From positions 1-64,000 of IMG/VR virus record IMGVR_UViG_3300035703_000034: a DNA stretch of 64,000 nucleotides. One strand, written 5' to 3'. Shown here piece by piece: positions 1 to 64,000 of this stretch (position 1 is its first letter; the number at the start of each line of letters is the position of its first letter). The notes below the pieces were generated by a model that saw only the letters and a program-made list of their open reading frames with translations, had not been told where the DNA came from and did no database searches. The position numbers and the translations under genes were made by a program. This DNA is from a virus.

Positions 1-1248
1 CTGGACGACGTGGTGATCGTGAACAAGGAGACGGGCTCCGCGACCACCGTGACCCTGCCGGCGTCTCCCACCGTTGGCGAGGTCGTCACGGTGAAAGACG
101 GCAAGGGTGACGCGGCGACCAACAACATCACCGTCGGCGGTAACGGCAAAGACATCGACGCAGCCGCCACCTACGTCATCAGCGTGAACTACGGGGCAAT
201 CACGCTGGTGTACAACGGCACGACGAGCCGTTGGGACTCGGCCAGCTTGTCACCTGTCACCAATGCGATGATCCCGGCCAACGCCGCCATCGACTGGGGC
301 AAGGTCAGCAAGACCGGGGCCGCTCTCAGTGACATCGACCCCGACCTGACCAATTTCCCGGCACAGTCCGGCAACGCCGGCAAGTACCTCACTACCAGCG
401 GCAGCGCGCTTTCGTGGGGTGCGATCAATATCCCCGCAACGACGATCGACGTCCTGATCGTGGCGGGCGGCGGGGGCGGCGCAAGCGGCGGAAACAATGG
501 CGGCGGGGGTGGAGGTGGGGGTGGAGGCGTCATCATCACCGAAATCCCCGTGGCGGCGAACGACACGTTTGCTGTGTCAATCGGCGGGGGCGGCGCAGCA
601 GAGACAAACGGAACGAATACAACATTCGGATCCTTTACGGCGGTCGGTGGAGGTCGCGCCACTTCTAGCGCACCCTATCAAGGACAAACAGGGGGAAGTG
701 GCGGCGGCGGAAAAGGCATGAACGCCTCTCCGTACATTTCACTCGGCGGAACCGGAACCCCAGGGCAAGGAACGGAAGGCGCTGTTGGTAGCCTCCTGCT
801 CTCAACACCTGCCGCTCCTGCGATTCAATTCGGAGGCGGGGGAGGCGGGGGCGCCGCAGCCGCAGGCAGCGGCACTGTGGGTGGGGCAGGTAAGCCATGT
901 AACTTCGGCGGCACGGTCACAGCGTATGGCGGTGGGGGAGGCGGCGGCAGCTTCAGTCCGCTTTCGCCGGGCTCCCCAGGTGGTGCCGGCGGCGGGGGTC
1001 GAGGCTCTGCCACGGGCTCACCCGGCGTAAGCGTCGCAGGCACGGTGAACACCGGAGGCGGCGGTGGTGGCGGGGGTGCCAGTGTTCCGGCCGGCACCAT
1101 AAGCTTAGGCAGCGCCGGGGGCTCTGGAATTGTGGTCGTTCGGTATCTGGGCAGCCAAAAGGCAACTGGCGGAACCATCACCAACTCGGGCGGATACACC
1201 ATTCACACCTTCACGAGTGGCACAGCTACCTTTACCTGGACGGGCTAG
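1..1248 (+). CDS. Glycine-rich tail fibre/virion protein, 5' end outside window
   Basis: Frame is open from base 1. 'DVLIVAGGGGG...SGIVVVRY...GYTIHTFTSG' is the glycine-rich domain typical of phage fibre tips. Confidence 0.75.
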   Translation: MDDVVIVNKETGSATTVTLPASPTVGEVVTVKDGKGDAATNNITVGGNGKDIDAAATYVISVNYGAITLVYNGTTSRWDSASLSPVTNAMIPANAAIDWGKVSKTGAALSDIDPDLTNFPAQSGNAGKYLTTSGSALSWGAINIPATTIDVLIVAGGGGGASGGNNGGGGGGGGGGVIITEIPVAANDTFAVSIGGGGAAETNGTNTTFGSFTAVGGGRATSSAPYQGQTGGSGGGGKGMNASPYISLGGTGTPGQGTEGAVGSLLLSTPAAPAIQFGGGGGGGAAAAGSGTVGGAGKPCNFGGTVTAYGGGGGGGSFSPLSPGSPGGAGGGGRGSATGSPGVSVAGTVNTGGGGGGGGASVPAGTISLGSAGGSGIVVVRYLGSQKATGGTITNSGGYTIHTFTSGTATFTWTG

Positions 1249-1252
1249 TCAG

Positions 1253-1519
1253 ATGGCACACTTTGCAGAGATTGACGAAAACAACACGGTCCTTCGGGTC
1301 GTTGTCGTCGGTTCCGAGGACATCCTCGATGCCGAAGGCAACGAAAGCGAGGCCTTGGGCATTGCGCGGTGCGCAAGCTTCTACAAGGGCGGCCGTTGGC
1401 TTCAATGCAGCTACAGCGCACGCATACGTGGCTGTTACCCCGGCCCCGGCTACATCTACGACGCCGAGGCAGACGTGTTCCTGCCGCCGCCGCCCGAGCC
1501 CGAAGAAGACCCGGTCTGA
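1253..1519 (+). CDS. Small phage protein (MAHFAEIDENN...), typical partner of Gly-rich fibre genes
   Basis: ATG at 1253 just after the upstream stop. 'WLQCSY...YPGPGYIYDAEADVF' pattern. Confidence 0.7.
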   Translation: MAHFAEIDENNTVLRVVVVGSEDILDAEGNESEALGIARCASFYKGGRWLQCSYSARIRGCYPGPGYIYDAEADVFLPPPPEPEEDPV

Positions 1520-1547
1520 CCCCGTTGGGTCCCTCCGCCACGATCGC

Positions 1548-1556
1548 CTGATAATT
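1548..1556 (+). promoter_or_regulatory. Putative phage promoter -10-like motif CTGATAATT
   Basis: Recurrent AT-rich intergenic motif, about 30 nt upstream of the 1588 start (GGAGG RBS). Confidence 0.6.
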
Positions 1557-1587
1557 CCTCCAGGCGCACGGGCGCCGGAGGAACCTT

Positions 1588-2106
1588 ATGTGGCCGGTTC
1601 AGCTCTTTCAGGTTGCGGACGTCTTCAAGCGCGCGAGCTCGCGCTTCTGGGACTGGCTCTCGGGCGGTCCCCGGCGTCCCATCCCCACGTTCGAGACGCC
1701 GCAGGCGGCCTGGGACTACCTGGCCGCCCGCTACACCTACACGGGTGATCCCCTCAACGGGGCGCTGGACTTCTACGTCCACCCGGAGAAGTTCCAGTGG
1801 GGCCTCGAGACCGGCGTCGCCCACAAGCTGTCCGTCGACTGCGACGACGTCGCGGCCTGGGCCTACGTCGCGCTGCGGCAGATGGGGGCCGACCCGCACC
1901 TCGCCGCCATCTACGACGAGGGGCTGCGCGGGGCGCACTGCATCTGTCTGTACGTCCACAAGGGGCGCGTCGGGGCCATCGACACGAACGGCCACGTGCT
2001 GCTGCCCAACCTCCGGGACGAGACGCTGATGCACCACTGGACCAACGTTTACCGCGACAGGGGCTACGTTTATCGAACGGTAGTCACCCTGTCTTTCCCG
2101 TTCTGA
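1588..2106 (+). CDS. Transglutaminase/papain-like cysteine peptidase-fold protein
   Basis: 'VDCDDVA' Cys motif followed by 'AHCIC' His and 'AIDTN' Asp, a plausible Cys-His-Asp triad. Confidence 0.55.
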   Translation: MWPVQLFQVADVFKRASSRFWDWLSGGPRRPIPTFETPQAAWDYLAARYTYTGDPLNGALDFYVHPEKFQWGLETGVAHKLSVDCDDVAAWAYVALRQMGADPHLAAIYDEGLRGAHCICLYVHKGRVGAIDTNGHVLLPNLRDETLMHHWTNVYRDRGYVYRTVVTLSFPF

Positions 2107-2133
2107 CGGCGTCGGGCGACGAGGAGCGAACCC

Positions 2134-2439
2134 ATGAGCGAAGACCTGTACCGCGTGCTGCAAGACCTGAAGTTGCACCTGGACGAGCTCGACAAACGGC
2201 AAGACCGCCACCACCGGGAGATCATGGCGGCGCTGCAGGGCGTGCACGACGGGAACGGCAAGTGGCACCCGGGCATCGCGCCGCGGCTCGACGAGCTCGA
2301 GCGTCGCGTGGCGGTGATCGAGGCGGGGGACGCCGGCGCCAAGCAGCGCTCGATGACGGTGGTCACGGGCATCACGCTCTCGACGGCCGGCGCCGTCATC
2401 GCCTTGATCGGCGACTACCTGAAGGGGCTGTGGAAATGA
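2134..2439 (+). CDS. Coiled-coil protein with C-terminal TM helix (holin/antiholin-like)
   Basis: Heptad N-terminus, hydrophobic C-terminal segment, stop overlaps the endolysin start (ATGA). Confidence 0.55.
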   Translation: MSEDLYRVLQDLKLHLDELDKRQDRHHREIMAALQGVHDGNGKWHPGIAPRLDELERRVAVIEAGDAGAKQRSMTVVTGITLSTAGAVIALIGDYLKGLWK

Positions 2440-3080
2440 GCCTCATCCGCACCGTCGACCTGTCCACCCGCCACGGCCGCATCAACGTGCCGGACTTCGG
2501 CGAGGTGATGCTCATCAAGGGCAACTCCCAGCGCGGCGAGCCGCTCGGCGACTACCGCGGCGTCTGCATGCACTGGACGGCAAGCGACCGCTTGACGGCG
2601 TTCGATGAATACCACCTCAACATCGCCGATAACGGGCGCACGGCGCTCATCATCAAGGCCCTGCCGCTCGCGGACAAGGGCCAGCACGTCTGGGGGCGGA
2701 ACACGGGCCTGGTGGGCGTGAGCTACTGCGCGATGCTCAACGCCACCTCGAACAACCTCGGCAAGTTCCAGCCCACGGCGCGCCAGCGCGAGGCGATGCA
2801 GGTGGTGGTCGCGGAGTTCTGCGCGTGGCGCAGGCTCGACCCGCACGACACCTTCACGCTGCCCAAGATGAAGCCCGCGGGCGCGCGGCTCGCACCGGCG
2901 GGCGGCAGCGTCGAGGTGCCGGTCGTGGCGGACCACGCCCTTTACGCCAAGCTGGACGGCTACCCGCGCGACCGCTGGGACACGGGGCCGTTCTACGCGG
3001 AGGATCGCGCCGCCATTTGCAAAGTCTACGACGAGCTCAAGGCTGGCAAGCGCCAGTTCCGCTTCGCGTCGCTGTTCTGA
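2436..3080 (+). CDS. Endolysin, N-acetylmuramoyl-L-alanine amidase (Amidase_2-like)
   Basis: Motifs 'MHWTA', 'YH', 'HVWGRNTGLVGVS', 'PTARQREAM', 'DHA...RWD'. Flanked by membrane-protein genes. Confidence 0.75.
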   Translation: MSLIRTVDLSTRHGRINVPDFGEVMLIKGNSQRGEPLGDYRGVCMHWTASDRLTAFDEYHLNIADNGRTALIIKALPLADKGQHVWGRNTGLVGVSYCAMLNATSNNLGKFQPTARQREAMQVVVAEFCAWRRLDPHDTFTLPKMKPAGARLAPAGGSVEVPVVADHALYAKLDGYPRDRWDTGPFYAEDRAAICKVYDELKAGKRQFRFASLF

Positions 3081-3090
3081 GGTGCCTGTC

Positions 3091-3405
3091 ATGTCCCTGA
3101 CCCAACAGCTGCTGCCCCTGGCCCCCGTGCTGCTCGGCCCCATCGCCGCGCTGCTGACGCAGGTCGTCAAGGACCACCCCAAGCTGCCCATCAACGCGGG
3201 CAACGTCGCGCTGCTGCGGCTGCTGCTCGCCTTGCTGGCGGTGGCGGGCGCGGTGCTGCTCGCCTGGCTCGAGGGCCGGCTCGGCACGCTCGACTTCAAG
3301 GCGCTGCTGCAGAACCTGCTCGACGCCTTCACCATCTACGTGACGGCCGTGACGGCCTACGAGCACAGCGCCCCCGCGCTGCCGCCCGCCGACCCGCAGC
3401 CCTGA
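3091..3405 (+). CDS. Putative holin
   Basis: About 104 aa with 2-3 hydrophobic helices, directly after the endolysin. GAGG RBS. Confidence 0.6.
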   Translation: MSLTQQLLPLAPVLLGPIAALLTQVVKDHPKLPINAGNVALLRLLLALLAVAGAVLLAWLEGRLGTLDFKALLQNLLDAFTIYVTAVTAYEHSAPALPPADPQP

Positions 3406-3422
3406 CGCCGGGCTGAGCCCCG

Positions 3423-6400
3423 ATGGCGGACGAGGAGTTCTCAGCGGCCAGCCAGCAGGTGCCGATGAGCTTTCAGGCCCTGACGGACGCCGCTTACCGA
3501 GCGGCAAACTCCTTGTCGGCCATCAGCACCAACGCGATCGGGCAGACGGCGCAGGCCCAGGGCTTCGCCAACGGCGTGCCGGCCACGCCGCCTGGCATGC
3601 CGCCGTTTGCCGCGTACGGGGCGTTCCAGGCCGCCATGTACGGCGCGCAGGCCTCGCCGTTCTCGCCGCAGGCCTCCATCGCGCGCGACATGTTCGCCTC
3701 CCAAATGGCCATGATGGGGCCGATGGGCATGGGGGCGGCCGGCGGCGCGGGCAACCTCGCCATGCCAGGCGGCATCGCGACGCCCTTCGGTGACCCGACC
3801 GTCAACCCGTTCCTGCGCGCGGGGGCGGCCAACTACCAGCTGCCGACGCCGCTGCTGGCGGGCGCCGGGGCTCCTGGCCAGCCGTTCGACCCCGTCCGCA
3901 GCCGCTTCTTGATGGGCACGGGCGAGGGCAGCCTGCTCAACTCGCTGTACCAGATGGGCATCCGGAGCGCGACGGGTGGCGTCGTGTCCGACAACCTGGA
4001 GGACCCCATCCGCCGGAAGATCGAGCGGATGCAGGAGTACACGGCCGACAACCTGTACCGCATCGGGATGGGCGGGGCCGGGCTCGCGGCGTCGTTCGGC
4101 GGCGCGGGTCTCGGCGCGATGGCCGGCGCCGGGCTTTCGACGGGGCTGCTGGGCGGTGCCGCAGCGCTGCCGCTCGGTTTGGCGGGCGGTCTGGTCGGCG
4201 GGTTGGTGGCCCCGATGGCGATCGACTACCTCGACCGCCGGGCGTCCGTTTATCGCACGGGTGCGCGCGAGATGCGCGACTACATGACGCCTTACGTCCG
4301 CGGCGATCGGCTCGGGGGCGGCCTCACGATGCGCGAGACGCAGAAGCTCACGCGCGACCTCGAGCACACCGTCGCCAAGGACCAGTTCTTCACGGCGGAA
4401 GATTATCGAACACTCATCGGCATGGCGGGCGAGACCGGCATGTTCCAGTTCGCAGGCGACAAGGAACAGGCCATGAAGTCGCTCGAGAACATGAGCAAGT
4501 CGGTCAAGACGCTCTTCGCGCTGGGCGTCTCCTCGCGCGACCAGCTGGGTCAGATCAGCATCGCGCTCAACCAGTTCGGCGTGTCGGCGGCGTCGAACCC
4601 GCAGCAGCTCGCCAACGTGTTCCAGACCTTCGCCGGCTACGCGCAGTCGGCGGGCATGTCCTTGCCGCAGCTGACGCAGGCCGCGGCCCCCGCCGCGCAG
4701 ATGTTCGCCGCCCAGGGCATCGGCCCGCTGGCCGGCGCCACCATCGCCGGGCAGAACCTGGGCCTTGCTGGCGCGTACTTCCGCAGCGGCGGCAGCGCGT
4801 TCGACAACGCCTACTTCGGTGGCTCGCAGGGCTTCGCGCAGTCGCTGACGAACGCGACGGGCAGCATGTTGCGCTCGCCGCTCGGTCAATTCATGACGGC
4901 GAGCGCCATGGCGCCCGGCTCCGGGGTGATGGGCAACATCCTGTCGGGCCGGGGCACCTCGGCGCTGGACTTCGTGAACAGCATGGGCGGCTACGCGATG
5001 GATCCGCTGGGGTACTTGGGGCAGCAGGCCCGCATGCCCGAGCTGACGCAGGGGCTCGGCGGCGTCATCCAGCCCGCGGTGATCGAGTCGGCGCTTGCGA
5101 CCTACCGCGAGATGTTCAAGGTCGAGGGCCCGATCGACGCGGACCACTTCCTGGGCTTCTTGATGCGCATGGGCGTGGCGGAGAACGAGGCGCTCGCGAT
5201 GGTCAAGGCCATCCAGAAGATGCCGCAGCTGGCCGCCGACATGCGGCGCTCGGCGCGCGACCAGAGCACGTTGGGGGCCATCGAGCGGCGGCGTCAGATG
5301 AGCGTGTCGCGCCGCGTCGAGAAGTTCATGGAGCGCAACCTCGACCCGATCGCCACGGGCCTGACGACGGGCGCGCGGGAGCTGTCGCTCGACGCGCTCG
5401 ACGGCACCGCCAACTTCCTTTCCAACGTCAGCCGCGCCACGGGCTTCGGCAATTTGCTGTCGGGCTCGTCGCAGCGCTACGTGGGCGGGCGCACCTACGA
5501 AGAGCTCATGACGGGCACGCAGCGTGCGGACGTGGGCGCGATGGGGTACCTGTTTGACGCCAACGAGACGCTGAAGCGCGAGCAGGAGACCTACGACTTC
5601 ACGCGGGCGTACAACCAGGGGCGTCAGCCCTACACGGAGTCGGCAGCGGCCGAGCAGCGCAAGCGGGAGGATCGCGAGCTCCGAGCGGCGATGCGTGACC
5701 CGGAGATGCGCGCGTCCGCTCGGCGCGTCCTGAACAACGCGGGGGCGACGCCGCAGGAGATCAGCGACCTCATCCGGCGCACGCAGCGCAGCGACGTCGG
5801 CGCCGTCGAGTTCGAGCAGGCCATGGACAGGTCGGACGCGCTGAGGCTGGTGTATAACGAGCTGCGACAGACCGCGGTGCCCGAGGCGTACGGGAGCGGC
5901 AACATGGCGCGCTACTCCGAGGGGGGCGCGAACGTCGGCGCGCGCGAGGCGATGCTGCGCGTGCAGGCGATGAACGCCCTTTCCGAGCACCAGACTCGCG
6001 ACAAGACGCTCATCCAGGCAGCCGTCCAGCTGGAGCAGGGCGGTGGCAACCGCGCTTTTTACGAGGATCTGGTCGGGCAGATGCGGTACCGCGAAGGCGG
6101 CGCCAAGCTTGAGCAGCGCCTCGGGAGCGCGGCCAACCGCGTCGACACGAAGCTTCCGGCGGACGCGCAGCGCCAGCAGTACATGGCAAACTTGGTCGGT
6201 GAGTTTTCGACGACGTTCGAAGGCAAAGACCTGAACGCGGTGCGGGCGGACCCCGCGCTGGCTTCGAAGCTCGCCGCGCTGCTGAAGGTGGGGAGCGACA
6301 ACCGGGTCGGCGGTAACGAGAACCTCACGGGGGGCTTCTTCGACATCGCCAACCAGAAAAGCGCGTTCAACGTGTTGGTCAGCGAGAACGTCGGAGAGTC

Positions 6401-7586
6401 GGGCGCCGCACGCGATGCCGAGGGCCAGGTCAGCGCGATGCGCGAGTCGCTCTCGCGCTACCAGCGCTCGTGGACCAACTGGTTCCCCAACGCGGCCATG
6501 GGACGGGTGCTCAACGTCGACAACCCGGACGTCGACAAGTTCGCGACGATCCTCAAGGACGTGACGTTCGGGCGCTTCGTCTCCGAAAAACTCAGTCAGG
6601 GTGGCACGCTGGAGGACGCCAAGAAGGCGTGGATGGCGCAGGGTGGCCGGGCAGAGTCCTTTGAGGGCCTGGTGCAGGACCTCGGCATCACGGCCAAGGA
6701 CAGTGTCTCGCAGGTGCGGGAGCGCATCTCGGCGCGCTTCGACCGGGGGCGCGGGCTGCTCAAGACCGACGCGCAGCGCAAGCAGGCCGACGACGCGTTC
6801 ATCTCGACGATGCGCAGCGGCAGCAACCTCGAAGATGCCCTGGCCCTGTTCAAGTACGACGTCAACCGGAGCGCGCGCGACGCCACTGCGCAGGTCGGGT
6901 TCACGCCGGAGCAAGAGGATCGCTTCCGGGGGGCGCTGCGCGAGAGCAACGTCAGCGCGGACGACATCGGTCGGATCGTACGCGAGCTGCCGGCGGGCAA
7001 CCTTTCAGGCATCACGCAGGCGATGGAGCGCAATCCGGCGCTCCGGCAGATGCTGGGTAGCTCGGACCAGCAACAGGCCTTCGAGCAGCTGGTGCGGCAG
7101 TCGCGCCTCACGCCCGGGCAGCGCGACACCGGCGCCGTCGCGCGTGCGCTCGGCACGATCACGGGCGGCACGTACGATGAGGACTTCGTCCGGAACAAGG
7201 CCGGTAACCTCGACGCCGTCGTGTCGGATCTCTTGATGCAGGCCCTGGGAGGCCCGGGCTCCGGCACGACCGGCGCCAACCGGTTCGCCAGCGCGGACGA
7301 GGAAGGGGCCGAGGTCGCGCAGGCAAGCGCCACCAAGGCGCAGCTCGATGTGGCCCGTCGCTACGACGACATCGCGAAACAGCTCAACTCCGAGCGCATC
7401 GAGAAGCAGCAAACTGCCATTAACAACATGGTCGCAGCGATCGGCGGCACGGACGGCGGCCTCATCAAGTCGCTGCAGAAGCTGACCGACACGGGCTTGC
7501 GCGTCACGGGCGAGGTCAACATCAAGATGAACGGCCAGGATGTCGGCGTGGCACCGCTCAAGCCCGAAAACCCTCCGACGCCGTAG
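3423..7586 (+). CDS. Tape-measure-like protein
   Basis: 1387 aa, Ala/Gly/Met-rich and helical, with a glycine-zipper hydrophobic stretch. Lies upstream of baseplate-like genes. Confidence 0.6.
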   Translation: MADEEFSAASQQVPMSFQALTDAAYRAANSLSAISTNAIGQTAQAQGFANGVPATPPGMPPFAAYGAFQAAMYGAQASPFSPQASIARDMFASQMAMMGPMGMGAAGGAGNLAMPGGIATPFGDPTVNPFLRAGAANYQLPTPLLAGAGAPGQPFDPVRSRFLMGTGEGSLLNSLYQMGIRSATGGVVSDNLEDPIRRKIERMQEYTADNLYRIGMGGAGLAASFGGAGLGAMAGAGLSTGLLGGAAALPLGLAGGLVGGLVAPMAIDYLDRRASVYRTGAREMRDYMTPYVRGDRLGGGLTMRETQKLTRDLEHTVAKDQFFTAEDYRTLIGMAGETGMFQFAGDKEQAMKSLENMSKSVKTLFALGVSSRDQLGQISIALNQFGVSAASNPQQLANVFQTFAGYAQSAGMSLPQLTQAAAPAAQMFAAQGIGPLAGATIAGQNLGLAGAYFRSGGSAFDNAYFGGSQGFAQSLTNATGSMLRSPLGQFMTASAMAPGSGVMGNILSGRGTSALDFVNSMGGYAMDPLGYLGQQARMPELTQGLGGVIQPAVIESALATYREMFKVEGPIDADHFLGFLMRMGVAENEALAMVKAIQKMPQLAADMRRSARDQSTLGAIERRRQMSVSRRVEKFMERNLDPIATGLTTGARELSLDALDGTANFLSNVSRATGFGNLLSGSSQRYVGGRTYEELMTGTQRADVGAMGYLFDANETLKREQETYDFTRAYNQGRQPYTESAAAEQRKREDRELRAAMRDPEMRASARRVLNNAGATPQEISDLIRRTQRSDVGAVEFEQAMDRSDALRLVYNELRQTAVPEAYGSGNMARYSEGGANVGAREAMLRVQAMNALSEHQTRDKTLIQAAVQLEQGGGNRAFYEDLVGQMRYREGGAKLEQRLGSAANRVDTKLPADAQRQQYMANLVGEFSTTFEGKDLNAVRADPALASKLAALLKVGSDNRVGGNENLTGGFFDIANQKSAFNVLVSENVGESGAARDAEGQVSAMRESLSRYQRSWTNWFPNAAMGRVLNVDNPDVDKFATILKDVTFGRFVSEKLSQGGTLEDAKKAWMAQGGRAESFEGLVQDLGITAKDSVSQVRERISARFDRGRGLLKTDAQRKQADDAFISTMRSGSNLEDALALFKYDVNRSARDATAQVGFTPEQEDRFRGALRESNVSADDIGRIVRELPAGNLSGITQAMERNPALRQMLGSSDQQQAFEQLVRQSRLTPGQRDTGAVARALGTITGGTYDEDFVRNKAGNLDAVVSDLLMQALGGPGSGTTGANRFASADEEGAEVAQASATKAQLDVARRYDDIAKQLNSERIEKQQTAINNMVAAIGGTDGGLIKSLQKLTDTGLRVTGEVNIKMNGQDVGVAPLKPENPPTP

Positions 7587-7591
7587 CCCAG

Positions 7592-7600
7592 CTGATAATT
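7592..7600 (+). promoter_or_regulatory. Putative phage promoter motif CTGATAATT
   Basis: Exact motif copy in the intergenic gap before 7617. Confidence 0.6.
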
Positions 7601-7616
7601 CCTTCAGCGAGCCCCT

Positions 7617-10600
7617 ATGCCAGACTTGACGCCCGAACAGCAGAACATCGAGGACGAGGTCGCGTCGTGGGCGCAGGCCGAGCCCCTGCGCGCGATCGCG
7701 AACTACGCCATCAAGGTGCTCGAGGCCCAGCACCGACGCAACGTGCAGGAGCTCCCGGCGGGCGCCGGCAGCAGCGTGCGCTTCCGCGCCATCCGCGGGC
7801 TGCAGCCCTTGGCCCCCTTCGCGGCCAGTCCGCTGCCGGCCGAGCTGCGAGCCTACATGCACGAGCCGGAGGTGGCGGCGGCCGCCACGGGCGCGGTGCT
7901 GCGCAGCAGCCCCAATTTGGCCGTCTACCACGGCGCCACACAGCGCGTGACGCTCACGCGCACGGGCACGCGCCTACAGGCGACGGGGCTGACCACGCCG
8001 CGCCCGCCCGCCAACCGGACGTGTTACCTGTCGCTGCGCAAGCGCCCCGACACGACGGGGCTGCGCGCGCTGCAGACGGTCCTGCAGGCCGAGGCCGCCC
8101 AGCTGACGGCCGCGGTGCTCGAGCCCACGGTCCTCACGGCCCGTCGCGCCGAGCGCCTCTGGAGCGGCGCGCCCGTCGAGTGGCCCGTCGTCAGCGGCAC
8201 GGAGGCGCGCGTGCTGCGCAACGCCACCCAGGCGCCGTACCTGACGCTCGTCGACCCGGACGTCGCCTTCACGGGCCTCGTGCAGGTCAACGACTGGGTG
8301 ACGCTCGTCGCGCGCACGCGCAGCCCCCAGACCGAGCCCGCCGCGGTGGCCGGCGTCTACAAGGTCCGCCAGGTCGGCCTGGAGTCCGTGGTGCTCGAGG
8401 GCGTGCGCTACACCCGCACGTCGGAGGGCGTCTTCGAGCCTTCCACCGACCCCGTGCCCGTCAGCGTCGACACCCGCGTCGACTGGGCCGTGACGCGCAG
8501 CCGCGCGGCGGGGTTCTACCTCCGCGATCCCCTGCAGACCTTCTCCCAGGTGCGCGCCAACGACTGGTTGCATCTGAGCGAGGGGACGTGGGCCGGCACC
8601 TACCAGGTCCGCGCGGTGCTCGCACCCGGCCTGCTCGAGCTGGGCGGCGTGCGCCACACGGGCAGCGGTGCGCCCTACGCCGCGCAGAGCGGGACGCCCG
8701 CCACGGGCGAGGAGCTCAAGCCGCTCTACCGCCTGACGCGCACCCAGTCCCCGAGCATGCAGACCTTCCAGCTGCGCGTGCCGGGGGCGGCGCTCGCCGC
8801 CGTGCGGGCCGACGACGTCGTCGAGCTGGCGGTCCGGTCCGGGCCCCTCGAGCCCACGACGCTGCCGACCGTGACGCCAGGTTACTTCCGCGTGCTGGCC
8901 GTGGCTGGCGATCGCTTGACGCTCGACAACCGCCGGCTGACGCGGGCCAGCAACCGCTTCACGTCGACGGACACGTACGTTTACCAGTCGTTTGTCGACT
9001 GGGCCGGGCTGACGGTCTGGCGCGAGGGCGCCACCTACCCGTATGCGGCCGCGGAGGCCGGCGAGGAGCTGCTGTTCGAAGTGCTGCCGCGGGAAGCGGA
9101 CGACGCCGCCGACATGTGGCGGCTGTCGCTGCAGCGCCCCTTGACCAGCTACGACGAGGACACGCTCACGCTGCGGGCGTCGACCGGCGCGCCGTTGCCG
9201 GACGACGCGTTCACGGATGCGGTGGACGCGCGCATGCTGGTGGCCTACGGGCCGTCCGTGGCGCTGGCGCACACGGCGGCGGCGCTGGCCGGCGTGCAGG
9301 GCGGCGACTTCGTCCACGTCACGCGGCGGGCGGGCGACCCGAGCGGGGGCGCGGTGCCCAACCGCATCAACCACGCCGTGCTGCGGGTGGCGCCGCGCGA
9401 GCCCGGGCTCGCGCACCTCGTCTTGCTGGAGCGCACGCTCTACAAGGGGCTCGACCTCGACGAGACGCCGACGCAGTACGCGCCGTACACGGCGGACACC
9501 GCGCTGCAGGACAACCGCTGGTGGACGGCCGTCGCTTACCGCGCCGTGCGCGTGCCGCCCGCTTCCGAGGCGACGTACGATCGCGTGGTGCTGGTGGGAC
9601 TCGGCGCCGGGGCGTACGAGGCCGTCGCGCCGGGCGACTGGTTCGTGCTGAACGCCACGTCGTCGGCCCAGAGCCGCACGGCGCTGAGCGCCGACCAGCG
9701 TCAGCTGCTCGGGCGGCAGTTCTGGCAGGTCCTCAGCAAGGCCCAGGTGGGCACGCAGCGCGTCGTGACGCTCCAGCCCACCAGCGCGTCGTACGTCTCA
9801 AGCGAGCGCGAGGCCCTGGCGACGCAGACGGCCGTCTCGCTGGCCGACCTGGCGGCGCCGACGCCCGTGATGGCACGGCGGGCGGGGGCTTTCAAGGTCT
9901 CGGTGTCGGCCCGCGGGCTGCGGCGCGCGCCCTTCACCACCTACGTCCAGCTCGCCAACCTCGTGGCCGTTCCCGCTCCCGGCGACCTCTTCCGGTTCAC
10001 GTACGGCACGACGCCCGCCGTGTTCGTCGCCATCAACACGGGTCAGGCGACGCCCGGCCGCGTGCGGCTCAACCCCGTGGCCGTCACCGCGCTGCCCGAC
10101 GACCGCTTCGCGATCGAGACGGCCAACCAGCTGACGCTGGACGTGCCGGACGCCGCCGTCGATAGGACGACCCTGCAGTGGCTGCGCGTCACGAACCAGC
10201 TGGTGCGGGTCCAGGCCTACCTGGAGGCGTACACACGCGTCTACCAGGCCCGCGGCGAGGCGGCGCGCCTCGCGGAGGCCCGCGGCGCCGTCGAGGCGCT
10301 GTTCTCGCCCAAGCTCGACGCCGCGACGCAGCTGACGCTGCTCGCCACGGCGCTGCGGCAGGTGCTGGAGCTCGCGCCGGACCTCGGCGTCACCTACGGC
10401 GGGTTCGCCGACGGACAGGCGACGCGCCTGCCCGGCACCGCCGTGACGGGGGCGACGCTGGCTGCGACGCTGCTCGATGCCAGCCAGGCCCGCAGCAACG
10501 CCGCCTGGCGCGACCATTCGACCGTGCAGGCCACCGTGGCGCTGCTGGCGGACGCCGACCTCTCGGCGTACCTGCAGCTGCGCACGCCGCAGGACCTGAA

Positions 10601-12344
10601 GGACCTCTACGTCCAGGCCCGGCTGCAGGCCCTCGGCTACGCGAGCGAGCTGCAGCTCGCGGGGGTGGCGTCGAGCGCGCAGCCGCCTGCCGCGCGTGAG
10701 AGCCAGCGGGCGGTGCTGGCCTTCCAGCAGCGCGCGGCGCAGCTCGTGCGCGAGGCGGCGCGCAAGGCGCTGGTGGCGCAGCAGCGCCCGGACATCCCGG
10801 CGCTGGTGGACGCACGCCTCGCGCAGCTGCTGCCGCTGGTGCGCCAGGCGCTGCCGGACCCCGCGGCGGGCGTGTCGGCCCACAAGGACGTGTTCTACGT
10901 GCGGTCCACGGCGCTCGACCGCGCGCAGCTCGGCACCGTCTTGCCGCTGCTCGGCGACAGCGTGCTCAACGCGCTCGCCGCGGGCCGCCCGCGCGATCAC
11001 CGGATGGCGCTGGCGATGCTCATCCCCGTCACGCCCGAGCCCGGCAACCGGCGGCTGTCGCTGCAGGTCGTGCGCGCCCGCCAGGGTCGCCTGTATGAAA
11101 ACCTGCGCGCCACGGACCTCGAGCGCCACCTGGCCCAGACCACCGACCCCGTGCTGCGCCAGCGGCTGCAGGAGGCCGCCGCCAAGTCGCGCGCGCGGGA
11201 GCGCGACAAGCGCGAGAAAGAAACGGCCGGCGAGAATGCGATCACCCGCCGCAACGGCCCCGCGCCGCTGCCCACGGCCGAGCGACCCGCGCCGTCCGGC
11301 GACATGGCAGCCGCCGAGCAACAGGCCGCGCGCGGCGTGCTCCCCCCGGAGCTCGCGGCCATCCCGCGCCCTCCCGCCCCCGTCGTTGCGACGCTCGTCA
11401 GCGCGGACACCACCGCCTTGCCGGCCGCGCCCGCCGCAGCCCGGGCGACGGTGCCGCTGACCGGGAGCGCGCGCACGGTCACGAGCCTGCTTTCAGGCGA
11501 TCGCGGGCGGCCGGACTTCCGGCGGCTGGGCATCGCGCTGCCCTACCGCGTCCTCAACGCCAGCAGCCAGGCCGACTCGGGCCCGAACCTCGCCACCATC
11601 TCGCTGTGCAACGAGGACCTGAGCGCCCAGCACGCCTTCCCGATCGACCTCGGGCACGACTACGGGGCGCTCTACGACAACGGCGGCCAGTACCGCTATA
11701 ATCAGTTCATCCTAACAGGTGTTCAAGAGGTTCACTCCGAGAAGTTCCAGATAGTCGACACCCTGTCCGACGGCTTCATCACCTTTGCATTTGGGGAGAA
11801 GCCGGAGGTCTGGAGCATCAGCGGCGTGTTGATCAACGACGTGGTGTCGGACCAGGTCGGGAAGTTCCGGCACCTGTTCCACGAGTACCTGCGGGTGTCC
11901 GTCCTCGCGCAGCAGCGCCGCAAGATGGTGATCACGGTGCCGGCGATCGGCTACCAGATGTTCGGGTACGCCGTGGCCTTCGCGCCGCAGCACAGCAGCG
12001 AGAACGAGACCGTCGTGCCCTTCACCTTGCAGTTCATCAAGACCGACGTGCGCCCGCTGCCGTTCTTCAAGGTGTACGGCTCGAAGAGCCTGCCGATGTC
12101 GGGCTTCTTGCAGAAGCTCGCCGAGCAGGTGCACCCCACGCCGGCCGAGGACCCGCGGGCCACGAAGCCGCCGGCCCCGGGGGCGGGCGCCAAAGCGGTG
12201 CAGAAGGCCCAGGCCGACGGCCTGCCTGGCCTCGCGCAGGAGGCGGCCGCCGTCGTCGAGCGCGGCCGGGCCTTCGGGACGCAGCTGACGCAGCAGGTCG
12301 CCGGGTTCTTCGCGGGCCTCAACCCCTTCGCCGGACGAGGCTGA
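7617..12344 (+). CDS. Large virion/baseplate protein with repeated beta domains and C-terminal tube-initiator-like domain
   Basis: Repeated 'V-x-x-(G/N/D)-D-x-(V/L/F)' modules. C-terminal 'FILTGVQEVHSEKFQIVDT...FAFGEKPEVWSISGVL' resembles tube-like baseplate proteins. Confidence 0.55.
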   Translation: MPDLTPEQQNIEDEVASWAQAEPLRAIANYAIKVLEAQHRRNVQELPAGAGSSVRFRAIRGLQPLAPFAASPLPAELRAYMHEPEVAAAATGAVLRSSPNLAVYHGATQRVTLTRTGTRLQATGLTTPRPPANRTCYLSLRKRPDTTGLRALQTVLQAEAAQLTAAVLEPTVLTARRAERLWSGAPVEWPVVSGTEARVLRNATQAPYLTLVDPDVAFTGLVQVNDWVTLVARTRSPQTEPAAVAGVYKVRQVGLESVVLEGVRYTRTSEGVFEPSTDPVPVSVDTRVDWAVTRSRAAGFYLRDPLQTFSQVRANDWLHLSEGTWAGTYQVRAVLAPGLLELGGVRHTGSGAPYAAQSGTPATGEELKPLYRLTRTQSPSMQTFQLRVPGAALAAVRADDVVELAVRSGPLEPTTLPTVTPGYFRVLAVAGDRLTLDNRRLTRASNRFTSTDTYVYQSFVDWAGLTVWREGATYPYAAAEAGEELLFEVLPREADDAADMWRLSLQRPLTSYDEDTLTLRASTGAPLPDDAFTDAVDARMLVAYGPSVALAHTAAALAGVQGGDFVHVTRRAGDPSGGAVPNRINHAVLRVAPREPGLAHLVLLERTLYKGLDLDETPTQYAPYTADTALQDNRWWTAVAYRAVRVPPASEATYDRVVLVGLGAGAYEAVAPGDWFVLNATSSAQSRTALSADQRQLLGRQFWQVLSKAQVGTQRVVTLQPTSASYVSSEREALATQTAVSLADLAAPTPVMARRAGAFKVSVSARGLRRAPFTTYVQLANLVAVPAPGDLFRFTYGTTPAVFVAINTGQATPGRVRLNPVAVTALPDDRFAIETANQLTLDVPDAAVDRTTLQWLRVTNQLVRVQAYLEAYTRVYQARGEAARLAEARGAVEALFSPKLDAATQLTLLATALRQVLELAPDLGVTYGGFADGQATRLPGTAVTGATLAATLLDASQARSNAAWRDHSTVQATVALLADADLSAYLQLRTPQDLKDLYVQARLQALGYASELQLAGVASSAQPPAARESQRAVLAFQQRAAQLVREAARKALVAQQRPDIPALVDARLAQLLPLVRQALPDPAAGVSAHKDVFYVRSTALDRAQLGTVLPLLGDSVLNALAAGRPRDHRMALAMLIPVTPEPGNRRLSLQVVRARQGRLYENLRATDLERHLAQTTDPVLRQRLQEAAAKSRARERDKREKETAGENAITRRNGPAPLPTAERPAPSGDMAAAEQQAARGVLPPELAAIPRPPAPVVATLVSADTTALPAAPAAARATVPLTGSARTVTSLLSGDRGRPDFRRLGIALPYRVLNASSQADSGPNLATISLCNEDLSAQHAFPIDLGHDYGALYDNGGQYRYNQFILTGVQEVHSEKFQIVDTLSDGFITFAFGEKPEVWSISGVLINDVVSDQVGKFRHLFHEYLRVSVLAQQRRKMVITVPAIGYQMFGYAVAFAPQHSSENETVVPFTLQFIKTDVRPLPFFKVYGSKSLPMSGFLQKLAEQVHPTPAEDPRATKPPAPGAGAKAVQKAQADGLPGLAQEAAAVVERGRAFGTQLTQQVAGFFAGLNPFAGRG

Positions 12345-12350
12345 GCCCCC

Positions 12351-13799
12351 ATGCAGCAGGTCGTCTTCGAGCCGTGGCTGGTCGGCACCACGCAGGCAAC
12401 GCTCAGCTGGCGCATCGAGCGCCCGGAGGACGCGCCGCCGCTCGCCGCCGTGCGCCACCGTCTCTGGCGTGACCGCGAGACGCCCGTCTGGCAGGTGGCC
12501 CCCGACGCCGCGCTCACGGGCAGCGCCACCCACGACGTCACCAACTTCCAGGGCATGTTGCGTGGCGAGGTCGCCCTGGTGGACGCGCTCGGCCAGGTCG
12601 AGACCTTCCTGACCGAGATCGCCGTCAGCAACCGCGTCGCGGCGAGCGCGCCCGACTGGCTGGCCCTGGTCGCGCAGACCGACACCCACGTGACGCTGCG
12701 CTGGGGCCAGCGCTACGCCTCCGAGACGACCGTCAGCTGGCTCGTCTACGCGCAGGCCCTGGACGCCCCCTGGCAGCTGGTCGCGCTGCTGTCGAGCGAC
12801 ACGCTCGAGGCCACCGTGCCGTGGGACGCGAGCCGCAGTGTGCTCTTCGAGGTGCGTGGCTCGGACGCGCAGGGCCGTGAGGCTGCGGGCGGCCGGCTGC
12901 AGCTCTCCGCGCGCACGGGCGCGACGGCCGCCTTCGGACCCCTCAGCCTGACGGCCACCGAGCTGCTGACGACCCTCGTCGTGGCAGAGGGCACCGCCTA
13001 CACGGCGCTCAGCTGGCGCGTGCTCGACGGCACGGCGGTGCTCGCGAGCGGCACCGCGCCCGGCCCCGTGCGCGCCGTCATCGCCAACTACCAGGGCACG
13101 CTGGACCTCGAGGCCACCGTCGTCGACGGGGCGGGCCGCACCCACCAGCTCGCGCAGCAGGTGCGCGTCTTCAACCGGATGCCGCGCCGGCCGGTGATCA
13201 CGCTGCACAGCCTGGGGGACGACTTCATCCGGCTGAGCGTGTCGGCCGACCCCGCGGACCGGGCGACGGTCGGCTACCTCGACCTCGAAGGCCTCGGCCT
13301 CACGGTGCGCAAGGCCGCACCCACGCTGCACACCTACGCCGGGCTGCAGCCGGACACGGCCTACGCCTTCCGGGCCCGCGCCATCACGCCGGGCGGCATG
13401 TCCGGCCCCTGGTCGCCCGAGTTCACGGTGCGCACGCTGCAGGACTTCCGGGCGGCCACCCCCGGCCCGAGCCCGCTGGTGCCCGGGCCCCTCCTCGCCC
13501 AGATCACGCCGTGGCTGCAGGGCGCGCTCGGGCAGTTCTTCTTGCAGATCGTCAGCGACACGCGCATCCGCGACCCGCTCAGCACGCAGGTCGTGGACGC
13601 GCCCGACGAGCTCGTGCCCTTCATGACCATGGTCGCCCCCGTGCTGCCCGTGCTCGGCGACGTCATGCGCGAGGAGCTGCCGGACCAGGCGTCCTACGAG
13701 GCCTCGCTGCTGGTCGACCGGCTGAGCGACCCGATCAGCAAGCTGGCCGCGCTGACGGAGCGCCTCGTCTACGGCAGCATCGCGAACCGAGGGGGTTGA
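12351..13799 (+). CDS. Fibronectin type III/Ig-like repeat virion protein
   Basis: 'GLQPDTAYAFRARAITPGGMSGPWS' is an FN3 signature. Several similar beta-sandwich segments. Confidence 0.65.
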   Translation: MQQVVFEPWLVGTTQATLSWRIERPEDAPPLAAVRHRLWRDRETPVWQVAPDAALTGSATHDVTNFQGMLRGEVALVDALGQVETFLTEIAVSNRVAASAPDWLALVAQTDTHVTLRWGQRYASETTVSWLVYAQALDAPWQLVALLSSDTLEATVPWDASRSVLFEVRGSDAQGREAAGGRLQLSARTGATAAFGPLSLTATELLTTLVVAEGTAYTALSWRVLDGTAVLASGTAPGPVRAVIANYQGTLDLEATVVDGAGRTHQLAQQVRVFNRMPRRPVITLHSLGDDFIRLSVSADPADRATVGYLDLEGLGLTVRKAAPTLHTYAGLQPDTAYAFRARAITPGGMSGPWSPEFTVRTLQDFRAATPGPSPLVPGPLLAQITPWLQGALGQFFLQIVSDTRIRDPLSTQVVDAPDELVPFMTMVAPVLPVLGDVMREELPDQASYEASLLVDRLSDPISKLAALTERLVYGSIANRGG

Positions 13800-13801
13800 C
13801 C

Positions 13802-16800
13802 GTGGCGAGCCGCACCGTCACCAGCGCCTACGACATGACCCACAAGGTGGGCCTCTACGTCGAGGGCGTCCGCATCGCCTTCACGAGCGCCCAGCTCATG
13901 ATCGAGGACGGCGTGCTGCCGAAGCTGGCCTTCAGCGTGCCCGCCACGCCCGAGATGCGCCGCCTCAACCAGCGCGCCCGCGTCCACCTCATCGTCCAGG
14001 AGCCTGTCCGCAAGGAAAACGTCGTCATGTTCGAGGGCGAGATCCAAAGTCGCGGCTTCGCCAAGACCTCCGAGTCCCGCGAGCTGTCCTTCACCGCCGG
14101 CCACGTGCTGCACCACTTCGACGCCTACGAGATCACGGCCCTGGATCAGATCAGCTACCTGGACGCGCTGATGAACGGCGAGAAGGACCAGTCCACCGTG
14201 CTGGGCAGCGCCACCGGCAACATGCTGGAGTACTTCACGCCCCCGCGCCTCATCGAGCTCCTCAAGCGCCAGCGCGCCCAGGAGGTCGTCCCCGAGCTGC
14301 GCACCATCCCCAAGGACCTGACGGAGCGCGACCTCTCCATCTCGCAGTTCATCATCGGCGCCTTCTTGCTCTACGACCAGATCTTCAGCAACAGCCGCCT
14401 GAAGGAAACCTACACCTACGACGCCGTCCACTTCCACCAGCTCATCAGCCGCGTGCGCGGCCCGAGCGTCAACCTGCTGCGTTGGAACGACTTCTACACC
14501 GAGCTGATGACCAGCTTCCTCACCACCGGCCTCCAGCAGATCGGCGGGCGCATGACCTTCTTCGACCTCATCCGCACCGTCTGTCAGAACTTCCTCTACC
14601 AGGTCTCGGTCATCCCCAACGCCGAGTCGTTCACCAAGCAGCTGCAGATCAAGCCGCTGACCCACTTCAACGCCATCCCGCGCTGCAACGTCATCTTCCC
14701 GTGCATGTCCACGGACTACCAGTTCCAGGAGCACCTCCAGCACAAGCCCACGCGCCTGCGCACGGTCTTCTTGCCCCCGACGGTGCCCAACGCCGACCCG
14801 AACGCCATCCGCGCCATCCGCGCCCACTTCACCGTGTTCGCGCCGACCGAGCTGCAGTACCGCTGGCGCGAGATCGTCGACAAGTCGAGCGCCGCCAGCG
14901 CCCAGCAGGCTGCGGCTGCGCTGAAAAAGGCCCAGGACGAGAAGGACAAGGACAAGACCCCCGTGCGCGACGCTGCGGGCCGCACGCCCCCCGCGCTGCC
15001 GTCGGCCGCCGACAACCTGCCGTTCTTGACGCTCGAGGAGGATCGCCGCGGCATCGTGGCGTCGGACTACACGCTCCCGCCCCTGCTCGCGAAGACCCTG
15101 CTGACCAACATCTTGCGGCAGCCGAGCACCACAACCATCTCGCTGGCGGCCACCATCTCGCCGACGGCCACCCCCGAGGAGGCCGCGCAGCGCGTCTACG
15201 AGATCCTGCGCGGCAGCGAGCCGAAGGACGCGCTGACCCGCTTCTACGCGTTCATGTGCATGGCGCTCGGGGACGGCGATGGCCTCGATCGCAAGCGCTT
15301 CTCGAAGGCGCGGGCCATCCCGGACGCCGCGACGGTGCCCTTCCCACAGGCCGGCAAGCACGTCAAGAAGGTGCGCGACACCGCCACGGGGGCGGCGGAG
15401 ATGGTGCCGAACCGCTTCACGGTCATGACCCTCCCCACCGTCATGAACGCGGCGACCAGCCTGCGGAACCTGCCGGACGAGGCACGCGTCTGCGGGGCCA
15501 ACTACGTCGTCGGCCAGGACGGCACGATCTTCGAGACGGGCACGCGCGAGTACCGGCTGTTCCAGGAGTCGACGGCCTTGCCCTTCGGCATCCGCATCCA
15601 GGACGCCGGCGCGGCGGACGCCAAGTACCTCAACAGCCAGATCCCGCCGCGCGGCACGAGCTTCAACACGTGGATCGCGTCGCAGGCGCTCGTCGTGCAA
15701 GGGCCGCTCTGGGTCACCAGCACGCCGGGCGCGCCGCGCACCAACACCTTCACGCTCCGCTCCACGAGCACCCACGTGAAGTTCGTCTCCGGCAGCCTGC
15801 AGGGCGCCAACAACCCGCTGGTGGCGGCGCTGTCGGACCTCACCAACAACCCGGCGACCTTGTGGGTCGAGGGCTTCGGACCCGCCACCCTGGCCGAGCG
15901 CGCCCGCGTCACGGGCTTCTCGGTGGCCGGCGACGCCTTCACCTTCACGCTCGACCGCGCCGTGATCCCCCGCAACACGACCCTCTACGCGAGCCTCCGG
16001 TTCGACAAGGACCTGGCGTTCAACCCGGCCAAGCCCTTCTTCGTGCTCGACGGCGCGGCGGCCGGCAAGCCGGTGGCGATCAGCGCGAAGGCCCTGAACG
16101 ACAAGCTCGCCGTGGCCGCGACCAGCCCGACGCTCGACGCCACGATCGCCCTGTCCGATCGCGAGGTCAGCGGCGGCCCCACCGGCAACCTCGTGATCGC
16201 CGCCTGCCTGTCACCCACCCAGGGCACGACGCTGACGCCCGCCCAGATCGAGGCCATCGGCTACCTCGTCGCCGCCGTGCGCGGCCTGAACGCCGAGCGC
16301 GTCGCGACGGCGGCCAAGAGCGTGATCTACCCGGCGGGCTTCAGCGAGACCGCCCGCGTCCGGCTGGTGCAGGACCACTACGGGAACGCCTCGCCGTTCC
16401 CGCGGGCGCGCGTGCTCGATGCGGGCGCGCGCCAGGCGATCGAGAGCAAGGCGAAGGCGTACGAGAAGCTGCTGCTCGAGGCGTTCCTGGCCTGGGATCG
16501 CGAGATCGCCGCGGCGAGCGTCGACACGACGGGTGTGCTGCAGAACGTCGACCCCACGGCGGCGAGCGCCAACAACGAGCCACCGCTGGACCCCGCGTCG
16601 GCGCCGGATGCCGGGTCGACCAGCGTGCGCACGGCCGCGCCGACCGTCGAGGCCGTCGTGCAGTCGAACGCCACGCTGCGCCCGGACGACATCTACAAGA
16701 AGGGCGAGCTGAACCGCTACGTCGAGAACTACATCGCGGCCTTCTTGAACGTGCAGTTCCAGCTCGCGCGCGTGGCGACGCAGAGCTTCACGGGCGAGTG

Positions 16801-17815
16801 CGCGTTCAACCCCTACGCCACCGTCGGCTACCCTTGCTTGATTCTGGACACGGCCAAGGTCGGCTACGACCTGGTCGGCTACCTGCATGCGGCCTCGTAC
16901 AGCTTCACGCCGGAGTCCGCGCGCTGCTCGTTCACCTACACGCACCTGCGTCAAGCGACCGTTCACCCGGGGCAAAACAGCAGCCACCCGAGCCTGCGCG
17001 AGCCGCTCATCCCCTTCAAGAAGCCCATCACCAACCAGCTCCTGTACATCATGCCGGAGAACGTGCGCGCGTACCGCACGGTGACCGAGCTCGAGCTGCA
17101 CCTGCGCAAGACCTACCCCGAGCTCGTCATCCCGTCCTCGCACCTGCCCATCCAGCTGCTCGGCGTCCGCCGGTCCGCGACCGACAACGCCTCGCGGTTC
17201 AGCCCGCCGCCCTTCATGTACAACGGCAGCTGGGGCCTCAAGGACTTCGTCAGCGCCACCGACACGCGCACCCCCGACCCCATGCAGGCCGCCTCGCGGG
17301 ACTTCAGCATGTACGCCGTCACCGTCGGCTACAACGCCGCCGAGAACAACATGACCCTGCAGCGCACCGACCCGGCGGGCGACCAGCACTTCATCTTCGC
17401 CGACACGCTCACGCAGATGGACGCCGTGCGCGACCACACCCTGGCTGAGGCTTATAAGTACGTGTACCGGGGCATCCAGCGCGTGGGCCAGAACAGCCTC
17501 ACCCGCGGCCAGGCTTCTGTCGTCGACTGGGCCGTCGACCCCGAGATTCACAGCGACGTCCCCGACCCCCACGCCGTCGGCACCGCCAAGACCACGACGG
17601 ACGACCCGACGCACGCGGCCGCGCGGGCGGCCGCCATGCCGGACTACCTGACGGTCTACGCCGCCTCGCCCACCGTCAGCGACAAGGGCACGGTGGTCAA
17701 GCAGGGTCGCCCGCTGCAGTTCGACGTGACGCTGCAGGCGGCCGTCGAGGCGCACAACGACCGCATCCGCGGCAACCGCGCTTTCCGGGACGGCGACGGC
17801 GACGACACGGCGTAG
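13802..17815 (+). CDS. Baseplate hub-like protein with degenerate amidase-like insert
   Basis: GTG at 13802 after a GAGGGGG RBS. N-terminal 'LYVEGVRI...FEGEI' and C-terminal 'FNPYATVGYPCLILD...GYLHAASYSF' resemble hub proteins. Confidence 0.55.
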   Translation: MASRTVTSAYDMTHKVGLYVEGVRIAFTSAQLMIEDGVLPKLAFSVPATPEMRRLNQRARVHLIVQEPVRKENVVMFEGEIQSRGFAKTSESRELSFTAGHVLHHFDAYEITALDQISYLDALMNGEKDQSTVLGSATGNMLEYFTPPRLIELLKRQRAQEVVPELRTIPKDLTERDLSISQFIIGAFLLYDQIFSNSRLKETYTYDAVHFHQLISRVRGPSVNLLRWNDFYTELMTSFLTTGLQQIGGRMTFFDLIRTVCQNFLYQVSVIPNAESFTKQLQIKPLTHFNAIPRCNVIFPCMSTDYQFQEHLQHKPTRLRTVFLPPTVPNADPNAIRAIRAHFTVFAPTELQYRWREIVDKSSAASAQQAAAALKKAQDEKDKDKTPVRDAAGRTPPALPSAADNLPFLTLEEDRRGIVASDYTLPPLLAKTLLTNILRQPSTTTISLAATISPTATPEEAAQRVYEILRGSEPKDALTRFYAFMCMALGDGDGLDRKRFSKARAIPDAATVPFPQAGKHVKKVRDTATGAAEMVPNRFTVMTLPTVMNAATSLRNLPDEARVCGANYVVGQDGTIFETGTREYRLFQESTALPFGIRIQDAGAADAKYLNSQIPPRGTSFNTWIASQALVVQGPLWVTSTPGAPRTNTFTLRSTSTHVKFVSGSLQGANNPLVAALSDLTNNPATLWVEGFGPATLAERARVTGFSVAGDAFTFTLDRAVIPRNTTLYASLRFDKDLAFNPAKPFFVLDGAAAGKPVAISAKALNDKLAVAATSPTLDATIALSDREVSGGPTGNLVIAACLSPTQGTTLTPAQIEAIGYLVAAVRGLNAERVATAAKSVIYPAGFSETARVRLVQDHYGNASPFPRARVLDAGARQAIESKAKAYEKLLLEAFLAWDREIAAASVDTTGVLQNVDPTAASANNEPPLDPASAPDAGSTSVRTAAPTVEAVVQSNATLRPDDIYKKGELNRYVENYIAAFLNVQFQLARVATQSFTGECAFNPYATVGYPCLILDTAKVGYDLVGYLHAASYSFTPESARCSFTYTHLRQATVHPGQNSSHPSLREPLIPFKKPITNQLLYIMPENVRAYRTVTELELHLRKTYPELVIPSSHLPIQLLGVRRSATDNASRFSPPPFMYNGSWGLKDFVSATDTRTPDPMQAASRDFSMYAVTVGYNAAENNMTLQRTDPAGDQHFIFADTLTQMDAVRDHTLAEAYKYVYRGIQRVGQNSLTRGQASVVDWAVDPEIHSDVPDPHAVGTAKTTTDDPTHAAARAAAMPDYLTVYAASPTVSDKGTVVKQGRPLQFDVTLQAAVEAHNDRIRGNRAFRDGDGDDTA

Positions 17816-17824
17816 CGCAGCGAT

Positions 17825-17832
17825 CGATAATC
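17825..17832 (+). promoter_or_regulatory. Putative phage promoter motif variant CGATAATC
   Basis: Intergenic, upstream of a GGAGG RBS and the 17850 start. Confidence 0.45.
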
Positions 17833-17849
17833 TACTTGGAGGCAGACGC

Positions 17850-18494
17850 ATGCAACCGCCCATCAGTCCGGACATGAGAGAGCGCGAGCTCGGCGATCGC
17901 ATCGGGTTCTGGGGCGCGACGGCCGGCACCGCCGCCGTCGCCGCCACCCAGCAGCCCAAGGTCCGACAGCTGCTCGGCCTGGCGGTGAAGGCCGCCGGGC
18001 TCGGCGAGGCCTTCGACCCGCTCGACGCGCAGCACCAGCAGTGGCTCGCGCAGCACGTCGCGCGGCAGAAGCAGGCCACCTTGCACGCCTGGCAGGGCCT
18101 GCCTGCCGATCGGCAAGCGCAGACGCGCGGGGCCGTCAAACAGGCGTTGAACGCGTTTGACGACGTGCTCGCCTACGGCCGCTACGCCGAGAAGGTCGCC
18201 CGGGTGGCGATGACGCCCCAGATGGTCGCCGACCTCGACCTCGAGGGCCACCTCGCGCTGGCCGACCTGCGCGACAAGACGACCTTCCGCGCCGCGCTGG
18301 GGCTCGGGGCCGGCAGCCTGGCTGGCGGCATGCTCGCGCGCAAGGGGCCGGTGCCGTCGTTCGCGATGCCGGCCGGCGCCCTGCTCGGCGGGCTCGCGGG
18401 CGGCATGTTGGGCGTCGCCTCCGTGCCGACGCACCGCGAGCTCTCGAACATCTACCTGCAGAGCATGGCGCGCCAGCGGCGCATGGCCCCATGA
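17850..18494 (+). CDS. Glycine-zipper membrane protein, KxA-motif family
   Basis: C-terminal GxxxG hairpin. Contains VKAA, QKQA and EKVA motifs. Confidence 0.6.
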   Translation: MQPPISPDMRERELGDRIGFWGATAGTAAVAATQQPKVRQLLGLAVKAAGLGEAFDPLDAQHQQWLAQHVARQKQATLHAWQGLPADRQAQTRGAVKQALNAFDDVLAYGRYAEKVARVAMTPQMVADLDLEGHLALADLRDKTTFRAALGLGAGSLAGGMLARKGPVPSFAMPAGALLGGLAGGMLGVASVPTHRELSNIYLQSMARQRRMAP

Positions 18495-19249
18495 CCCACC
18501 CCTGGCTCGCCCTGGTCCAGGAACGCCGTGCGGCCGCCAGCCTCAAGCAGGCCGCGGCGCAGCGGCCCGCGCCGCCTGCGGCGGCCACCCCGCTCGCGAG
18601 CACCTACGCCCAGTACCACCCGCTCATCCAGAAGACCGTGCACCAGTGGTCCGGCTCCGGCCTGCCCGCGATCGTGCTCGAGGCGGAGGCCAAGCGCCTG
18701 GTGGCGCAGGGCCTGAGCTCGTACGACCCGGCCAAGGGCACCCAGCTCTCGACCCACCTGATGAGCCACCTGCGGCAGATGGACGCCTTCGTGAACACCT
18801 ACGGCCCCGCCATCCGGGTGCCGCAGGACCGGGCGCTCGCGCAGCGGCGGGTCGGCACGATCACAGCCGAGTACGAGAACCGGTTCAACCGGGCGCCCAC
18901 GCCCCAGGAGCTCTCCGCGCAGCTGGGCGTGCCCGTCCACAACCTCGGCAGCCTGCACCGGCAGCAGGTCAACCTCTACTCGAAGGCGCAGGCCGGTGGC
19001 TTCGCGCAGCCCGTGCGCGAGGACCTGAGCGCGCATCAGATCGCGCTCGACTACGTGTACCACGACCTGCCCGCCACGCACCGGCAGGTGTTCGCGTACA
19101 GCCTCGGCTACAACGGCGCGCCGAAGCTGACGCCCGGCGCGATCGCCACCCAGCTCAACCTGTCGCCCGCGCGCGTGTCCCAGCTCAAGGCCGACATTGC
19201 GGAGCGCACGCGGCGCTACGGGCGCGCCGTCGAGAGTCTGATGGCCTGA
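18491..19249 (+). CDS. Sigma-70-family (FliA/WhiG-like) RNA polymerase sigma factor
   Basis: Region 2 'SYDPAKGTQLSTH', region 3 'RAPTPQELSAQLGV', region 4 HTH 'LTPGAIATQLNLSPARVSQL'. Confidence 0.8.
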   Translation: MTHPWLALVQERRAAASLKQAAAQRPAPPAAATPLASTYAQYHPLIQKTVHQWSGSGLPAIVLEAEAKRLVAQGLSSYDPAKGTQLSTHLMSHLRQMDAFVNTYGPAIRVPQDRALAQRRVGTITAEYENRFNRAPTPQELSAQLGVPVHNLGSLHRQQVNLYSKAQAGGFAQPVREDLSAHQIALDYVYHDLPATHRQVFAYSLGYNGAPKLTPGAIATQLNLSPARVSQLKADIAERTRRYGRAVESLMA

Positions 19250-19286
19250 TGCCCGATCGGCGTATCATTCAACAGGAAGTCTCGTC

Positions 19287-20192
19287 ATGCGTAAAACGGC
19301 CTACTTGACCCACCTCCCGTTCGATCCCATCACCGAAGGCGAGGAGGCACAGGCCACGTCGCCCTTCCCGGTCGATGCGCACGGGCGACCGATGACGATG
19401 CTCCAGGCGTACTACCAGGCCCGCCCGCTCAACCCGCTGCTGCCGATGCCCGCGTTCGAGCCGAGTGACGCCTACTGGCACACCATGCTCTTACGCGCAC
19501 AGCTGCGGCAGCAACACCAGGGACTGGGGGAACTGATGCGACCCATCGACTTGTACCGCGTCAAGCGCGCGACCGAAGAAGCCCACCGGTACGACGACCG
19601 GATCGACCCCATCTTGCTGCACCCGCTGCTCTCCGCGCGGCCCAAGACGCTCGACGAGCTGGGCGATCGGCGGCAGGAGTACAACATCGGCCTCGGTGCC
19701 GGCGGCACCATCGGCGCGTTGGGCGGGGCCGCGCTCGGCATGATGGCCCGGAAGTTCTACCCGAAAGGCCCGGCGCTCATCCCGGCCGCGGGGGCGCTGA
19801 CGGGCGCCGCGACGGGAGCCGGCCTGGCGCTCTGGCCGACGACCATCAAGCGCTTCATGTCGAACGTGGACCGCCACGATCGGGCCGTCAAGGACTTCGA
19901 AGACATGACGGGCAAGGAGCTTTCCTTCACGACCCGTCACCCGTACCTGACGGACGCGGGCGCTGCGATCGGGGGCGGACTCGCCGGCATGGCCATCGGC
20001 GCGGCGGTGGGCGGCATGACCGGACACGGCGCGGTGCGCGGGGCGTTCATGGGCAACATCGGCGGATCGATCATGGGCCCGTTGCTCAGCATGGGTGCAC
20101 AGGCGGGCCGCAAGGACGAGGTGGGGCCGTACATCGACCCGAAGCGCCTGCGCGGCTACGGCTACACGCTCTGGGATCACTACGAGGATTGA
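19287..20192 (+). CDS. Glycine-zipper membrane protein with HPYL module
   Basis: Two GxxxG hairpins separated by 'HDRAVKDFEDMTGKELSFTTRHPYL'. Contains KTA and KRA motifs. Confidence 0.7.
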   Translation: MRKTAYLTHLPFDPITEGEEAQATSPFPVDAHGRPMTMLQAYYQARPLNPLLPMPAFEPSDAYWHTMLLRAQLRQQHQGLGELMRPIDLYRVKRATEEAHRYDDRIDPILLHPLLSARPKTLDELGDRRQEYNIGLGAGGTIGALGGAALGMMARKFYPKGPALIPAAGALTGAATGAGLALWPTTIKRFMSNVDRHDRAVKDFEDMTGKELSFTTRHPYLTDAGAAIGGGLAGMAIGAAVGGMTGHGAVRGAFMGNIGGSIMGPLLSMGAQAGRKDEVGPYIDPKRLRGYGYTLWDHYED

Positions 20193-20201
20193 GGCTTGAC
20201 C

Positions 20202-21464
20202 ATGACCACCCCTGTTGTTGTTGATCCCATCCTCCGCCACCCCTGGGCCGCCATCAAGCCCAAAGACGAGCAAGATTTCAAGGGCAAGAGCGGTGAGCTG
20301 GTCCGGGCCGGCATCGTTGGCGGCGTGCTCGGCCTCGGCGCGGGCGTCGCGGCGGTGAAGCTGCTGCACCAGCGCGCGGTGGACAAGGTGCTGCGCCGCG
20401 ACATACACAGCCTCTTCGATCACACGGTCACGCTGCCGTTCGCCGCGGACCCATTGGGGTTCGTCAACAGCAGCGTCGGAGTTGGCGGTGGGTTGGGCAT
20501 AGGTGCGGTCGCGGCGCGCCAAGCGTATGATCACATCAGTCGGCACGCCGAGGCGGCACAGCAGTACGAGGCGCAAACGGGGCGAAAGATTCCCTTCATG
20601 GCGCGGCACCCCTACCTGCTGTCCGCAGCACCCGCCCTGGGTGGCGCGGCCCTGGGTGCCGCTGTCGCCGGCAAGGGTCTCGGCATGCGCACGTTGGGAG
20701 CAAGTGGCGGCCTCTTGGTGGGCGGCCTCGCGGGGTCCCCGTTGCTGGCCAACGCCGGCGCCGACGCCCGTGCGGCGTTCTTCGACGTCCACAAGCAGGC
20801 CAACACCATCAACCCGATCCTGCTCCACCCCACCCTCGTCAAGCGGCCTGCCACGCCGGAAGAGGCCGAGGCGCGCGGCAAGGACTACGCGGGCTTCATG
20901 GGGACCGGGGCGGCGCTCGGCACCCTGGCGGGCGCGGGCCTCGGGCTGTACCTGGCCAAGCGCTACGGCGACGGCGACATGCCCGCGCACATGGCCGGCT
21001 TCGGCGGCGCTGTCGGCGGTGCCCTGGCCGGCACGGTCGCCGGCGGTGCCGGCGCGTACTTCAAGCGCTACGCCCAGGCCATCCAGGAGCACGACGCTGC
21101 GGCGCGCCAGTACGAGGCCCAGTCCGGCACGAAGCTGCCGTTTTCGGTGCGGCACCCCCACGCGATGCTCTGGGGGCCGATGGCGCTCGGCACGGCCGCG
21201 GGTGCCGCGCTCGGGTCGCATGCCCGTCTGGGCCTCTCGCGGGCGTCGCGGCCCGTGGGTGCCGCGATGGGCCTGATGGGCGCGGCCATGACCGCCGCGC
21301 CGCTGTCGGCGGCCCATGCTTACGCGCAGCGGCGCGACATGTTCAAGGACAAGGTTGGTCCGCTGTCCACCGAGATGTACGGGGGCGACTTCGGCTCCGA
21401 CATCCAGACCCTCGAGGATCGCCAGAAACAGCGCGACGAGGTGGCCGAGCTCGGGATCTCCTGA
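20202..21464 (+). CDS. Glycine-zipper membrane protein with two tandem HPYL modules
   Basis: Internal duplication ('DPILRHP'/'NPILLHP'; 'KIPFMARHPYL'/'KLPFSVRHPHA') joined at 'VHKQA'. Confidence 0.7.
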   Translation: MTTPVVVDPILRHPWAAIKPKDEQDFKGKSGELVRAGIVGGVLGLGAGVAAVKLLHQRAVDKVLRRDIHSLFDHTVTLPFAADPLGFVNSSVGVGGGLGIGAVAARQAYDHISRHAEAAQQYEAQTGRKIPFMARHPYLLSAAPALGGAALGAAVAGKGLGMRTLGASGGLLVGGLAGSPLLANAGADARAAFFDVHKQANTINPILLHPTLVKRPATPEEAEARGKDYAGFMGTGAALGTLAGAGLGLYLAKRYGDGDMPAHMAGFGGAVGGALAGTVAGGAGAYFKRYAQAIQEHDAAARQYEAQSGTKLPFSVRHPHAMLWGPMALGTAAGAALGSHARLGLSRASRPVGAAMGLMGAAMTAAPLSAAHAYAQRRDMFKDKVGPLSTEMYGGDFGSDIQTLEDRQKQRDEVAELGIS

Positions 21465-21474
21465 CGCCCGTCCC

Positions 21475-24400
21475 ATGCGCACCCCCGAAGAAACCTTCCA
21501 GGCAATGAGCGCCGAGCTCGGCGAGGGCCTCAAGCAGGCTTTTCCCGTCGTGACGAAGGACGGCAAGGCGCTGCAGCTGCTCAAGCTGCACCCGCCCGAG
21601 CTGCCCGACCCCCACGATTACAACGCGCAGAAGGCCGCCATCATGGCGGGCGAGACCTGGGGCACGCCGCTCAAGGCGACGGTCGCGCTGCTCGGCCCCG
21701 ACGGCAAGCAGTTCGACAAGCGCGACATGCGCCTCGGCACGCTCCCGACGCCGACCAACCGGCACACCTTCATCCTCAACGGCAAGGAGTACCAGGTCAA
21801 CCACCAGCGTCGGCTGCGGCCCGGCATCTACACCAAGTTCAGCCGGCTCGGCGAGGCGCTGGCCGACTTCAACCTCGCCCAGGGCCGCAACTTCTCCGTG
21901 GGGCTAGACCCCGACGAGAACCGCTTCTTCATGCGCTACGGCAACACCCACGTGCCGCTGCTGCCCGTGCTCCAGCACCTCTACGAGCAGAAGTCCGTCG
22001 GACTCGGCAAGGCCTTCGACCACCCGGTGACGCCCGACGAGGCCACGAGCGCCCTCAAAACCCTCCACACCATGGTGCTGCCCAACGCGCCCGTGCCAGA
22101 TAACATGGGCGCCCTGAAAACGGCCCTAAAAGAAAAGCTGGGGCTGGCGAGCCTCGACCCCGACGTCACGGGCATCACCGTGGGCAACCGCCACGAAACC
22201 GTGTCAGGGCGCGCGTTGCAGGACGCGGCGAGGCAGGTGCTCGCCGTCCACAAGCGCGACGCGCTGCCGAGCACCAAGGAGCAGCTCGCCTTCACCGAGG
22301 TCCACGGCGTCGAGGACTTCCTGAAAGAGAAGTTCGTGAAGGGCCGCACCCAGCTGAAGTACCGGCTGACGCCCGCGCTCGCCACCAAGACCGAGCTTGC
22401 GAAAATCAACGTCAAGGGCGCGGTCGATGGCCTCATCAAGGAGTTCTTCATCGGCTCCGCCCAGTCCAACGTCGTGCAGCAGATCAACCCGCTCGAGATG
22501 AAGGAGAACGCCTTCAAGCTCACCAGCCTCGGCGAGGGCGCCATCGGAGACACCCACGCCATCAGCCCCGAGGTGCGCGTCATCCACCCGAGCAGCATGG
22601 GCTTCATCGACCCCGTCCGCACCCCCGACAACGCCAAGGCCGGGGTCGACGTGCGCTTCGCCGTGAACACCAAGAAGGTCGGCAAGCAGATTTTCACCAA
22701 GGTGAAGGACCTCCAGACCGGCCAGTACGTCATGAAGTCGCCCGTCGAGCTCTACGACGCCGTGGCCGCTCCCGACCTCGAGCCCGCCGCCAACGGCCTC
22801 GTGCGCGCCGTGCACCGCGGCGCCCTGGTCGACGTGCCGCTGCAGCAGGTGCGCTACCAGCTGCCCGCCAACGACAGCTTCACCGTCAGCACCACGCTCG
22901 TGCCGTTCCTCCAGAACACCCACGCCCACCGCGCCGCCATGGGCGCGAAGATGCTGGGCCAGGCCGTCAGCCTGCTCGACCGGGAGGCCCCGCTCGTCAC
23001 GACGCCGCACGCCGAGACCGGCATCGGCGACTTCCTCATCAAGGCCCCCGTGGCCGGCACCATCACGAAGATCGAGAACGGCGTCCTCACGCTGACAGAT
23101 GCAAAAAACCATATCCATCGCATCAGCTACCCCCACGAGTTCCCCCTCAACGGCCACAGCTTCTTGCACGCCGAGCTCAAGGTGAAGGTCGGCGATCGCG
23201 TGGCGGCGGGCCAGCTGCTGGCCGACAACAACTTCAGCCGCAACGGCCAGGTCGCCCTCGGCAAGAACCTGACGGTCGCCTACATGCCCTACAAGGGCCT
23301 CAACCACGAGGACGCTGTGGTCATGACCCGCCAGGGCGCGGACAAGCTCATATCCCAACATCTGCATACGTTCGAGGCCCTCAAGGACGATCGCGCGGTG
23401 CACAGCAAGAAGGCTTACCAAGCGCACTACCCCGGCGAGTACGAGCTCAAGCACTTCGACAAGCTCGACGACGACGGCGTCGTGAAGGTCGGGCAGGTGC
23501 TCGAGCACGGCGACCCCATCATGCTCGGGTTGCGCAAGCGGCTCATGTCCCCCGAGCAGCTGCTGCTCGGCAAGGCCAACAAGGGCGTGCTCAACCCCAT
23601 GATCGACACGACCCAGGCCTGGGATCGCCCGTACCCGGGCAAGGTCTCGGCCGTGCAGAAGACGAGCCAGGGCATCAAGGTCACGATCACGGCCAACGCG
23701 CCCATGCAGGTGGGCGACAAGGTCTGCGGCCGGCACGGGAACAAGGGCGTCGTCTCCGTCATCATCCCGAACGAGGAGGCCCCCCGCACCGCCGACGGCA
23801 AGGTGCCCGACCTCATCCTCAACTCGGCCGGGTTGACCTCCCGCATGAACAACGGCCAGCTCTACGAGGTGATCGCCGCCAAGGCCATCCAGAAGCTGGG
23901 GCTGCCCCAGCAGACCTTCCCGCACTTCGCGGGCGTCAACACCTACAACCTGGTCAAGACCCTGCGCGACAAGGCCAAGATCTCCGAGACCGACGAGCTG
24001 TTTGACCCCAAGACCGGGCGCAGCCTGGGGCCCACGTTGATGGGTCCGATGTACGTGCTCAAGCTCTTCAAGCAGGCCGAGACCGGCTTCTCCGCCCGGG
24101 CGGGCGGCGAGTACGACATCGACCTGCGCCCCGCGAAGGGCGGCGAGGAGGGCGCGAAGTCCGTCGGCACGCTCGACTTCTTCAGCCTGCTCTCGCACGG
24201 CAGCCGCAAGCTGCTCGCCGACGCGCACCTGAAGAGCGAGTTCAACCCCGAGGTCATGGAGGCCATGTGGAAGGGGCAGCCGCTGCCCCCGCCCAAGCCG
24301 ACCTTCGCCTGGAACAAGTTCCAGGGCATGCTGACGGGCATGGGGCTCAACGTGAAGAAGACCGGCAACCAGCTCGCCTTGCTGCCGCTGCACGACCACG

Positions 24401-25767
24401 AGGTGCTCGCCATGTCGAACGGCCGGGTCACCGAGCCGTTGACGGTCTTCGACAAGCCCGACCCCGTGACGAACCTGCCCTTCCGCCCGGAGCCGGGCGG
24501 GCTCTTCGACCCCACGGTGACGGGCGGGCTCGTCGGCAACCGCTGGAGCCACATCAGCCTGCACGAGCCCGTGCTCAACCCCATCTTCAAGAACGCCGCC
24601 CGCACGATCCTCGGGCTGCCCAAGGCCCAGTTCGAGCAGACCCTTTACGAGAAGGGCGCCGGGCACGTCCAGCAGCAGCTGAGCCTGATCGACCCCGCCA
24701 AGCGCCTCGCCGAGCTGCAATCCGAGCTCGCCAAGACCAACTCGACCTCGAAGCGCGACGCCATCTACAAGCAGATCAAGTACCTGCGCCCGCTGGCCGA
24801 CAACAAGCTGAAGCCCGACACGGCCTACGTGCTCAACCACATCCCCGTGCTGCCGCCCGCCATGCGCCCCATCTACCCGGACCCCCAGACGGGCCGGATG
24901 GTCGTGTCGGACGCCAACCAGCTCTACAAGAACCTGCTGCTGGTCAACCAGCAGCTGCGCACGCACAGCACGCTGGGCGACGCCGCCACGACGACGGCGC
25001 TGCGCCAGGGGCTCCACGAGGCCGTCGCGGCCGTGCAGGGCTTCGACGGCACGCCCGAGAAGCTCGGCTTCAACCAGGAGCCGCCGCCCTCGGGCTTCCT
25101 CAAGGTCATCACCGGCACGGCCCAGGCCAAGGACGGCTTCTTCCAGTCCAAGCTGCTCTCCCGCCGTCAGGACGTCGCGGCCCGCGGCGTGGTGGTGCCC
25201 GACACGAGCCTGGAGATCGACGAGGTGGGGCTGCCCAAGCCGATGGCGATGAAGCTCTACCGCCACCACGGCGTCGGCGAGCTGGTGCAGTCGGGCATGC
25301 CGCTGCTCAAGGCCGCCGAGGAGTTCGAGAACGAAACCCCCACTGCCGTGAAGGCCGTCCAGGCTGCTATGATGAAGTTCCCCGCGATTGTCACGCGCGC
25401 ACCCTCGCTGCACAAGTTCAACTTGATGGGCTTCAAGCCCAAGATCGTCGACGGCAAATCGGTGCGCGTGAACACCCTCGTGCTCAAGGGCTTCAACATG
25501 GACTTCGACGGGGACCAGAGCACCATCCATGTGCCCATCAGCCCGGAAGGGGCCGCCGACGCGCGCCGCATGATGCCCTCGAACAACCTGTTCAGCCCGC
25601 TCAACAACGGCCCCGTGCACGTGCCCTCGCAAGAGACGGTCTACGGGCTGTGGAAGGCGACGGTCGCCAAGGGCGCCCCCGTCCAACGTTTCCCGAACAA
25701 GGCCGCCGCCCTCGCGGCGTTCCAAGCAGGTCGGATCCGCATCACGGACCCCATCGAAATCGGTTAA
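21475..25767 (+). CDS. DNA-directed RNA polymerase, beta subunit fused to N-terminal half of beta'
   Basis: Beta motifs 'FILNGKEY', 'VRVIHPS...DPVRTPD', 'RAAMGAKM..QA', 'GDKVCGRHGNKGVV', 'SRMN.GQ'. Beta' motifs 'GLFD', 'IPVLPPAMRP', 'KLLSRRQD..ARGVV', 'RAPSLH', catalytic 'FNMDFDGDQ'. Confidence 0.93.
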   Translation: MRTPEETFQAMSAELGEGLKQAFPVVTKDGKALQLLKLHPPELPDPHDYNAQKAAIMAGETWGTPLKATVALLGPDGKQFDKRDMRLGTLPTPTNRHTFILNGKEYQVNHQRRLRPGIYTKFSRLGEALADFNLAQGRNFSVGLDPDENRFFMRYGNTHVPLLPVLQHLYEQKSVGLGKAFDHPVTPDEATSALKTLHTMVLPNAPVPDNMGALKTALKEKLGLASLDPDVTGITVGNRHETVSGRALQDAARQVLAVHKRDALPSTKEQLAFTEVHGVEDFLKEKFVKGRTQLKYRLTPALATKTELAKINVKGAVDGLIKEFFIGSAQSNVVQQINPLEMKENAFKLTSLGEGAIGDTHAISPEVRVIHPSSMGFIDPVRTPDNAKAGVDVRFAVNTKKVGKQIFTKVKDLQTGQYVMKSPVELYDAVAAPDLEPAANGLVRAVHRGALVDVPLQQVRYQLPANDSFTVSTTLVPFLQNTHAHRAAMGAKMLGQAVSLLDREAPLVTTPHAETGIGDFLIKAPVAGTITKIENGVLTLTDAKNHIHRISYPHEFPLNGHSFLHAELKVKVGDRVAAGQLLADNNFSRNGQVALGKNLTVAYMPYKGLNHEDAVVMTRQGADKLISQHLHTFEALKDDRAVHSKKAYQAHYPGEYELKHFDKLDDDGVVKVGQVLEHGDPIMLGLRKRLMSPEQLLLGKANKGVLNPMIDTTQAWDRPYPGKVSAVQKTSQGIKVTITANAPMQVGDKVCGRHGNKGVVSVIIPNEEAPRTADGKVPDLILNSAGLTSRMNNGQLYEVIAAKAIQKLGLPQQTFPHFAGVNTYNLVKTLRDKAKISETDELFDPKTGRSLGPTLMGPMYVLKLFKQAETGFSARAGGEYDIDLRPAKGGEEGAKSVGTLDFFSLLSHGSRKLLADAHLKSEFNPEVMEAMWKGQPLPPPKPTFAWNKFQGMLTGMGLNVKKTGNQLALLPLHDHEVLAMSNGRVTEPLTVFDKPDPVTNLPFRPEPGGLFDPTVTGGLVGNRWSHISLHEPVLNPIFKNAARTILGLPKAQFEQTLYEKGAGHVQQQLSLIDPAKRLAELQSELAKTNSTSKRDAIYKQIKYLRPLADNKLKPDTAYVLNHIPVLPPAMRPIYPDPQTGRMVVSDANQLYKNLLLVNQQLRTHSTLGDAATTTALRQGLHEAVAAVQGFDGTPEKLGFNQEPPPSGFLKVITGTAQAKDGFFQSKLLSRRQDVAARGVVVPDTSLEIDEVGLPKPMAMKLYRHHGVGELVQSGMPLLKAAEEFENETPTAVKAVQAAMMKFPAIVTRAPSLHKFNLMGFKPKIVDGKSVRVNTLVLKGFNMDFDGDQSTIHVPISPEGAADARRMMPSNNLFSPLNNGPVHVPSQETVYGLWKATVAKGAPVQRFPNKAAALAAFQAGRIRITDPIEIG

Positions 25768-25849
25768 TGCTCTCTCCGAGGTCGCCCCCGCTGCCACGCA
25801 GCGCGGGGTGCGCTCGGCATCGCTCAGTCATCGCTATGTGGAGGTTATT

Positions 25850-28362
<2,513 letters not shown>

Positions 28363-28366
<4 letters not shown>

Positions 28367-28371
28367 TAATT
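28363..28371 (+). promoter_or_regulatory. Putative phage promoter motif CTGATAATT (overlaps nrdJ stop)
   Basis: Exact motif copy 5 nt upstream of the ATG at 28377. Confidence 0.55.
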
Positions 28372-28376
28372 GGGGT

Positions 28377-30056
28377 ATGACCCTGCCCCATAAGTTCGCC
28401 AACCTGGGGGAGGAGCTGCTGCACGCGGCCGGTCACGCGGCCCACGTGCAGCACCTCGCCCCCCACGACGCGCCCGCGCCGCGCAAGCCTGCCAAGCCGT
28501 CGAGCCTGGGCCGGGCCGCCGTGGCGCGGGTCAAGCAGGCCGCCATGACGGCGGACTTCCAGGCCAAGGCCCACCAGCAAGAGGCCATCGACCGGCTGCA
28601 TGCGAACAACGGCGCGCTGCTGTTGATGCACGGCACCGGCACGGGCAAGACGCCAACCAGCCTCTACGGCGTTGAGACCCTGCGCGACAAGGGCCGGGCC
28701 ACCCGCACGCTCGCGGTGGTCCCGGCGCCGTTGCGCGAGAACTTCCTCAACGAGGGCGTGCACAAGTTCACGGACCGCAAGGGCGTGAAGTTCGGGCCCA
28801 AGGGCGAGGCCGGCAGCATCCACATCAGCGGCCGCATCCCGAAGGCCGACTACTACGTCGTCTCCAACGAGATGTTCCGCAAGGACCCCGCCGCCTACCT
28901 CAAGGCCACCGGCGCCGACACGATCGTCTGGGACGAGGCCCACAAGGGCCGCTCCGACCAGTCGCTCAACTACCAGGCCATGCGCCAGGCCCGCGGCCAG
29001 GTGAAGAACTTCCTCGCGCTCTCGGCCACGCCCGTGGTCAACCACCCGCGCGACCTCGTGCCGCTCATCGACATCGTCACCAACGGCAACCACCGCCTCG
29101 GCACGCCCCAGCAGTTCGACCGCCTCTACACCGGCACCGTCACGCAGTTGCACGGCCCGTGGGCCAGCTTCGGCATCGGCCACCAGACGCGCGAGACGGT
29201 GCTCAAAAACACCCACCACCTCGCCGCCGAGCTCAACCGTCACATCCACTACGTGCCCGTCGAGGACGTCGCCAAGGACATGCCCAAGAAGGTCGTCCAC
29301 GACGTGCCCGTCGAGATGTCTGCCCACCAGAAGGCGCTCTACGACTTCCAGATGGCGAAAATCGACCCGCTGATGGCCGAAAAAATCCGCAACAACGTGC
29401 CCGTCGGCCAGTCCGAGGCCCGCTCGATCCTCACCAAGATCATCCGGGCGCGCGCCATCTCCAACTCCGTCCACGCGGGCGATCGCCGCTTCACCCCCGC
29501 GTCCGCGGCCGTCGCCACGCCCAAGATGAAGCGCATGCTCGACGACGTGACGGCCCACCTGGCAGCCGACCCCAAGCACAAGGCCATCGTCTACACCAAC
29601 CTGGTGAACGGCGGCGTCGACTCCGCCGTGGCAGGGCTGCGCGCCCGCGGGGTGGAGCCTGGCATGTTCATCGGCAGCACCCACCAGAAGAAGTCCGAGC
29701 GCCAGCAGCACATCCAGGACTACCTGGCCGGCAACAAGCGCGTGATGGTCATCAACTCGGCCGGCACGGAGGGCCTGAACCTGCCCGGCACCACCGCCCA
29801 CTTCACCCTGGACCCCCACTGGAACCTCAGCCTCATGGAACAGGCGGAAGCCAGGGGCATCCGGGCGGGCTCGCCCGTCAAGCAGGTGGATGTCTACCGC
29901 TACACCAGCGCCCCGCCCAAGATGCTCGGCATGTTCCGCTCCAACGAGGCCACCGTCGACCAGTGGGTCTACAACGTCGCCAACCGCAAGGAGCGGCTCA
30001 ACCGCCAGCTGCTGGGCCTGCTGCAGCGCCCCCGGAGGTCCGATGGCACGCCTTAG
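28377..30056 (+). CDS. SNF2-family (SF2) helicase/ATPase
   Basis: 'HGTGTGKT' (motif I), 'VWDEAH' (II), 'LSATP' (III), 'GTEGLNL' (V), 'QAEARGIR' (VI). Confidence 0.88.
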   Translation: MTLPHKFANLGEELLHAAGHAAHVQHLAPHDAPAPRKPAKPSSLGRAAVARVKQAAMTADFQAKAHQQEAIDRLHANNGALLLMHGTGTGKTPTSLYGVETLRDKGRATRTLAVVPAPLRENFLNEGVHKFTDRKGVKFGPKGEAGSIHISGRIPKADYYVVSNEMFRKDPAAYLKATGADTIVWDEAHKGRSDQSLNYQAMRQARGQVKNFLALSATPVVNHPRDLVPLIDIVTNGNHRLGTPQQFDRLYTGTVTQLHGPWASFGIGHQTRETVLKNTHHLAAELNRHIHYVPVEDVAKDMPKKVVHDVPVEMSAHQKALYDFQMAKIDPLMAEKIRNNVPVGQSEARSILTKIIRARAISNSVHAGDRRFTPASAAVATPKMKRMLDDVTAHLAADPKHKAIVYTNLVNGGVDSAVAGLRARGVEPGMFIGSTHQKKSERQQHIQDYLAGNKRVMVINSAGTEGLNLPGTTAHFTLDPHWNLSLMEQAEARGIRAGSPVKQVDVYRYTSAPPKMLGMFRSNEATVDQWVYNVANRKERLNRQLLGLLQRPRRSDGTP

Positions 30057-30300
30057 CCAGCTGCGCGAACCCGACGATGCCTGCACCGTGCGCGTCACCA
30101 AGCTCTCGCCGATCGCCCTCGCCGACCTGCGGGACCTGTGCGATCGCGAGCGCTTGCCGATCGACATGCGGGTCAAGGGGGAGTACCTCGGCGAGACCGT
30201 CGTCGAGCTGATGGCCCCCTACAAGGAGCTGCTCCAGTACCTCGTGTGGCTCTTCAGCCGCGAGTACGCGCACCCGTTCGAGCTCGAGGCCAGCGCATGA
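30043..30300 (+). CDS. Small hypothetical protein
   Basis: GGAGG RBS before ATG 30043. Its stop overlaps the next start (ATGA). Confidence 0.6.
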   Translation: MARLSQLREPDDACTVRVTKLSPIALADLRDLCDRERLPIDMRVKGEYLGETVVELMAPYKELLQYLVWLFSREYAHPFELEASA

Positions 30301-32144
30301 GCGTCACGACGATCGGGCAGCTGCTCATCGAGCAGACCCTGCCGGACGACATGAAAACGACCGGCACCCTCAACAAGAAGGGCGTGAGCACCCTGCTCGG
30401 CAAGCTCGCCCAGCAGCACGCGCCCCGCTACGGCAGCGTGGTCAAGAACCTGCGCGACGTCGGCAACCAGATCGCCTACGAGTCGGGCACCAGCTTCAAG
30501 CTCGAGGACCTCCGCCCGATGACCGAGCTGCGCGACGCCGCCGTCGAGGCCCACGGCAAGGAGCTCGCCGCCCTGCACGCCCAGCTGGCGAAGAACCCGG
30601 CGCTGTCCTTCGACCCCCACTTCCAGCAGAAGCAGGTTGCCCTGCACGCCAGGATCGAGGAGAAGGTCAACCAGGCCGTTGCCCAGCGCATCGAGAAGGC
30701 CCCCAACAACCTGACGGGCTGGGTCGCCTCCGGCGCCCGCGGCGACACCGCGATGGCGCGCCAGATGGTCGGCATGGCCGGCATGAACCTCGATGCGACC
30801 AACCGCCTGCTGCCGCACGTCGCCTGGCGAAGCTTCTCCGAGGGCCTCAGCCCCGTCGACTTCCACGTGCACGCCCAGGGCGCGCGCCGGGGCCTCGTCA
30901 ACACCTACAACTCCGTGCGCGACCCCGGCGCCTTCGCCAAGGAGCTCAACACCATCCAGGTCGACATGACCATCACGGGCACGGACTGCCACACGACCCG
31001 CGGCCGCAGCCTGCCGGCCGACAGCCCCGACCTGATGGGCCGCTACCTGGCCCAGGACGTGCCGGGCGTCGCCGGGCGCAACGAGCTCGTCACGCCGCGC
31101 GTCGCCCAGGCCCTCAAGGCCAAGGGCGGCACGGTGGTCGTGCGCTCGCCGCTCTACTGCCAGGAGACCTCGGGCGTGTGCGCCCACTGCCACGGCCCCA
31201 ACGAGGAGGGCAAGCTCCCGCAGCTCGGCGACGCCGTGGGCCTCAAGTCCTCGCAGGCGCTGACCGAGCCGCTCACCCAGCTGGCTCTCAACCAGAAGCA
31301 CACGGGCGGCGTCGTGGGCGCAGGCAAGTCCCCGCTCCACGCGATCCTCCAGCTGATGCACGCCCCCAAGATCTTCGTGGGCGCGGCCACCGTGGCGAAG
31401 CGCTCCGGCACCATCGACGCCGTCGCCGAGGCGCCCGCGGGCGGCTTCCACGTCACGGTCAGCGGCACCAAGCACTACGTCCCGCCCGATTTGACCGTGA
31501 AGGTCAAGGTCGGTCAGACCATCGCCCGGGGCGACGCGCTCTCGACCGGCCCGCTCAACCCCGTCGACGTCGTGCAGCACAAGGGCATGGAGCAGGGCCG
31601 CATGTACTTCGCCGACGCCCTGCGCGGCCTGTACGCGGACTCCGGCATCACGGGCCACCCGCGCGTCTTCGAGACCGTCACGCGCGGCATCCTCAACCTC
31701 GGCCAGGTCGTGCACCCGGGTCGCTCGACCTACAGCCCCGGCGAGGTCGTCCACTGGAACAAGGTCCAGAACGACCTCTCCGCCGAGCCGGAGCGCGTCG
31801 GGCTCGCGCAGGCCACGGGCCGCATCCTCATGCACGAGGCGGGGCCGCTCGCACCGTACACCACCCTGACGCCCGCCCACGTGGCGCAGCTGAAGGGCCA
31901 CGGCCTCACGACGGTGCCGGTCTTCAAGCGCGACGCGCTGGTGGTGCAGCCCCTCATGCTCGGCACCGAGCGCGCGGCCCTGCACAAGGGCGACTGGCTC
32001 TCCAACCTGGCCTTCCGCTTCGTCACCTCGACCTTCAAGGAGAACGCGGCGACGGGCGCCACCGCCACCATCGCCAACTCGTTCAACCCGCTCGGCCCCT
32101 ACGTGACCGGCAGCATCGGGCGCGGCACGGGCGGCCGGTACTAG
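30297..32144 (+). CDS. RNA polymerase beta' subunit, C-terminal half
   Basis: 'TTIGQLL', 'SGARG...QMVGMAG', 'SFSEGLSPVDF', bridge helix 'GARRGL', Zn site 'DC...RSPLYC...VCAHCHG', trigger loop 'EPLTQLALNQKHTGG'. Confidence 0.9.
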   Translation: MSVTTIGQLLIEQTLPDDMKTTGTLNKKGVSTLLGKLAQQHAPRYGSVVKNLRDVGNQIAYESGTSFKLEDLRPMTELRDAAVEAHGKELAALHAQLAKNPALSFDPHFQQKQVALHARIEEKVNQAVAQRIEKAPNNLTGWVASGARGDTAMARQMVGMAGMNLDATNRLLPHVAWRSFSEGLSPVDFHVHAQGARRGLVNTYNSVRDPGAFAKELNTIQVDMTITGTDCHTTRGRSLPADSPDLMGRYLAQDVPGVAGRNELVTPRVAQALKAKGGTVVVRSPLYCQETSGVCAHCHGPNEEGKLPQLGDAVGLKSSQALTEPLTQLALNQKHTGGVVGAGKSPLHAILQLMHAPKIFVGAATVAKRSGTIDAVAEAPAGGFHVTVSGTKHYVPPDLTVKVKVGQTIARGDALSTGPLNPVDVVQHKGMEQGRMYFADALRGLYADSGITGHPRVFETVTRGILNLGQVVHPGRSTYSPGEVVHWNKVQNDLSAEPERVGLAQATGRILMHEAGPLAPYTTLTPAHVAQLKGHGLTTVPVFKRDALVVQPLMLGTERAALHKGDWLSNLAFRFVTSTFKENAATGATATIANSFNPLGPYVTGSIGRGTGGRY

Positions 32145-32154
32145 AGGTTCGCCC

Positions 32155-32886
32155 GTGTCCGAGTTCATGCCCCCCGAAGACGATCTCGCCGTCGGCGGCC
32201 TGCCGAACGAGGCGCAGCAGGGCAGCCTCGCCCGCACCGTCGAGCGCCTGCAGGCGCTCATCAGCCTACACTACGAGTACCTGCCGGTGTTCTTCCAGAG
32301 CACGCTGCTCAGCCTCGTGCAGGACCACTTCGCCCACGACCCCGACTACCGCTACGATCGCCACCAGCCGCTCAACAACACCGTCCTCATCACCCGCGAG
32401 TGGAGCCGTTCAACGCTCGGTCAACGCGACAACCGACCGATTGTCTCCGTCGGCTTCCTCGGCTCGCAGGCCAGCCACATGGCGCTGCGCGACACCATGA
32501 GCGAGACCGTGCCGAACGCCTTCAAGCCGACCCGCACAGCCAGCATCGAGGAGGTCAGCACCTTCCAGATCGCCGTCATCGACCACAACGCCGTGCGCGC
32601 GACGGTGCTCGCGCAGCGGCTGCGGGCGCGCCTGGTGGCGACCCGCCTGCAGCTGCAGCGGCTCTACAAGCTGCAGGACTTGGGGATGCCCACGCTGAAC
32701 GGCCCACAGAACGTCGAGGAGTTCGACGACCTGTTCCAGGTCACGATGGCGCTGCAGATCATGAGCCTGCCGCGCTGGACCGAGACGCAGGACCACGACT
32801 ACCTGCGCCGCATCGCCGTGCTGACGCACCTGAACGCGACGGACCTGTTCTCGGAGATGCTGCTGCCGGATGCCCCGAAGCCGTAA
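32155..32886 (+). CDS. Putative tail-completion/neck-type structural protein
   Basis: Typical codon usage, GAGG RBS, alpha/beta pattern resembling tail terminators. Function is inferred. Confidence 0.4.
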   Translation: MSEFMPPEDDLAVGGLPNEAQQGSLARTVERLQALISLHYEYLPVFFQSTLLSLVQDHFAHDPDYRYDRHQPLNNTVLITREWSRSTLGQRDNRPIVSVGFLGSQASHMALRDTMSETVPNAFKPTRTASIEEVSTFQIAVIDHNAVRATVLAQRLRARLVATRLQLQRLYKLQDLGMPTLNGPQNVEEFDDLFQVTMALQIMSLPRWTETQDHDYLRRIAVLTHLNATDLFSEMLLPDAPKP

Positions 32887-33127
32887 GCCGCGCGCCGTCA
32901 GCCGCTCCTACGCCCGCAAGGACGGCCTCTGCCGCCTGTGCGAGCAGCCGTTCTCCACCGTGCGCGCCGGCGGCCGGACATGCGGGGCCTGCCAGCGCCG
33001 CGCCGAGGCCGACGCCCGCCTGCCGTGGCTGCTGACGCACACGCCCCCTTTGCCCGCGGGACCCCTCACGCTGCCGGACCGCTGGCTGCGGCGGCTCACA
33101 GACCCGACGGACGATAGAAGATCGTGA
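32870..33127 (+). CDS. Small Zn-finger-like protein
   Basis: 'CRLC...TCGAC' CxxC pairs. Confidence 0.4.
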   Translation: MPRSRKPRAVSRSYARKDGLCRLCEQPFSTVRAGGRTCGACQRRAEADARLPWLLTHTPPLPAGPLTLPDRWLRRLTDPTDDRRS

Positions 33128-33884
33128 CCTGCTCGCCGACGATCGGCTTGTAAGGCGCGAAGATCTCGAAGGTGCGGTTGCCGAGGTAGTCCCACGCGCC
33201 GTCCGGCAGCTCGAACGAGCCGCTGATGAACAGCCGCGGGGCCGTCGACGTGTCGACGTCCTGGCTCACGGTGAAGGTGCCGTTGCCGTCCGTGCCGTCC
33301 GAGCCGTCCACCACGCCCGTCGCCACCTCGGCCTGCATCAGCTGCAGCCCGGGGTTGATCTCCGTGATGGTCGAGCCGTCGTCCGACCCGAGCTGGAACT
33401 CGATCACCTTGATGCGCTCGCCGCCCTCGCGCGGCACCGCGAACTCGATCTCCGTGTCGGAGAGCTCCGTGAAGTTGTCGATCAGCACCCCGCCCGACCA
33501 CACCATCAAGGTGCTGCGGCCCATCACGTAGGGCTCCGGCAGCTCGAAGATGGTCTGGCCCGCCTCCGCGATCAGCACGGGGTGGTTCTTGATGCGCGGC
33601 GTCAACCGGTCGAGCGCCGCGAGGTCGGCCTTGAGCTGCAGGTACCCTTCCTGCCCGGTGTTGCCGCCGCCCGTGACGTTCAGGTCGCCGATCACCGTCA
33701 GGCCGCCGACGATCTGGAAGTTCTCGCCGACCTCGAGCACGCCCTGGTCGTTCAGGCGCACCAGCTTGCCGGCGGCACCCGACTGACCGGCCTCGCCGGG
33801 GTCGGCGACCTTCACGCCGTGGACCTCGGTCGTCGAGCCCATCCGGCGCTGGATGTGGTTGAGCAGGCGCGTCAGCAGCGACAT
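33096..33884 (-). CDS. Virion structural protein (fibre/baseplate-type beta repeats)
   Basis: 'AEAGQTIFELP...LMVWSGGVLI.NFTE' repeat type, also seen in 61796-63319. Confidence 0.55.
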   Translation of the reverse strand: MSLLTRLLNHIQRRMGSTTEVHGVKVADPGEAGQSGAAGKLVRLNDQGVLEVGENFQIVGGLTVIGDLNVTGGGNTGQEGYLQLKADLAALDRLTPRIKNHPVLIAEAGQTIFELPEPYVMGRSTLMVWSGGVLIDNFTELSDTEIEFAVPREGGERIKVIEFQLGSDDGSTITEINPGLQLMQAEVATGVVDGSDGTDGNGTFTVSQDVDTSTAPRLFISGSFELPDGAWDYLGNRTFEIFAPYKPIVGEQVTIFYRPSGL

Positions 33885-34351
33885 CAGAGCACCACCGTCC
33901 GGGTCACGGCGACCAGCGCGTCGCTCTCGTCATCCGCGTAGGCGTAGGTCTCCGTCGCCGTGCCCGCGTTGGTCTGCACCGCCTTGCTCGCGATGCGGTT
34001 GACGGCGTCGTAGGCGAACGTCGTGATGCTCACCGGCGTGCCGTCCACGAAGTCCGTGATCGTCGCGACGTTGCCCGCGCCGTTGTAGTCCCACTCGCTG
34101 CTGCGCGTGTCGATGCGCAGCGGGACGCCCCGGAACAAGACGGCCGCGTCGTCCGCGGCGCCCGCCACCAGGCGACCGTTCACGCGCAGCTCGCGCACCT
34201 GCACGTGCTCGTCGGCGTACAGGATCTCGCCCGCCTCGGGCAGCGTGCCGCCCTCGCGCTCCGCCAGGACGAGGCTGCGCAGGTCGAGCAACCTGAAGCC
34301 TTGCAGCGAGAGGTCCTCGTCGATAATCAGTTGCCGCGTGCGGATGGGCAT
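33884..34351 (-). CDS. Hypothetical protein with YD-like beta-hairpin C-terminus
   Basis: 'WDYNGAGNV...FAYDAVNRI...YAYAD'. Translationally coupled to the next gene. Confidence 0.55.
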   Translation of the reverse strand: MPIRTRQLIIDEDLSLQGFRLLDLRSLVLAEREGGTLPEAGEILYADEHVQVRELRVNGRLVAGAADDAAVLFRGVPLRIDTRSSEWDYNGAGNVATITDFVDGTPVSITTFAYDAVNRIASKAVQTNAGTATETYAYADDESDALVAVTRTVVL

Positions 34352-34415
34352 CGCTTGTCCTCGCCAGGGATCCTGTTAGGATCATACGCCGGTCGGCCCA
34401 GTTAGCCCCACGCAC

Positions 34416-34886
34416 TCATTCCATGGTCACGCGCTGCAGCACGACGGCCCGCTTCAGGTAGCCCCCCGGCGCCACCGTCACGATCAGCTGCAAGTTGTCC
34501 GTGATGAGCGGCAGCTGGTGGGGCCCGAACTCGGCCGGGGCCTTGTCCGGGTACGTCTTGCGCAGCTTCCAGCTAACGCCCTCGCCCTCGAGCAGCACGC
34601 CTTCGACGCGCAGCGCCCACGGGTACTCGCAAACCGCGAACGAGGCCGTGCCGCTCAGCGTGCCCGGGGGCGCGTGAGGCGCGACCACCAAACGGTCGTC
34701 CGCGAGCTCGAGGTGGTCGAGCGCCGCGACGTCCTCGCCGAGGCCGAACAGCTCGAAGCGCTGGTCCGACAGCACGTCGATGAGCGCGAGCGTCGTCTTG
34801 AAGTTCTCCTTGGTCAGCCGCATGGCGTGCTCGGCGTGCACGAGGGCGTTGCGCATGTTCAGCTGGAACGCGCGAAAAAACGACAT
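34416..34886 (-). CDS. Hypothetical protein
   Basis: AGGAG RBS and good codon bias. Confidence 0.6.
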   Translation of the reverse strand: MSFFRAFQLNMRNALVHAEHAMRLTKENFKTTLALIDVLSDQRFELFGLGEDVAALDHLELADDRLVVAPHAPPGTLSGTASFAVCEYPWALRVEGVLLEGEGVSWKLRKTYPDKAPAEFGPHQLPLITDNLQLIVTVAPGGYLKRAVVLQRVTME

Positions 34887-34895
34887 GGCGATCTC

Positions 34896-35546
34896 CTACT
34901 GGTTGAAACTGAACCGGGGTGGCTCGGGCGGCTCCGGCGGCCGCGGCCCCTGCGCCGGCCGGGGCGCCTGGGGCGGACGCGGGGCCTGGGGCGGCCGGGG
35001 CGCGGGCGGCTGCGCCGGACCCCTGATGGAATCCACCAAACCCTTGCCCATCTCGATGGGGAGCATGGCGGTGCCACCCCACATCAAGGCGCGCTGCGCC
35101 GTGATCTTGCGGCCCGCGCGGGTGTCGAACGCGCCCGACCCTGCCACCCCGCCGCGATCGCCCAGCATCGGCACGCCGCTCAGCTTGCGGCCGTCGTAGG
35201 TCCCGATGGACGGCCCCTTGTTGAGGAAGTCCCGGAACCACACGTCGGCCTTTGAGCCCAGCCGGCGCAGGCCGCCGCTCTCGGCCATGTACTCGCCCGA
35301 GCCGCCCCACTGCTTGAGCTTGCCGCCGGCCGTCTGCAGCCCCTTGATCTTGAAGAAGTTGCCGACGCCGGAGGCCGCGCGCCCGGCGCCGTGCAACGCG
35401 TGCCCGGCCATCCCGATCAGCGCCGGCAGCCCGGCGGCCGTCGACACGCCGGAAGCGAGGCCCGCGAGGGCGCCGAGCACGGCCGCCTTCTCCATGTCGT
35501 TCTCGCAGGCCTGCAGCTGCATGTAGACTCGGTACGCACCCGGCAC
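34896..35546 (-). CDS. Gly-rich membrane-associated protein, KxA family, Pro-rich tail
   Basis: 'MEKAA' followed by a glycine-zipper helix. C-terminal (PQAPRP)n repeats. Confidence 0.6.
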   Translation of the reverse strand: MPGAYRVYMQLQACENDMEKAAVLGALAGLASGVSTAAGLPALIGMAGHALHGAGRAASGVGNFFKIKGLQTAGGKLKQWGGSGEYMAESGGLRRLGSKADVWFRDFLNKGPSIGTYDGRKLSGVPMLGDRGGVAGSGAFDTRAGRKITAQRALMWGGTAMLPIEMGKGLVDSIRGPAQPPAPRPPQAPRPPQAPRPAQGPRPPEPPEPPRFSFNQ

Positions 35547-35555
35547 AGGGCCTCC

Positions 35556-36635
35556 TCAGACGTGGTGGAAGCGCGTCATCTTCCAGAGCCGCTGCCAGAG
35601 CAGCACCGTCAAGCGATCGTTGAGCTCGAAGCGATCGGCGTGACCGCCGCGCAGCCACACCGCCGGCAACGCACCGAGCGAATTATATGCCCAGTCGACG
35701 AGATCACACCCGCCGCGCTGCTGGAGCCACCAGCCGGCAAACGCCTCCGGCAGCGCCGGCAGCGGCACCGGCGCCCCGTCGCGGGGGTGAACGACGAGCT
35801 GCTGCGCGTGCCGCACCTCGGCCACGGCCTCGGCGAGCGCGGCGTCGAGCTGTCCGATAAACGCCCCCTGCTCGTCCCAGCCCTCCGGCACGGGCACCAG
35901 CCAGCTGCGCAGCGGCACGCCGAGCTCCTTCTCCAGCCACTGCAGCAGGGCCACCTGCTCGAGCGGCGGCAGCACCGACAGCAGGCTGCGCACCTCGCTG
36001 GCGATCGCCTCGCGGGAGCGGGTGCTCTTGAGCAGCGCCACGATGCGCTTGGCGATGTCCGCCTGGACCCGCTCGTCCGGCGCGACGACGTGGAAGCCCT
36101 CCGCCACCAGCTGCGCCATGTGCACGAGCCACGTCACGTCGTCGCTCGCCAGGCGCACCTGCCGCGTGCTGAAGGTCAGGCGCCGCAGCGTCTCGGGGCA
36201 CAGCTGCAGGCAGGCGACCGCCGCCGGGTCGGTGCAGACGCGCCACTCGTCGTCCGTGAGCACGACAAACGGTCGCTTGACGTCGAGCCGGTGGCCGCCG
36301 AACAGCCCCGTGCGGTGATCGCGATCCCGCCCGCGGCCGTACACGTACGCGCGCCCCGGCCCGAGGTGCGTGTCGCTCTCGAGCTCCCGGACCGTCGCGA
36401 AGCCGGGGACATGGCGGCTCGTGTAGGGGAACACCAGCCCGCTCGTGTCCGGCAGGCGCGCGAAGAAGCGCGCCGAGCATGCGCGCTCAAACGTGCCCTT
36501 GCTCGGGTAGAAGCCCAGCCCCAGCTGCGCGCGATCGGGCACGGTGACGAGCTGGTCGAGCGCGAGGGCGAGCGCCTCGTCGCGCGCCGCCTCGAGCCAG
36601 GGGCCGAGGTCCTTGACCTTGGGGTCAGCCGGCAT
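35556..36635 (-). CDS. Degenerate DnaG-primase-like protein
   Basis: 'LGLGFYP', 'LVFPY...GFATVREL', 'GLFG', 'VVLTDD' weakly resemble the primase N-terminal/TOPRIM region. Confidence 0.35.
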   Translation of the reverse strand: MPADPKVKDLGPWLEAARDEALALALDQLVTVPDRAQLGLGFYPSKGTFERACSARFFARLPDTSGLVFPYTSRHVPGFATVRELESDTHLGPGRAYVYGRGRDRDHRTGLFGGHRLDVKRPFVVLTDDEWRVCTDPAAVACLQLCPETLRRLTFSTRQVRLASDDVTWLVHMAQLVAEGFHVVAPDERVQADIAKRIVALLKSTRSREAIASEVRSLLSVLPPLEQVALLQWLEKELGVPLRSWLVPVPEGWDEQGAFIGQLDAALAEAVAEVRHAQQLVVHPRDGAPVPLPALPEAFAGWWLQQRGGCDLVDWAYNSLGALPAVWLRGGHADRFELNDRLTVLLWQRLWKMTRFHHV

Positions 36636-37290
36636 GGAACTGGTGCAGCGTCAGCTTCGGGTCGATCGGCGGGGCCTGGTGCAGCGCCTGGCGCCGGGCC
36701 TCCATCAGGTAGTGGGCGCGGTGCGCGCCCTCCGCGAGCTGCCCGAGGCTCGCGCCGGCCGTCATGGCGTAGACGGGCGTGTGCGGACCGAAGCGCTGGC
36801 GCATCGCGATGCCGAGCGCCGCCCCGGCCAGCGCCCCGCCCCAGGTGCCGGGGTGGACCGTGACGAGGAACGGGTTCTCGTTGACGTAGCGGCGCTCCAG
36901 CGCGTGGTCCGCGAAGGCGCCCGACACCGGCGGCGTGACGGCGATGAACTCGAGCGGGACGTTGCTGGCCTGCTTCTGCTGCCCGATCAGGTGGTAGTAG
37001 CGGTGCAGGCCCTCGAGCCCCATGCCCGTCGCCAGGCCCACGCCCATGCCCACCAGCGGGTGGCCGCCCGCCAGCTGGCCGAGGCCGGCGCCTACCAGCC
37101 CGCCGCCGTACGCGACCGGGTGCAGCATGCTCATCACCGGGTGCTTGGTCTGGTAGTCGGCCTCGAGCCGATCGTCGTGAAACCGCTCGCCCGGCATGTG
37201 CCAGTCCGTGATCCAGGCCGCCTCCGGCATGGCGCTGGCGAGCTTTGAAAGCGCCGGGTGGATAATCGAAGTGGAAGGTCCAGGACGCAT
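36625..37290 (-). CDS. Glycine-zipper membrane protein, KxA/HP-module family (start uncertain, 37230 alternative)
   Basis: Two GxxxG hairpins, 'SKLAS', 'QKQAS', 'ENPFLVTVHPG'. Confidence 0.6.
   Translation of the reverse strand: MRPGPSTSIIHPALSKLASAMPEAAWITDWHMPGERFHDDRLEADYQTKHPVMSMLHPVAYGGGLVGAGLGQLAGGHPLVGMGVGLATGMGLEGLHRYYHLIGQQKQASNVPLEFIAVTPPVSGAFADHALERRYVNENPFLVTVHPGTWGGALAGAALGIAMRQRFGPHTPVYAMTAGASLGQLAEGAHRAHYLMEARRQALHQAPPIDPKLTLHQFHAG
37259..37267 (+). promoter_or_regulatory. Putative promoter motif variant TGGATAATC
   Basis: About 20 nt upstream of ATG 37289, with an upstream GCTTT as in other copies. Confidence 0.35.
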
Positions 37291-37690
37291 GGCAGGCATC
37301 ATTTCTTTGGAAACCTCGGTCTCGCTGGCGGCCGGCTACGGCCGCATGACGGCGTCGGTGCGGGACGCGGACGACGTGCTGCTCGCCGAGCAGCATGGCC
37401 CCACCTCGACCAACCCACTCTTATCATCCCTCGAAGCCGCCGTTTGGGGCCTGCAGCTCGTGGCCCGCCGCGGCGACACGGAGGTCGTCCACTGGGTCGA
37501 CAGCCAGGCGCTTGCCGATCGCCTGTCGCGCGCGCCGCGGCCGGGCGATCAGGGCGGCGAGCTGGTGAACGCTTACCGATCGCTGGCCGGTCGGATCGGG
37601 CGCGTGCGCGTGCTGAAGCGCCCGCATGCGGGGTTGCAGGATTTTGTCGCCCGCAAGGCCGCCGAGTCGGTCGACGGGGTGGTTGGCTAG
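37289..37690 (+). CDS. RNase HI-like fold protein, probably degenerate
   Basis: 'STN...LEAAVWGL', 'WVDSQAL', 'QDFVARKA' match the RNase HI layout. The first catalytic Asp appears replaced ('LETSV'). Confidence 0.5.
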   Translation: MAGIISLETSVSLAAGYGRMTASVRDADDVLLAEQHGPTSTNPLLSSLEAAVWGLQLVARRGDTEVVHWVDSQALADRLSRAPRPGDQGGELVNAYRSLAGRIGRVRVLKRPHAGLQDFVARKAAESVDGVVG

Positions 37691-37701
37691 AAAGGAAGCC
37701 C

Positions 37702-37830
37702 ATGCAGAAAACCGGTGTGCTCCAGTGCCCCCAGTGCCACAGCCGGGAGGTCATCCTCACGGAAGAGGAACGTGGCGAACAGGTCGTGGTCTGCGCCGAC
37801 TGCGACCACGAGTGGGTGCTGCCCGTCTAG
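37702..37830 (+). CDS. Small Zn-ribbon protein
   Basis: 'CPQCHS...CADCDHEW', with an AAGGA RBS. Confidence 0.6.
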   Translation: MQKTGVLQCPQCHSREVILTEEERGEQVVVCADCDHEWVLPV

Positions 37831-39395
37831 TAGCGCATCCCGCCCGTCTGCGCGAGGTGCAGCAGCATGTTGGCGTAGACGCATGTGTGCATGAAGTCGT
37901 CGGGGCTGTCCTCGGGGTGGTCGTACTTGAACTTGTCGTTGTTGTTGCGGTCGTCCAGGCGCTCCTCGAAGATGCACAGGATGTCCGAGGCGTAGTGGCG
38001 GAACTGGTTCCACTCCGGGAACCAGAACTGCTTCCTGCGCATCTTCACGAACGTCTCCGTCATCGCCTGCGTGCGGTTCGTCTTGTAGATCTGGGCCTTG
38101 TCGTCCCAGCGCACCATCTCGTGCTGCTCGCTCACGTACATGAACCGCTGGACCGGCCGCCGCAGCTTCTGCTCGAGCAGCCGGCTCTGCGCCACGCCCG
38201 CGCCCCAGTCGGCCCCCACCATGTCGACGGTGAACATCGTGCAGTACGACGCGATCTCGTCGACCTGCTTGAGCACGTCCGGCTCCAGGAACCGCTTGGC
38301 GAAGATGAGCCGCAGCCGGTTATCGACCGTCAAGCCGAAGATCGAGAGCACGGTGTAGCTGCGGCGGGCCGTCAGCCCCCAGTCGATGCCCGCCATCAGG
38401 AAGTGGTACTGCATGTCGTCGGGGATGAGCTGCTCCATCAGCTGGTAGCCGGGGTCGCAGCAGGCCTTGAGGTCGTCCTCCGAGAGCAACGTGACGCCGG
38501 AGCCCGCCGACACGCCCATCACCTCGTTCAGGAACGTGTTCGGGTCGCTGCCGCCGTGGTACTTGCGCAGGATCTCCTGCCACTTGCCCGCGTCCTCCGT
38601 GTGCATCGGCAGCACGATTTGCGGGATGCGGAAGCCCGACCAGGCCTTGTCCGCGTGCCCGGCCGTCGCGTACCAGCGCCCCTGCCGGACGTCGCACACG
38701 GCCTTGCACGACTTGCACGTGAAGCCCCGATCGCCGATGTTGTCGGTGGACGGCAGGTTCCAGTGGCCGCTCGGGCACGGCACCACCCACTCGCACATCG
38801 TGCTCTTGCGCCAGGTCTCCTCCAGCGTGTTGCCGACCGTCTTGGCCGTGCCCGTGCGCATGACGAACTGCTTGGCGGAGGGCTGACCCGACATGACCTC
38901 CTCGATGATCGCCAGCTCATCGCCGACCATGTCCTGAATTTCGTCCTCGAAGACCCGGTTGGCGGACAGGCCGCGCAGGCTCTCCAGCTGCGAGGTCGCG
39001 CCGAAGTACATCACCGAGCCGTTGATAAACGATCGCTCACCGGTGTTGCGGCGGCAGTGGCTGTCGACGAACCAGCGCCGGATCTCCGGGCTGTCGTTGA
39101 TGAAGCTCGCCACACGCTGGTTGCTGAAGCGGCGCGACTGGATCAAAGACGGGTGGACCGTCAGGCTCTCCCAGTACGGCTCTCCGATGCCCTCGGAAAC
39201 CCCGAAAGCCGCAACAGCGGTCGATTTCGCGACTTGTCGGCCCGACAACACGACGATCTTGCGGCTGTCGATCTCGTAGATCGTCTGCCACGGTGGGTAG
39301 CTGTCGAGCGAGAAGGGTTTGCCCCGCAGCTGGAGCGTCCGCTCCGCGATGGTGCGTCGGTCCGTCTCGATGTGAATTTTCGATCCGGTTTCCAT
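37827..39395 (-). CDS. Terminase large subunit
   Basis: Walker A 'LSGRQVAKST', 'LRGLSA', Walker B 'VFEDEIQD', Zn-finger linker, nuclease 'AGIDWG' and 'PDDFMH'. Confidence 0.88.
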   Translation of the reverse strand: METGSKIHIETDRRTIAERTLQLRGKPFSLDSYPPWQTIYEIDSRKIVVLSGRQVAKSTAVAAFGVSEGIGEPYWESLTVHPSLIQSRRFSNQRVASFINDSPEIRRWFVDSHCRRNTGERSFINGSVMYFGATSQLESLRGLSANRVFEDEIQDMVGDELAIIEEVMSGQPSAKQFVMRTGTAKTVGNTLEETWRKSTMCEWVVPCPSGHWNLPSTDNIGDRGFTCKSCKAVCDVRQGRWYATAGHADKAWSGFRIPQIVLPMHTEDAGKWQEILRKYHGGSDPNTFLNEVMGVSAGSGVTLLSEDDLKACCDPGYQLMEQLIPDDMQYHFLMAGIDWGLTARRSYTVLSIFGLTVDNRLRLIFAKRFLEPDVLKQVDEIASYCTMFTVDMVGADWGAGVAQSRLLEQKLRRPVQRFMYVSEQHEMVRWDDKAQIYKTNRTQAMTETFVKMRRKQFWFPEWNQFRHYASDILCIFEERLDDRNNNDKFKYDHPEDSPDDFMHTCVYANMLLHLAQTGGMRY

Positions 39396-39462
39396 TCATG
39401 TACCTGCTGGTGATAGTGTAGCACTAGAGCTTTTGCAGAGCGCTTTCACAAAGGAGTCGTCC

Positions 39463-39840
39463 ATGGCCACCGGCTACGTGCTGCCTCAACGCGTCTACGG
39501 CAACGATCTGCCCATCGAGCTGACCCTGAAGGGCATGCTCTACAAGGGCGAGCTGATCCCCTACACCGCCATCAAGCACATCAAAGGCAGCGACTACGAG
39601 CTGACCTTCAGCTTCCACGAGCAAGACGGCGAGACGCGCCCGGACATCGTGGTCGAGGTCGAGGACCAGTCCTCGCACCAGCTGTTCAACATCCCGACGT
39701 TCATCTCGAAGCACCTGCGCCAGACGGGCCTGGCGGTGTACGACGAGTCGAACCCCCAGACGCGCGGGGACGTGATCCTCAACGCACCCACCTACGACTT
39801 CTCGCGCATCCGGAACGGCGACACCGCCTTCCGCTCGTAG
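39463..39840 (+). CDS. Hypothetical protein
   Basis: AAGGAG RBS, divergent from the terminase gene. Confidence 0.6.
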   Translation: MATGYVLPQRVYGNDLPIELTLKGMLYKGELIPYTAIKHIKGSDYELTFSFHEQDGETRPDIVVEVEDQSSHQLFNIPTFISKHLRQTGLAVYDESNPQTRGDVILNAPTYDFSRIRNGDTAFRS

Positions 39841-39867
39841 ACGCGCGGGGCGGTTTTGGCCGCGCGG

Positions 39868-39876
39868 TTGATAATT
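39868..39876 (+). promoter_or_regulatory. Putative phage promoter motif TTGATAATT
   Basis: Preceded by GGTTTT. Upstream of the AGGAG RBS of 39907. Confidence 0.6.
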
Positions 39877-39906
39877 CGGATGCCCCCCGCCTAGCAGGAG
39901 CATTCC

Positions 39907-40683
39907 ATGGATCGCAAACCGCAGCTGATGGCCGAGGCCGCCCAGCTCGTCGAGCGGCACCGCGCCGACGGCGGCAACCTGAACGAGCTGATCGCCAAGC
40001 ACGCCAACGACCAGGGCTACAGCGAGCAGCTCTGCAGCAGCCTCGTGTGGTGCGTCAACCGCCAGAGCTTCAAGCAAGCCATGGCGCTCGACCAGCACGA
40101 CGAGCCGTCGATTGCCGACCCCGTCGCCGTCAAGCGCGCCCGCACGCGACCGGTCGCCGCCAGCGCCGAGCCTGTCAAGCAGGCGTCTACCGCCTGGTTG
40201 CCGACCGTCAAGCGCGCCAACAGCCGGATGCAGGGCGGCATGGTCCACACCCGCGCCGAGGGCCCCGATCACGGGCCGGCGCTGCGCGCGCACCTGGACC
40301 GTGAAAAGCGGGCGGCGGACACGGGGCTCAAGCTCGCGAGCGCCCGGACGCGCATCACGCTCGAGGACATGCACCACCAGACCCGGCTCATCAAGCAAAT
40401 TGGGCTCGACAAGCAGGCGAGCTTTCAGCAGCAGCTCGCCGCGTGCGAGCCGCCGGTGCGCGCGCTGCTCGGTGCGCTGCTGGAGAAGTCCGCGTACCAG
40501 CCGACGCTGCACACCCGCCAGGACCTCACTTTGCTGGTGCCGGCGGCGCTCAACGACTTCGACCGGTTGAAGCAGGCGGCAGACAGCATCGTGCGCGTCG
40601 GCGACGCGGCGGCCGCGCTCGAGGAGCTCAAGGTCACCCTGGCCCAGGATCGCGAGGCGGTCTCGGGCGTTGTGAGGTTCTAA
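39907..40683 (+). CDS. KxA-saturated helical protein (putative prohead core/scaffold)
   Basis: 10 of 13 lysines are in K-x-A. Lies at the start of the head cluster. Confidence 0.6.
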   Translation: MDRKPQLMAEAAQLVERHRADGGNLNELIAKHANDQGYSEQLCSSLVWCVNRQSFKQAMALDQHDEPSIADPVAVKRARTRPVAASAEPVKQASTAWLPTVKRANSRMQGGMVHTRAEGPDHGPALRAHLDREKRAADTGLKLASARTRITLEDMHHQTRLIKQIGLDKQASFQQQLAACEPPVRALLGALLEKSAYQPTLHTRQDLTLLVPAALNDFDRLKQAADSIVRVGDAAAALEELKVTLAQDREAVSGVVRF

Positions 40684-40685
40684 CC

Positions 40686-41111
40686 ATGCCTTTGCTGGAT
40701 TCGAACGCCAGACACTTCGTCCCGCAGACCGGCGTGAACCTGCTCAAGCCGATGCTGGCGGTCGGCGCGGCGGGCCTCGCAATCAGCGCCGGCGGCCAGC
40801 TCTGGAGCAACCTGCAGGTGCAGCGATCGTTCCAGACGATGCTGCAGCGCTACCCCGAGCTCCAGCGCGAGAACCCGACGCGGGTCAAGCAGCTCTTCGA
40901 GACCATCAGCAACGCGGCGCCCGACGTCGCGAAGGACCCGATGGTGGCGGGCTCGCTCATCAAGCGGATGCTGAACTACGACGGGATCGACCACGCGACC
41001 TACATGGAGCTGGTGTCGACTCAGGAGAAGATGACCAAGACGCGCCTGGCCCAGGTGACGCCGTTCACGTCGCTTGCTGGCCCGACCGTCGAGTTTGCAC
41101 GTCACTGGTAA
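40686..41111 (+). CDS. Hypothetical head-cluster protein with N-terminal hydrophobic helix
   Basis: ATG 40686 just after the upstream stop. 'APDVAKDPMVAGSLIKRM'. Confidence 0.6.
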   Translation: MPLLDSNARHFVPQTGVNLLKPMLAVGAAGLAISAGGQLWSNLQVQRSFQTMLQRYPELQRENPTRVKQLFETISNAAPDVAKDPMVAGSLIKRMLNYDGIDHATYMELVSTQEKMTKTRLAQVTPFTSLAGPTVEFARHW

Positions 41112-41142
41112 GGTTTCCGATCAGCGGCTTTTTCCAAAAGTG

Positions 41143-41151
41143 CTGATAATT
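41143..41151 (+). promoter_or_regulatory. Putative phage promoter motif CTGATAATT
   Basis: Preceded by GGCTTTTT. Upstream of an AGGAGG RBS. Confidence 0.65.
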
Positions 41152-41193
41152 CCACCGACTCATTGGACCCCCGATCAGGAGGAAGAAGACAAC

Positions 41194-42423
41194 ATGTCGA
41201 ACACTGCATGGGATATGTACCAGGCCATGATGAAGCAGTCCGCTGACGCCCTGGTGCCGGGCCAGGTGGGCATGGGGATGACCCCGGGGGTCACGGGCAT
41301 GCTGGACTCGGACCCGATGACGGCCAGCAACTCGGCCATCGCGGCCCAGCGCGCGGCGATGCAAGAAGCCGCCCTGCTCCACGCCAACGCCGACGCCGGC
41401 GCCGGCTACTCGACGCCCGCTCCTGGCACGAGCCCCTCGCTCCAGATGGCCGCGGACGTCAAGGCCGCATCCGTCGTCGACGAGGCCATCAAGTTCGCCG
41501 AGCACGTGTACCTGATGAACAAGCAGGCCGTAGCTTACGTGGAGGGGCCGACCGGCGCGGCCGCCGCGGACGTCGAGGCGGTTCTGCAAAACCGTGCGTT
41601 CTCGCGTCTCGGGGCGGATTACAAGTTTGAGCCCAAGGGCATGATGGCTCAGCTCAAGGCTGCTCCCGGCGCTTGGCTCGAAATGGCCAAGGGTAACCGC
41701 GGCCTGGGGCGGCAAGCGATGGCCATCGGCGGGCCGCTCGCGGCCGTGGGCGCACTCGGCTACGGTGGTTACCATATGATGCAGCCGCCGGCGCCCGAGA
41801 TGCTGCCTCCGGCGCCCGAGATGGAGCCGAAGGCCGCCTTCCAGCTGCCGTTCACCAACTACCACCTCGTGCACCGTCCCACGATGGGTCAGCGCGTGGA
41901 TCGCGCCGTCGAGTTCATGCGGGCCCAGGCGCAGAAGGTCAACAACCCGGCGGGCTACGTCGCGATGGGCGCCACCGGTCTCGCAGGCGCTGCGGGCGGA
42001 GCCTACATGATGGATCCTGAGATGGCGGCGATGAAGTCGGCCGCGGACACGGTGGTCTACGCCAACATGCTGAAGCGCGCGGCTGAGGAAGACGCCGCCG
42101 CGGCTGCGGCAGATGCCGCCAAGCCGGGCTTCATCGACAAGGCCAAGGGGTACTTGAACAGGGGCGTCAACGCGTACGACACGTTCTCGGCCGCGCACCC
42201 CCGCATGGTGCCTGCGGGCGCGCTCGCAGTCGGTGGTGCCGCCGGCTTCGGCGCGGCCCACTACATGGCCCACCAGGCGCAGCTCGCCCAGCAGGCGGCG
42301 GCGGCCGAGCAGGGCCTCGCGGCCCCGCAGAACGAGGCGATGGCCTACATGAAGGCCGCCGCGCTCAACGAGGCGGCCAACGCGGGTCAGCTGATGGCGC
42401 TCCGCCAGCTCGGCCTCGCCTGA
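41194..42423 (+). CDS. KxA-rich polyprotein-like protein with three Gly-rich hydrophobic segments
   Basis: 8 of 16 Lys are in K-x-A. Repeated 'G..A..GA.GYxM' hydrophobic segments. Confidence 0.65.
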   Translation: MSNTAWDMYQAMMKQSADALVPGQVGMGMTPGVTGMLDSDPMTASNSAIAAQRAAMQEAALLHANADAGAGYSTPAPGTSPSLQMAADVKAASVVDEAIKFAEHVYLMNKQAVAYVEGPTGAAAADVEAVLQNRAFSRLGADYKFEPKGMMAQLKAAPGAWLEMAKGNRGLGRQAMAIGGPLAAVGALGYGGYHMMQPPAPEMLPPAPEMEPKAAFQLPFTNYHLVHRPTMGQRVDRAVEFMRAQAQKVNNPAGYVAMGATGLAGAAGGAYMMDPEMAAMKSAADTVVYANMLKRAAEEDAAAAAADAAKPGFIDKAKGYLNRGVNAYDTFSAAHPRMVPAGALAVGGAAGFGAAHYMAHQAQLAQQAAAAEQGLAAPQNEAMAYMKAAALNEAANAGQLMALRQLGLA

Positions 42424-42438
42424 TACCGGTCTAAGTAA

Positions 42439-42480
42439 AAACGGCGCGAGGCGAGTAACGTCGGCTCGCGCCGTTTCTCT
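42439..42480 (+). terminator. Putative intrinsic terminator/hairpin
   Basis: AAACGGCGCGAG ... CTCGCGCCGTTT inverted repeat followed by CTCT. Confidence 0.55.
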
Positions 42481-42491
42481 AGGAGGCTGCC

Positions 42492-43937
42492 GTGCCCAAC
42501 GATTTTTCGTTCGCGCCCCACGAGAACGACCCCACCGACATCGCCAAAAACCCTTGGAAGCATCACGCCAGCGCCGCCGCCGCCGGCGGGGCGACCGGCG
42601 CTGCCATCGGTACGGCGCTCGGAGCCTGGGCAGGCGCCGGCAAAGGCTTCAAGTCCATGCTCGGGCATGCCGGCGCCGGTGCGCTCTTCGGGGGCGGCCT
42701 CGGCACGGGTCTGGGCTATCACAAGTCCGAAAAGAAGCAGCGAACCGTCGAGCAGGCCTACGGCGCCAACGATCCGTTTGCCATGGACAAGCTGAGTTAC
42801 GACCAGGCCCACGACGCCGGGCGGCAGTTTGCGTGGCGGATGCTGCGCGAGAAGCTGGCGCACCTGGGTCCGCTTGCGCCGCTGGGGCTGCTCGACGGCT
42901 CGCTGCAGGCTCCAGCGCTGCCCCAGGTCCCTAGAGGGAGCACGTTTAACCCCCGCGACTTCGACTTCGACGGCTTGCTGGTGCCCATGAAGCAGACCCC
43001 CGGAGGACGTGTCAGAAACGAGCTTCCGATCGCCTCTGACTGGGCGTCCGTGCAGCGCGGGGGGCGAGGCAAGCCGCGTGTGGTAACGGTGCACCCCAAG
43101 CTGCTGGTGAGTCCCGAGCGGGCTTTGGCGCTGAAACACCAGGTCACACGAAACTCGACGACCGGCGGAGACGCGCTGGCCATGGAGCACGCGGCCAACG
43201 TCGCCCTGGTGGAGGAGCACAACCGGAATGTCCTGAACGCGCACTTTGCCGGGCACCCGCACCGCGCGCACCTCGTGGACTACGTCCTGCAAAAGCACCG
43301 TGAAAATCACCAGGATTACTTTGACTTCGACAGGTTCGAAGGCAACGTGAGGCGCGTGGCCCCGGAGCCGCCGCGCTCGCAAACCGCCGCGCGTACGAGC
43401 GGCGCACCGTCTGGTACACCTGCGCAGGTTTCTCCCGCCGCCGCTGCGAGTGCGTCCACTACGTCCGCGGCGGGCGCTGCGACTTCGACCCCGCATGCAA
43501 GCTCCGGCGCGGCGTCGTCAGCTGCCAGCTCCGCAGCCGGCGCTCCCACTGCCCAGGCCACCGGCGCTCCCACGGCCCAGGCCACCGGCGCTCCCACGGC
43601 CCAGGCCACCGGCGCTCCCACTGCCCAGGCCACCGGCGCTCCCACGGCCCAGGCCACCGGCGCTCCCACTGCCCAGGCCACCGGCGCTCCCACGGCCCAG
43701 GCCACCGGTGCGGCGTCGACCACGCACGGCTCGAACCGTCAGCCACGCTCGGTCGCGCCTCCACAGCAGACCCTCTCAGAAGCAGCGACCGACTTGTGGA
43801 CGAACCACAAAGGCAAGCTCGGCCTCGGCGCCGCGGCGCTGGGCCTCTCGGGTCTCGGCTACTACGCGTACATGCAAAACGAGCGGCGCAACGCCGATCA
43901 GCTGTTCCAGCCGCGCGAAGACGTGATGGGCGCGTGA
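42492..43937 (+). CDS. Multi-module glycine-zipper protein with low-complexity linker
   Basis: N-terminal GxxxG hairpin, 'EKLA', GAPTAQAT repeats, C-terminal TM helix. AGGAGG RBS. Confidence 0.65.
   Translation: MPNDFSFAPHENDPTDIAKNPWKHHASAAAAGGATGAAIGTALGAWAGAGKGFKSMLGHAGAGALFGGGLGTGLGYHKSEKKQRTVEQAYGANDPFAMDKLSYDQAHDAGRQFAWRMLREKLAHLGPLAPLGLLDGSLQAPALPQVPRGSTFNPRDFDFDGLLVPMKQTPGGRVRNELPIASDWASVQRGGRGKPRVVTVHPKLLVSPERALALKHQVTRNSTTGGDALAMEHAANVALVEEHNRNVLNAHFAGHPHRAHLVDYVLQKHRENHQDYFDFDRFEGNVRRVAPEPPRSQTAARTSGAPSGTPAQVSPAAAASASTTSAAGAATSTPHASSGAASSAASSAAGAPTAQATGAPTAQATGAPTAQATGAPTAQATGAPTAQATGAPTAQATGAPTAQATGAASTTHGSNRQPRSVAPPQQTLSEAATDLWTNHKGKLGLGAAALGLSGLGYYAYMQNERRNADQLFQPREDVMGA
43539..43706 (+). 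repeat. Tandem repeat 7 x 24 bp encoding GAPTAQAT
   Basis: GGCGCTCCCAC(T/G)GCCCAGGCCACC x7. Confidence 0.95.
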
Positions 43938-45691
43938 CCGTGGTCGCACCCGACGAACGCATTAAGCAGCGGATTCTGGCTGACCCCTACGGCGAGGCGG
44001 ACGTCATCATCCACCGCTCGCGCGACATCGGCGCGACGGTCGGCAGCGTGGTTCCCATCGTGGGACCCTTGGTGGGCGCGAACGTCGGCCGCGTGCATGG
44101 CATGTACAAGGCGGTGCAGCTGCACGACCAAGCAGCAAAGGAGTATGCGGCGCGGGGCGGTCACCTGAACGTTCTGGCCCGGCACCCGTACGCCACTGGC
44201 CTGGTGTCGACCGCGGGTTTGTTTCCGGTCGGCGCAGGCACAGCGGGGCTCGCCATCGGGCATCAGCTGTCGCGCGCCGCCGTCCCGCAAGACCTCGCCG
44301 CAGCCCGCGCCACCACCGACGACGAGAAGCTGGACCACCCGTACGAGCTGCTGACGCGCAACACCGTCGGCGGCGAGCTCATCGGCGGCGCCCTGGTCGG
44401 AACGGCCGGAACGCTCGCGGGCCGTCACTACGGCCAGACGCACGCCGGTGCCATCAATGCGAGCCTGACGAAAACCGAGGAGCTCGGACGCAAGTTTCTG
44501 GCCGGCGACCTGGGCCTCCCAATCTCGCGCACCCCCCGGGGAATCAACATGCCGGGCAACTTCTGGAAGTACGGCCTCGGCGTGACAGGCGCGGTCACCG
44601 GGTTTGGCGTCGGCGCGGCGCTGGGGTCGGTGCCTGGCATCCTCGGCACCATCAAAGAGCACGGCGAGGCGGCCGCGCGCGCCGAGGCCAAGGGGCAGAA
44701 GCTCCCCTACCTGGTACGCTCGCCCTACCTGGCTTACCTCGGGGCCGGTGCGGTGACCACGCCCATCGGCCTGGGCGGCGCGAAGAACCTCGCCTTTGAA
44801 AACGTCATCCAGTACAAGCGCCAGCAAAAGACCCCGCCCGCCGACCTGTCGGCGGATCTGGGCGGGTTTGCGAGTCATCTGCACCGCACCTACCTCGGAC
44901 AGCCCGAGGCCGCGGTTGCGAAAAAGAAGCCCACCCGCACCAAACGTGCTGCAGCCCACAGTTCCCAAGGAGGAAGCCCGATGCCCAGTCCGCTGCCAAC
45001 CCCGACCGTCGCCGCACCGCCCGGTCCCGTTCCGGTGCAGCCGCAAGGAAGCGCGCTACCCCCCAAGATGCCGTTCATCGTCAGCCATCCGTACCTGGCG
45101 TCAGCCGGCTACAACGTGGCTGGTGGTGCGCTGGGCGCGGGCGTTGGGTCGCTGTCCGGTGGTGTGGCGGGCAAGCTCGTCCGGCCGGTGGCAAACGCCG
45201 TTGAGGCGGGCCTCAACGCCTACGTCAAGACACCCATGGAAGGCCGCTTCAGCGTGCCGCTGCATCTTGCTGCCGCAGCGGCGGCCCGCGGTGCCAACGT
45301 GCTCGGCCGAGCGGCTGAAACCGGCGGACGGCTGGCTGGTGGCGTGGCGGGTGCCGGGGCGGGCCTGCTGGCGGGCGACGTCGCCGCCGTCGCGCACCAC
45401 TTGCATGATCGTTTGGAGTACGCACGGACGTTGCGCAGCGCCGGTCACTCGGACCGGCTGCCGTTCGTGGTCGAGCATCCGTACCTGACACGCGCGCCGA
45501 TGTCCCTCCTCCCGGTCATCGGCCAGTACGGGATCGCGCCCGCTGTGCATTACAACGCGCGCAACGCCTTCGAAGACAGCTTCCGTGAAGCTGCCAAGCG
45601 TCCGGTCGCGCCGACGGAGAAGGCGGCCGCGATGCAGGACGCCTACGCCGCCGGCCGCACGTTTGCCTACCAGCTGGCGCAGCAAGTCTGA
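43934..45691 (+). CDS. Glycine-zipper membrane polyprotein with four HPY/SPY modules
   Basis: 'VLARHPYA', 'LPYLVRSPYL', 'MPFIVSHPYL', 'LPFVVEHPYL', with TKRAA and EKAA motifs. GTG start overlaps the upstream stop. Confidence 0.65.
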   Translation: MTVVAPDERIKQRILADPYGEADVIIHRSRDIGATVGSVVPIVGPLVGANVGRVHGMYKAVQLHDQAAKEYAARGGHLNVLARHPYATGLVSTAGLFPVGAGTAGLAIGHQLSRAAVPQDLAAARATTDDEKLDHPYELLTRNTVGGELIGGALVGTAGTLAGRHYGQTHAGAINASLTKTEELGRKFLAGDLGLPISRTPRGINMPGNFWKYGLGVTGAVTGFGVGAALGSVPGILGTIKEHGEAAARAEAKGQKLPYLVRSPYLAYLGAGAVTTPIGLGGAKNLAFENVIQYKRQQKTPPADLSADLGGFASHLHRTYLGQPEAAVAKKKPTRTKRAAAHSSQGGSPMPSPLPTPTVAAPPGPVPVQPQGSALPPKMPFIVSHPYLASAGYNVAGGALGAGVGSLSGGVAGKLVRPVANAVEAGLNAYVKTPMEGRFSVPLHLAAAAAARGANVLGRAAETGGRLAGGVAGAGAGLLAGDVAAVAHHLHDRLEYARTLRSAGHSDRLPFVVEHPYLTRAPMSLLPVIGQYGIAPAVHYNARNAFEDSFREAAKRPVAPTEKAAAMQDAYAAGRTFAYQLAQQV

Positions 45692-45710
45692 CGGGGTTTT
45701 TCGCGCGCGG

Positions 45711-45719
45711 CTGATAGTT
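45711..45719 (+). promoter_or_regulatory. Putative promoter motif variant CTGATAGTT
   Basis: Preceded by GGTTTTT. Upstream of the protease gene. Confidence 0.5.
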
Positions 45720-45751
45720 CATGTGGAGCCTGAACCGGCCACGGAGCCAGC

Positions 45752-47137
45752 ATGACCGATCAGCCGTTTGAGAAACGCATCGACCTTGCCCACGACTACC
45801 TCAACGAGGGGGAGTCGCGCGTGGTGCCGCTCGCCGTCTCGTACGGCCAGCTGACCGTCGACGATCGCGCGAGCCGCGGCCACGTGAAGACCGCCGCGGC
45901 CGAAGAGGCCCTGGCTGCCTGCGCCAACGTCAAGCCGCAGGCCGACCGGGTCTACGCGCTCGTCATCGGGCTGGGTTCTTCCGAGTTCTGGGGCGTCAAC
46001 AACAACGGCGACAGCTTCCCGGAGAACGCCCTGCTGGGCCTGCCGCCGGTCGACTCGCCGATGGCGTTCTTCGACAAGTACAAGGCGCGCATCCGGCCGG
46101 GCTGGGGCTACAAGACCTTCCTCAAGGGCCACGTCTTCGAGGAGCACCGCAACTCCAACCCGCGCTTCGCCATCGGCGGCATCCAGGACACCTTTTGGAA
46201 CAACCGCATGCACCGCGTCGAGAACCTCATCTGGATCGACCGGAAGAAAGGCAAGAAGTGGGCCGAGCGCCTCGACGCCGGCAAGACGATCGGCACGAGC
46301 ATGGCCTGCAAGGTGCCCTTCGACCGCTGCAGCCTGTGCAGCAACCTCGCGCCCACCCGCGCGCAGTACTGCCCGCACCTCAAGCCCGGCACCAGCGCCT
46401 ACCAGCTGCGGCAAATTCGCGACGACGGCCTCGCCGTCAGCATGATCAACGACTTCCCGCACTTCTTCGACGAGAGCTGCGTGGAGAACCCGGCCGCCCC
46501 CGAGGCGCTTTCCATCATGAAGGTCGCTAGCGACGCGGCCAAGGTCGCGGCCCGGAAGCAGGCCGAGCTGAAGAAGACCGGGCCGGACCTCCCGCTCGAC
46601 GTGATGCTCGACGACGTCAAGCAGCTCTACCAGTCCGAGCCGCACCTGCCCGCCTCCGTGATCGACAAGCTGCGGCAGTTCCCGCTGACGGACGTCACGG
46701 CCGGGCTCAAGAAGCTCGGCATGGCGCTGCGGCCCTCCGAGATGTTCGCGCTGTGCTACGGGGCGGACGCGCTGCCGACCAAAGTGGCGCGCGACCTCGA
46801 CGACCAGGTCTGGGTGGCGCCCGTGCGCGACGGCTACGACCCGCGCCTCGCCGAGGCGGCCCAAGTGAAGATCGCGAGCCTGCCGGACCCCCGCGCCACC
46901 CAGCGCGTGGTCGACCTGCTCACGCCCTTCGCCACGAAGCGCAGCTACCTCGAGCCCTACCTGACGCCCCGGCTGATGCAGACCCCCGTCAAGGCGGCCC
47001 ATGCGATCGTGGCGCGGCCCGACCTGCAGCCCTACCTCGATGCCTACCACGGCCTGTACAAGCGTGCGAGCGGCGAGTTCGGCTACGGCGCGACCCAGCT
47101 GTACGCGACCTACCAGGGCCTGCACGGAGCGTGGTGA
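45752..47137 (+). CDS. Prohead maturation protease (HK97/assemblin fold) with Zn-finger insert and C-terminal extension
   Basis: 'NNNGDSF', catalytic His in 'FEEH', Ser in 'GTSMAC', 'FFDESCVENPA' (F.E.S.V..PA-like). Lies upstream of the capsid gene. Confidence 0.75.
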   Translation: MTDQPFEKRIDLAHDYLNEGESRVVPLAVSYGQLTVDDRASRGHVKTAAAEEALAACANVKPQADRVYALVIGLGSSEFWGVNNNGDSFPENALLGLPPVDSPMAFFDKYKARIRPGWGYKTFLKGHVFEEHRNSNPRFAIGGIQDTFWNNRMHRVENLIWIDRKKGKKWAERLDAGKTIGTSMACKVPFDRCSLCSNLAPTRAQYCPHLKPGTSAYQLRQIRDDGLAVSMINDFPHFFDESCVENPAAPEALSIMKVASDAAKVAARKQAELKKTGPDLPLDVMLDDVKQLYQSEPHLPASVIDKLRQFPLTDVTAGLKKLGMALRPSEMFALCYGADALPTKVARDLDDQVWVAPVRDGYDPRLAEAAQVKIASLPDPRATQRVVDLLTPFATKRSYLEPYLTPRLMQTPVKAAHAIVARPDLQPYLDAYHGLYKRASGEFGYGATQLYATYQGLHGAW

Positions 47138-47454
47138 TGCGCCCTTACGAAGCGTACTGGCTGCACAAACAGGCGAGCGACGGCGTCGACTGGCACGCCC
47201 TGCGGCAGAAGACCCACGACCACCTGCACGCCGCCCAAGCGTACTGGCAAGCCAACAAGCCCGCGATGCTGCGCTCGACGGCGAACAACCTGATGTACGG
47301 GCTGCTCACCAGCCGGGCGACAGGGCCGGTCTCGCTGGTCGGCTCGAGCACGGGCGGCGTCATCGACGGCATGCTGTTCCGGCCCGCGACGGACGCCACG
47401 ATCAACCTGGTGGGGACGGGCTTACGAAAGTTTTACGGTTTGGGTGAAAAATAG
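47137..47454 (+). CDS. Small KxA-family protein
   Basis: 'HKQAS'. Coupled to the protease stop (TGATG). Confidence 0.55.
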   Translation: MRPYEAYWLHKQASDGVDWHALRQKTHDHLHAAQAYWQANKPAMLRSTANNLMYGLLTSRATGPVSLVGSSTGGVIDGMLFRPATDATINLVGTGLRKFYGLGEK

Positions 47455-47462
47455 GCCAACGA

Positions 47463-47470
47463 CGATAATT
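47463..47470 (+). promoter_or_regulatory. Putative promoter motif variant CGATAATT
   Basis: Upstream of an AAGGAGG RBS and the 47497 start. Confidence 0.5.
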
Positions 47471-47496
47471 CATTTGGCAAAAGGAGGATTCGCGGC

Positions 47497-48039
47497 ATGT
47501 CGAGCACCTACATCCAGAGCCTGATCGACGAGATCACGGCGAGCCAGGCTACGAAGCTGGCGTCCGATCACGAGAAGGACGAGAAGCACGAGAAGTCCGA
47601 CAAGAAGGACGACAAGTCCGACAAGAAGGATCGCGGCCGCGAGTTCTTCGAGAAGATGCGCGGCAAGAAGGACGACGAGAAGAAGGCGGCGGTCAAGACC
47701 GCGGCCGAGCGCGCGGCGTTCGACCTGTTCGCCGAGGTCGCGGACCTCCCGGACGATCTGCGCAAGCTGGCGGCCATGGAGGCGGAGGCGGAGTTCTTCG
47801 CCGACCTGCAACGGCAGCAGGCCTTCGGCTTCGGCGGCGCCGCCAAGCAGGCGAGCGACGACGAGTACGCGGCGCTGTTCAACGAGGTCTTCGAGGCCCA
47901 CACGGCCAAGCTGGCGTCGTTCGACCCGGACTACGCCGTGATGCTCGCCGAGGAGCAGCAGAAGATGGCGTTCAACCAGGGCTTTGAAGACGCCATGGCC
48001 GAGCTGCAGGCGCAGATCAACCCCCTGTCGCAGTTCTGA
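47497..48039 (+). CDS. Scaffold-like acidic helical protein, KxA repeats
   Basis: KLAS, KTAA, KLAA, KQAS, KLAS, KMAF. Shares a repeat with the next two genes. Confidence 0.65.
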   Translation: MSSTYIQSLIDEITASQATKLASDHEKDEKHEKSDKKDDKSDKKDRGREFFEKMRGKKDDEKKAAVKTAAERAAFDLFAEVADLPDDLRKLAAMEAEAEFFADLQRQQAFGFGGAAKQASDDEYAALFNEVFEAHTAKLASFDPDYAVMLAEEQQKMAFNQGFEDAMAELQAQINPLSQF

Positions 48040-48049
48040 GGAGACCTCC

Positions 48050-48286
48050 GTGAAGACGATCGATCAGGCCGTGGCGGAGAACGCCTACTGGGATCAGCTG
48101 GTGCAGAAGCAGGCAGCTGATACTTTCTACAGCGATCTTTTCGACGCGGCGTTCGAGCGCCAGACCGAAAAGCTCGCGGCGCTGGACCCCGACTATGCCG
48201 CGATGCTGTTCCAGGAGCAGCAGAAGCAGGCATTCAACCAGGCTTATGCCGAGACCCTGGCCCAGGCTCAGGCAACAGCTTGGTAG
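48050..48286 (+). CDS. Small scaffold-like paralogue
   Basis: GAGGAG RBS and GTG start. 'LFDAAFERQTEKLAALDPDYAAML'. Confidence 0.65.
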   Translation: MKTIDQAVAENAYWDQLVQKQAADTFYSDLFDAAFERQTEKLAALDPDYAAMLFQEQQKQAFNQAYAETLAQAQATAW

Positions 48287-48299
48287 AAGGTGACTTGAG

Positions 48300-48533
48300 A
48301 TGTCCGTCTACCACCAGATGATGATGCAGCTCCACGAGCAGGAGCTTGCCAAGCAGGCCGCCATGGCGGAGGCCGTCGACACCGAGGCGCTGTTCGACGC
48401 GGCGTTCGAGGCCCACACGGCCAAGCTGGCTGCGCTCGACCCCGCCTACGCGGCGATGCTGCACGCCGAGCAGGAGAAGACCGCGGCGTTCGAGGCCGCG
48501 TACTACACCACGCTGCAGGCGCTGGGAGGCTAG
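48300..48533 (+). CDS. Small scaffold-like paralogue
   Basis: 'LFDAAFEAHTAKLAALDPAYAAML'. All 3 Lys are in K-x-A. Confidence 0.65.
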   Translation: MSVYHQMMMQLHEQELAKQAAMAEAVDTEALFDAAFEAHTAKLAALDPAYAAMLHAEQEKTAAFEAAYYTTLQALGG

Positions 48534-48536
48534 ACC

Positions 48537-48746
48537 ATGAGCTGGGAGCACGAGCGCCACGCGCGGATCCAGGAAGCCACGGCCATGCTCAAGGCGGCCC
48601 GCGACGTGCTCGAGCACGCGCTGCCGCTCGTCGAGACCGGCGGCATGGACCCCGCGCAGGCGATCCTGGCAAAGAAGGCCAGCATCTACAAGAACCTGAA
48701 GTACGCCGACCTCGCGCAGGCGTACCGGTCCGCACAGGGACACTGA
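48537..48746 (+). CDS. Small KxA-family protein
   Basis: GGAGG RBS. LKAA, KKAS and LKYA motifs. Confidence 0.55.
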   Translation: MSWEHERHARIQEATAMLKAARDVLEHALPLVETGGMDPAQAILAKKASIYKNLKYADLAQAYRSAQGH

Positions 48747-48747
48747 C

Positions 48748-49689
48748 GTGTCAGGGCCCGTCTCGGCCGATCTCCACCGGTTCATCGTCAACCCGGAGAA
48801 CAGCAGCCTCGTGCTGTCGGCCGCGCGGCACCTGCTCTACCGCCCGGCAGACTTCCTGTACACGAAGCTGCGCGGACTGCCCGCAAACCCCCGGGGCAAC
48901 CTCTGGCACGGCCTGAACCCCGAAACCTGGGGCGCGGGCCTGGCGCGCGCAGGGGAGCGCGCCGACGCGTCGCTCGGACGCATGACGGGCGGCACGCGCA
49001 AGGAGATGGTCACGCTCAACCGCGACCACCTGCAGCGCATCGGCGACACGCTCGCCGACTGGGAGCGCCGCCCCGACATGAAGGCGCACGCCGGCCGCGT
49101 GCGCAAGCAGTTCGATGATCTGCTGCACCAGCACCACGCGCCCGGGACCACCTTGGACCAGGTGCTTCAAAACAGTCGCAGTGCTGATAATTACAAGGTA
49201 ACGCTGCACGACGTGCTTTTGCCGTCCGCCACGGGCGAGGTCGGCAAGACCGTCAAGACGATCGCGGCCGACGGTGCGGCGCTGTACGGGTCGGCCGAGA
49301 TCGTGAACCAAGTCAACCGGGTTGCCAACCAAAAGACCCCATCGGAGGACCGTATGTCAGACATGGCCGCCGTCAAAGCCGCCCTCGAGCAACTCGAAAA
49401 GGCCGCGCGGATCCTGGAAGAGATCCCTGCCCGCGACCGCGCGTACAAGCAGGCTTCGAGCCTGTACCAGCACGGCGCGATCATGGAGCACGAGGTCGAG
49501 AAGTACGCCGCGCTGTTCTTCGAGAACCCGGACAGCGCCGACGTCGTGGCCCAGGGCTTGCTGCGCAACAGCGCGAGCGAGGTCAAGTCCGCGCGCCTGG
49601 GTGAGGTGGTTTCGGGCAGCTCCGCGTCGACGGGGGGCTCTCGTTATTCGAGTTTCGATGCCATGTGCCTCGAAGGGCTTACCAAATAG
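48748..49689 (+). CDS. Head-cluster protein with probable nested C-terminal product from 49354
   Basis: Continuous ORF with an internal promoter motif (49184) and an internal GGAGG + ATG (49354). Confidence 0.6.
   Translation: MSGPVSADLHRFIVNPENSSLVLSAARHLLYRPADFLYTKLRGLPANPRGNLWHGLNPETWGAGLARAGERADASLGRMTGGTRKEMVTLNRDHLQRIGDTLADWERRPDMKAHAGRVRKQFDDLLHQHHAPGTTLDQVLQNSRSADNYKVTLHDVLLPSATGEVGKTVKTIAADGAALYGSAEIVNQVNRVANQKTPSEDRMSDMAAVKAALEQLEKAARILEEIPARDRAYKQASSLYQHGAIMEHEVEKYAALFFENPDSADVVAQGLLRNSASEVKSARLGEVVSGSSASTGGSRYSSFDAMCLEGLTK
49184..49192 (+). promoter_or_regulatory. Intragenic copy of promoter motif CTGATAATT
   Basis: Exact motif in a local AT-rich patch inside the ORF. Confidence 0.45.
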
Positions 49690-49708
49690 GGGCCTTTTTT
49701 CAAAACGG

Positions 49709-49717
49709 CTGATAATC
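49709..49717 (+). promoter_or_regulatory. Putative phage promoter motif CTGATAATC (capsid operon)
   Basis: Preceded by GGCCTTTTTT. Upstream of a TAAGGAG RBS. Confidence 0.65.
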
Positions 49718-49745
49718 CCGTTAACGGCGTAAGGAGATCAAAGCT

Positions 49746-50276
49746 ATGACCATCAGTTTCGGTAAGCCCGGACAACTGCGAAAGACGTTCAAGGACGCCA
49801 AGCTGGAGATCCAGGGCGGCGTGTACTTCCGTCACGCGTGTCCGCTGGTGGACGCCTTCAACAAGGCGAACCTCAAGGACGGGCTCTTCCTGGCGGCTGC
49901 CGCGGGCGGCAAGTTCGACGTGGCCGCGGACGCGAACCGCGCGCTGTACCTGATCTTCACCTCGAACTCCGAGGTGATCATCTCGCAGCCGACGTCGGCG
50001 GACGACTTCCCCGGCGACGACCGCACGGACGCTCCCACGGGCCTGTTCGGCTCCGTGCAGGCCGTGTGGCCGATCGAGCTGCTGCACACGGGTGCGCGTG
50101 GCACGGCGACGGTGGCGCTCAACAGCTACGCCGTCGGCACGGCCCTGACCGTCGTGAACGGCAGGCTGTGTCCCGCCAACGTCGGAGGCATCACGGGGGA
50201 CCGGATCGTCGGTTACGTCGAGGCGGAGCCCTCGGTGACCGGCACCAACTCCGTGCAGTGCCGCGTGTCCCTCTAA
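49746..50276 (+). CDS. Putative head decoration/cement protein
   Basis: Small beta-rich protein directly upstream of the capsid gene. 'YAVGTALTVVNGRL...IVGYV'. Confidence 0.55.
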   Translation: MTISFGKPGQLRKTFKDAKLEIQGGVYFRHACPLVDAFNKANLKDGLFLAAAAGGKFDVAADANRALYLIFTSNSEVIISQPTSADDFPGDDRTDAPTGLFGSVQAVWPIELLHTGARGTATVALNSYAVGTALTVVNGRLCPANVGGITGDRIVGYVEAEPSVTGTNSVQCRVSL

Positions 50277-50297
50277 CCGTTCCGGAGGCTTAGGATC

Positions 50298-51242
50298 ATG
50301 GATCAGGATATGCACACTCTGCAAGAAGTTCGGATGAGGAACCAGGGGCTGGTTCAGATGCTCCGCTCCGGACCCGAGGGTCACGAGAAGGTGGCCTCGG
50401 CCATCAAGGAGGAGCTGATCCTCAACTACGCACGCGAGGACGGCCTGTCGCGCCGCGCGATGCCGATGCGCCCCGTGTCGAACGCCGAGCTCACGCCCGA
50501 CGCCAACAACCCCGACGTGCCCGCCATGCTGGTCCCGGTGGAGCCGGTGCTCAACGAGTACCTCGCCACCTCCGTCGACTTCATGCAGCCGTCCAAGGAG
50601 CTCTGGTTCCGCTCCAAGGTGGCCTTCGTCTACTTCAAGCCGATCAAGACGAAGACCATCACGTTGACGGAAATGCAACTTCTTGCAAATAACTTTCCCA
50701 TCAGATCTTACATCGAGTCTGTCGCGCGCAACGACATTCTCGCGGTTGAAGACATCGCCCTGATCGAAGCCATCGAGCGCTGCGTGGCGAAGTTTTCTGC
50801 GACCAACGCCTTGACTTCGACCGCACCTTTGGTGAAAGATGTCATCGCGGACGGCGCGAAGGCGATGACCCGCAACCGACTCAATGTCGAACTCATTCTT
50901 CTGAATGAAATTACATATTACGACATCTTGAAGTGGAACTCTTCGGAAGTCGGCTCTCTTGTGCTGGACGACATCGTCGAGCACGGGCCGAAGGGCGAGG
51001 AGTTCAAGTACAAGAGCTGGCTGGGCTTCAAGTGGGTGTTGACAAACAACACCGACGTGATCCCCGAGAACATCCTGTACTACCTGCCCCCGCAGCGCTT
51101 CCTGGGCGTGTCGTACATGCTGGCCGAGGCCGAGCAGTTCCTCGAGTTCCGGGACGGCATCCTGCGCACGAACACCCGCGAGATCATCGGCCGCAACCTG
51201 ATGAACCCCCGCGGTCCCATCAAGCACACGCTGTCGGCCTAG
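50298..51242 (+). CDS. Major capsid protein (HK97-like fold, inferred)
   Basis: 314 aa, between protease/scaffold/decoration and neck genes. 'YAREDGLSRRAMP', 'DILAVED', C-terminal 'NPRG'. Confidence 0.7.
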   Translation: MDQDMHTLQEVRMRNQGLVQMLRSGPEGHEKVASAIKEELILNYAREDGLSRRAMPMRPVSNAELTPDANNPDVPAMLVPVEPVLNEYLATSVDFMQPSKELWFRSKVAFVYFKPIKTKTITLTEMQLLANNFPIRSYIESVARNDILAVEDIALIEAIERCVAKFSATNALTSTAPLVKDVIADGAKAMTRNRLNVELILLNEITYYDILKWNSSEVGSLVLDDIVEHGPKGEEFKYKSWLGFKWVLTNNTDVIPENILYYLPPQRFLGVSYMLAEAEQFLEFRDGILRTNTREIIGRNLMNPRGPIKHTLSA

Positions 51243-51258
51243 AACGGGCTTACCCGGG

Positions 51259-51300
51259 CGGCGGCCCCGTGACATCTGTCGCGGCGGCCGCCGTTTGGTT
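51259..51300 (+). terminator. Putative intrinsic terminator after capsid gene
   Basis: CGGCGGCC...GGCCGCCG stem with an inner CCGTGACA/TGTCGCGG stem, followed by TTTGGTT. Confidence 0.5.
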
Positions 51301-51337
51301 CGTATCCGCCGCAGCACCCCATTGAAGGAGGACTTCC

Positions 51338-51679
51338 GTGAAGCAGCACGAGACCGTCCAGGTCCGTAACCTCTCCGCCGGTGCCATCTGCATCGCGCAC
51401 GTCACGCTCCCTGGCGGCGAGCTCGGCGCGATCAACGCCAAGCGCTTCCAGCTCTGGTTCGACAAGGGCGGTAAGCGACTGTTTGACGCCGGCCTCGTCG
51501 CCTTCGCGCAGCCGGCCGTGGCCGCCGCGCCCGCGAAGCCCGCCGCGCCCGAGCCCGTCGAAACCCCCGCCCCGGAGCCGGTCGCGGAGCCCGCGCCGAT
51601 CGCCGAGGTGGAGGAGGCCCCCGCGGCCGAAGAAGCCGACGACGAGCCCAAGCGGGGCCGCACGACCCGCCGCCGCTAA
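51338..51679 (+). CDS. Small protein with Pro/Glu/Ala-rich tail
   Basis: AAGGAGG RBS and GTG start. Typical post-capsid position. Confidence 0.6.
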   Translation: MKQHETVQVRNLSAGAICIAHVTLPGGELGAINAKRFQLWFDKGGKRLFDAGLVAFAQPAVAAAPAKPAAPEPVETPAPEPVAEPAPIAEVEEAPAAEEADDEPKRGRTTRRR

Positions 51680-51727
51680 GCCGCTTATCGACCGCTCAAC
51701 GGAGCGGTCGCGCTCCAGGGGGCCGCC

Positions 51728-52204
51728 ATGACCCGCGCCGAGCTGCTCGCAGCGCTGAAGGAAGACAACGCCGACCTGGCCGTGAACGTGCCGATGCTGC
51801 GGCGCCGGCTGCGCGACTACGCGCAGTTCAACGAGATCTTCGAGCAGGTCATGACGGACGACGAGCTCGCCGACGCCATCGTCGACAGCATCGCCGACTT
51901 CAACGCGCTGCCGCCCTTCATGGGCGACTACGACGAGCGGAACTTCCCCGACCGCAAGCTGCTGCTCGACACGGCCACGTGCGAGGCGCTGCAGCGCCTG
52001 GTGCTGTGGCACGCCCAGAACCAGTTCTCCGCGAGCGACGCCGGCCTTCAGATCCCCATCCACGAGCAGTGGCAGGGGCTCATGCAAATCGAGCAGATGC
52101 TGCGCGCCCGCAGCGAGCAGCGCGCGTCGCGCCTCAAGGCCCAGCTCAACGTGCAGCGCGCCTGGGGCCCCGGCGTCAGCTCGCCGCTCTGGCGGGAGTT
52201 CTGA
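51728..52204 (+). CDS. Putative head-tail adaptor
   Basis: Helical 158 aa protein: 'LRRRLRD...TDDELADAI...DFN..PP'. Post-capsid position. Confidence 0.55.
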   Translation: MTRAELLAALKEDNADLAVNVPMLRRRLRDYAQFNEIFEQVMTDDELADAIVDSIADFNALPPFMGDYDERNFPDRKLLLDTATCEALQRLVLWHAQNQFSASDAGLQIPIHEQWQGLMQIEQMLRARSEQRASRLKAQLNVQRAWGPGVSSPLWREF

Positions 52205-52205
52205 G

Positions 52206-53144
52206 ATGACCCTGTCGCTCGAGGTCGCCTGGGCCACGCCGCGCTGGGTGTCGCTGCGCTGGGAGTACACCGGGGCCGCGCCGCTGCAGGGGCCCGTGCG
52301 CGTTTACCGATCGAACAACGCCGTGACCGGCTTCGAGCCCGTCGGCGAGACCAGCCAGGTCGTCTGGATCGACCCTGTCGATCGCCTGTCGCGCTTCAAC
52401 AGCTGGTACTACCGCGTCGAGGCCACCACCGCCACGGGCGCCGCGCTCAGCTCGCCGGTGGCGACCCTGCAGGACCTGACGGACCGCACGGTGCTGCGGC
52501 TGCAGAAGCGCGAGCGCTTCCAGCTCGCCAAGTACGACGGCAACGGCGTCTGGCTCTATCCCCGGCGCCGCACGGGCACGCCCTGCCCGCGCTGCGTGCC
52601 CCAGGGCCAGGCCGCCCTCGGCGAGCTGGGGCTGCAGTGCACCGTCTGCTTCAACACCGGCATCGAGGGCGGCTACTACCCGCCTGTGCCCATCTACTGG
52701 GCGCAGCAGACGCTCCACAGCGAGGGCAGCAACCTGCTCGAGAACCGCGTCAAGGACTCCAACAACGGCGGCAACGCCTGGACCAGCAACTGGACGCTCG
52801 TGCACCCGGAGGACCTCCTGCGCGATGCCAACCCGCCCAACAACATCTGGAAGGTGACGGGCCTGCAGGCCTCCGAGCGCCGCGGCAGCACCCTGCGCCA
52901 GATCTTCACGTTCAACGAGGTCGACCGCTCGCAGCCCTACTACCAGCTGCCCGTGCCCGACTTCACGTTCCCCGACCCGACCGCGCTGTTCTTTCAGAGC
53001 TGGGACGGCCCGGACTGCGACGAGCGCTGGGCGCAGGCCATTCAAGCCTACCTGACCACGCTGCAACCCGCACCGCCACCATCGCCGCCAGCCACGCCCC
53101 CCAGCACGCCGACGAAGGACCGTCAGTCGCGCGCTTACCGCTAG
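52206..53144 (+). CDS. Putative neck/head-closure protein (FN3-like N-terminus, CxxC pairs)
   Basis: 'VYRS..VTGFE...WYYRVEA', 'GTPCPRC...CTVCFNTGIEGGY'. Confidence 0.55.
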   Translation: MTLSLEVAWATPRWVSLRWEYTGAAPLQGPVRVYRSNNAVTGFEPVGETSQVVWIDPVDRLSRFNSWYYRVEATTATGAALSSPVATLQDLTDRTVLRLQKRERFQLAKYDGNGVWLYPRRRTGTPCPRCVPQGQAALGELGLQCTVCFNTGIEGGYYPPVPIYWAQQTLHSEGSNLLENRVKDSNNGGNAWTSNWTLVHPEDLLRDANPPNNIWKVTGLQASERRGSTLRQIFTFNEVDRSQPYYQLPVPDFTFPDPTALFFQSWDGPDCDERWAQAIQAYLTTLQPAPPPSPPATPPSTPTKDRQSRAYR

Positions 53145-53969
53145 TCAAGCGACCGGTGGGTCGCTGTCGAACGGTACGCCGTCCCCGGGGGCGGTCATCG
53201 ACAGCGTCTCGCCGGCAGGCGGCTCGGGCAGCGGCCGCAGCACCGGCCTGTCGGGCAAGGACTGCGACACGGGGTCGCCCGCCTGCTCGGGCCAGACGAT
53301 CTCCCGCGTGGTGTCGTCCGCCAGCAGCAAATTGGGCGTGGCGACCTCGCGCGCGAAGACGAGCTGCACGTTCTCCAGCACCGTCGGGTTGGTCGCGCTC
53401 AGGCTGCGCGCGTGGCTCTGCAGCAGGCACTTCTCCCAGTACCACGACGCGATGTAGGCCCCGACCTCGTTGAACGACACGAGGTACAGCCCGAACGGCA
53501 CCTCGATGAGCTCGCTGGCCGTCGTCGCCTGCAGCGGCGTGCCGCGCTGGCTGGTCGGCAGCAGCGGCGCGACGTTGTAGCCCCCGCCGGTGTGGTACTC
53601 CAGCAGCCAGCGGTACAGCATCCCCAGCATGTTGCCCTGCGAACCGACCACGCGCTGCAGGGTCACGGCGTGCTGCATGCGCCCCGGGAAGTGCCGGGGC
53701 GTCGCCGCGCCGAACTCGTTGACCGTCGTCATGCTGCGCTGGCTGCTCTGCTCCACGGCCTGCAGCATGCCGATGGGCGTCAGCTGCTCGCGGTACGCGA
53801 CGGCCAGCCGTGCGAGCGGCGGACCGGAGACCAGCAGCGTGTGGGACGGGCTGACCAGATCGCCCGGCAGCTCGTCCGCGAAGACGGGCTGCTCGAAGGC
53901 GTTGTAGGTCTGGCTCCGGACCGATCGGTACGCCGCGTGGCGCAGCGCGTCAAGCGAGAGCGTCGGCAT
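53145..53969 (-). CDS. Tail tube-like protein (paralogue 2)
   Basis: Shares 'SGPP', 'PIG..Q', 'EFG', 'LQRV', 'PFG..L', 'YWEKC.L' with 53984-54736. Confidence 0.65.
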   Translation of the reverse strand: MPTLSLDALRHAAYRSVRSQTYNAFEQPVFADELPGDLVSPSHTLLVSGPPLARLAVAYREQLTPIGMLQAVEQSSQRSMTTVNEFGAATPRHFPGRMQHAVTLQRVVGSQGNMLGMLYRWLLEYHTGGGYNVAPLLPTSQRGTPLQATTASELIEVPFGLYLVSFNEVGAYIASWYWEKCLLQSHARSLSATNPTVLENVQLVFAREVATPNLLLADDTTREIVWPEQAGDPVSQSLPDRPVLRPLPEPPAGETLSMTAPGDGVPFDSDPPVA

Positions 53970-53983
53970 CGATCACGGGGCGC

Positions 53984-54736
53984 TCAGGCCGTCGGGAAGG
54001 TGATCGACTTGGGATCCATCTTGCCGTCGCCCGTGGCAAACGCCAGGTTGATGGCGGGTGCGGGCACCTTGCGCACGGCGTAGATGCTGACGGACTCCTG
54101 GATGATGGGCTGGCCCGCCCCCACCGACTTGCCCGCGTTCAGCAGCTGGCAGCGCTCGTAGTACTCACGGCTGACCAGCTTGCCGCCGGCCGTGAAGGTG
54201 GCGAGCAGGATGCCGAACGGCAGGCGGAACACGTCCGACTCGAAGGTCGTGAAGTGCCCCCCGCTGACGGCCATGTCGGCCGCCCCCGTGGCGTTGCTGG
54301 CGGCGCCGCCCGGCTCGTTGGGCAGCAGCCGGACATCCACGGTCTCGTTGTTCAGCAGCTTGGGCAGCCAGGCGTAGCAGGCGTAGCGCAGGTTGCTGTG
54401 GTACGAGAGCACGCGCTGCAGCGACAGCTGGTACTGGGCCTGGGAGGCGGCCGTCCGCTTGAGGCGGCTGCCGATCTCCGAGAAGGGCGTGATGCCGTTG
54501 GTCTCGCTCTCGTTGAAGCCCTGCACCGCGCCGATGGGCACGAGGGTGCTGCCGATGTCCGTCGCCTTCGCCAGCACCGGCGGGCCCGAGAAGATGATCG
54601 TCGCGTCGGCACTCGCGACGTTGTTCGGGTCGTCCTCGAACTGGACCAGGTGGTTGAAGAAGTCCAGGTCGTCCGTACCCTTGGTCGTGTCGTAGAGCGC
54701 GTTCAGGGTTTCGAGCAGCTCGCTGATGTTTGCCAT
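53984..54736 (-). CDS. Tail tube protein
   Basis: Directly downstream of the sheath. 'PIGAVQGF', 'SEIGS', 'YYERCQL', 'IIQESVSI'. Confidence 0.7.
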   Translation of the reverse strand: MANISELLETLNALYDTTKGTDDLDFFNHLVQFEDDPNNVASADATIIFSGPPVLAKATDIGSTLVPIGAVQGFNESETNGITPFSEIGSRLKRTAASQAQYQLSLQRVLSYHSNLRYACYAWLPKLLNNETVDVRLLPNEPGGAASNATGAADMAVSGGHFTTFESDVFRLPFGILLATFTAGGKLVSREYYERCQLLNAGKSVGAGQPIIQESVSIYAVRKVPAPAINLAFATGDGKMDPKSITFPTA

Positions 54737-54749
54737 GGGGGGCTCTCCT

Positions 54750-56675
54750 TTACTGGGTCAGGACGACGCGGGCGCGGATGCGGTTGAGCGGCAACGGGAT
54801 GTCGATTTCGGTCACGATGTCGAGCACGTCCCGCTGGAACTCGTTTTGCGCCAGCGAGACCAGCGTGCCGCTGAGGATGGGCGCCCCGATCTGCGGGAAC
54901 ACCCGGTTCAGCAGGAACTGGTGGTAGCCCTCGATGACGTTGGCGATCGCCGCCGTCGTGGCCGCGTACAGGTTGTACGGCCCGATGAAGCTCGCCAGGC
55001 GGTCCTTCAACCCGATCGAGTAGTAGTCCCAGGTCTTCGTGACCGACAGCTCCTTGAACCGCGTGTCCGTCGTGTCCGTCGTCGTCTGGTAGTACGCCCG
55101 CGGCAGGGCCGTCGGCGACTGCTTCTCGACCACGAACCCGCCGCTGCCCGCGATCAGGCCGAGCTGCTCCTCGGTGAAGTAGGTGTTCGCGTAGCGCACG
55201 CCCGCCACGCCGAGCACGCCCAGGTTGGTGAAGCCCTGGTGCGGCTGGTTGCCCGCGCTCATGCCGGCCAGCGCGGCCGCCAGGTAGTAGCCCGGCACCA
55301 CCGTGTCGACGCCCTGGACGTTGACGACGATTTCGCCGTTGGTGACGTACACGATGCGGCGCGAGCCGAACGAGTCCGCCGCGCTCGCGATCGCCTCGGC
55401 CTGCCCCTGCTTGTCGAGCACGCGGAAGACCATCAGGTCCACCGCCTCCGCCGCGAAGTCGACCGTCACGGTGGCCGCCTGCGCGTAGCTGCCCTCCTCA
55501 CCCTCGAACTTGGCGTTGACCAGCTTCAGCGCGCCGTTGTTGAGCACCTCCGACACGCGGTAGATGCCGGCGCGATCCTCCGGGTTGGCCGTCACCGGCG
55601 CCTCCGCCCGGGCCGTCACCTGGACGTAGTCGCCGACGCGCACGGCCGTCACGAACTCCGCCACCGGGTGCAGCACCCGCAGCACGCCGGCCGCCCGCAC
55701 GAGCTGCCCGTTGGCGAGCGGCTCGACGACGACCTTCTCGCGCGGGTGCGGCAGGTTGACGAAGCCGATGCGGAACTTGCTCTTCTCCGGCACCGACATC
55801 TGCTGCACGTGCGCCTTGAGGAAGCTCTGCACCGTGACGTCCTGCGTGAGCAGGCAGATGGCGTAGACCCGCTCGTTGGTCAGCGCGTCCAGCGCGGCGA
55901 GCCAGGCGGCCGGGCTGTCCTCCTCGACGCCCACGCACATCACCGAGGTGATGGTGTTGGAGAGCGCGAGCTGGGCCGCGAGCGCCAGCGGGTTGTCGAC
56001 CGAGGCTGGCCCGAGCTTGGCCTCGAAGTCGGCGAGCCGGACCTCCGTGACGGCGTTGACCGTCAGCTGGCGCACGGCCTTGTAGCTGACGCGCACGACG
56101 GCCGTCAGCACCGCCTTGCCGTCAACCTCGAGCTCCGCGGCGAGCGTGACGCTCTCGTCCGTCGCCTCAAGGGAGGCGGCGGCGACGACCTGCGGGGCCG
56201 TCAGGTAGCGCTTGATGACAAAGGTGGCGCTGGCGAACGTCAGCTCGCGGTCGAGCTTCAGCGTGTAGTCGCCCGTCACGGCGAGGATCTTGGCCGTGTA
56301 GTCGACGCCGGCCGCCGTGAGGATGACGACGTCGCCCGCCGCGACGCCGCTGGCCGCGAAGGTGGTGCCGCCGGGGATCGTCAGCGTGTCGCTGGAAAGC
56401 GCGCACGTGACGGCGCCGCCGTCGCGCACCTGCAGGACCGCGTCGTCGAGCCGCACGACGAGCGAATCGGGCTCGACTTTCGCGCCGAGCTCCAACTCGG
56501 GGTAGGCAAATGTTAGACTGGTTCCGGAGTAGTTCCCGGGGCTCTTCTCCTGAATCACTTGCTTGTTCAGGCCAACCAGCACCGTGGGCAGCACCGGCGC
56601 AAACTGCGTCGTGCTGATCGCGGCGAGTTCCTGCTGAATCTCAACGCCGGGGCGCGTCATGGTTCTGATCGCCAT
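54750..56675 (-). CDS. Contractile tail sheath protein
   Basis: N-terminal 'RPGVEIQQE', 'VPGYYLAAALAG', 'PHQGFTN', 'KELSVTKTWDY', C-terminal 'PLPLNRIRARV'. Confidence 0.85.
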   Translation of the reverse strand: MAIRTMTRPGVEIQQELAAISTTQFAPVLPTVLVGLNKQVIQEKSPGNYSGTSLTFAYPELELGAKVEPDSLVVRLDDAVLQVRDGGAVTCALSSDTLTIPGGTTFAASGVAAGDVVILTAAGVDYTAKILAVTGDYTLKLDRELTFASATFVIKRYLTAPQVVAAASLEATDESVTLAAELEVDGKAVLTAVVRVSYKAVRQLTVNAVTEVRLADFEAKLGPASVDNPLALAAQLALSNTITSVMCVGVEEDSPAAWLAALDALTNERVYAICLLTQDVTVQSFLKAHVQQMSVPEKSKFRIGFVNLPHPREKVVVEPLANGQLVRAAGVLRVLHPVAEFVTAVRVGDYVQVTARAEAPVTANPEDRAGIYRVSEVLNNGALKLVNAKFEGEEGSYAQAATVTVDFAAEAVDLMVFRVLDKQGQAEAIASAADSFGSRRIVYVTNGEIVVNVQGVDTVVPGYYLAAALAGMSAGNQPHQGFTNLGVLGVAGVRYANTYFTEEQLGLIAGSGGFVVEKQSPTALPRAYYQTTTDTTDTRFKELSVTKTWDYYSIGLKDRLASFIGPYNLYAATTAAIANVIEGYHQFLLNRVFPQIGAPILSGTLVSLAQNEFQRDVLDIVTEIDIPLPLNRIRARVVLTQ

Positions 56676-56712
56676 CGCGGGCTCCTCCAAGGACTGGACT
56701 GCTTCCTAAGAG

Positions 56713-56721
56713 GATTATCAG
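56713..56721 (-). promoter_or_regulatory. Putative phage promoter motif CTGATAATC (sheath operon)
   Basis: Reverse-strand copy upstream of the GGAGGAG RBS of the sheath, co-oriented with the gene. Confidence 0.65.
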
Positions 56722-56727
56722 CAGCCG

Positions 56728-57117
56728 ATGGAAAAACCGCCCAAACCGGAACCGGCCTGCGCGCGGATCGACGCGGTGGTGCACCAGACCCTCAAGGACT
56801 GCCTCGCCCAGCACGGCGGCGCGCCGGCCGAGCTGTGCATGGCGATCGACGTATCATTGAAGTGGTTGTCCGAGCAGGGCGCGCCGTGCCGCGCGTTCGA
56901 GGTGCGGCTGGCGCAGGGCGGCGTCGGCTTCCGGTGCCTGGAGGCGGGCGAGGCCGCCCACCCCGAGGGGCTCTGGAAGCTGCTGCTGCTCGCCAGCGCG
57001 CCGCGCACGGGCCCGGACGGCGCCCCGCTGCTGGTGCCGACCACGTTGAACTGGTCCTCGGACACGCAGCGCTTGACGGTGGAGTACGCCCGCGCCGATG
57101 AAACACCTGACGCGTAA
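56728..57117 (+). CDS. Hypothetical protein
   Basis: AGAGG RBS, divergent from the sheath, overlaps the sigma start. Confidence 0.5.
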   Translation: MEKPPKPEPACARIDAVVHQTLKDCLAQHGGAPAELCMAIDVSLKWLSEQGAPCRAFEVRLAQGGVGFRCLEAGEAAHPEGLWKLLLLASAPRTGPDGAPLLVPTTLNWSSDTQRLTVEYARADETPDA

Positions 57118-57991
57118 AGAAGAGCTCGAGCTGATCATCGCGGCGCAGGCCGGCGACCGCCAGGCCCTGGCGACGCTCGTGCTCGCCCACCGCCCCTTCG
57201 TGCAGTACCTCATGCGCCAGATCACCTTCCCGGAGTGGATGGACCCCGAGGACATCCTGCAAGAAGGCTGCATCGGGCTGATGGACGCCGTCCGGACCTT
57301 CAACACGCAGTCCGGCAACCGCCTGCTCACCCACGCCTACTGGAAGATCAAGAAGGCGCTCACCAACCACATGAACAAGATGGGCTACATGGTGACGATC
57401 CCGTTCCTCAAGCTGCTAGACCTGAAGAAGTACATGAACAAGCTCGAGCAGACGCCGCAGCTGGTGACGGACGAGGAAAAGAAGAAGTACAGCACCTTCA
57501 AGAACGTCCAGCTGCTGTCCTTGTCGATCGGCATGTGCTCCTTCGAGGAGCCGAGCTTCCGGCAGTTCAACAACCACCGCGCCGCCGAGGAGTCCGACGA
57601 CGGCACCGGCGCGTACGTCGCCAACGACGTCAGCCTCGTCAGCCGCTCGACCGAGGAGGTCGTCCTCGGCGAGGCCGTCTACGCCGACCTGCTGCAGGTC
57701 ATCTCCAGCCTCAACGCGCTGGAGGGCGTGCTGCTGTCACAGTACTTGGGGGTGTACGGCGACGACCGGAAGCACTCGTTGAAGGCACTGGTCGGACAGA
57801 AAGCAGACTTCGACCCGTCGGGGAACCTGGTGACCGGCAGCAACGGGTACGGCATCCAGGTGGGCAAGTCATATAATACCATTAGCAAGCTGGTTCACGG
57901 CGCCCTGCATCTTGTGCGGCATCAGGTTGCACAGCATCTGGACGACGTGTTGCCCGAGATGGGAATTAGGCACCATGACCACACCGCCTGA
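57098..57991 (+). CDS. Sigma-70-family RNA polymerase sigma factor
   Basis: 'LTRKEELELI..AQAGD..A...LV.AH..FV', 'EDILQEGCIGLMDAVRTFN...GNRLLTHAYWKIK' (regions 1.2 and 2), with a divergent region 4. Confidence 0.85.
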   Translation: MKHLTRKEELELIIAAQAGDRQALATLVLAHRPFVQYLMRQITFPEWMDPEDILQEGCIGLMDAVRTFNTQSGNRLLTHAYWKIKKALTNHMNKMGYMVTIPFLKLLDLKKYMNKLEQTPQLVTDEEKKKYSTFKNVQLLSLSIGMCSFEEPSFRQFNNHRAAEESDDGTGAYVANDVSLVSRSTEEVVLGEAVYADLLQVISSLNALEGVLLSQYLGVYGDDRKHSLKALVGQKADFDPSGNLVTGSNGYGIQVGKSYNTISKLVHGALHLVRHQVAQHLDDVLPEMGIRHHDHTA

Positions 57992-58466
57992 CGCGCTGGC
58001 ACCGCGCGAGCCGATCCTCCCGCCGTACCAGGGGCGCGTCGAGATCAAGGGGATCTGGGACGAGCCGGGTCACCCGCGGCACGGCGAGGTGGTGAGCTAC
58101 TACGCGGCCAACACCATCACCTTCGACGCGCGCGGGCTGATGGCGCGGGCCCTGGCGGGCGACGCGGCGGGGCACATCGTGGCGGTGGCCTGGGGCACGG
58201 ACGGCACGGCCGCCCAACGCTCCGACACGGGCTGCAAGGCGCAGGTCGCGAGCTCCGCCATCGTGCAGCCCATCACCTACCCGCGCCCGGAGTCGGTGAT
58301 GTTCACCAGCGTGCTCGCGCGCGGCGAGGGCACGGGCTACACCTACAAGGAAGTCGCGCTGATGGCCGACGACGACAAGTGCTTCGCGCGCTTCGTGTTC
58401 CCCAACGGTCAGTACAAGTTTGCCCAGCTGCGCATGAGCGTCAACTGGGAAATCATCTTCATCTGA
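57975..58466 (+). CDS. Baseplate/tail-collar-type structural protein
   Basis: 'NTITFDAR.LMARAL', 'VAWGTDG', 'YKEVAL', 'SVNWEIIF'. Confidence 0.6.
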   Translation: MTTPPDALAPREPILPPYQGRVEIKGIWDEPGHPRHGEVVSYYAANTITFDARGLMARALAGDAAGHIVAVAWGTDGTAAQRSDTGCKAQVASSAIVQPITYPRPESVMFTSVLARGEGTGYTYKEVALMADDDKCFARFVFPNGQYKFAQLRMSVNWEIIFI

Positions 58467-58476
58467 GGCGCGTCGC

Positions 58477-61400
58477 ATGCAGTATGGCAGCTACGGGGTC
58501 TATCAAGGCGGCGACGTCGTCAAGGCGGTCGACGGCAGCCACCTGCTCGTCGCCCCCTTGATCGTCAAGGCGAGCGACGGCCGCAACCTGGGCTTCGGCG
58601 CGCCGGCCCGTCGCATCATCACGCTCTTCGACGCCACGGTGCCGAGCTTCACGTTCGACGCGCTGCGCGTCAGCGACTTCGACGCCCCCGACTACACGCT
58701 GCGCATCGGCGCGACGGCCGGGGCGGCCTACGTGGTCTTCGACACCCACCACATCCAGGACGTGCGCGTCGTGCCGACGCCGACCACCGAGATGGTGGTG
58801 CTGGCCGAGGTTTCCTGGCCCGACGGGGCAAGCGACCTTGACGACCTGGTGCTCGACGTCGGGCCGCGCCAGGAGAGCCGCGTGCTCGAGACGGGCCACC
58901 CGCTGCAGGCGCGCGACCTGTACACGGCCGGGATGCCGTTCACGGACACGGCCTTCAACGCGCCGCTCATCGGGTTCGCGTTGCTCTCGGAGGTGCTGCA
59001 AGGCGAGGCGCTCGCGAAGAACTCGGACACCTTCAGCTTCGTGGTGATCGACGAGAGCGCGCTCGTGCGCAGCGAGACGCAGCTGACCGTCCAGCCCTTC
59101 CGCATGCTGCTGCGCCGCATGATCGACGGGCAACCCGTTTACCGGGCCGTGCACACCAAGACGCCCTTCGTCTTCGACTACGACGTGACCACCTTGCCGG
59201 GCGAACGCATCTACGTGTGGGCCAGCCCCGACAACGGCGAGGTCTACTCGGGCATCACCTACGACCCGGAGAACGGCGTGCTGGTCGCCTACGGCAACGT
59301 GACCACGGGCATGACCAGCCTCGCGCAGGTCAAGTTCATCTTAAGCTCGGAGATCGCGGAGTCCAACGCCCAGTCGGGTGCGACGATCGCCGTGCAGGCC
59401 GCGGCGCTGCCCTCGGGCTTCGTGCAGCCCGTGGCGTTCACCCGCTCGACGACCGTTTATCGCACGGCCACCAGCGCCGAGGCCATCGCCTTGATCAAGG
59501 GGATGGAGTTCCTGATGCCCCAGACGACGCACGTCTTCCCGGCCGCGCCCGAGACGGGCACGCGCCTGGACCTGCTGTTCGCCGAGTTCTACCGCGAGGT
59601 CGAGTCGGCCCCGCCGCTCAACCGCTCCTTCTACCTGCAGGTGCCCGGCGTCGGCTACGTCGTCACCAAGGTGCGCTTCAAAATCGTCACGGGCGTGGCG
59701 TACGCGCCCCCCGAAACGATCCTGCTCCAGTCGCTCGTCACGAACGACGCGGGCTTCGCCTACACGCGTCACGCGGGCGGCCACTTCGAGGCTCCCGACG
59801 TCCGCGCCTACGACGGCTACACCTTCGCGCTCCCGCTCGCGCTGGTCTCGCGCTTCAACCAGGCGCCCTTCTCGCTGGAGAACCTGGCGGGCGGCGGGCT
59901 CGACGCCGAGAACCAGCCGACCCGACCGGACGGCAAGTCGCACGTGCTCTTCCACCTGGACGAGTGGGAGACGCTAGCACCGCTGACAAACCTGCCGGCG
60001 CGCGACCCCGCCCAGCTCTTCGGGCGCGCCTTGGCCGCGACGTTGCGCGGCGAGAACGCCAACCAGATGGCGCCCAGCCAGCTGCTGCCCGCGTTCTACA
60101 GCAAGGCGCCGCTGCAGCAGGACGTGATTGCCCCGCTCAACGCGTCGGATCTGGGGCTGTTCACGCGCCTGTCCGCGCCCGACGGCGTGCGGCGCGAGTG
60201 GAGCGCCAACCCGCAACCCTACTGGCTCGGCACGCACTTCGTGGCGGATGCCGACGCCGTCTCGGCTCTGCACACCTACGAGGAGGGCACGCGTACGCTG
60301 ACCATCAGCGCGCCGCAAGGGGCGTTGCTCGAGGTCGGCGGCTTCGGCGGCAACCAGCCTGTCGTCGCGCTGCGCTGGGTGGAGAGCGGCCGCGTCGTCG
60401 TGCTGCAGGCCCCCTGGGTGATCGGCAACGACGGCCAGTCCGCCACGGCCATCCTGGATCGCGGCGACGCGCACTACAACCCGAGCGGCACCGTCGGCCT
60501 GTCGTTCGCCGTGCGCCAGCAGCGCACGGGCTTCATGACCCGGATGCCCCGGGCCATCCTGCGCGCGCTCTACAACGGCGCGCCGATGACGCTCGCGGAG
60601 GTCGTGGCCCCCGGGCGCACGCCCGTCTTGCCCCCGCCGCCCGCTCCGTACCACGTCACGCCCGTCGGCAACCCGCTCAAGGGCGACGCGCGCACCGTGC
60701 GCGTGCCGGTCGTGGCCGACGGCTCCAACCAGGTGCGCGTGCCCGTGACGCACGCCGAGCACGCCGTGCTCGGGCCCGTGCGCGCCCGCGTCGTCGGCGG
60801 CGCGGAGCTGACCATCAAGCATGTCGAGTACGAGGACTTCGCAGACCCCGCCGCCCAGCTGCGCGTCTGGCTCTCCGCGCCCGTGCTCGCGGGCGAGACG
60901 GTCGAGCTCGACCTCGCCCTCGGCGGCGTCATCGCGAACGTCGTGCCCCAGCACGCCGCGCTCGGCGACGTCGCCCGGGCCCGCTTCGTCCCGTTCACCG
61001 TCCAGGGCGAGACCGCCGCCGTGCGCCTGGCGCTGCCGTACAACACCGTGCTGCGCGGCAGCTTCAGCTACCAGCGCGACGCGGCGGCGCCCGCCACCCA
61101 CGGCGTCTACCTCGACGGCTGGCTCTACCCCGTCAGCCTCGCGGGCTTCGACCGCAACGTGATCGACCTGAACTTCCTGCTCTCGCCCGAGGTGTTCAAC
61201 ACCCTGCCGGAAGCCCAGCAGGCCAAGTGGGAGTCCGACCCCGAGAACGCCGCCGGCTACCGGCTGAAAGCCGGCACCTACGCGCTGCAGCTGCCGGCGC
61301 TGCTCAGCCACGCGCTCGCCGCGAGCGACGTCGTCCAGGTGCTGTACCGCTACCAGAACGCGCCCTACCTGCCTGTTTCGCCGGATGCCAGCTTCAGCTT

Positions 61401-61791
61401 GCTGCACCGCGGTCAGCTGCTCGCGACCAACTCCAGTCTCGCCAACGTGAGCACCTACTTCGCGGCGCCCGTGTGTGAGCGGCTGCCGCGCGTCCGGGGC
61501 CTCGTGAAGGGGGCCGAGGCCGCGCAGGTCGAGACCACGCTGCAGGACCCCCTGCGCGTCAACCCGCTCGGTCAGCTGCCGATCGACGGCACGTCGTTCG
61601 AGCTGAACGGGGCGCTGGACTTCGACCTCGGCGTGGTCGACCCCGACGCGGGCGTCGTCGCCTGGTTCGCGCTGGTGGCCGAGCGCCGCTACGTGAAGCT
61701 GTTCTGCTACGTCACCGAGAACGAGTCGTTCACGCTCGACACCCCCAGTCGCGCCTTCTTGACCTACTGCGACGCCCACTACCTGGTCTAG
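58477..61791 (+). CDS. Large virion structural protein (baseplate wedge/fibre)
   Basis: 1104 aa and beta-rich. 'DLLFAEFYRE', 'DGYTFALPLALVSRFN', 'RPDGK'. Confidence 0.55.
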   Translation: MQYGSYGVYQGGDVVKAVDGSHLLVAPLIVKASDGRNLGFGAPARRIITLFDATVPSFTFDALRVSDFDAPDYTLRIGATAGAAYVVFDTHHIQDVRVVPTPTTEMVVLAEVSWPDGASDLDDLVLDVGPRQESRVLETGHPLQARDLYTAGMPFTDTAFNAPLIGFALLSEVLQGEALAKNSDTFSFVVIDESALVRSETQLTVQPFRMLLRRMIDGQPVYRAVHTKTPFVFDYDVTTLPGERIYVWASPDNGEVYSGITYDPENGVLVAYGNVTTGMTSLAQVKFILSSEIAESNAQSGATIAVQAAALPSGFVQPVAFTRSTTVYRTATSAEAIALIKGMEFLMPQTTHVFPAAPETGTRLDLLFAEFYREVESAPPLNRSFYLQVPGVGYVVTKVRFKIVTGVAYAPPETILLQSLVTNDAGFAYTRHAGGHFEAPDVRAYDGYTFALPLALVSRFNQAPFSLENLAGGGLDAENQPTRPDGKSHVLFHLDEWETLAPLTNLPARDPAQLFGRALAATLRGENANQMAPSQLLPAFYSKAPLQQDVIAPLNASDLGLFTRLSAPDGVRREWSANPQPYWLGTHFVADADAVSALHTYEEGTRTLTISAPQGALLEVGGFGGNQPVVALRWVESGRVVVLQAPWVIGNDGQSATAILDRGDAHYNPSGTVGLSFAVRQQRTGFMTRMPRAILRALYNGAPMTLAEVVAPGRTPVLPPPPAPYHVTPVGNPLKGDARTVRVPVVADGSNQVRVPVTHAEHAVLGPVRARVVGGAELTIKHVEYEDFADPAAQLRVWLSAPVLAGETVELDLALGGVIANVVPQHAALGDVARARFVPFTVQGETAAVRLALPYNTVLRGSFSYQRDAAAPATHGVYLDGWLYPVSLAGFDRNVIDLNFLLSPEVFNTLPEAQQAKWESDPENAAGYRLKAGTYALQLPALLSHALAASDVVQVLYRYQNAPYLPVSPDASFSLLHRGQLLATNSSLANVSTYFAAPVCERLPRVRGLVKGAEAAQVETTLQDPLRVNPLGQLPIDGTSFELNGALDFDLGVVDPDAGVVAWFALVAERRYVKLFCYVTENESFTLDTPSRAFLTYCDAHYLV

Positions 61792-61795
61792 CCCC

Positions 61796-63319
61796 ATGAG
61801 CGAGCCGTTCAAGAGCAGCGTGCAGGGCCTCGCGCCCGAGCCGGCAGGTCCCGCCTTCTTGCGGCGGCCGAGCATCACCAACGACATCACGCCCTACCCC
61901 GCCAGCCGGTCGGAGTTCACGGTCCAGCTGCGTCACCAGGTGACGTTCAACCTGCCTGCGGGCCTGCCGGACGCCAGCATGCGATCGCTGGTCGTGGCGG
62001 GGCGCACGCACTTCGAGGACGACTTCATCGTGCGCGGCCTCAAGGTCATCTGGCAGCGCGGCGTGCTGCCGCTCGGCACCGAGCTGCTGTTCGAGAGCCT
62101 GGGCACGAACCAGCGCCACTGGCGCCAGGTGCGCTTCATCGCCCGGCCCGCCGACGCGGGGCGCTTCGAGCTCTGGACGGCGCCCGCCGGCACGCACGTC
62201 GAGGTCTTCCACAACCAGCGTTACCACGACGAGGCGAGCGGCCTCTTCCGCGTGCAGGGACACCACCTCACGTGGCTCGGGCCGCTGGCGGCGGGCGACG
62301 AGCTGGTCGTGCGCTACGCCACCAGCCCCGAAGGCGCGGCGCTCTGGCACACGCACCACTGGCGGCTCGCGCCCGGGCACCCCAACCACTTCACCCTGGC
62401 GGTCGACAACCTGTCGCCTATCGGGCGCTCCGGGCGGCTGTACTTCCGCGGGCTGCGCCTGAAGGAGGGGGTCGACTACTTCGTCACGGACGATCGCCTG
62501 TGGCTGCTGCGCGAGGACCTGCTGGCGCAGCACGGCGAAATCTTGACATACGTGCAACCTACCAGCGAAACTCACTTCCAACGAATGAACGCCTCCGGGC
62601 GCATCACCTCGAACGTACTTGCGATCAGTCATCACACGATCAACGCCGACACGCCGATGGTTGCCGATCTGCGCAACCCTGGCGTCAAGGGACTTCTGGG
62701 AGTCAACGGTTTGCTGGCGGCCGAGGGGCACGGCTTTCTCCACTTGATGCACCGCTTCCTGCTGTGGCTGGACGGGCCGTACGTCCTCAAAGAGGACGAC
62801 GCGCTGACGCTCATCGCGGTCTACCCGCAGTACGCGCAGGGCGTTCACATCAGCCGCATGCCCGTGACGGAGGCGTATCCGACGTGGACGCTCGCGCGCA
62901 AGTCGGCGGACATCCGCAAGTCGCTGGTCCTCGTCTCGGCCGCCAACCGGCCCGGTGGCGCGTGCTACGCCGGCACGGGCGCGCTGGCGTTCCTCGACGA
63001 GCGGACCCTGGCGTGGCGCGGTGAGTTCCCGCTGAAGCCCACCGACATGGTGGTCGTCGTCAGCCTCGTGCACCCGGCCCTCGCCAGCAGCTTCGAGCTC
63101 GCGCAGTTCGCCATCACCGAGGCCCAGGCCGGCACCAACGTCTGCGTGCCGCTGCCGCGCACGCCGCGCGAGCCGCACGCCGTGCTCGCCGCGCTCAACG
63201 GCGTGCAGCTGGTGAGCGGCCGCGACTTCAGCGTCACGGACGCCCACTTCACCTACTACGCCGACGCAAGCGGCATCCCGCCGAAGGTCAACGATCGCTT
63301 AACGGTCTGGTTCCGCTAG
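61796..63319 (+). CDS. Virion structural protein with repeated 'NG..L..G.D(Y/F)' beta domains
   Basis: 'FRGLRLKEGVDY', 'LNGVQLVSGRDF', 'AGDELVVRY', 'VNDRLTVWF'. Confidence 0.55.
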   Translation: MSEPFKSSVQGLAPEPAGPAFLRRPSITNDITPYPASRSEFTVQLRHQVTFNLPAGLPDASMRSLVVAGRTHFEDDFIVRGLKVIWQRGVLPLGTELLFESLGTNQRHWRQVRFIARPADAGRFELWTAPAGTHVEVFHNQRYHDEASGLFRVQGHHLTWLGPLAAGDELVVRYATSPEGAALWHTHHWRLAPGHPNHFTLAVDNLSPIGRSGRLYFRGLRLKEGVDYFVTDDRLWLLREDLLAQHGEILTYVQPTSETHFQRMNASGRITSNVLAISHHTINADTPMVADLRNPGVKGLLGVNGLLAAEGHGFLHLMHRFLLWLDGPYVLKEDDALTLIAVYPQYAQGVHISRMPVTEAYPTWTLARKSADIRKSLVLVSAANRPGGACYAGTGALAFLDERTLAWRGEFPLKPTDMVVVVSLVHPALASSFELAQFAITEAQAGTNVCVPLPRTPREPHAVLAALNGVQLVSGRDFSVTDAHFTYYADASGIPPKVNDRLTVWFR

Positions 63320-63320
63320 G

Positions 63321-64000
63321 CTACATCGGGCTGCCGCCCTGGCGGCGCGGCGGCTTCTGCTCGGGCATGTTCTTGCTGACCTCGCCGCCCGCGGGCTGCT
63401 GCACGCCGGCCTGCGGAGCGAGGCCCATCTGCGTCAGCATGCGATCCATGATCGAGGCCATCAGCGGGTTCGTCTGCTCGAGCTGCGCGAAGATCTGGGC
63501 CTGCTGCTCGGGCGGCATCGTCGCCATCTGCTGGGCCTGCTGGGCGATCATCTGCGGGTCCGTCGCCTGGCGGCGCATCAGCTGCCGGGCGAGGTCGGGG
63601 TTCTGCTGCGCGATGCGCTCGATCGCCATCTGGGCCTGCTCTGGCTTGAGCGGGCGCAGCGCCTCGAAGACGCTCTCGACCTGCTCGTGCGGGATGGTGG
63701 GGAAGCCGAAGTTGCCCTCGGGCGGCAGGGCGTTGACCAGCAAGCTCTGGATCGTCTGGCCCCGGGTGGCCGCCTCCGCCTGCGCCTTCGCGTCGGCGAT
63801 CGCCTTCTCCAAGTTCTCGGCGATGCGGTAGCGGCTCTCCTCGGCGTAGTCGAAGTCGTTGAGCACGCCCAGCGTCTTGCCGGAAAGCACGCCCGACTGC
63901 CAGTAGTTGAAGCTCAGCTGCTTGGCCTGGATGTCGTCCGCCATCTTGAACTTCTTCATGTCGATCTTCACATGCTCGATGCCCGTGATCTGGCTGATGC
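63321..64000 (-). CDS. Probable portal protein C-terminus (5' part outside window)
   Basis: Frame is open to the window end. 'LSGKTL...DFDYAEE..RI' followed by a Gln/Pro-rich tail, as in large-phage portals. Confidence 0.5.
   Translation of the reverse strand, partial: ISQITGIEHVKIDMKKFKMADDIQAKQLSFNYWQSGVLSGKTLGVLNDFDYAEESRYRIAENLEKAIADAKAQAEAATRGQTIQSLLVNALPPEGNFGFPTIPHEQVESVFEALRPLKPEQAQMAIERIAQQNPDLARQLMRRQATDPQMIAQQAQQMATMPPEQQAQIFAQLEQTNPLMASIMDRMLTQMGLAPQAGVQQPAGGEVSKNMPEQKPPRRQGGSPM

Follow-up and report, generated by a model that had tools for sequence, protein, structure and literature searches.

In phage T4, unrelated cargo proteins (IPI-III, Alt and gp24) carry N-terminal propeptides of 10-20 aa that are cut by gp21 at its motif (PMC5694885, PMC3012670). 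The phiKZ-like phages phiKZ, 201phi2-1 and SPN3US package a multisubunit RNA polymerase (RNAP) in the head for early transcription, and their protease is gp175/gp245; a three-residue motif marks where head and ejection proteins are cut (PMC5694885). Assembly of this virion RNAP (vRNAP) is required before incorporation, and its beta subunit loses a propeptide in 201phi2-1 but not in SPN3US (PMC5694885). In phiKZ-like phages the RNAP genes and a Snf2-type helicase co-vary (PMC7824862). The herpesvirus assemblin of PrV cuts after Ala with Ser or Thr at P1', at YLQA-T and VQA-S (PMC4498786), and in E. coli the Swi2/Snf2 ATPase RapA works with the multisubunit RNAP (PMC8666675). LC-MS of virions of Salmonella phage Arash (OQ632216) gave 3516 spectra for Gp206, 1210 for Gp216, 1148 for Gp217 and 467 for Gp10. 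RNAP beta is the most-detected virion protein, Gp206 and Gp216 are among the most abundant, and Gp196 is not listed in the virion table (PMC10585845).

The stretch of DNA analysed here (the window, 64,000 nt) is about half of a ~200-kb myovirus that is a relative of Arash, a phage in culture. The source phage is uncultured. Its gene set holds a single multisubunit RNAP (beta-beta'N and beta'C), two sigma factors and a minimal Swi2/Snf2 ATPase. The features discussed below are the following.

17826-17831 (+): GATAAT promoter-like (-10-type) element, 18 nt before the 17850 gene
17850-18494 (+): 214-aa protein without a match in Pfam and PHROG searches; its stop overlaps the sigma start (ATGA)
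18491-19249 (+): sigma-70-family factor, regions 2-4 (profile A1, phrog_351)
18491-18556 (+): sigma leader, aa 1-22, proposed propeptide ending K19-Q-A-A22 at 18545-18556 (sequence)
19536-19574 (+): internal aromatic tag copy with K-R-A-T, aa 84-96 of the 19287-20192 protein (tag HMM)
21475-25767 (+): RNAP beta fused to the N-terminal part of beta' (Pfam Rpb2_6, Rpb1_1, Rpb1_2)
28363-28370 (+): CTGATAAT promoter-like element, ending 6 nt before the helicase ATG; same spacing in G001
28377-28544 (+): helicase leader, aa 1-56, proposed propeptide ending K53-Q-A-A56 at 28533-28544 (GC3, pLDDT, invariant K53)
28545-30056 (+): Swi2/Snf2 ATPase core, Q motif to C-terminus (Pfam SNF2-rel_dom, Helicase_C)
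30297-32144 (+): C-terminal part of RNAP beta' (Pfam Rpb1_4, Rpb1_5)
45752-47137 (+): prohead protease, proposed reader of K-x-A (phrog_18299, fold)
45887-45898 (+): protease K46-T-A-A, flanking the catalytic domain (sequence)
46520-46531 (+): protease K257-V-A-S, flanking the catalytic domain (sequence)
50334-51242 (+): major capsid protein, MCP (phrog_2522)
50388-50399 (+): MCP K19-V-A-S22, directly before the conserved body (orthologue N-termini)
57098-57991 (+): second sigma factor, Sigma70_r2, orthologue of Arash Gp196, with no K.A[AS]

The gene at 21475-25767 is the only beta-type subunit gene here and in related genomes. PF00562 gave one match per genome in this and related genomes, three of them 100% complete, and this search found no second RNAP set for later genes. 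In this phage the second sigma is the candidate for a switch, in place of another polymerase. The lineage combines a single RNAP, its beta and beta'N fused, with two sigma-70-family factors and K-x-A, whereas the phiKZ-like phages have two RNAP sets with split subunits, no sigma-70-type factors and (S/A/G)-x-E. Processing varies between relatives in the phiKZ-like group, as the proposed processing does here. The large RNAP subunit of this phage is without a conserved K-x-A.

Leaders ending in KQAA on the first sigma and on the helicase were described in the sequence-only reading, and both are as described and both are translated. The sigma translation starts MTHPWLALVQERRAAASLKQAA (MTHPW...SLKQAA). 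In its frame no start codon comes before 18491, which overlaps the upstream stop (ATGA), and starting at the next in-frame Met would delete region 2; the leader is therefore translated. Regions 2, 3 and 4 lie in order. Profile A1 matches SigB in the PDB with E 5e-9 (profile 48-249) and also RpoS, SigA and FliA, and the protein matches phrog_351 with E 4.5e-6; single-sequence Pfam matches to regions 3 and 4 fall under the cut-off. The protein is the orthologue of Arash Gp10 (E 2e-14, versus 0.26 for Gp196). It is predicted to bind core RNAP and direct it to promoters, and its context is an operon with RNAP, a fusion to the helicase in P0028, and Gp10 beside RNAP in Arash virions. The second sigma has no leader, in agreement with the first description.

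The helicase leader ends ARVKQAA and is followed by M57 and the Q motif FQAKAHQQEAI. The N-lobe matches PF00176 with 73 bits (cut-off 24.9) and the C-lobe PF00271 with 38.1 bits (cut-off 23.5), the Q motif and motif I are present as in Swi2/Snf2 ATPases, and Foldseek places the fold with Ino80, ISWI, Chd1 and CSB (E 1e-24). RapA is absent among the top 50 Foldseek fold matches, and the N-terminal domains of RapA are missing. The leader has GC3 0.95 and GC2 0.52, matching the gene body, and the in-frame stretch before 28377 has GC3 0.54. The leader is therefore coding. P0004, the nearest homologue (80% identity), keeps a homologous leader ending RAKTAA directly before M. In the AF2 model residues 1-53 have pLDDT below 50, with a confident core thereafter. 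Here the genes for the RNAP subunits flank the helicase gene, which adjoins beta'C in Arash. From this position and the helicase-sigma fusion P0028, the helicase is putatively RNAP-linked.

Poxvirus virions package RNAP with VETF D6 and NPH-I, both SNF2-like ATPases, for early transcription. A Swi2/Snf2 ATPase paired with a multisubunit RNAP is thus common to poxviruses, RapA and, putatively, this phage. The ATPase here differs in being a bare motor without the RapA N-terminal domains.

K.A[AS] occurs a single time in each of the two proteins, within the leader. Across 18 helicase homologues, no residue ahead of the Q motif is invariant except K53. Of 44 homologues, 27 have K-x-[AGS] at exactly -13 relative to the Q motif. 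Where enough upstream sequence is present (34 homologues), K.[AGS] falls 10-17 residues ahead of [HY]Q in 31, compared with 7.7+-2.5 of all 44 in shuffles. Sigma factors of the G000/G001/G002 clade have K-x-A-[AS] at about residue 20, with varying adjacent residues. In another 63 sigma homologues the conserved LW..W helix is preceded by 20 aa or more; 28 of these have K.A[ASN] just upstream of the core (mode -13), and shuffles gave 3.7+-1.8 with a maximum of 10. The sequence-only reading had also called for conservation of the leader and its KxA in homologues. The motif is fixed in position across both families, but the leader is absent in the Arash orthologues and in the sigma orthologues of the complete relatives G003, G004 and G005. 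The segment is also wholly absent in several other helicase homologues.

The motif extends beyond these two proteins. K.A[AS] occurs 57 times in the proteome (24+-4.6 expected, z = 7.2) and 93 times in head-module orthologues (12.8 expected, about 7-fold), KQAA occurs 8 times (0.8 expected), and R/E/Q.A[AS] is not enriched in the same proteome and head-module counts. The mature parts were also tested for a depletion of internal K.A[AS], but this test was without power. Helicase orthologues bear an N-terminal tag of 12-17 aa, and profile searches find the same tag on head-module proteins. An HMM from head-module N-termini alone retrieves the N-terminus of the G003 helicase (iE 2.8e-4), and one from 12 database helicase N-termini alone finds the N-termini of head-module proteins (iE 5e-5 to 0.03). 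A joint HMM gave 17 significant matches, all of which start at a Met, N-terminal (15) or internal (2); a random position has a 1.6% chance of falling within the first 4 residues. The tag HMM matches both the 19287-20192 protein and its G001 orthologue. Neither the helicase leader nor the sigma leader of this phage is matched by the aromatic-tag HMM, and only a helix and K-Q-A-A are retained. In P0028, the natural helicase-sigma fusion, such sites number only two, one where the tag ends and one at the domain junction. The NUDIX-helicase fusion of G003 has sites at 12, 86, 209 and 341, the last two flanking the NUDIX domain. By these sequence statistics the K-x-A leader motif is not due to chance.

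The helicase orthologues and head-module proteins thus show the T4-type capsid-targeting (CTS) pattern, a short N-terminal peptide common to unrelated proteins and ending at a protease motif. The protease fold is also shared with T4: VIA-align to gp21 (5jbl_A) gave Z 10.0, rmsd 2.9 A and 127 aligned residues. Herpesvirus proteases follow (Z 9.0 for VZV, 8.6 for PrV, about 7 for HSV and HCMV), and unrelated rows have Z of at most 5. In 27 homologues H132, S183 and H209 are invariant in His-Ser-His order, which makes them candidate catalytic residues, and K46, A48, K257 and A259 are also invariant. The pLDDT is low at 1-47 and 264-280, and K46/A48 and K257/A259 edge the ordered domain. K257-V-A-S parallels the herpesvirus site straight after the protease domain. 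The motif is L/I-x-E in T4 and, as proposed, K-x-A↓(A/S) here, and P3 would be Lys here and is Val, Leu or Tyr-Leu in herpesviruses. Herpesvirus substrates are the scaffold and the protease itself, whereas the proposed cargo here is a sigma factor and a Swi2/Snf2 ATPase.

The first sigma and the helicase had also been placed downstream of the same promoter motif as the capsid and sheath genes, and this holds with one mismatch in the sigma copy. The CTGATAAT element occurs 7 times in the window (0.07 expected). Further copies stand ahead of head genes (39907, 41194, 47497, 49746) and of the sheath gene (phrog_279), and an element of this type precedes tail genes as well. The one-mismatch copy, cGATAAT at 17826, precedes the 17850 gene, which heads the sigma operon and is translationally coupled to sigma; the distance is the same before the G001 orthologue. 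The helicase element lies exactly 6 nt before the ATG in G000 and G001, which fits a leaderless mRNA obliged to start at that AUG. The helicase mRNA is probably leaderless.

Arash shares the RNAP (32% identity over the full length), helicase (28%) and sigma (30%), together with MCP and protease. In its virions Gp206 and Gp216 (RNAP), Gp217 (helicase) and Gp10 (sigma) were all abundant and each gave 2.0-2.4 spectra per residue, and the portal gave 1.5. The head module is enriched in K-x-A as it is here (23 versus 4.3 expected), and its MCP has VKEAG at 26-30. In contrast to our phage, both the leader and K-x-A are missing from Gp217 and Gp10, and the large RNAP subunit instead starts M-P-K-S-A-S. 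Both leaderless proteins are in the virion preparation with a reported coverage of 100%, so a leader is not needed for virion association. The Arash paper reports no processing (PMC10585845), and its supplement holds annotation and sequences, not peptides. The idea of a virion-delivered transcription kit is supported in part. The conserved K-x-A ends, the motif in head module and protease, the structural promoter and the Arash virion data favor it. The connection of leader and packaging is made weaker by the leaderless Arash orthologues and G003 and G004 sigmas, and by some helicases that keep K-x-S-A-L with nothing removable upstream.

From these data we suggest that the leadered sigma and helicase probably lose their leaders to the capsid protease and travel in the particle, ready to begin transcription in the next host. 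Both would be transcribed from the -10-like CTGATAAT element that also serves head, sheath and tail genes, and made as precursors whose leaders end K-x-A-(A/S), the presumed cutting signal of the prohead protease with the T4 gp21/herpes assemblin fold. The leaders may act like T4 capsid-targeting propeptides and bring or hold the proteins in the prohead, which sigma and ATPase would probably enter as a complex with the polymerase. Cleavage at K-x-A↓(A/S) would remove the leaders there. Once mature, sigma, ATPase and polymerase would leave the head together with the DNA and transcribe early genes. The second sigma, which has no leader and would be produced after infection, would switch this same core over to the CTGATAAT class. 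We put the chances of this model as a whole at about even.

The leaders might instead be uncut docking or hinge peptides, whose conserved Lys and small residues help to delimit each fold at its N-terminus or bind a common partner (such as scaffold, portal or polymerase), whether or not the proteins enter the capsid. Five helicase homologues start M-I-K-L-S-A-L or similar, so that K-x-S-A-L is kept merely 1-3 residues from the start and nothing removable lies upstream, which fits a structural or docking role of the Lys. The constant distance of -13 from the first core motif, seen in either family, and the M-P-K-S-A-S start of the Arash RNAP also point to docking, and a cleavage product or neo-N-terminus has so far been reported nowhere in the phage group. 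However, the segment is missing in Arash and several other homologues and is thus dispensable for the ATPase, AF2 puts helicase residues 1-53 outside the fold, and the motif marks junctions of multi-domain fusions. It also precedes the MCP body and flanks the protease domain, where processing is usual in T4, phiKZ-like phages and herpesviruses (PMC5694885; PMC4498786). We regard uncut leaders as unlikely. It is less likely still that the motif is cut or at least functional in proteins that are no virion cargo and act only in the infected cell, with the Arash spectra reflecting carry-over of abundant late proteins. The Arash virions were purified by sucrose gradient only, 116 of about 272 proteins were detected, including RNR, primase and kinases, and the authors themselves raise carry-over (PMC10585845); carry-over is therefore possible. 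On the other hand, RNAP beta was detected most, RNAP, sigma and helicase exceed the portal in spectra per residue, and the second sigma is absent. The genes also belong to the structural promoter class, and capsid proteases work inside proheads in every studied system.

A double occurrence of KQAA by coincidence in an Ala-rich proteome of 68% GC is very improbable. A hand count of non-head proteins with K.A[AS] in the first 60 residues gave 6, close to a rough expectation of ~4 from the shuffled site rate, and the sigma leader has no aromatic-tag match. The excess of KQAA and K.A[AS], the conservation and position statistics across homologues, and the same code in Arash at 53% GC all speak against chance. 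We give hardly any credence to mis-called starts, in which the helicase would begin at Met57 (28545) and the leader would not be made, the case named at the outset as refuting the proposal. Met57 does follow KQAA immediately, with a weak AGG 5 nt upstream, and no good Shine-Dalgarno was found before 28377. The GC3 of the leader, its conservation in P0004 and the promoter spacing all disfavor this start, and the sigma has no alternative start.

A further step from the model of trimmed, virion-delivered proteins would make the capsid protease the maturation switch of an injected sigma-dependent machine. The components would be made as tagged precursors or even polyproteins (helicase-sigma, NUDIX-helicase), among which the NUDIX enzyme or the polymerase itself of relatives may also be counted. 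One tagged subunit would carry the whole RNAP complex, and the cut at K-x-A↓(A/S) would free an active holoenzyme only in the head. We offer this extension tentatively, as possible though improbable. If true, K-x-A↓(A/S) cutting would be an assemblin-like specificity not yet described for a phage, and this would be the first virion-delivered sigma-70-type holoenzyme.

Several independent lines partly support the interpretation of the sigma and helicase leaders as parts of processed virion cargo. The sequence-only reading had proposed a transcription kit, made of one sigma factor, the helicase and perhaps the RNAP, that is packaged and matured in the head for host-independent early transcription. 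Motif conservation, a protease fold, a promoter class and the virions of a cultured relative speak for such a kit, while cutting and packaging in this phage itself are what we infer.

The window covers the first 64 kb of one viral contig of 106,380 bp (68% GC), for which CheckV gives a completeness of 51%. Relatives were reached by protein-level search and taken whole from IMG/VR: G001 (153 kb), G002 (75 kb), G003 (204 kb), G004 (208 kb) and G005 (202 kb). G003 and G004 have terminal repeats and are 100% complete, and G005 is a distant relative. Because the contig is 51% complete and its relatives are of these sizes, the phage is a myovirus of about 200 kb and the contig a fragment of that genome. 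The only cultured relatives found were Salmonella phage Arash (181 kb) and three Vibrio phages, with RNAP large subunits 31-32% identical to that of this phage over the full length. Arash also has the helicase, MCP, protease and both sigmas in common with this phage. In D69, D148 and D181, the Vibrio phages with the shared RNAP, the helicase found no match at E below 1e-15. Megablast of 18000-31000 against cultured phages returned no match.

Genes around the sigma factor, RNAP and helicase
17850-18494, plus strand, protein without assigned function, its gene coupled to that of sigma
18491-19249, plus strand, sigma factor
19287-20192 and 20196-21464, plus strand, glycine-rich proteins without assigned function
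21475-25767, plus strand, RNAP beta fused to the N-terminal part of beta'
25850-28366, plus strand, ribonucleotide reductase
28377-30056, plus strand, Swi2/Snf2 ATPase (the helicase)
30297-32144, plus strand, C-terminal part of beta'

Throughout the group, complete genomes included, there is just one beta-type subunit per genome. G005 encodes beta and the entire beta' in one 2025-aa ORF (L050, G005 142665-148742). In the G004 beta-beta'N protein (L032, G004 9898-15765) about 510 extra residues, possibly an intein or homing element, are inserted near residue 1358, and a homing endonuclease interrupts the RNAP gene in Vibrio phages D181 and D148 (records OZ196140 and OZ196545). The ribonucleotide reductase, with a large-subunit barrel domain and a TSCPD domain, lies inside the RNAP/helicase late operon; the Arash virion proteome also lists ribonucleotide reductases (Gp27 and Gp61), either as carry-over or as unexpected cargo.

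Judged by its profile, the protein of 18491-19249 is a genuine sigma-70-family factor: nine homologues together matched SigB in the PDB over regions 2-4 (E 5e-9), and also RpoS, SigA and FliA. It cannot start elsewhere: no start codon precedes 18491 in the frame, this codon shares bases with the stop before it (ATGA), and a start at the next Met would cost the protein region 2. The ATPase is a bare Snf2 motor, above the Pfam cut-off and matching Ino80, ISWI, Chd1 and CSB in Foldseek (E 1e-24). Translation confirmed both N-termini as they had been described, the sigma leader ending in K19-Q-A-A22 and the 56-aa helicase leader in K53-Q-A-A56; in each protein this leader contains the single K.A[AS] of the whole sequence. 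A Sec or Tat signal peptide (A-x-A) was rejected on reading the leaders, which have no hydrophobic core and belong to cytoplasmic enzymes.

The helicase leader is coding. Its in-frame GC3 (0.95) and GC2 (0.52) are like those of the gene body, and the in-frame stretch preceding the ATG has a GC3 of 0.54. The closest homologue (80% identity) has a homologous leader, which ends in RAKTAA directly before M. Between the end of the promoter-like element CTGATAAT and the helicase ATG lie 6 nt with no Shine-Dalgarno sequence (28363-28379), with the same spacing in G001 and also before G001 55173. Because of this spacing in both phages, the helicase mRNA is probably leaderless, beginning at the AUG. 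A helicase start at Met57, directly after KQAA, is thus disfavoured, since the leader is coding, a homologue keeps it and CTGATAAT fits a leaderless mRNA at the 28377 AUG. In the AlphaFold2 model residues 1-53 have a pLDDT below 50 and a confident core follows, which places KQAA at the domain boundary.

Conservation in homologues had been suggested as a check of the motif, and it speaks against coincidence. Before the Q motif, 18 helicase homologues reaching down to 46% identity have a single residue that never varies, K53. Relative to [HY]Q, K.[AGS] stands at exactly -13 in 27 of 44 helicase homologues. Of the 34 with enough upstream sequence, 31 have it between -10 and -17, compared with 7.7 ± 2.5 of all 44 after shuffling. 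The sigma family is large (1132 representatives at E below 1e-10 in an exhaustive profile search), and positions were counted in the best 150 of the 1132, which gave 63 non-training members with at least 20 residues before the conserved LW..W helix. K.A[ASN] occurs in 28 of these 63, with a mode at -13 (shuffles 3.7 ± 1.8, maximum 10 in 500). The close clade (database homologues P0047-P0053, G001 and G002) retains K-x-A-[AS] near sigma residue 20 amid variable neighbouring residues. The sigmas of G003, G004 and G005 have no leader and begin right at the W-helix, and five helicase homologues open with M-I-K-L-S-A-L or similar, so that the motif is retained with nothing upstream to remove. HPWLAL at the N-terminus of our sigma was considered as the family LW..W helix; the family alignment seems to fit a propeptide with a lost or degenerate W-helix better.

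Most helicase orthologues, for example those of G001, G003 and G004, do not have the 56-aa leader but a 12-17-aa tag, M-(x)-[RT]-P-[YFWH]-[DE]-x-[YFW]-x(3-6)-K-x-[AGS]-x. The same peptide stands at the N-terminus of three head-module families (41194-42423, 47131-47454 and, on the minus strand, 34896-35546). A profile built from head-module N-termini only found the G003 helicase N-terminus (iE 2.8e-4), and a second one, trained on 12 database helicase N-termini alone and on nothing from the searched genomes, found head-module N-termini (iE 5e-5 to 0.03). A joint model gave 17 significant matches, 15 of them starting at residue 1-4 and two at an internal Met; a random position falls in the first four residues with a chance of 1.6%. 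The aromatic tag model did not score on the sigma and helicase leaders of the window, where only a helix and K-Q-A-A are retained. RNAP as tagged cargo in this phage was considered and rejected, as its Lys is not conserved and the tag HMMs do not score it; its conserved N-terminus MRTP[EQ]ETF is like the first half of the tag, and the beta' C-terminal part has only a conserved K-x-G at residue 27, within the fold. An internal copy of the aromatic tag with K-R-A-T, starting from an internal Met, occurs at 19536-19574 (aa 84-96 of the 19287-20192 protein) and in the G001 orthologue; it may mark an internal start or one module of a polyprotein.

Natural fusions also place the motif at domain junctions. 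P0028, an NCBI-derived protein of 770 aa, joins a helicase (4-525) to a sigma of the 18491 type (526-768), a fusion that points to a functional tie between both proteins. It has just two K.[AGS][ASTN] sites, one closing its N-terminal tag (residue 13) and one in the junction (531), 13 residues before the sigma W-helix. The G003 helicase orthologue (L020:16569-19106, 845 aa) consists of tag, unassigned region, NUDIX domain (217-335) and helicase, with K-x-A-A at 12, 86, 209 (before NUDIX) and 341 (between NUDIX and helicase), so that the last two flank NUDIX. Such junction sites are the pattern expected of a processed polyprotein, and the G003 fusion looks like one. P0013 is a fusion of the same type and domain order.

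In the proteome K.A[AS] occurs 57 times compared with 24 ± 4.6 in within-protein shuffles (z 7.2), and KQAA 8 times compared with 0.8 expected; R/E/Q.A[AS] is not enriched. The excess is limited to head-module proteins (93 vs 12.8 over orthologues), and tail proteins are slightly depleted (14 vs 22); a depletion test on internal sites of the mature RNAP, helicase and sigma had no power, since so few such sites are expected. MCP orthologues have K-x-A-[ASNT] immediately before the conserved body. The head module of Arash (Gp218-225, L054:24730-32171) has 23 K.A[AS] vs 4.3 expected, with TKQAAAAE in the protease and VKEAGAA in the MCP at homologous places. The putative K-x-A code is thus present in a cultured phage at only 53% GC.

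The 45752-47137 protein matches the PHROG head maturation protease. Its sequence profile found no match in the PDB and its Foldseek E-values are weak (0.06-0.9), and it is the VIA-align comparison that gives the fold assignment: the model matches T4 gp21 (5jbl) with Z 10.0 and an rmsd of 2.9 A over 127 residues and five herpesvirus proteases with Z 7-9, compared with Z 5 or less for unrelated rows. Across 27 homologues, the most distant at 30% identity, H132, S183 and H209 never vary, nor do K46/A48 and K257/A259. These two K/A pairs border the ordered catalytic domain on either side, where pLDDT falls below 50 (residues 1-47 and 264-280). Herpes assemblins cut after Ala and before Ser/Thr (YLQA-T and VQA-S in PrV), with one release site just past the protease domain (PMC4498786). 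Cutting of K-x-A before (A/S) would be a plausible specificity, because the fold is that of gp21 and assemblin and assemblin cuts in this way. C193, C196 and C207 are also invariant in the 27 homologues and may form a metal site within the protease domain, and the C-terminal 180 aa, after the K257-V-A-S site, are helical.

The earlier remark that sigma and helicase share a promoter motif with structural genes was correct. CTGATAAT has 7 copies in the window (0.07 expected), and GATAAT 19 in the contig (about 7 expected). Ten of the GATAAT copies are on the right strand with a called start no more than 60 nt away; those before the 49746 start and the 66069-67112 (minus strand) gene, added by inspection, raise the number to about twelve. 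The genes of this class include tail-fibre-like genes, head genes 39907, 41194, 47497 and 49746, the sheath (phrog_279), the sigma-coupled 17850 gene and the helicase. In G001 the element precedes the 17850 orthologue by 18 nt and the helicase by 6 nt, distances equal to those here; G003 and G004 use a different signal. Because the element is shared with head and sheath genes and its distances are the same in G001, the sigma and helicase genes are assigned to a putative structural-gene promoter class. CGCTCAGTCA lies 19-30 nt before the start of the ribonucleotide reductase (25821-25830) and of two right-hand (non-structural) genes (contig 85365-85374 and 89678-89687). With one mismatch allowed it is not above chance in the window, so that its exact intergenic copies alone are notable; they may represent another promoter or regulatory class placed within the late operon. 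Beyond the window, GGATAAT-cact-ATTATCC (contig 103995-104012) and GATAAT-tgaa-ATTATC (106159-106174) are palindromes on the -10-like hexamer; they stand just in front of two genes whose ribosome-binding sites are strong, and resemble operators.

Detection of RNAP, sigma and helicase in Arash virions is already published. The virions were purified on a sucrose gradient and pelleted before LC-MS, and the RNAP Gp206 was the most detected protein (3516 spectra), with 1210 spectra for beta' (Gp216), 1148 for the helicase (Gp217, 38 unique peptides) and 467 for the sigma Gp10 (PMC10585845). These counts divided by protein length give spectra per residue of 2.3 for Gp206, 2.0 for Gp216, 2.4 for Gp217 and 2.0 for Gp10, with 1.5 for portal and 4.3 for MCP. 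The table holds 116 proteins, including ribonucleotide reductase, primase and kinases, and its authors allow for carry-over; the second sigma, Gp196, is absent from it (PMC10585845). In reciprocal comparisons the 18491 sigma pairs with Gp10 (E 2e-14 vs 0.26 for Gp196) and the 57098 sigma with Gp196 (E 9e-8 vs 9e-5 for Gp10). The proposed division into one packaged and one unpackaged sigma is therefore matched by Arash, where Gp10 is listed and Gp196 is not; for this phage we infer it. The Arash supplement, searched for semi-tryptic peptides, holds gene and protein sequences only.

Gp217 and Gp10 have no leader, and the large subunit Gp206 (L054:12094-16671) instead begins M-P-K-S-A-S. These leaderless Arash proteins, the leaderless sigmas of G003-G005 and the five helicases of the M-I-K-L-S-A-L type argue against the leader being a simple packaging signal. 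Each of the five genomes in which these N-termini were compared (this phage, G001, G003, G004 and Arash) has at least one N-terminal K-x-A in the presumed RNAP-sigma-helicase set; because of this, one tagged subunit may carry the whole complex in. In SPN3US the vRNAP has to assemble before any subunit is incorporated, and homologous cargo of related giant phages is processed variably (PMC5694885).

Packaged transcription machines are known from N4 and phiKZ-like phages. The system proposed here is like that of T4 in its CTS and gp21 processing, and like the phiKZ type in its packaged polymerase. It differs in its motif, the assemblin-like K-x-A, in having one polymerase and two sigmas rather than two polymerases, and in its proposed cargo, where a Snf2 motor accompanies a sigma-70-type factor. 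Comparative genomics has already noted that jumbo phages have an RNAP-linked Snf2 helicase (PMC7824862). The predicted cuts are between A21 and A22 of sigma, or nearby, and between A55 and A56 of the helicase, and the idea is directly testable in Arash, a cultured relative sharing the K-x-A enrichment of head proteins. There would also be practical use, as there has been for the T4 CTS, for a short tag that can be transferred to foreign proteins and loads them into large capsids. If true, a packaged, propeptide-coded sigma-70-type factor and Snf2 motor would be a third design, and it would explain how a one-polymerase jumbo phage could run host-independent early and late programmes by exchanging sigma factors.

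Follow-up and report, generated by a model that had tools for sequence, protein, structure and literature searches.

Module genes and their organisation

The 64,000-nucleotide window analysed here (positions 1 to 64,000 of IMG/VR record IMGVR_UViG_3300035703_000034) comes from an uncultured large phage with its own RNA polymerase, and in it three genes carry seven copies of the signature H..A..YE..G.KLPF..RHPY: one in 19287-20192, two in 20202-21464 and four in 43934-45691. A six-frame search for the [RSE][HS]P[YH] core with the upstream H..A..YE..G.KLPF context returned exactly seven matches, bearing out the 1/2/4 division proposed in an earlier sequence-only reading, with one copy being partial. 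An HMM of the seven signature cores found no further match in the whole 106-kb contig (next best E = 0.6), and a profile built without the four-unit gene still recovered 43934-45691 (E = 6e-7, four matched stretches). The ORFs of the module genes have coding-type GC3 values of 0.82-0.89. These three genes and all features within them lie on the plus strand; below, a slash marks a presumed cut.

Gene 19287-20192 encodes a putative precursor of 301 aa (P0001), whose translation consists of a 95-aa N-terminal domain, a K-R-A site and one full module. The site, K93-R-A95 (LYRVKRA/TEE, 19563-19571), stands 11 residues ahead of DPILLHP, and the module extends from DPILLHP to an RK..VGP tail (19605-20189) and contains the signature NVDRHDRAVKDFEDMTGKELSFTTRHPYL (19863-19949, motif search). 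The orthologue in the related phage G002 (P0012) is found at the equivalent position upstream of the RNA polymerase gene; in phage G001 two separate genes encode the N-terminal domain (112 aa) and the module (P0013, 221 aa).

Gene 20202-21464 encodes a putative two-module precursor of 420 aa; its frame is given from 20196 or 20202, and the ATG at 20202 is the start of the protein database entry P0004. The motif search located the signatures at 20532-20618 (HISRHAEAAQQYEAQTGRKIPFMARHPYL) and 21078-21164 (AIQEHDAAARQYEAQSGTKLPFSVRHPHA). The modules meet at a K-Q-A junction (FFDVHKQA/NTINPILLHP, 20793-20801), which is the sole K-x-A in the protein versus 3.0 expected from shuffling; its three residues are unchanged across P0002, P0005 and P0006. 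Homologs of this protein are P0005 (49% identity), P0006 (43-44%) and a G001 protein of 429 aa.

Gene 43934-45691, whose GTG start codon shares bases with the stop of 42492-43937 (GTGA), is directly upstream of the head maturation protease gene and encodes a 585-aa protein of four reduced units. Units 1 (44108-44194), 2 (44645-44731) and 4 (45401-45487) have full signatures; unit 3 has a partial one (45011-45097), a Pro-rich linker and then PKMPFIVSHPYL, without the H..A..YE helix. A K-R-A/A site (44942-44950) divides the protein into two halves, a K-A-A/A site (45620-45628) stands 20 residues from the C-terminus just ahead of a AYAAGRTFAYQL-type tail, and three of the unit junctions are without K-x-A. 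The gene has no orthologue in G002, and in G001 its place is taken by a composite gene of 283 aa; in the partial homolog P0022, a 42492-like part is fused to units 1-2 with KTA/S at the joint.

The module of about 190 residues comprises, in order, DPILLHP, helices 1 and 2, the signature connector, helices 3 and 4, and the RK..VGP tail. An AlphaFold2 model of 19575-20189 (16-sequence alignment) predicts four long helices (pLDDT 77, pTM 0.63) in a compact unit with paired N- and C-termini, with confidence peaking over the signature; in this model the module consists of two hairpins of small-residue (Gly/Ala) helices that the conserved connector joins. In the connector, H-D-x-A-A-x-x-Y-E forms an amphipathic helix, G-x-K-L-P-F a turn and R-H-P-Y a helix cap, and H, A, G and H-P are invariant among the 16 aligned sequences. 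Each module contains about four charge-free, Gly/Ala-rich runs of 19-34 residues (26-48, 55-81, 118-144 and 146-168 in the module at 19605-20189), seven times the proteome density. Hydrophobicity of the helices is marginal (Kyte-Doolittle 1.0-1.9; simple Hessa sum +2.4 to +10 kcal/mol) and basic residues occur on all helix flanks, so that membrane insertion is not assured; the transmembrane hairpins of the sequence-only reading are thus putative. The best fold-search matches are weak and mostly small membrane subunits. Cys is absent from 3,976 module residues, versus 0.77% in the proteome.

In all three phages (this one, G001 and G002), module genes lie between the sigma factor and RNA polymerase genes, in the conserved order Gly-zipper protein, sigma factor, modules, RNA polymerase. 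The block opens with a 214-aa protein with a C-terminal Gly-zipper hairpin (17850-18494, plus strand; orthologues in G001 and G002), followed by a sigma-70-like factor (18491-19249, plus strand; phrog_351, E = 4.5e-6) with an N-terminal leader ending in KQA/A (18545-18553); sigma leaders ending in K-x-A/A occur in three of the three phages. Immediately downstream of the module genes is a fused beta/beta'(N) RNA polymerase (21475-25767, plus strand; Pfam Rpb2_6, E = 1.9e-51, and Rpb1_2), which is 32% identical to gp206 of the cultured phage Arash and has no conserved K-x-A leader; module and polymerase genes adjoin in G001 and G002 as well. Across its 1,433 residues the polymerase has a single Cys; the sigma factor and the SNF2 helicase are Cys-free, and so are the ejected virion RNA polymerases of N4 and DEV (PMC11445570). 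Mass spectrometry of purified Arash virions places the homologs of the beta/beta' polymerase, sigma factor and helicase among the most abundant proteins (PMC10585845).

Distribution of the family and its looser relatives

The module family is very rare and unnamed. When 1.84 billion protein clusters were searched exhaustively with a profile, only 13 members emerged, and Pfam, PHROGs, NCBIfam, PADLOC, PDB-sequence and fold searches gave no family name and no known non-virion family, in agreement with the sequence-only reading, which had recognised none. Homolog E-values of the module proteins reach 1e-54 to 1e-217, and syntenic orthologues are present in phages of 57% and 66% G+C. Genomes with the family carry between 1 and 7 copies. 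Since G002 manages with a single module, and phages Arash and D69, in which the family was not found, without any, the family is not essential to the clade. Co-occurrence of the modules with the protease and the RNA polymerase, proposed earlier as a check, was seen in all three genomes examined.

Five further genes had been named as looser relatives, all of which lack the signature; profile support is fair for one, borderline for another and absent for the remaining three. The hhalign probability was 85% for the 36625-37302 family against the C-terminal half-module, 66% for 17850-18494, 33% for the N-terminus of 42492-43937, 1.8% for 34896-35546 and 0.3% for 41074-42423. These genes have Gly/Ala-rich hairpins in common, and K-x-A is enriched in three of the families (36625-37302 and 41074-42423 in this genome, and the 17850-18494 orthologue in G001). 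Gene 36625-37302 (minus strand) represents a second family, in which each of two repeats consists of ..HP...S.LHP..YGG and then a Gly-zipper hairpin and has K-x-A/S ahead of it (37237-37245 and 36967-36975; conserved in G001 and G002) and two K.A[AS] matches versus 0.1 expected. Upstream of the four-unit gene, 42492-43937 (plus strand) encodes a 481-aa Gly-zipper protein with a tandem repeat of 24 nt x 7.2 (43537-43708), the N-terminal part of which is present in the G001 composite gene.

K-x-A sites and the head protease

The earlier observation that modules often start with (D/N)PIL.HP just after K-x-A extends to all homologs: K-x-A lies 2-11 residues upstream of 12 of the 12 non-N-terminal module starts, which represent about five independent lineages (12/12 also within 16 residues, with a chance per start of 0.06-0.13). 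Inside module bodies, by contrast, we observed one K-x-A in 3,976 residues (20 bodies) versus 23.9 expected, a roughly 24-fold depletion (Poisson 1e-9, overstated, as are all P-values here, because related sequences are counted), a pattern that avoidance of the site in mature parts would produce.

Stand-alone modules in relatives have leaders of 13-14 residues ending in K-x-A (P0011, MSGIYQAYLAKKA/A; P0013, MSLPYHLYLLKRA/A; P0014, MLAYRLYLSIKQA/A), and the K93-R-A95 site of P0001 corresponds to the leaders KRA/A, KQA/A and KKA/A of P0013, P0014, P0011 and P0012. The same leader type is found on the sigma factor, the SNF2 helicase and the 41074 family. First modules of two-module proteins begin with Met and then DPILLHP directly, so that their targeting would need another signal. 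Furthermore, genes are fused or split between genomes at K-x-A, as in P0001 (split in G001), P0022 (joined via KTA/S) and the G001 composite.

The presumed K-x-A-cutting enzyme is the head maturation protease (45752-47137, plus strand; phrog_18299, E = 2.4e-7), for which Pfam and PDB-sequence searches gave no match. It is 65% identical to its G001 homolog, 59-60% to that of G002 and 30% to Arash gp222, and the K-x-A sites that it contains itself keep their positions in the three phages. K.A[AS] is 8-14-fold enriched in the protease, the scaffold-like genes 39907, 47497, 48300 and 66069, and the Gly-zipper family 36625, and this enrichment is repeated in G001, G002 and the Arash neighbours of gp222. 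The major capsid protein (50298-51242, plus strand; phrog_2522) contains EKVA/SAIKEELIL (K-V-A at 50388-50396), and its conservation with G002 begins right after K-x-A. These results suggest that the Lys-x-Ala tag ahead of the modules is probably a cutting site of the phage head protease. A tail sheath gene is present at 54750-56690; the phage is a myovirus.

Possible roles of the modules and comparison with known systems

The K-x-A pattern, the leaders, the fusion and fission events and the gene positions give strong indirect support to the view that the modules are precursors, which the head protease would cut at K-x-A and which the virion would contain. The sequence-only reading had proposed virion-packaged polyproteins cut into small membrane proteins; the precursor part agrees with this evidence, but the four-unit gene, with one internal K-x-A site, would be expected to yield two halves, not four small proteins. 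Sequence data do not separate the three roles named in that reading, namely a conduit for DNA entry, an early-infection vesicle and a superinfection or anti-defence effector.

We put at about even chances the fuller reading, in which the modules would be synthesised as precursors, packed into the capsid, matured by the head protease and probably act as membrane-inserting ejection proteins alongside a virion RNA polymerase. We infer every one of these steps, from cutting and packaging to ejection, membrane insertion and a role in entry. A leader of 13-14 residues, another domain or another module ends in [Y/F]..K-x-A ahead of DPILLHP, and the protease would probably cut after the Ala inside the prohead, a reaction that it would also carry out on itself, on the scaffold-like proteins and on the capsid protein. 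The released, Cys-free modules would stay in the head with the DNA, probably together with the RNA polymerase and sigma factor, and at infection could exit via the tail and enter the inner membrane of the host; there their small-xxx-small helices may associate into a pore or anchor that aids entry of the DNA and the transcription enzymes. Against this reading, the two main module genes are in the transcription block, away from the head genes; the polymerase is without a conserved K-x-A leader, first modules of two-module proteins start without one, three of the unit junctions of the four-unit gene lack the motif, the helices are marginally hydrophobic, and the family is dispensable within the clade.

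That position, beside genes for sigma factor, RNA polymerase, ribonucleotide reductase and helicase, would also suit non-virion proteins of the host inner membrane made during infection for superinfection exclusion, lysis control or anchoring of the phage's transcription or replication machinery, with K-x-A as a linker or structural element. Four charge-free helices per module, and an accessory family of 1 to 7 copies per genome, typical for host-interaction genes, are consistent with this. However, it leaves unexplained the 24-fold depletion of K-x-A inside modules, its presence at the capsid protein N-terminus and in the scaffold-like proteins and protease, and the abutment of the four-unit gene on the protease gene. 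Moreover, leaders of 13 residues are shorter and more polar than a Sec signal peptide would be, the hydrophobicity is below that of ordinary translocon insertion, and a PADLOC search gave no match backing a defence or anti-defence role; we consider this non-virion reading unlikely.

The whole K-x-A evidence applies equally to processed internal head proteins acting outside membranes, either as tightly packed, soluble or self-associating bundles of a core or inner body or as organisers of packaged DNA and RNA polymerase, much as the inner-body and E proteins of phiKZ/SPN3US, and the marginal hydrophobicity and compact model with paired termini fit such proteins. A possible parallel is the basic Arash protein gp97, which has 6-7 Gly-zipper repeats and is very abundant in virions (1,060 spectra; PMC10585845). 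Nevertheless, four helices that stay uncharged for 19-34 positions would give a soluble protein an unusual surface, and the best, weak fold-search matches are mostly small membrane subunits, leaving this role improbable as well. Chance similarity among Gly/Ala-rich ORFs, although a 70% G+C genome has an excess of codons for Gly, Ala, Pro and Arg and of spurious ORFs and several looser relatives are alike in composition only, is refuted by the homolog E-values, coding-type GC3, synteny in G001 and G002, orthologues at lower G+C and residues invariant across 16 sequences, and is most improbable.

The T4 internal proteins IPI, IPII, IPIII and Alt carry a capsid-targeting sequence and are processed by the prohead protease gp21; their leaders of about 10-19 residues end at the protease motif (L/I)-x-E and direct the cargo into the prohead, from which it is ejected with the DNA, and the gene set is accessory and variable. 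The modules resemble these in their short N-terminal leaders ending at a protease motif, putatively for targeting and cutting, and in their accessory, variable genes, but the motif is K-x-A followed by A/S and the cargo would be four-helix Gly/Ala-rich modules, often in tandem.

In SPN3US and phiKZ, the prohead proteases gp245/gp175 mature ejection (E) proteins and the virion RNA polymerase; in SPN3US almost every cut takes off an N-terminal propeptide, 20-254 residues long, and no chain of membrane-type modules is described (PMC10052503). The present large myophage would parallel these in a multisubunit RNA polymerase inside the head, many protease-matured head proteins, propeptides with more than one copy of the cutting motif and families of paralogous cargo; we found no sequence or fold relationship between their cargo and the modules. 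In the Schitoviridae N4 and DEV, the ejection operon encodes the virion RNA polymerase and the membrane/periplasmic ejection proteins gp72/gp73 (PMC11445570; PMC13434306). There, genes for envelope-spanning ejection proteins, which change from a soluble to a membrane state, similarly adjoin and are co-transcribed with that of an ejected, Cys-free polymerase. However, these are podoviruses with a giant single-subunit enzyme and no reported protease-cut polyproteins, whereas the present phage is a myovirus with a beta/beta' enzyme; their ejection proteins have no homology to the modules. T7 gp14/15/16 and P22 gp7/16/20 are capsid-internal, exit with the DNA and build an envelope-crossing conduit (PMC8954989, PMC8402733); unlike the module family, they are not known to be modular repeats or to be made as polyproteins, and no sequence, profile or fold match to the modules was found.

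Small-xxx-small helical hairpins are also shared with the Pfam families Gly-zipper_Omp/OmpA/YMGG and Rick_17kDa_Anti and with NCBIfam YiaD. The nearest weak matches were YiaD (E = 0.002, 17.8 bits) and a BFVD 'glycine zipper domain' protein (E = 0.45), weak ESM Atlas matches carry Gly-zipper families, and all Gly-zipper matches are far below family thresholds; these generic families are without the DPILLHP start, the H..A..YE..G.KLPF..RHPY connector and the four-helix module. Herpesvirus assemblin, a capsid maturation protease, cuts (V/L/I)-x-A/S sites after Ala with Ser at P1'; the presumed cut after Ala in this phage is similar and differs in having Lys at P3.

The module family and its fold

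We investigated the connector signature H..A..YE..G.KLPF..RHPY, which the sequence-only reading had taken as the mark of a dispersed family with at least seven copies. A six-frame motif search revealed seven copies (one in 19287-20192, two in 20202-21464 and four in 43934-45691, where unit 3 is partial), and an HMM built from the seven cores matched nothing further across the whole contig, confirming that the signature is real and specific. Third-position G+C was coding-type in all three module ORFs, and a profile made from the two-module protein (20202-21464) and its two closest homologues recovered the four-unit protein at E = 6e-7, in four matched stretches.

The two-module protein had two homologues in a word-indexed search of 5.8 billion clusters, and HMMER, run exhaustively over 1.84 billion representatives, yielded 13 family proteins, three of them from the window and none named. 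No match to the two-module protein came up when 50,697 phage records were searched by tblastn, and searches for related loci found none in metagenome contigs (queries A1 and P0005), viral contigs (queries A1, P0005, P0009, P0011, P0007 and P0014) or GTDB genomes (query A1). The earlier remark that the module is not recognisable as a named family held, with nothing above noise in Pfam, PHROGs, NCBIfam and PADLOC: no module protein matched the Gly-zipper Pfam families PF13488, PF13436, PF13441 and PF05433 (hmmscan, E <= 1), the best PHROGs E-values were 0.19-0.6, none significant, and generic glycine-zipper similarity was the sole recurring hint (NCBIfam NF053611 YiaD, 17.8 bits vs a cutoff of 175). 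The idea of a defence or anti-defence role found no PADLOC match. Neither the module profile nor the protease (45752-47137) had a match among PDB sequences, and the top ESM Atlas scores (<= 0.85) were counted as a lead only.

Alignments of 20 modules and of 16 sequences defined the module, which begins with D-P-I-L-L-H-P and P....E....RR, continues through helix 1, a variable basic loop and helix 2 to the connector H-D-x-A-A-x-x-Y-E-x-x-x-G-x-x-L-P-F-x-x-R-H-P-Y, and ends with helix 3, helix 4 and an R-R..F tail. In the connector helix His and Ala are invariant, as are H-P within RHPY and a set of five Gly residues that includes the one in the connector turn. The AlphaFold2 model of a single module from 16 sequences (pLDDT 77, pTM 0.63) exhibited four long helices, with confidence peaking at the connector and the N- and C-termini joined by a small beta bridge; a three-sequence model of the whole two-module protein, of low quality (pLDDT 47.8), was set aside. 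Foldseek searches of PDB and BFVD with the single-module model gave no match at E <= 0.001. Both fold searches were topped by putative small subunits of complex I, a possible pointer to Tim17/NDUFA11-like four-helix membrane proteins, at Foldseek E ~2-5 and a best VIA-align Z of 7.9 at rmsd 10.6, which is within noise for helical models and serves as a lead only. An internal duplication relating the two halves of the module found no support (hhalign 7%), despite the likeness of DPILLHP to LPF..RHPY.

In each module, roughly four stretches of 19-34 residues, conserved in position, are free of charged residues, making such runs seven times as dense as elsewhere in the proteome, and Cys was absent from 3,976 module residues (vs 0.77% in the proteome). 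The helices of the proposed 'TM hairpin' are charge-free but only marginally hydrophobic, and for this reason the transmembrane state is one that we infer. By a simple Hessa sum, a rough scale without position terms, the best 19-mers scored +2.4 to +10 kcal/mol, unlike those of a Sec-inserted polytopic inner-membrane protein, and by inspection every module helix is flanked by basic residues, a distribution that departs from the positive-inside rule. The module helices look more like amphitropic small-residue helices that insert post-translationally than like translocon substrates.

Lys-x-Ala sites and genomic context

Our strongest result concerns K-x-A. The proposal that (D/N)PIL.HP module starts follow a K-x-A site was confirmed across the family homologues: K-x-A lies 2-11 residues upstream of 12/12 starts that are not at a protein N-terminus (about five independent lineages; chance per start 0.06-0.13), and the other six starts lie 3-9 residues past the initiator Met. 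Within 20 module bodies, K-x-A occurred once vs 23.9 expected, and most members have no K-x-A other than that at the junction. For this family, the association between K-x-A and the modules goes far beyond chance. Stand-alone modules of related phages carry leaders of one type, 13-14 residues long (with a slash for the presumed cut, MSGIYQAYLAKKA/A in P0011, MSLPYHLYLLKRA/A in P0013 and MLAYRLYLSIKQA/A in P0014). In the syntenic relative G001, 19287-20192 is represented by two genes, one for the N-domain and one for the module, and a 283-aa composite gene lies upstream of the protease; in the homologue P0022, KTA/S links a part resembling the Gly-zipper protein 42492-43937 to the first two units of the four-unit protein. 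Presence at the joints, avoidance elsewhere and the interchange of fused and separate forms are as expected for a processing site.

We measured enrichment of K.A[AS] against composition-preserving shuffles. Observed counts exceeded expectation in the protease 45752-47137 (5 vs 0.57), the scaffold-like proteins 39907-40683 (5 vs 0.36), 47497-48039 (6 vs 0.61) and 48300-48533 (3 vs 0.22), the gene 66069-67112 (6 vs 0.54) and the Gly-zipper family 36625-37302 (2 vs 0.1), and the enrichment was repeated in the orthologues of both syntenic phages, G001 and G002. Eight K-x-A positions are kept column for column among the three proteases, conservation of the capsid protein starts exactly past K-(V/A)-A/SAIKEELIL, and a K-x-A/A leader is present on sigma in all three phages. 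The Y..[YF]L..K.A leader of the modules also occurs, in the relatives, on the SNF2 helicase and the 41074 family. Furthermore, genes around gp222, the protease homologue of the cultured Salmonella phage Arash, were enriched 5-12-fold (loci L019 and L003; gp220, 7 vs 0.58; gp223, 6 vs 0.77; gp225, 5 vs 0.44; also gp242), which extends the presumed cutting code to a cultured phage with public virion proteomics. These sequence patterns suggest that K-x-A followed by A or S is probably the cutting motif of the head protease.

The virus contig (106,380 bp, the window being its first 64 kb; G+C ~70%; completeness ~51%, CheckV estimate) had DNA matches in subsurface metagenomes in a sequencing-run search, with no RNA runs among those listed as containing it; the contig probably derives from one of these metagenomes. 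The uncultured phage is of myovirus type, with a large terminase (37827-39395, minus), head maturation protease (45752-47137, plus; phrog_18299), major capsid protein (50298-51242, plus), tail sheath (54750-56690, minus) and portal (63321-65318, minus). A sigma-like factor (18491-19249, plus) is part of its own transcription set; a fused beta/beta'(N) RNA polymerase (21475-25767, plus), a beta'(C) subunit in a separate gene (30138-32144) and an SNF2 helicase (28377-30056) are also encoded. By polymerase, the nearest named relatives are Arash and Vibrio phages D69, D181 and D148 (~31-32% identity).

The two relatives read, G001 (75 kb, 57% G+C) and G002 (153 kb, 66% G+C), are both collinear with the contig, and the block of Gly-zipper protein, sigma, module gene(s) and RNAP is kept in 3/3 phages. 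As anticipated, modules co-occur with the protease (59-65% identity) and the RNAP in all three genomes read. Copy number ranges from seven units in this phage to one module in G002; G001 has three full modules and, in a composite gene, two xHPY units. The four-unit gene, directly upstream of the protease, is lineage-specific. The small genes just upstream of the RNAP genes of Arash and D69 do not encode Gly-zipper proteins, module-profile matches in Arash are confined to Gly-rich stretches, and the family is absent from both phages. G001 has a longer large terminase ORF (34893-37886, plus; 997 aa vs 522 aa in this phage) and a longer ribonucleotide reductase (47916-51341, minus; 1,141 aa vs 852 aa), both of which may be inteins or fusions.

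Cys is also scarce outside the modules: the beta/beta' RNAP has one in 1,433 residues, and sigma, the SNF2 helicase and a 1,387-aa protein (3423-7586) have none, with normal contents in ribonucleotide reductase (15), terminase (11) and the protease (7). Judged by composition, this Cys-poor set would fit proteins bound to cross the tail and periplasm. In mass spectrometry of Arash virions, the RNAP beta/beta' homologue was the most abundant protein (3,516 spectra), and the beta'(C) subunit, sigma factor and helicase were also present; carry-over of abundant enzymes is the alternative given by the authors (PMC10585845). Arash gp97 was likewise among the most abundant virion proteins, with 1,060 spectra and 97% coverage (PMC10585845). 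This basic, 439-aa protein (L018:3925-5244, minus) has 6-7 single Gly-zipper helices without the signature and, by analogy, is a putative functional counterpart of the Gly-zipper cargo, not a homologue.

Possible roles of the modules

We infer everything beyond these sequence statistics, and give about even chances to the modules being protease-processed capsid cargo, with lower confidence in the membrane step. Module precursors would be recruited to the prohead and cut by the protease after the Ala of K-x-A, and the modules would be kept in the head with the DNA, probably alongside the transcription enzymes. At infection, the tail would serve as their exit, and once inserted in the inner membrane they would form a pore or anchor by association of their small-xxx-small helices. 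The cargo reading is weakened by the first modules of two-module proteins, which are without a leader, by the single internal K-x-A site of the four-unit protein 43934-45691, by an RNAP without a conserved leader and by marginal helix hydrophobicity, as well as by G002 managing with one module and Arash and D69 without the family.

It is unlikely that the modules are ordinary non-virion membrane proteins, a reading that the charge-free helices speak for and the avoidance of K-x-A inside modules speaks against. We also consider it improbable that they are soluble internal head proteins, a reading that the marginal hydrophobicity speaks for and the charge-free runs speak against. That the Gly/Ala-rich repeats are a compositional artefact has next to no probability, being refuted by the homologues, the syntenic orthologues in G001 and G002, and the invariant residues across 16 sequences.

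Processed capsid cargo has known parallels. The internal proteins of T4, which bear a capsid-targeting sequence, are capsid cargo matured by the head protease, and the stand-alone modules P0011, P0013 and P0014 are alike in bearing short leaders that end at the presumed head-protease site; IPI, IPII, IPIII and Alt showed no homology to the modules (PHROG, Pfam). The head-protease sites of T4 and phiKZ are Glu-directed, in contrast to K-x-A in this phage. The E proteins of phiKZ/SPN3US are likewise head-protease-matured capsid cargo (PMC10052503). In N4 and DEV, the virion polymerases that are ejected lack Cys, and their genes lie in an operon with those of membrane and periplasmic ejection proteins (PMC11445570). 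Similarly, module genes adjoin the RNAP gene in this phage, as ejection-protein genes adjoin that of the virion RNAP in Schitoviridae (N4, DEV), and its RNAP, sigma, helicase and modules are nearly or wholly Cys-free. For similarity to phage ejection proteins such as T7 gp14-16, P22 gp7/16/20 and N4 gp51/52, Foldseek gave no match at E <= 0.001, and the best VIA-align hit of all lay within helical noise. The K-x-A tags, gene position, absence of Cys and Arash virion proteome point indirectly to the modules as candidate ejection proteins.

The module family itself, without a named relative or fold match, is new, as are its arrangement as tandem or separable units and the Lys-x-Ala tag with its signature of presence and avoidance. 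Defined by sequence, with a confident four-helix model, a presumed cutting tag strongly supported by the statistics and a place next to the polymerase gene in three phages, the family is a concrete candidate for moving the DNA and bulky enzymes of RNAP-carrying large myophages across the inner membrane. If the K-x-A code holds, sequence alone would suffice to predict capsid cargo in a little-studied clade of ~150-200 kb phages. More speculatively, and with little probability, the modules, other K-x-A-tagged Gly-zipper proteins, sigma, helicase and beta/beta' RNAP may form one ejected 'infection kit', in which the modules would assemble within the inner membrane as oligomers, building either a wide conduit or an early compartment bounded by membrane, like the phiKZ-like early-infection vesicle, through or within which the multisubunit RNAP would start transcription. 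A membrane structure of this sort, built by a phage from protease-released four-helix units, would be of a new kind.

Looser relatives and minor features

Several other Gly-zipper genes had been proposed as looser relatives of the modules. The product of 36625-37302 aligned with the C-terminal half-module (hhalign 85%), but constitutes a separate two-repeat family (..HP...S.LHP..YGG plus hairpin) with a conserved K-x-A/S ahead of each repeat in three phages; by its sequence, it is plausibly a distant relative of the modules and certainly a predicted precursor of the same kind. The relationship of 17850-18494 was borderline (hhalign 66%), and the proposal found no support for the N-terminus of 42492-43937 (hhalign 33%), 41074-42423 (0.3%) and 34896-35546 (1.8%), which have only Gly/Ala-rich helices in common with the modules. 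Within 42492-43937, a 24-nt tandem repeat (43537-43708; 7.2 copies, 96% matching) encodes (TGAPTAQA)x7 and is matched by the Pfam PT repeat (E = 8.7e-7).

In 19287-20192, the N-terminal domain (95 aa, 19287-19571; M.K.AY...SPFP.DAHG.P...L.A[YF]) is conserved in G002, and in G001 forms its own 112-aa gene, likewise with K-x-A-Y near its start. Between the sigma and N-domain genes, G001 has an extra 127-aa Gly-zipper gene (57996-58379, minus) with a VKQA/S leader and no counterpart in the window. Several Gly-zipper proteins of the head region have a similar short C-terminal helix, A.AG..FA..L, usually directly after a K-A-A site (..KAA/AMQDAYAAGRTFAYQLAQQV at 45620-45688 and ..KAA/ALNEAANAGQLMALRQLGLA at 42380-42423 in the window; ..KAA/AYLGQQFALRQMGLI at the C-terminus of G001 32288-33067, minus), and this helix may serve them in common as a tail for docking or targeting.

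Follow-up and report, generated by a model that had tools for sequence, protein, structure and literature searches.

Among cellular RNA polymerases (RNAPs), natural fusions of the β and β′ subunits occur in Helicobacter and Wolbachia. These fusions are of full-size subunits and function together with α and ω, and to our knowledge none of them has been split again.

Phages have RNAPs of their own. The multisubunit RNAPs of the phiKZ/AR9 type, like the virion RNAP that crAss-like phages make as a single chain, come in four to five pieces or are extremely divergent, and virion-delivered versions exist. These enzymes operate without sigma-70 family factors (PMC13282480). In reviews, large phages fall into two groups: some have highly divergent, sigma-less multisubunit RNAPs, whereas others use the enzyme of the host with sigma factors of their own (PMC7824862, PMC13282480). 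For the mReC enzymes (Weinheimer and Aylward 2020, PMC7481178), the available part of the published table pairs separate β and β′ subunits of ~900-1560 aa, with two sets in some genomes, and the paper makes no mention of sigma. Salmonella phage Arash (OQ632216, PMC10585845) encodes the large proteins gp206 (1525 aa) and gp216 (606 aa), the sigma factors gp10 and gp196, and the helicase gp217; the Arash paper annotates the polymerase genes simply as β and β′, and the passages of it that were searched say nothing of a fusion.

Here we analyze a polymerase locus of an uncultured, high-GC phage. From its sequence and that of its relatives we consider it probable that two genes of this locus together specify the whole catalytic core of a bacterial-type RNAP belonging to the phage, divided between two polypeptides in an inherited layout.

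Results

The fused gene carries both catalytic barrels

The window analyzed is a 64,000-nt stretch of viral DNA whose source contig (106 kb) represents ~51% of the genome. On its plus strand a single ORF (21475..25767), starting with the ATG at 21475, encodes a 1430-aa β-β′(N) fusion that is identical to database representative P0005. The β domains Rpb2_3 and Rpb2_6 are followed in this chain by the β′ domains Rpb1_1 and Rpb1_2 (Pfam), and phmmer searches of the PDB match both β (E 1e-63) and β′ (E 1e-50). This confirms an earlier note, made from the sequence of the window, which had described one 1430-aa ORF running from β into β′ beyond the DFDGD loop. Bacterial rpoB ORFs align with the chain up to residue ~961-962. 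Because these matches stop there and β′ N-terminal motifs follow directly, the junction lies near nt 24355-24400, in agreement with the ~24370-24420 given in that note. The β module covers approximately residues 1-961 (21475..24357, plus strand; rpoB alignment and Rpb2_6), and the β′ N-terminal module, with clamp helices and DFDGD loop, residues 962-1430 (24358..25764, plus strand; E. coli alignment).

The double-psi barrel of β is present (Rpb2_6, E 2e-51) together with the GRHGNKG lysine motif, and the family shows no variation at K749 and K757. The β′ barrel is likewise present (Rpb1_2, E 4e-26), with a magnesium loop that reads NMDFDGD. The catalytic DFDGD loop itself is encoded at nt 25501-25515 (plus strand; residues 1343-1347) and is followed by a further 83 residues; D1343, D1345 and D1347 are invariant across 25 family members, and a histidine of the trigger-loop region is also invariant across the family. 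The presence of both barrels on one chain of a compact, bacterial-type phage RNAP, as originally read, is therefore supported.

Alignment equates residues 1060-1396 of the fusion with E. coli β′ 180-514. The clamp helices are retained, residues 1142-1183 (24898..25023, plus strand) corresponding to E. coli β′ ~262-303. The N-terminal zinc ribbon of β′ is missing, as had been noticed from the lack of its cysteine cluster: between the GLF and HI.L motifs, where bacteria have a four-Cys ribbon, there are ~14 Cys-free residues, and the whole region spans 43 residues against 116 in E. coli β′. The deletion site, GGLFDPTVTGGLVGNRWSHISL (24496..24561, plus strand; alignment with E. coli β′), contains no cysteine, and neither does the family consensus at the first zinc-ribbon position. 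The rifampicin pocket of β carries the substitutions Q513N, D516Q, H526N, R529K and S531T (E. coli numbering).

The remainder of β′ lies behind intervening genes

The second polymerase gene (30297..32144, plus strand) encodes the 615-aa C-terminal part of β′, with the bridge helix, trigger loop and second zinc site. It opens with MSVTTIGQLL at 30297, 4.53 kb downstream of the fusion gene, just as the earlier reading of a β′ remainder starting at 'TTIGQLL' 4.5 kb downstream had it. The chain matches Rpb1_5 (E 2e-14) and, at 22.6 bits and thus under the Pfam cut-off of 24.8, Rpb1_4 (E 1e-4); against PDB β′ subunits it scores E 7e-42, aligning with β′ residues 653-1173 of a Streptomyces enzyme. 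The cysteines of the second zinc site are encoded at nt 30987-31190, and, among 34 stand-alone β′(C) homologues, 32-33 retain C231, C288, C295 and C298 (C-x6-C-x2-C spacing). GC3 is 0.91-0.94 along the whole of both polymerase genes.

Between the two genes lie an RNR large subunit gene with a C-terminal TSCPD domain (25850..28366; Ribonuc_red_lgC E 6e-111, lgN and TSCPD), which we regard as a passenger, a 559-aa SNF2-family helicase gene (28377..30056; SNF2-rel_dom, ResIII and Helicase_C) and a small 85-aa ORF (30043..30300; GC3 0.94), all on the plus strand. The interruption by RNR and helicase had been recorded before; the small ORF had not been listed. RNR occupies the same gap in the relatives L006 and L009, and is not found there in L007, Arash or others. 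The helicase has a translated 56-aa N-terminal leader (coding GC3 0.95) and is homologous to Arash Gp217, the gene for which adjoins the Arash β′(C) gene; it is absent from three other complete relatives. The 85-aa ORF has no Pfam match and is kept in L006 (35% identity over 74 aa, E 4e-15), and its stop codon overlaps the β′(C) start codon (ATGA).

A motif scan places a promoter-like motif, GATAATCT (17826..17833, plus strand), 16 nt ahead of the gene that opens a block reaching the polymerase genes without large gaps. Another, TGATAATTGG (28364..28373, plus strand), stands directly upstream of the SNF2 gene, and the SNF2 genes of L006 and L009 are preceded by the same motif. The 106-kb contig contains 12 copies of GATAAT[CT][CT], where ~0.9 are expected. 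Nine of these copies lie between genes, in the sense direction and 15-30 nt ahead of the start of a gene, in most cases a structural one. The polymerase block and the head/tail genes have a promoter-like motif in common.

Sigma factors, α and ω

Two phage sigma factors are encoded in the window. The first, sig1 (252 aa; 18491..19249, plus strand), has a variable N-terminal leader and weak Sigma70 r2, r3 and r4 matches; the second, sig2 (297 aa; 57098..57991, plus strand), matches Sigma70_r2 at E 5e-11. Sig1 is homologous to Arash Gp10 (E 2e-14) and sig2 is related to Arash gp196 (E 9e-8). The sig1 gene precedes the fusion gene by 2.2 kb here and by 1-4 kb in L006, L007 and L009, and a sig1-family profile finds exactly one copy in each of the five complete relatives.

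Structure prediction of the chains with the sigmas, as suggested in the earlier note, was carried out for sig1 with β′(N). The complex model reaches an ipSAE of 0.76, against 0.23 for the best of three controls; of 80 solved complexes 58 attain the ipSAE mark used, as do 2 of 110 mismatched pairs, counts that are only rough because our own alignments were used for the model. Agreement between runs covers no less than 42% of contacts and the pLDDT of the partner does not fall below 68; the predicted interface pairs β′ residues 1142-1183 with sigma residues 58-72. The model thus suggests that sig1 is placed on the β′ clamp helices; since sigma-core complexes have already been solved, passing the mark shows likeness to them and not binding.

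The lack of an α gene, first noted for the window, extends to the rest of the contig: the α-type domains PF01000 and PF01193 are found nowhere in its 106 kb (~51% of the genome). PF01000, PF01193 and PF01192 have no match in the five complete relatives either, so that neither α nor ω is detected there, while α and ω were found in 14 of 14 cellular genomes used as a positive control. This is a negative at the level of sequence, and the enzyme could still use host α or a divergent analogue. Each of the five complete relatives has one RNAP copy; as our contig is ~51% complete, a second polymerase in this phage is possible.

The layout is shared by a phage lineage

The β to β′(N) fusion is conserved in all 120 of the best 120 database homologues, 74 of which have the split layout and 46 a full-length β-β′ fusion of ~2000 aa. 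Both forms share the junction, and both have the first zinc ribbon deleted. Cultured phages with the split layout are Salmonella phage Arash and Vibrio phages D69, D148 and D181. The fusion is uninterrupted in Arash, D69 and nine IMG/VR loci (29-64% identity); in D181 it is interrupted by a homing endonuclease gene, and D148 likewise carries an extra break. The split point is fixed at β′(C) residue 1-4, whereas the spacing of the two genes in eleven relatives varies from 0.65 to 4.8 kb; L012 and L013 have a continuous frame across the split point.

In trees restricted to this phage family and 32 bacteria, which represent 19 named phyla, the split forms are one clade (support 99 in FastTree, 97 in IQ-TREE SH-aLRT), and a support-100 branch separates the bacteria from the phage forms. 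The phage enzyme is thus not nested in a bacterial RpoB/RpoC clade, a position that the earlier note had implied and that here holds against every sampled bacterial phylum. A separate clade of full-length forms is not rejected by the AU test (p 0.644), and the tree is compatible with a change between fused and split forms in either direction. The window belongs with the fused-then-split, Arash-type clade by its junction, by its β′(C) start residue and by monophyly. The layout is a lineage trait and not an assembly error, and the window is one more, high-GC member; we found no description of the fused-then-split layout as a lineage trait in the literature.

The forms seen in the lineage are full-length, split, intein-bearing and re-split. 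The earlier note did not include the retention of the second zinc site, the full-length single-chain relatives, the cultured members or the conserved dedicated sigma.

Discussion

We propose that the ancestor of a large phage lineage fused β to β′ and lost the first zinc ribbon, and that in the sub-lineage containing this phage the gene was then cut at a fixed point near the cyanobacterial RpoC1/RpoC2 break. Later insertions would have entered at the cut, here RNR, the SNF2 helicase and the small ORF. Chain 1 joins β almost without a linker to the N-terminal half of β′; the two double-psi barrels, the clamp helices and the magnesium site at DFDGD are all part of it. Chain 2 contributes the C-terminal half of β′ with bridge helix, trigger loop and second zinc site. 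For initiation, the phage's own sigma (18491-19249) would dock on the clamp helices. Assembly would need neither an α dimer nor ω, because the covalent β-β′ link would replace the assembly role of α, and we expect the enzyme to be insensitive to rifampicin. Enzyme, sigma and helicase may be made late, with the structural proteins, then packaged and injected, so starting phage transcription; for this late synthesis and delivery we see about even chances.

That the fusion or the split is an artefact of assembly or gene calling, or that the genes are decaying, is highly improbable. The window does come from a single metagenomic contig, but the same junction and split point recur, at 29-87% identity, in cultured isolates as well as in scores of assemblies made independently, and Arash Gp206 was detected with 100% peptide coverage in particle preparations, as their most detected protein (PMC10585845). 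The catalytic residues are moreover invariant, and GC3 is high throughout both genes. It is also unlikely that the phage sigmas act, like those of T4 or SPO1, on the core polymerase of the host while the phage enzyme initiates sigma-free or with another factor. Phages without their own polymerase commonly encode sigmas for the host enzyme (PMC7824862, PMC13282480), and a protein closely related to the true partner would equally pass in the complex model. Against this, the sig1 family is one-to-one with the polymerase in all five complete genomes, across Salmonella, Vibrio and a high-GC host, its gene lies close upstream of the fusion gene here and in three relatives, a sig1-type sigma was detected alongside the polymerase in the Arash preparations (PMC10585845), and the fusion retains the clamp helices that sigma binds.

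How the enzyme reaches the cell is more evenly contested. Besides Gp206, the Arash particle preparations hold Gp216, the sigma Gp10 and the helicase Gp217 (PMC10585845), which makes virion delivery plausible though unproven. There is nevertheless a considerable chance, somewhat short of even, that the polymerase is not packaged at all and that, in a T7-like program, host RNAP reads early genes including those for the phage polymerase and sigma, the phage enzyme then taking the middle and late genes. The Arash particle-associated list runs to 116 of 252 proteins, including metabolic enzymes, RNR and RNA ligases among its entries, and so looks contaminated; the paper mentions no CsCl step, and its authors allow for carry-over of abundant infection proteins (PMC10585845). 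Each genome, moreover, has a single polymerase set, unlike phiKZ-type phages with their separate virion and non-virion enzymes. Against an unpackaged polymerase stand the Gp206 spectra, more numerous than those of the major capsid protein (3516 against 1333), and the position of the polymerase genes inside the virion gene block behind a head/tail-type promoter-like motif; in Arash and D69 the polymerase gene is the second gene behind one of portal size, which carries the annotation portal in Arash only. Taken as a whole, a third phage transcription strategy, in which a sigma-70-dependent, α/ω-free RNAP of one or two chains is packaged with its sigma and injected, is a tentative proposal with the odds against it. 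If it is true, the packaged enzyme would free the phage from the host polymerase and its inhibitors from the first minute, and the β to β′ fusion would be an adaptation allowing α-free assembly after ejection.

The value of this window is confirmatory, as a further, high-GC member of a lineage that is open to experiment, with Arash growing on Salmonella and the Vibrio phages in culture. The lineage offers a natural minimal bacterial-type polymerase for structural and assembly studies, a test of whether a β-β′ link can replace the α platform, and hundreds of natural variants as comparative material.

Among the closest described systems are Arash and the Vibrio phages D69, D148 and D181: they have the same fusion and split point, with 31-32% of residues identical across 96-97% of the chain, and form one clade with the window in our trees, although the genes between the polymerase genes, the hosts and the GC content (53% in Arash, 69% here) differ. 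The mReC phages are likewise tailed phages, of ~100-300 kb, with compact bacterial-like subunits; these cluster apart from cellular enzymes, as the present enzyme does from the bacteria sampled. Membership in that published lineage, suggested by the earlier note, found no support: the available part of the mReC table (PMC7481178) contains neither a 1430 + 615 aa layout nor a ~2000-aa chain, and, where the mReC markers are the capsid family PF07068 and TerL PF03237, the TerL of the window matches PF05876 only and its head-protein candidate has no Pfam match.

Cellular fusions, those of Helicobacter and Wolbachia and that of a candidate-phyla-radiation bacterium (L049, a 2284-aa ORF), join the β C-terminus to the β′ N-terminus as here. 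The cyanobacterial break between RpoC1 (γ) and RpoC2 is located in the same stretch between domains, with the first residue of RpoC2 aligning to residue ~17-25 of the phage β′(C), so that the proximity claimed in the earlier note is good to within ~16-25 residues. Cyanobacterial RpoC1 is, however, not fused to β, and since cyanobacteria lie inside the bacterial side of the tree their split is of independent origin. The phiKZ/AR9 and crAss-like enzymes are, like this one, phage-owned two-barrel RNAPs without α or ω, whereas the enzyme of the window is readily alignable to bacterial β and β′ (E 1e-50 to 1e-63) and is accompanied by sigma-70 proteins. With a bacterial-like core of ~2045 residues in one or two chains and sigma-70 factors of its own, the lineage fits neither of the groups into which reviews divide large phages.

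Architecture of the two polymerase chains

The window covers the initial 64 kb of a linear 106,380-bp IMG/VR virus contig (CheckV completeness 51%) and has a G+C content of ~69%. PHROG and Pfam matches identify the virus as a tailed phage with a contractile tail, with genes for a tail-fibre-like protein (1-1248), the large terminase (37827-39395, minus strand, PF05876), a head protease (45752-47137), a head protein (50298-51242) and the sheath (54750-56690, minus strand). The polymerase genes sit within the virion gene block and are on the same strand as genes 1588-32886.

The arrangement described in the earlier note, a β-β′(N) fusion with a separate β′(C), is confirmed by the open reading frames, by their Pfam content and by its conservation in relatives. 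The fused chain 1 (21475-25767, plus strand) is an ATG-initiated ORF of 1430 aa, identical to the database representative P0005, in which Rpb2 domains 3 and 6 of β are followed by Rpb1 domains 1 and 2 of β′. Comparison with solved structures matches residues ~300-975 to bacterial β (E 1e-63), with the match reaching position 1161 of the 1193-residue B. subtilis subunit, and residues 1060-1396 align to E. coli β′ 180-514 (E 4e-50). The alignment of bacterial rpoB ORFs to chain 1 ends at ~residue 961 and the N-terminal motifs of β′ come next, indicating that β and β′ are joined almost directly, near nt 24355-24400, in agreement with the junction originally proposed. Chain 2 (30297-32144, plus strand, 615 aa) starts at an ATG with the residues MSVTTIGQLL, contains Rpb1 domains 4 and 5, and aligns to β′ 653-1173 of a Streptomyces enzyme. 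The in-frame stretch 5′ of this ATG at 30297 has a GC3 of 0.34 and is non-coding in that frame.

The N-terminal β′ cysteine cluster reported as missing is indeed replaced: alignment to E. coli β′ leaves 43 residues in the first zinc-ribbon region against 116 in the E. coli subunit, a short Gly-rich turn stands in place of the four-Cys ribbon, and the family consensus is Cys-free there. Cysteine is rare, with five copies across all 2045 residues of the core. Four of these, C231, C288, C295 and C298 of chain 2, have the spacing of the second β′ zinc site and are conserved in 32-33 of 34 stand-alone β′(C) homologues. Thus the first zinc site has been lost and the second retained. A HMMER alignment to E. 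coli β 502-572 reveals the substitutions Q513N, D516Q, H526N, R529K and S531T at rifampicin-contact positions, the classical resistance positions, and from these residues the enzyme would be predicted to be insensitive to rifampicin.

Between the polymerase genes lie, as noted before, a ribonucleotide reductase (RNR) large subunit with a TSCPD domain (25850-28366, plus strand) and an SNF2 helicase (28377-30056, plus strand), together with a previously unlisted and unannotated ORF of 85 aa (30043-30300, plus strand). The start of this ORF overlaps the end of the SNF2 gene and its stop overlaps the β′(C) start (ATGA); its GC3 of 0.94 is that of a coding sequence, and its homologue in L006, the closest relative, is the one instance of conservation seen. 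It gave no family match and could be a small polymerase-associated protein. A structured RNA in this spacer was considered and rejected, as folding was no better than that of shuffled sequences (z -0.8) and the spacer is the small coding ORF; Rfam gave no match within 17000-33500. The conserved 243-aa gene after β′(C) (32155-32886, plus strand) was examined as an alpha-like neighbor and instead resembles a neck or tail-terminator protein. In the related locus L009 (14381-17764) ~0.85 kb, probably an intein or homing endonuclease, breaks up the RNR gene that separates the polymerase genes.

Conservation of the layout

Searches of phage records with tblastn recovered the whole of chain 1 unbroken from Salmonella phage Arash (32% identity, 97% coverage) and from Vibrio phage D69, and in two pieces with a homing endonuclease gene between them in Vibrio phages D181 and D148. 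This free-standing endonuclease gene cuts chain 1 at residue 482/483. The fused chain is also present in nine IMG/VR loci, on contigs of up to 214 kb. In all of these relatives β′(C) starts at the identical residue, 0.65-4.8 kb downstream. RNR and SNF2 genes occupy the interval in the window, L006 and L009, an SNF2-NUDIX fusion in L007, and small unrelated genes in Arash. The L007 protein (14682-17219) has a NUDIX hydrolase domain fused N-terminally to the SNF2 helicase adjoining the polymerase genes. L012 and L013 lack a stop codon at the split point, and the frame continues as a single ~2000-2100-aa chain.

All 120 of the best database homologues of the junction region contain both β and β′ domains; 74 of them are without the C-terminal half and 46 are full-length fusions. 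The Arash fused protein, Gp206, has 100% peptide coverage (PMC10585845), which provides protein-level support for the fusion. The fused-then-split layout is a genuine feature, passed on by descent. Chain 2, searched against 1.84 billion representatives, gave 1137 matches at E 1e-30 or better, cellular β′ included, and the best 150 of these comprise stand-alone chains of ~600 aa, full fusions, C-terminally extended chains and other cuts. One of the latter, P0152 (1087 aa), is cut ~40 residues before the β/β′ boundary and so has a complete β′ chain to which the β C-terminal tail is attached, which requires a fused ancestor.

Other elaborations recur in the family. Inteins are frequent among the 120 best homologues. 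Besides the commonest position, directly after DFDGD, chain 1 has recurrent insertion sites close to residues 394, 590 and 752, and chain 2 has them close to residues 201 and 340 (examples are P0015, P0022-P0035 and others, L008:16494-19454 and L016). Split inteins are suggested by some database proteins of the family whose sequence starts within an intein. The β′(C) chains P0140, P0141, P0146, P0166, P0190 and P0215 have unexplained extensions of 400-800 aa at the C terminus; such long-tailed chains are not helicase fusions, and one of the extensions includes a GNAT acetyltransferase domain.

Phylogeny and origin of the split

Trees were built from concatenated β and β′ of 32 bacteria (19 named phyla; loci from a scan of 185,579 species genomes), 25 split forms and 23 full-length forms, together with β′ of Rhizobium phage Y65. 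FastTree (81 rows x 1983 columns) set the bacteria apart with support 100 and recovered the split forms as a clade with support 99, around which the full-length forms are paraphyletic. A short IQ-TREE search under LG+G4 on a reduced set, minus the Rhizobium row and 17 of the bacteria (63 rows x 1340 columns), gave SH-aLRT values of 100 and 97 for the same two groupings. The phage sequence is thus outside every sampled bacterial phylum rather than nested in a bacterial RpoB/RpoC clade, the outcome that the earlier note had named as contrary to its reading, in trees that are unrooted with respect to archaea and eukaryotes. The genome scan matched cellular rpoB-rpoC loci alone and yielded no prophage copy of the polymerase. 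Best-segment identity to the cellular loci was 25-30% in 79 of the 80 kept; the remaining one, at 35%, proved to be an ordinary separate rpoB-rpoC pair. In a Candidatus Paceibacterota metagenome-assembled genome (L049:163-7014, DATJQA010000074.1) rpoB and rpoC apparently form one 2284-aa ORF, and on this reading frame it appears to be a cellular β-β′ fusion outside Helicobacter and Wolbachia, in a candidate-phyla-radiation bacterium.

The recovery of the split forms as one clade in both trees supports a single origin of the split. The direction of change is not given by the trees themselves. The nesting in FastTree would place the split within the full-length forms, and the IQ-TREE topology requires two changes for the latter, which no strongly supported branch forces; an AU test did not reject the full-length forms as a single clade (p 0.644), the constrained tree being 13.75 log-likelihood units better. 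Descent of the split from a full-length fusion is argued instead by parsimony, since one fusion and one fission suffice where the alternative takes three events, and by re-split forms such as P0152.

The split lies close to that between cyanobacterial RpoC1 and RpoC2, as had been suggested: alignments of rpoC1 ORFs from cyanobacteria and melainabacteria extend as far as the end of chain 1, and rpoC2 begins at chain 2 residue 24-25 (RpoC2 residue 1 corresponds to residue ~17 by PDB alignment). In the tree cyanobacteria fall among the other bacteria, so the phage and cyanobacterial splits have independent origins.

Partner subunits

No alpha (PF01000, PF01193) or omega (PF01192) gene was found in five complete relatives (Arash, D69 and three IMG/VR genomes with a completeness rating of 100%, of which two have terminal repeats), searches that matched 14 of 14 control genomes, and the phage's own 51%-complete contig has no alpha domain. 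Each of the five carries one polymerase copy.

Two sigma factors are encoded on the plus strand, sig1 (18491-19249; weak matches to regions 2, 3 and 4) and sig2 (57098-57991; region 2, E 5e-11), homologous to Arash Gp10 (E 2e-14) and gp196 (E 9e-8), respectively. A sig1 profile (A2) made from eight database homologues and two locus copies found exactly one copy in each of the five complete relatives (E 1e-21 to 1e-27); its matches include two genomes without any Pfam-detected sigma. A complex model of sig1 with chain 1 residues 962-1430 scored 0.76, against 0.23 for the best of three controls, and places the clamp-helix coiled coil (1142-1183) against an invariant sigma segment (58-72); at least 42% of contacts agree between runs and partner pLDDT is at least 68. 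Of 80 solved complexes 58 attained this mark, as did 2 of 110 mismatched pairs; the counts apply here only approximately, since our own alignments were used. Because sigma-core complexes have already been solved, the score shows likeness, not binding.

The SNF2 helicase was weighed as a universal polymerase partner and rejected, being absent in three of the five complete relatives and non-adjacent in most loci; its homologues are confined to the window's sub-clade and to Arash. The sigma and SNF2 proteins both have translated N-terminal leaders of GC3 0.93-0.95 (18491-18610 and 28377-28544) that contain K-Q-A-A. The sigma leader varies among homologues and that of SNF2 is missing in the L006 and L009 homologues. 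A K-x-A leader on the polymerase itself was discounted, since the segment belongs to the conserved β N-terminus and the chain has 11 K-x-A occurrences in all.

Expression and possible virion delivery

The AT-rich motif GATAAT[CT][CT] occurs 12 times in the contig against ~0.9 expected, and nine copies are intergenic, in sense orientation and 15-30 nt before gene starts, mostly of head, tail and other structural genes. Sites of the form (T/C)GATAAT(T/C)(C/T) lie at window positions 1550, 7594, 17826, 28364, 39870, 47464, 49711 and 56712 (minus) and contig positions 67208 (minus) and 92662. The copy at 17826 precedes the block that holds sig1 and chain 1, and the variant at 28364 lies directly before SNF2, as also in L006 and L009. 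The motif lacks an obvious -35 partner and may be a late promoter of the phage; a second candidate motif, TCAGTCA.GCA, was not enriched and was dropped.

Its placement before the polymerase block and at structural genes means that the polymerase genes are apparently expressed together with structural genes, a pattern shared with the virion polymerases of N4, phiKZ and crAss-like phages. In the Arash proteome 3516 spectra belong to Gp206 and 1333 to the capsid protein; β′(C) (Gp216), the Gp10 sigma and the Gp217 helicase are abundant too (PMC10585845). The apparent co-expression and the Arash proteome together make virion delivery plausible. The same dataset comprises 116 of 252 proteins, metabolic enzymes included, and its authors allow carry-over (PMC10585845). 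We regard delivery of the polymerase in the virion as about evenly balanced with its alternative.

Comparison with known phage polymerases

The polymerase of this phage adds one more member to a large variant group of phage multisubunit RNA polymerases. The earlier note had interpreted it as a minimal, bacterial-like and possibly alpha-independent enzyme of the deep-branching type reported from metagenomic Caudovirales (mReC). This interpretation is partly supported, by the position of the sequence outside the sampled bacterial phyla and by the lack of alpha genes; deep branching, on which these trees give no evidence, and a relation to mReC are candidate readings. The mReC virion markers find no counterpart here, the IMG sample numbers of the related loci do not occur in the mReC supplements (PMC7481178), and viral contigs searched with Rhizobium phage Y65 β′ for a link gave no match. 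A gut record considered as such a link (MT836236, 'Bacteriophage sp.') carries ordinary bacterial-looking rpoB and rpoC. In the mReC paper phage β and β′ are described as separate genes, every RNAP pair in the two portions of its table considered is two proteins, fusion is mentioned for crAss-like phages only, and sigma is unmentioned (PMC7481178). The Arash genes are annotated as β and β′ only (PMC10585845). Full-text literature searches returned nothing further on fused or split phage polymerases with sigma, and the variant is apparently unpublished. Two reviews divide such phages into those with a multisubunit polymerase and no sigma and those with sigma and no polymerase (PMC7824862, PMC13282480). 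The phage lineage described here falls outside this division, carrying both.
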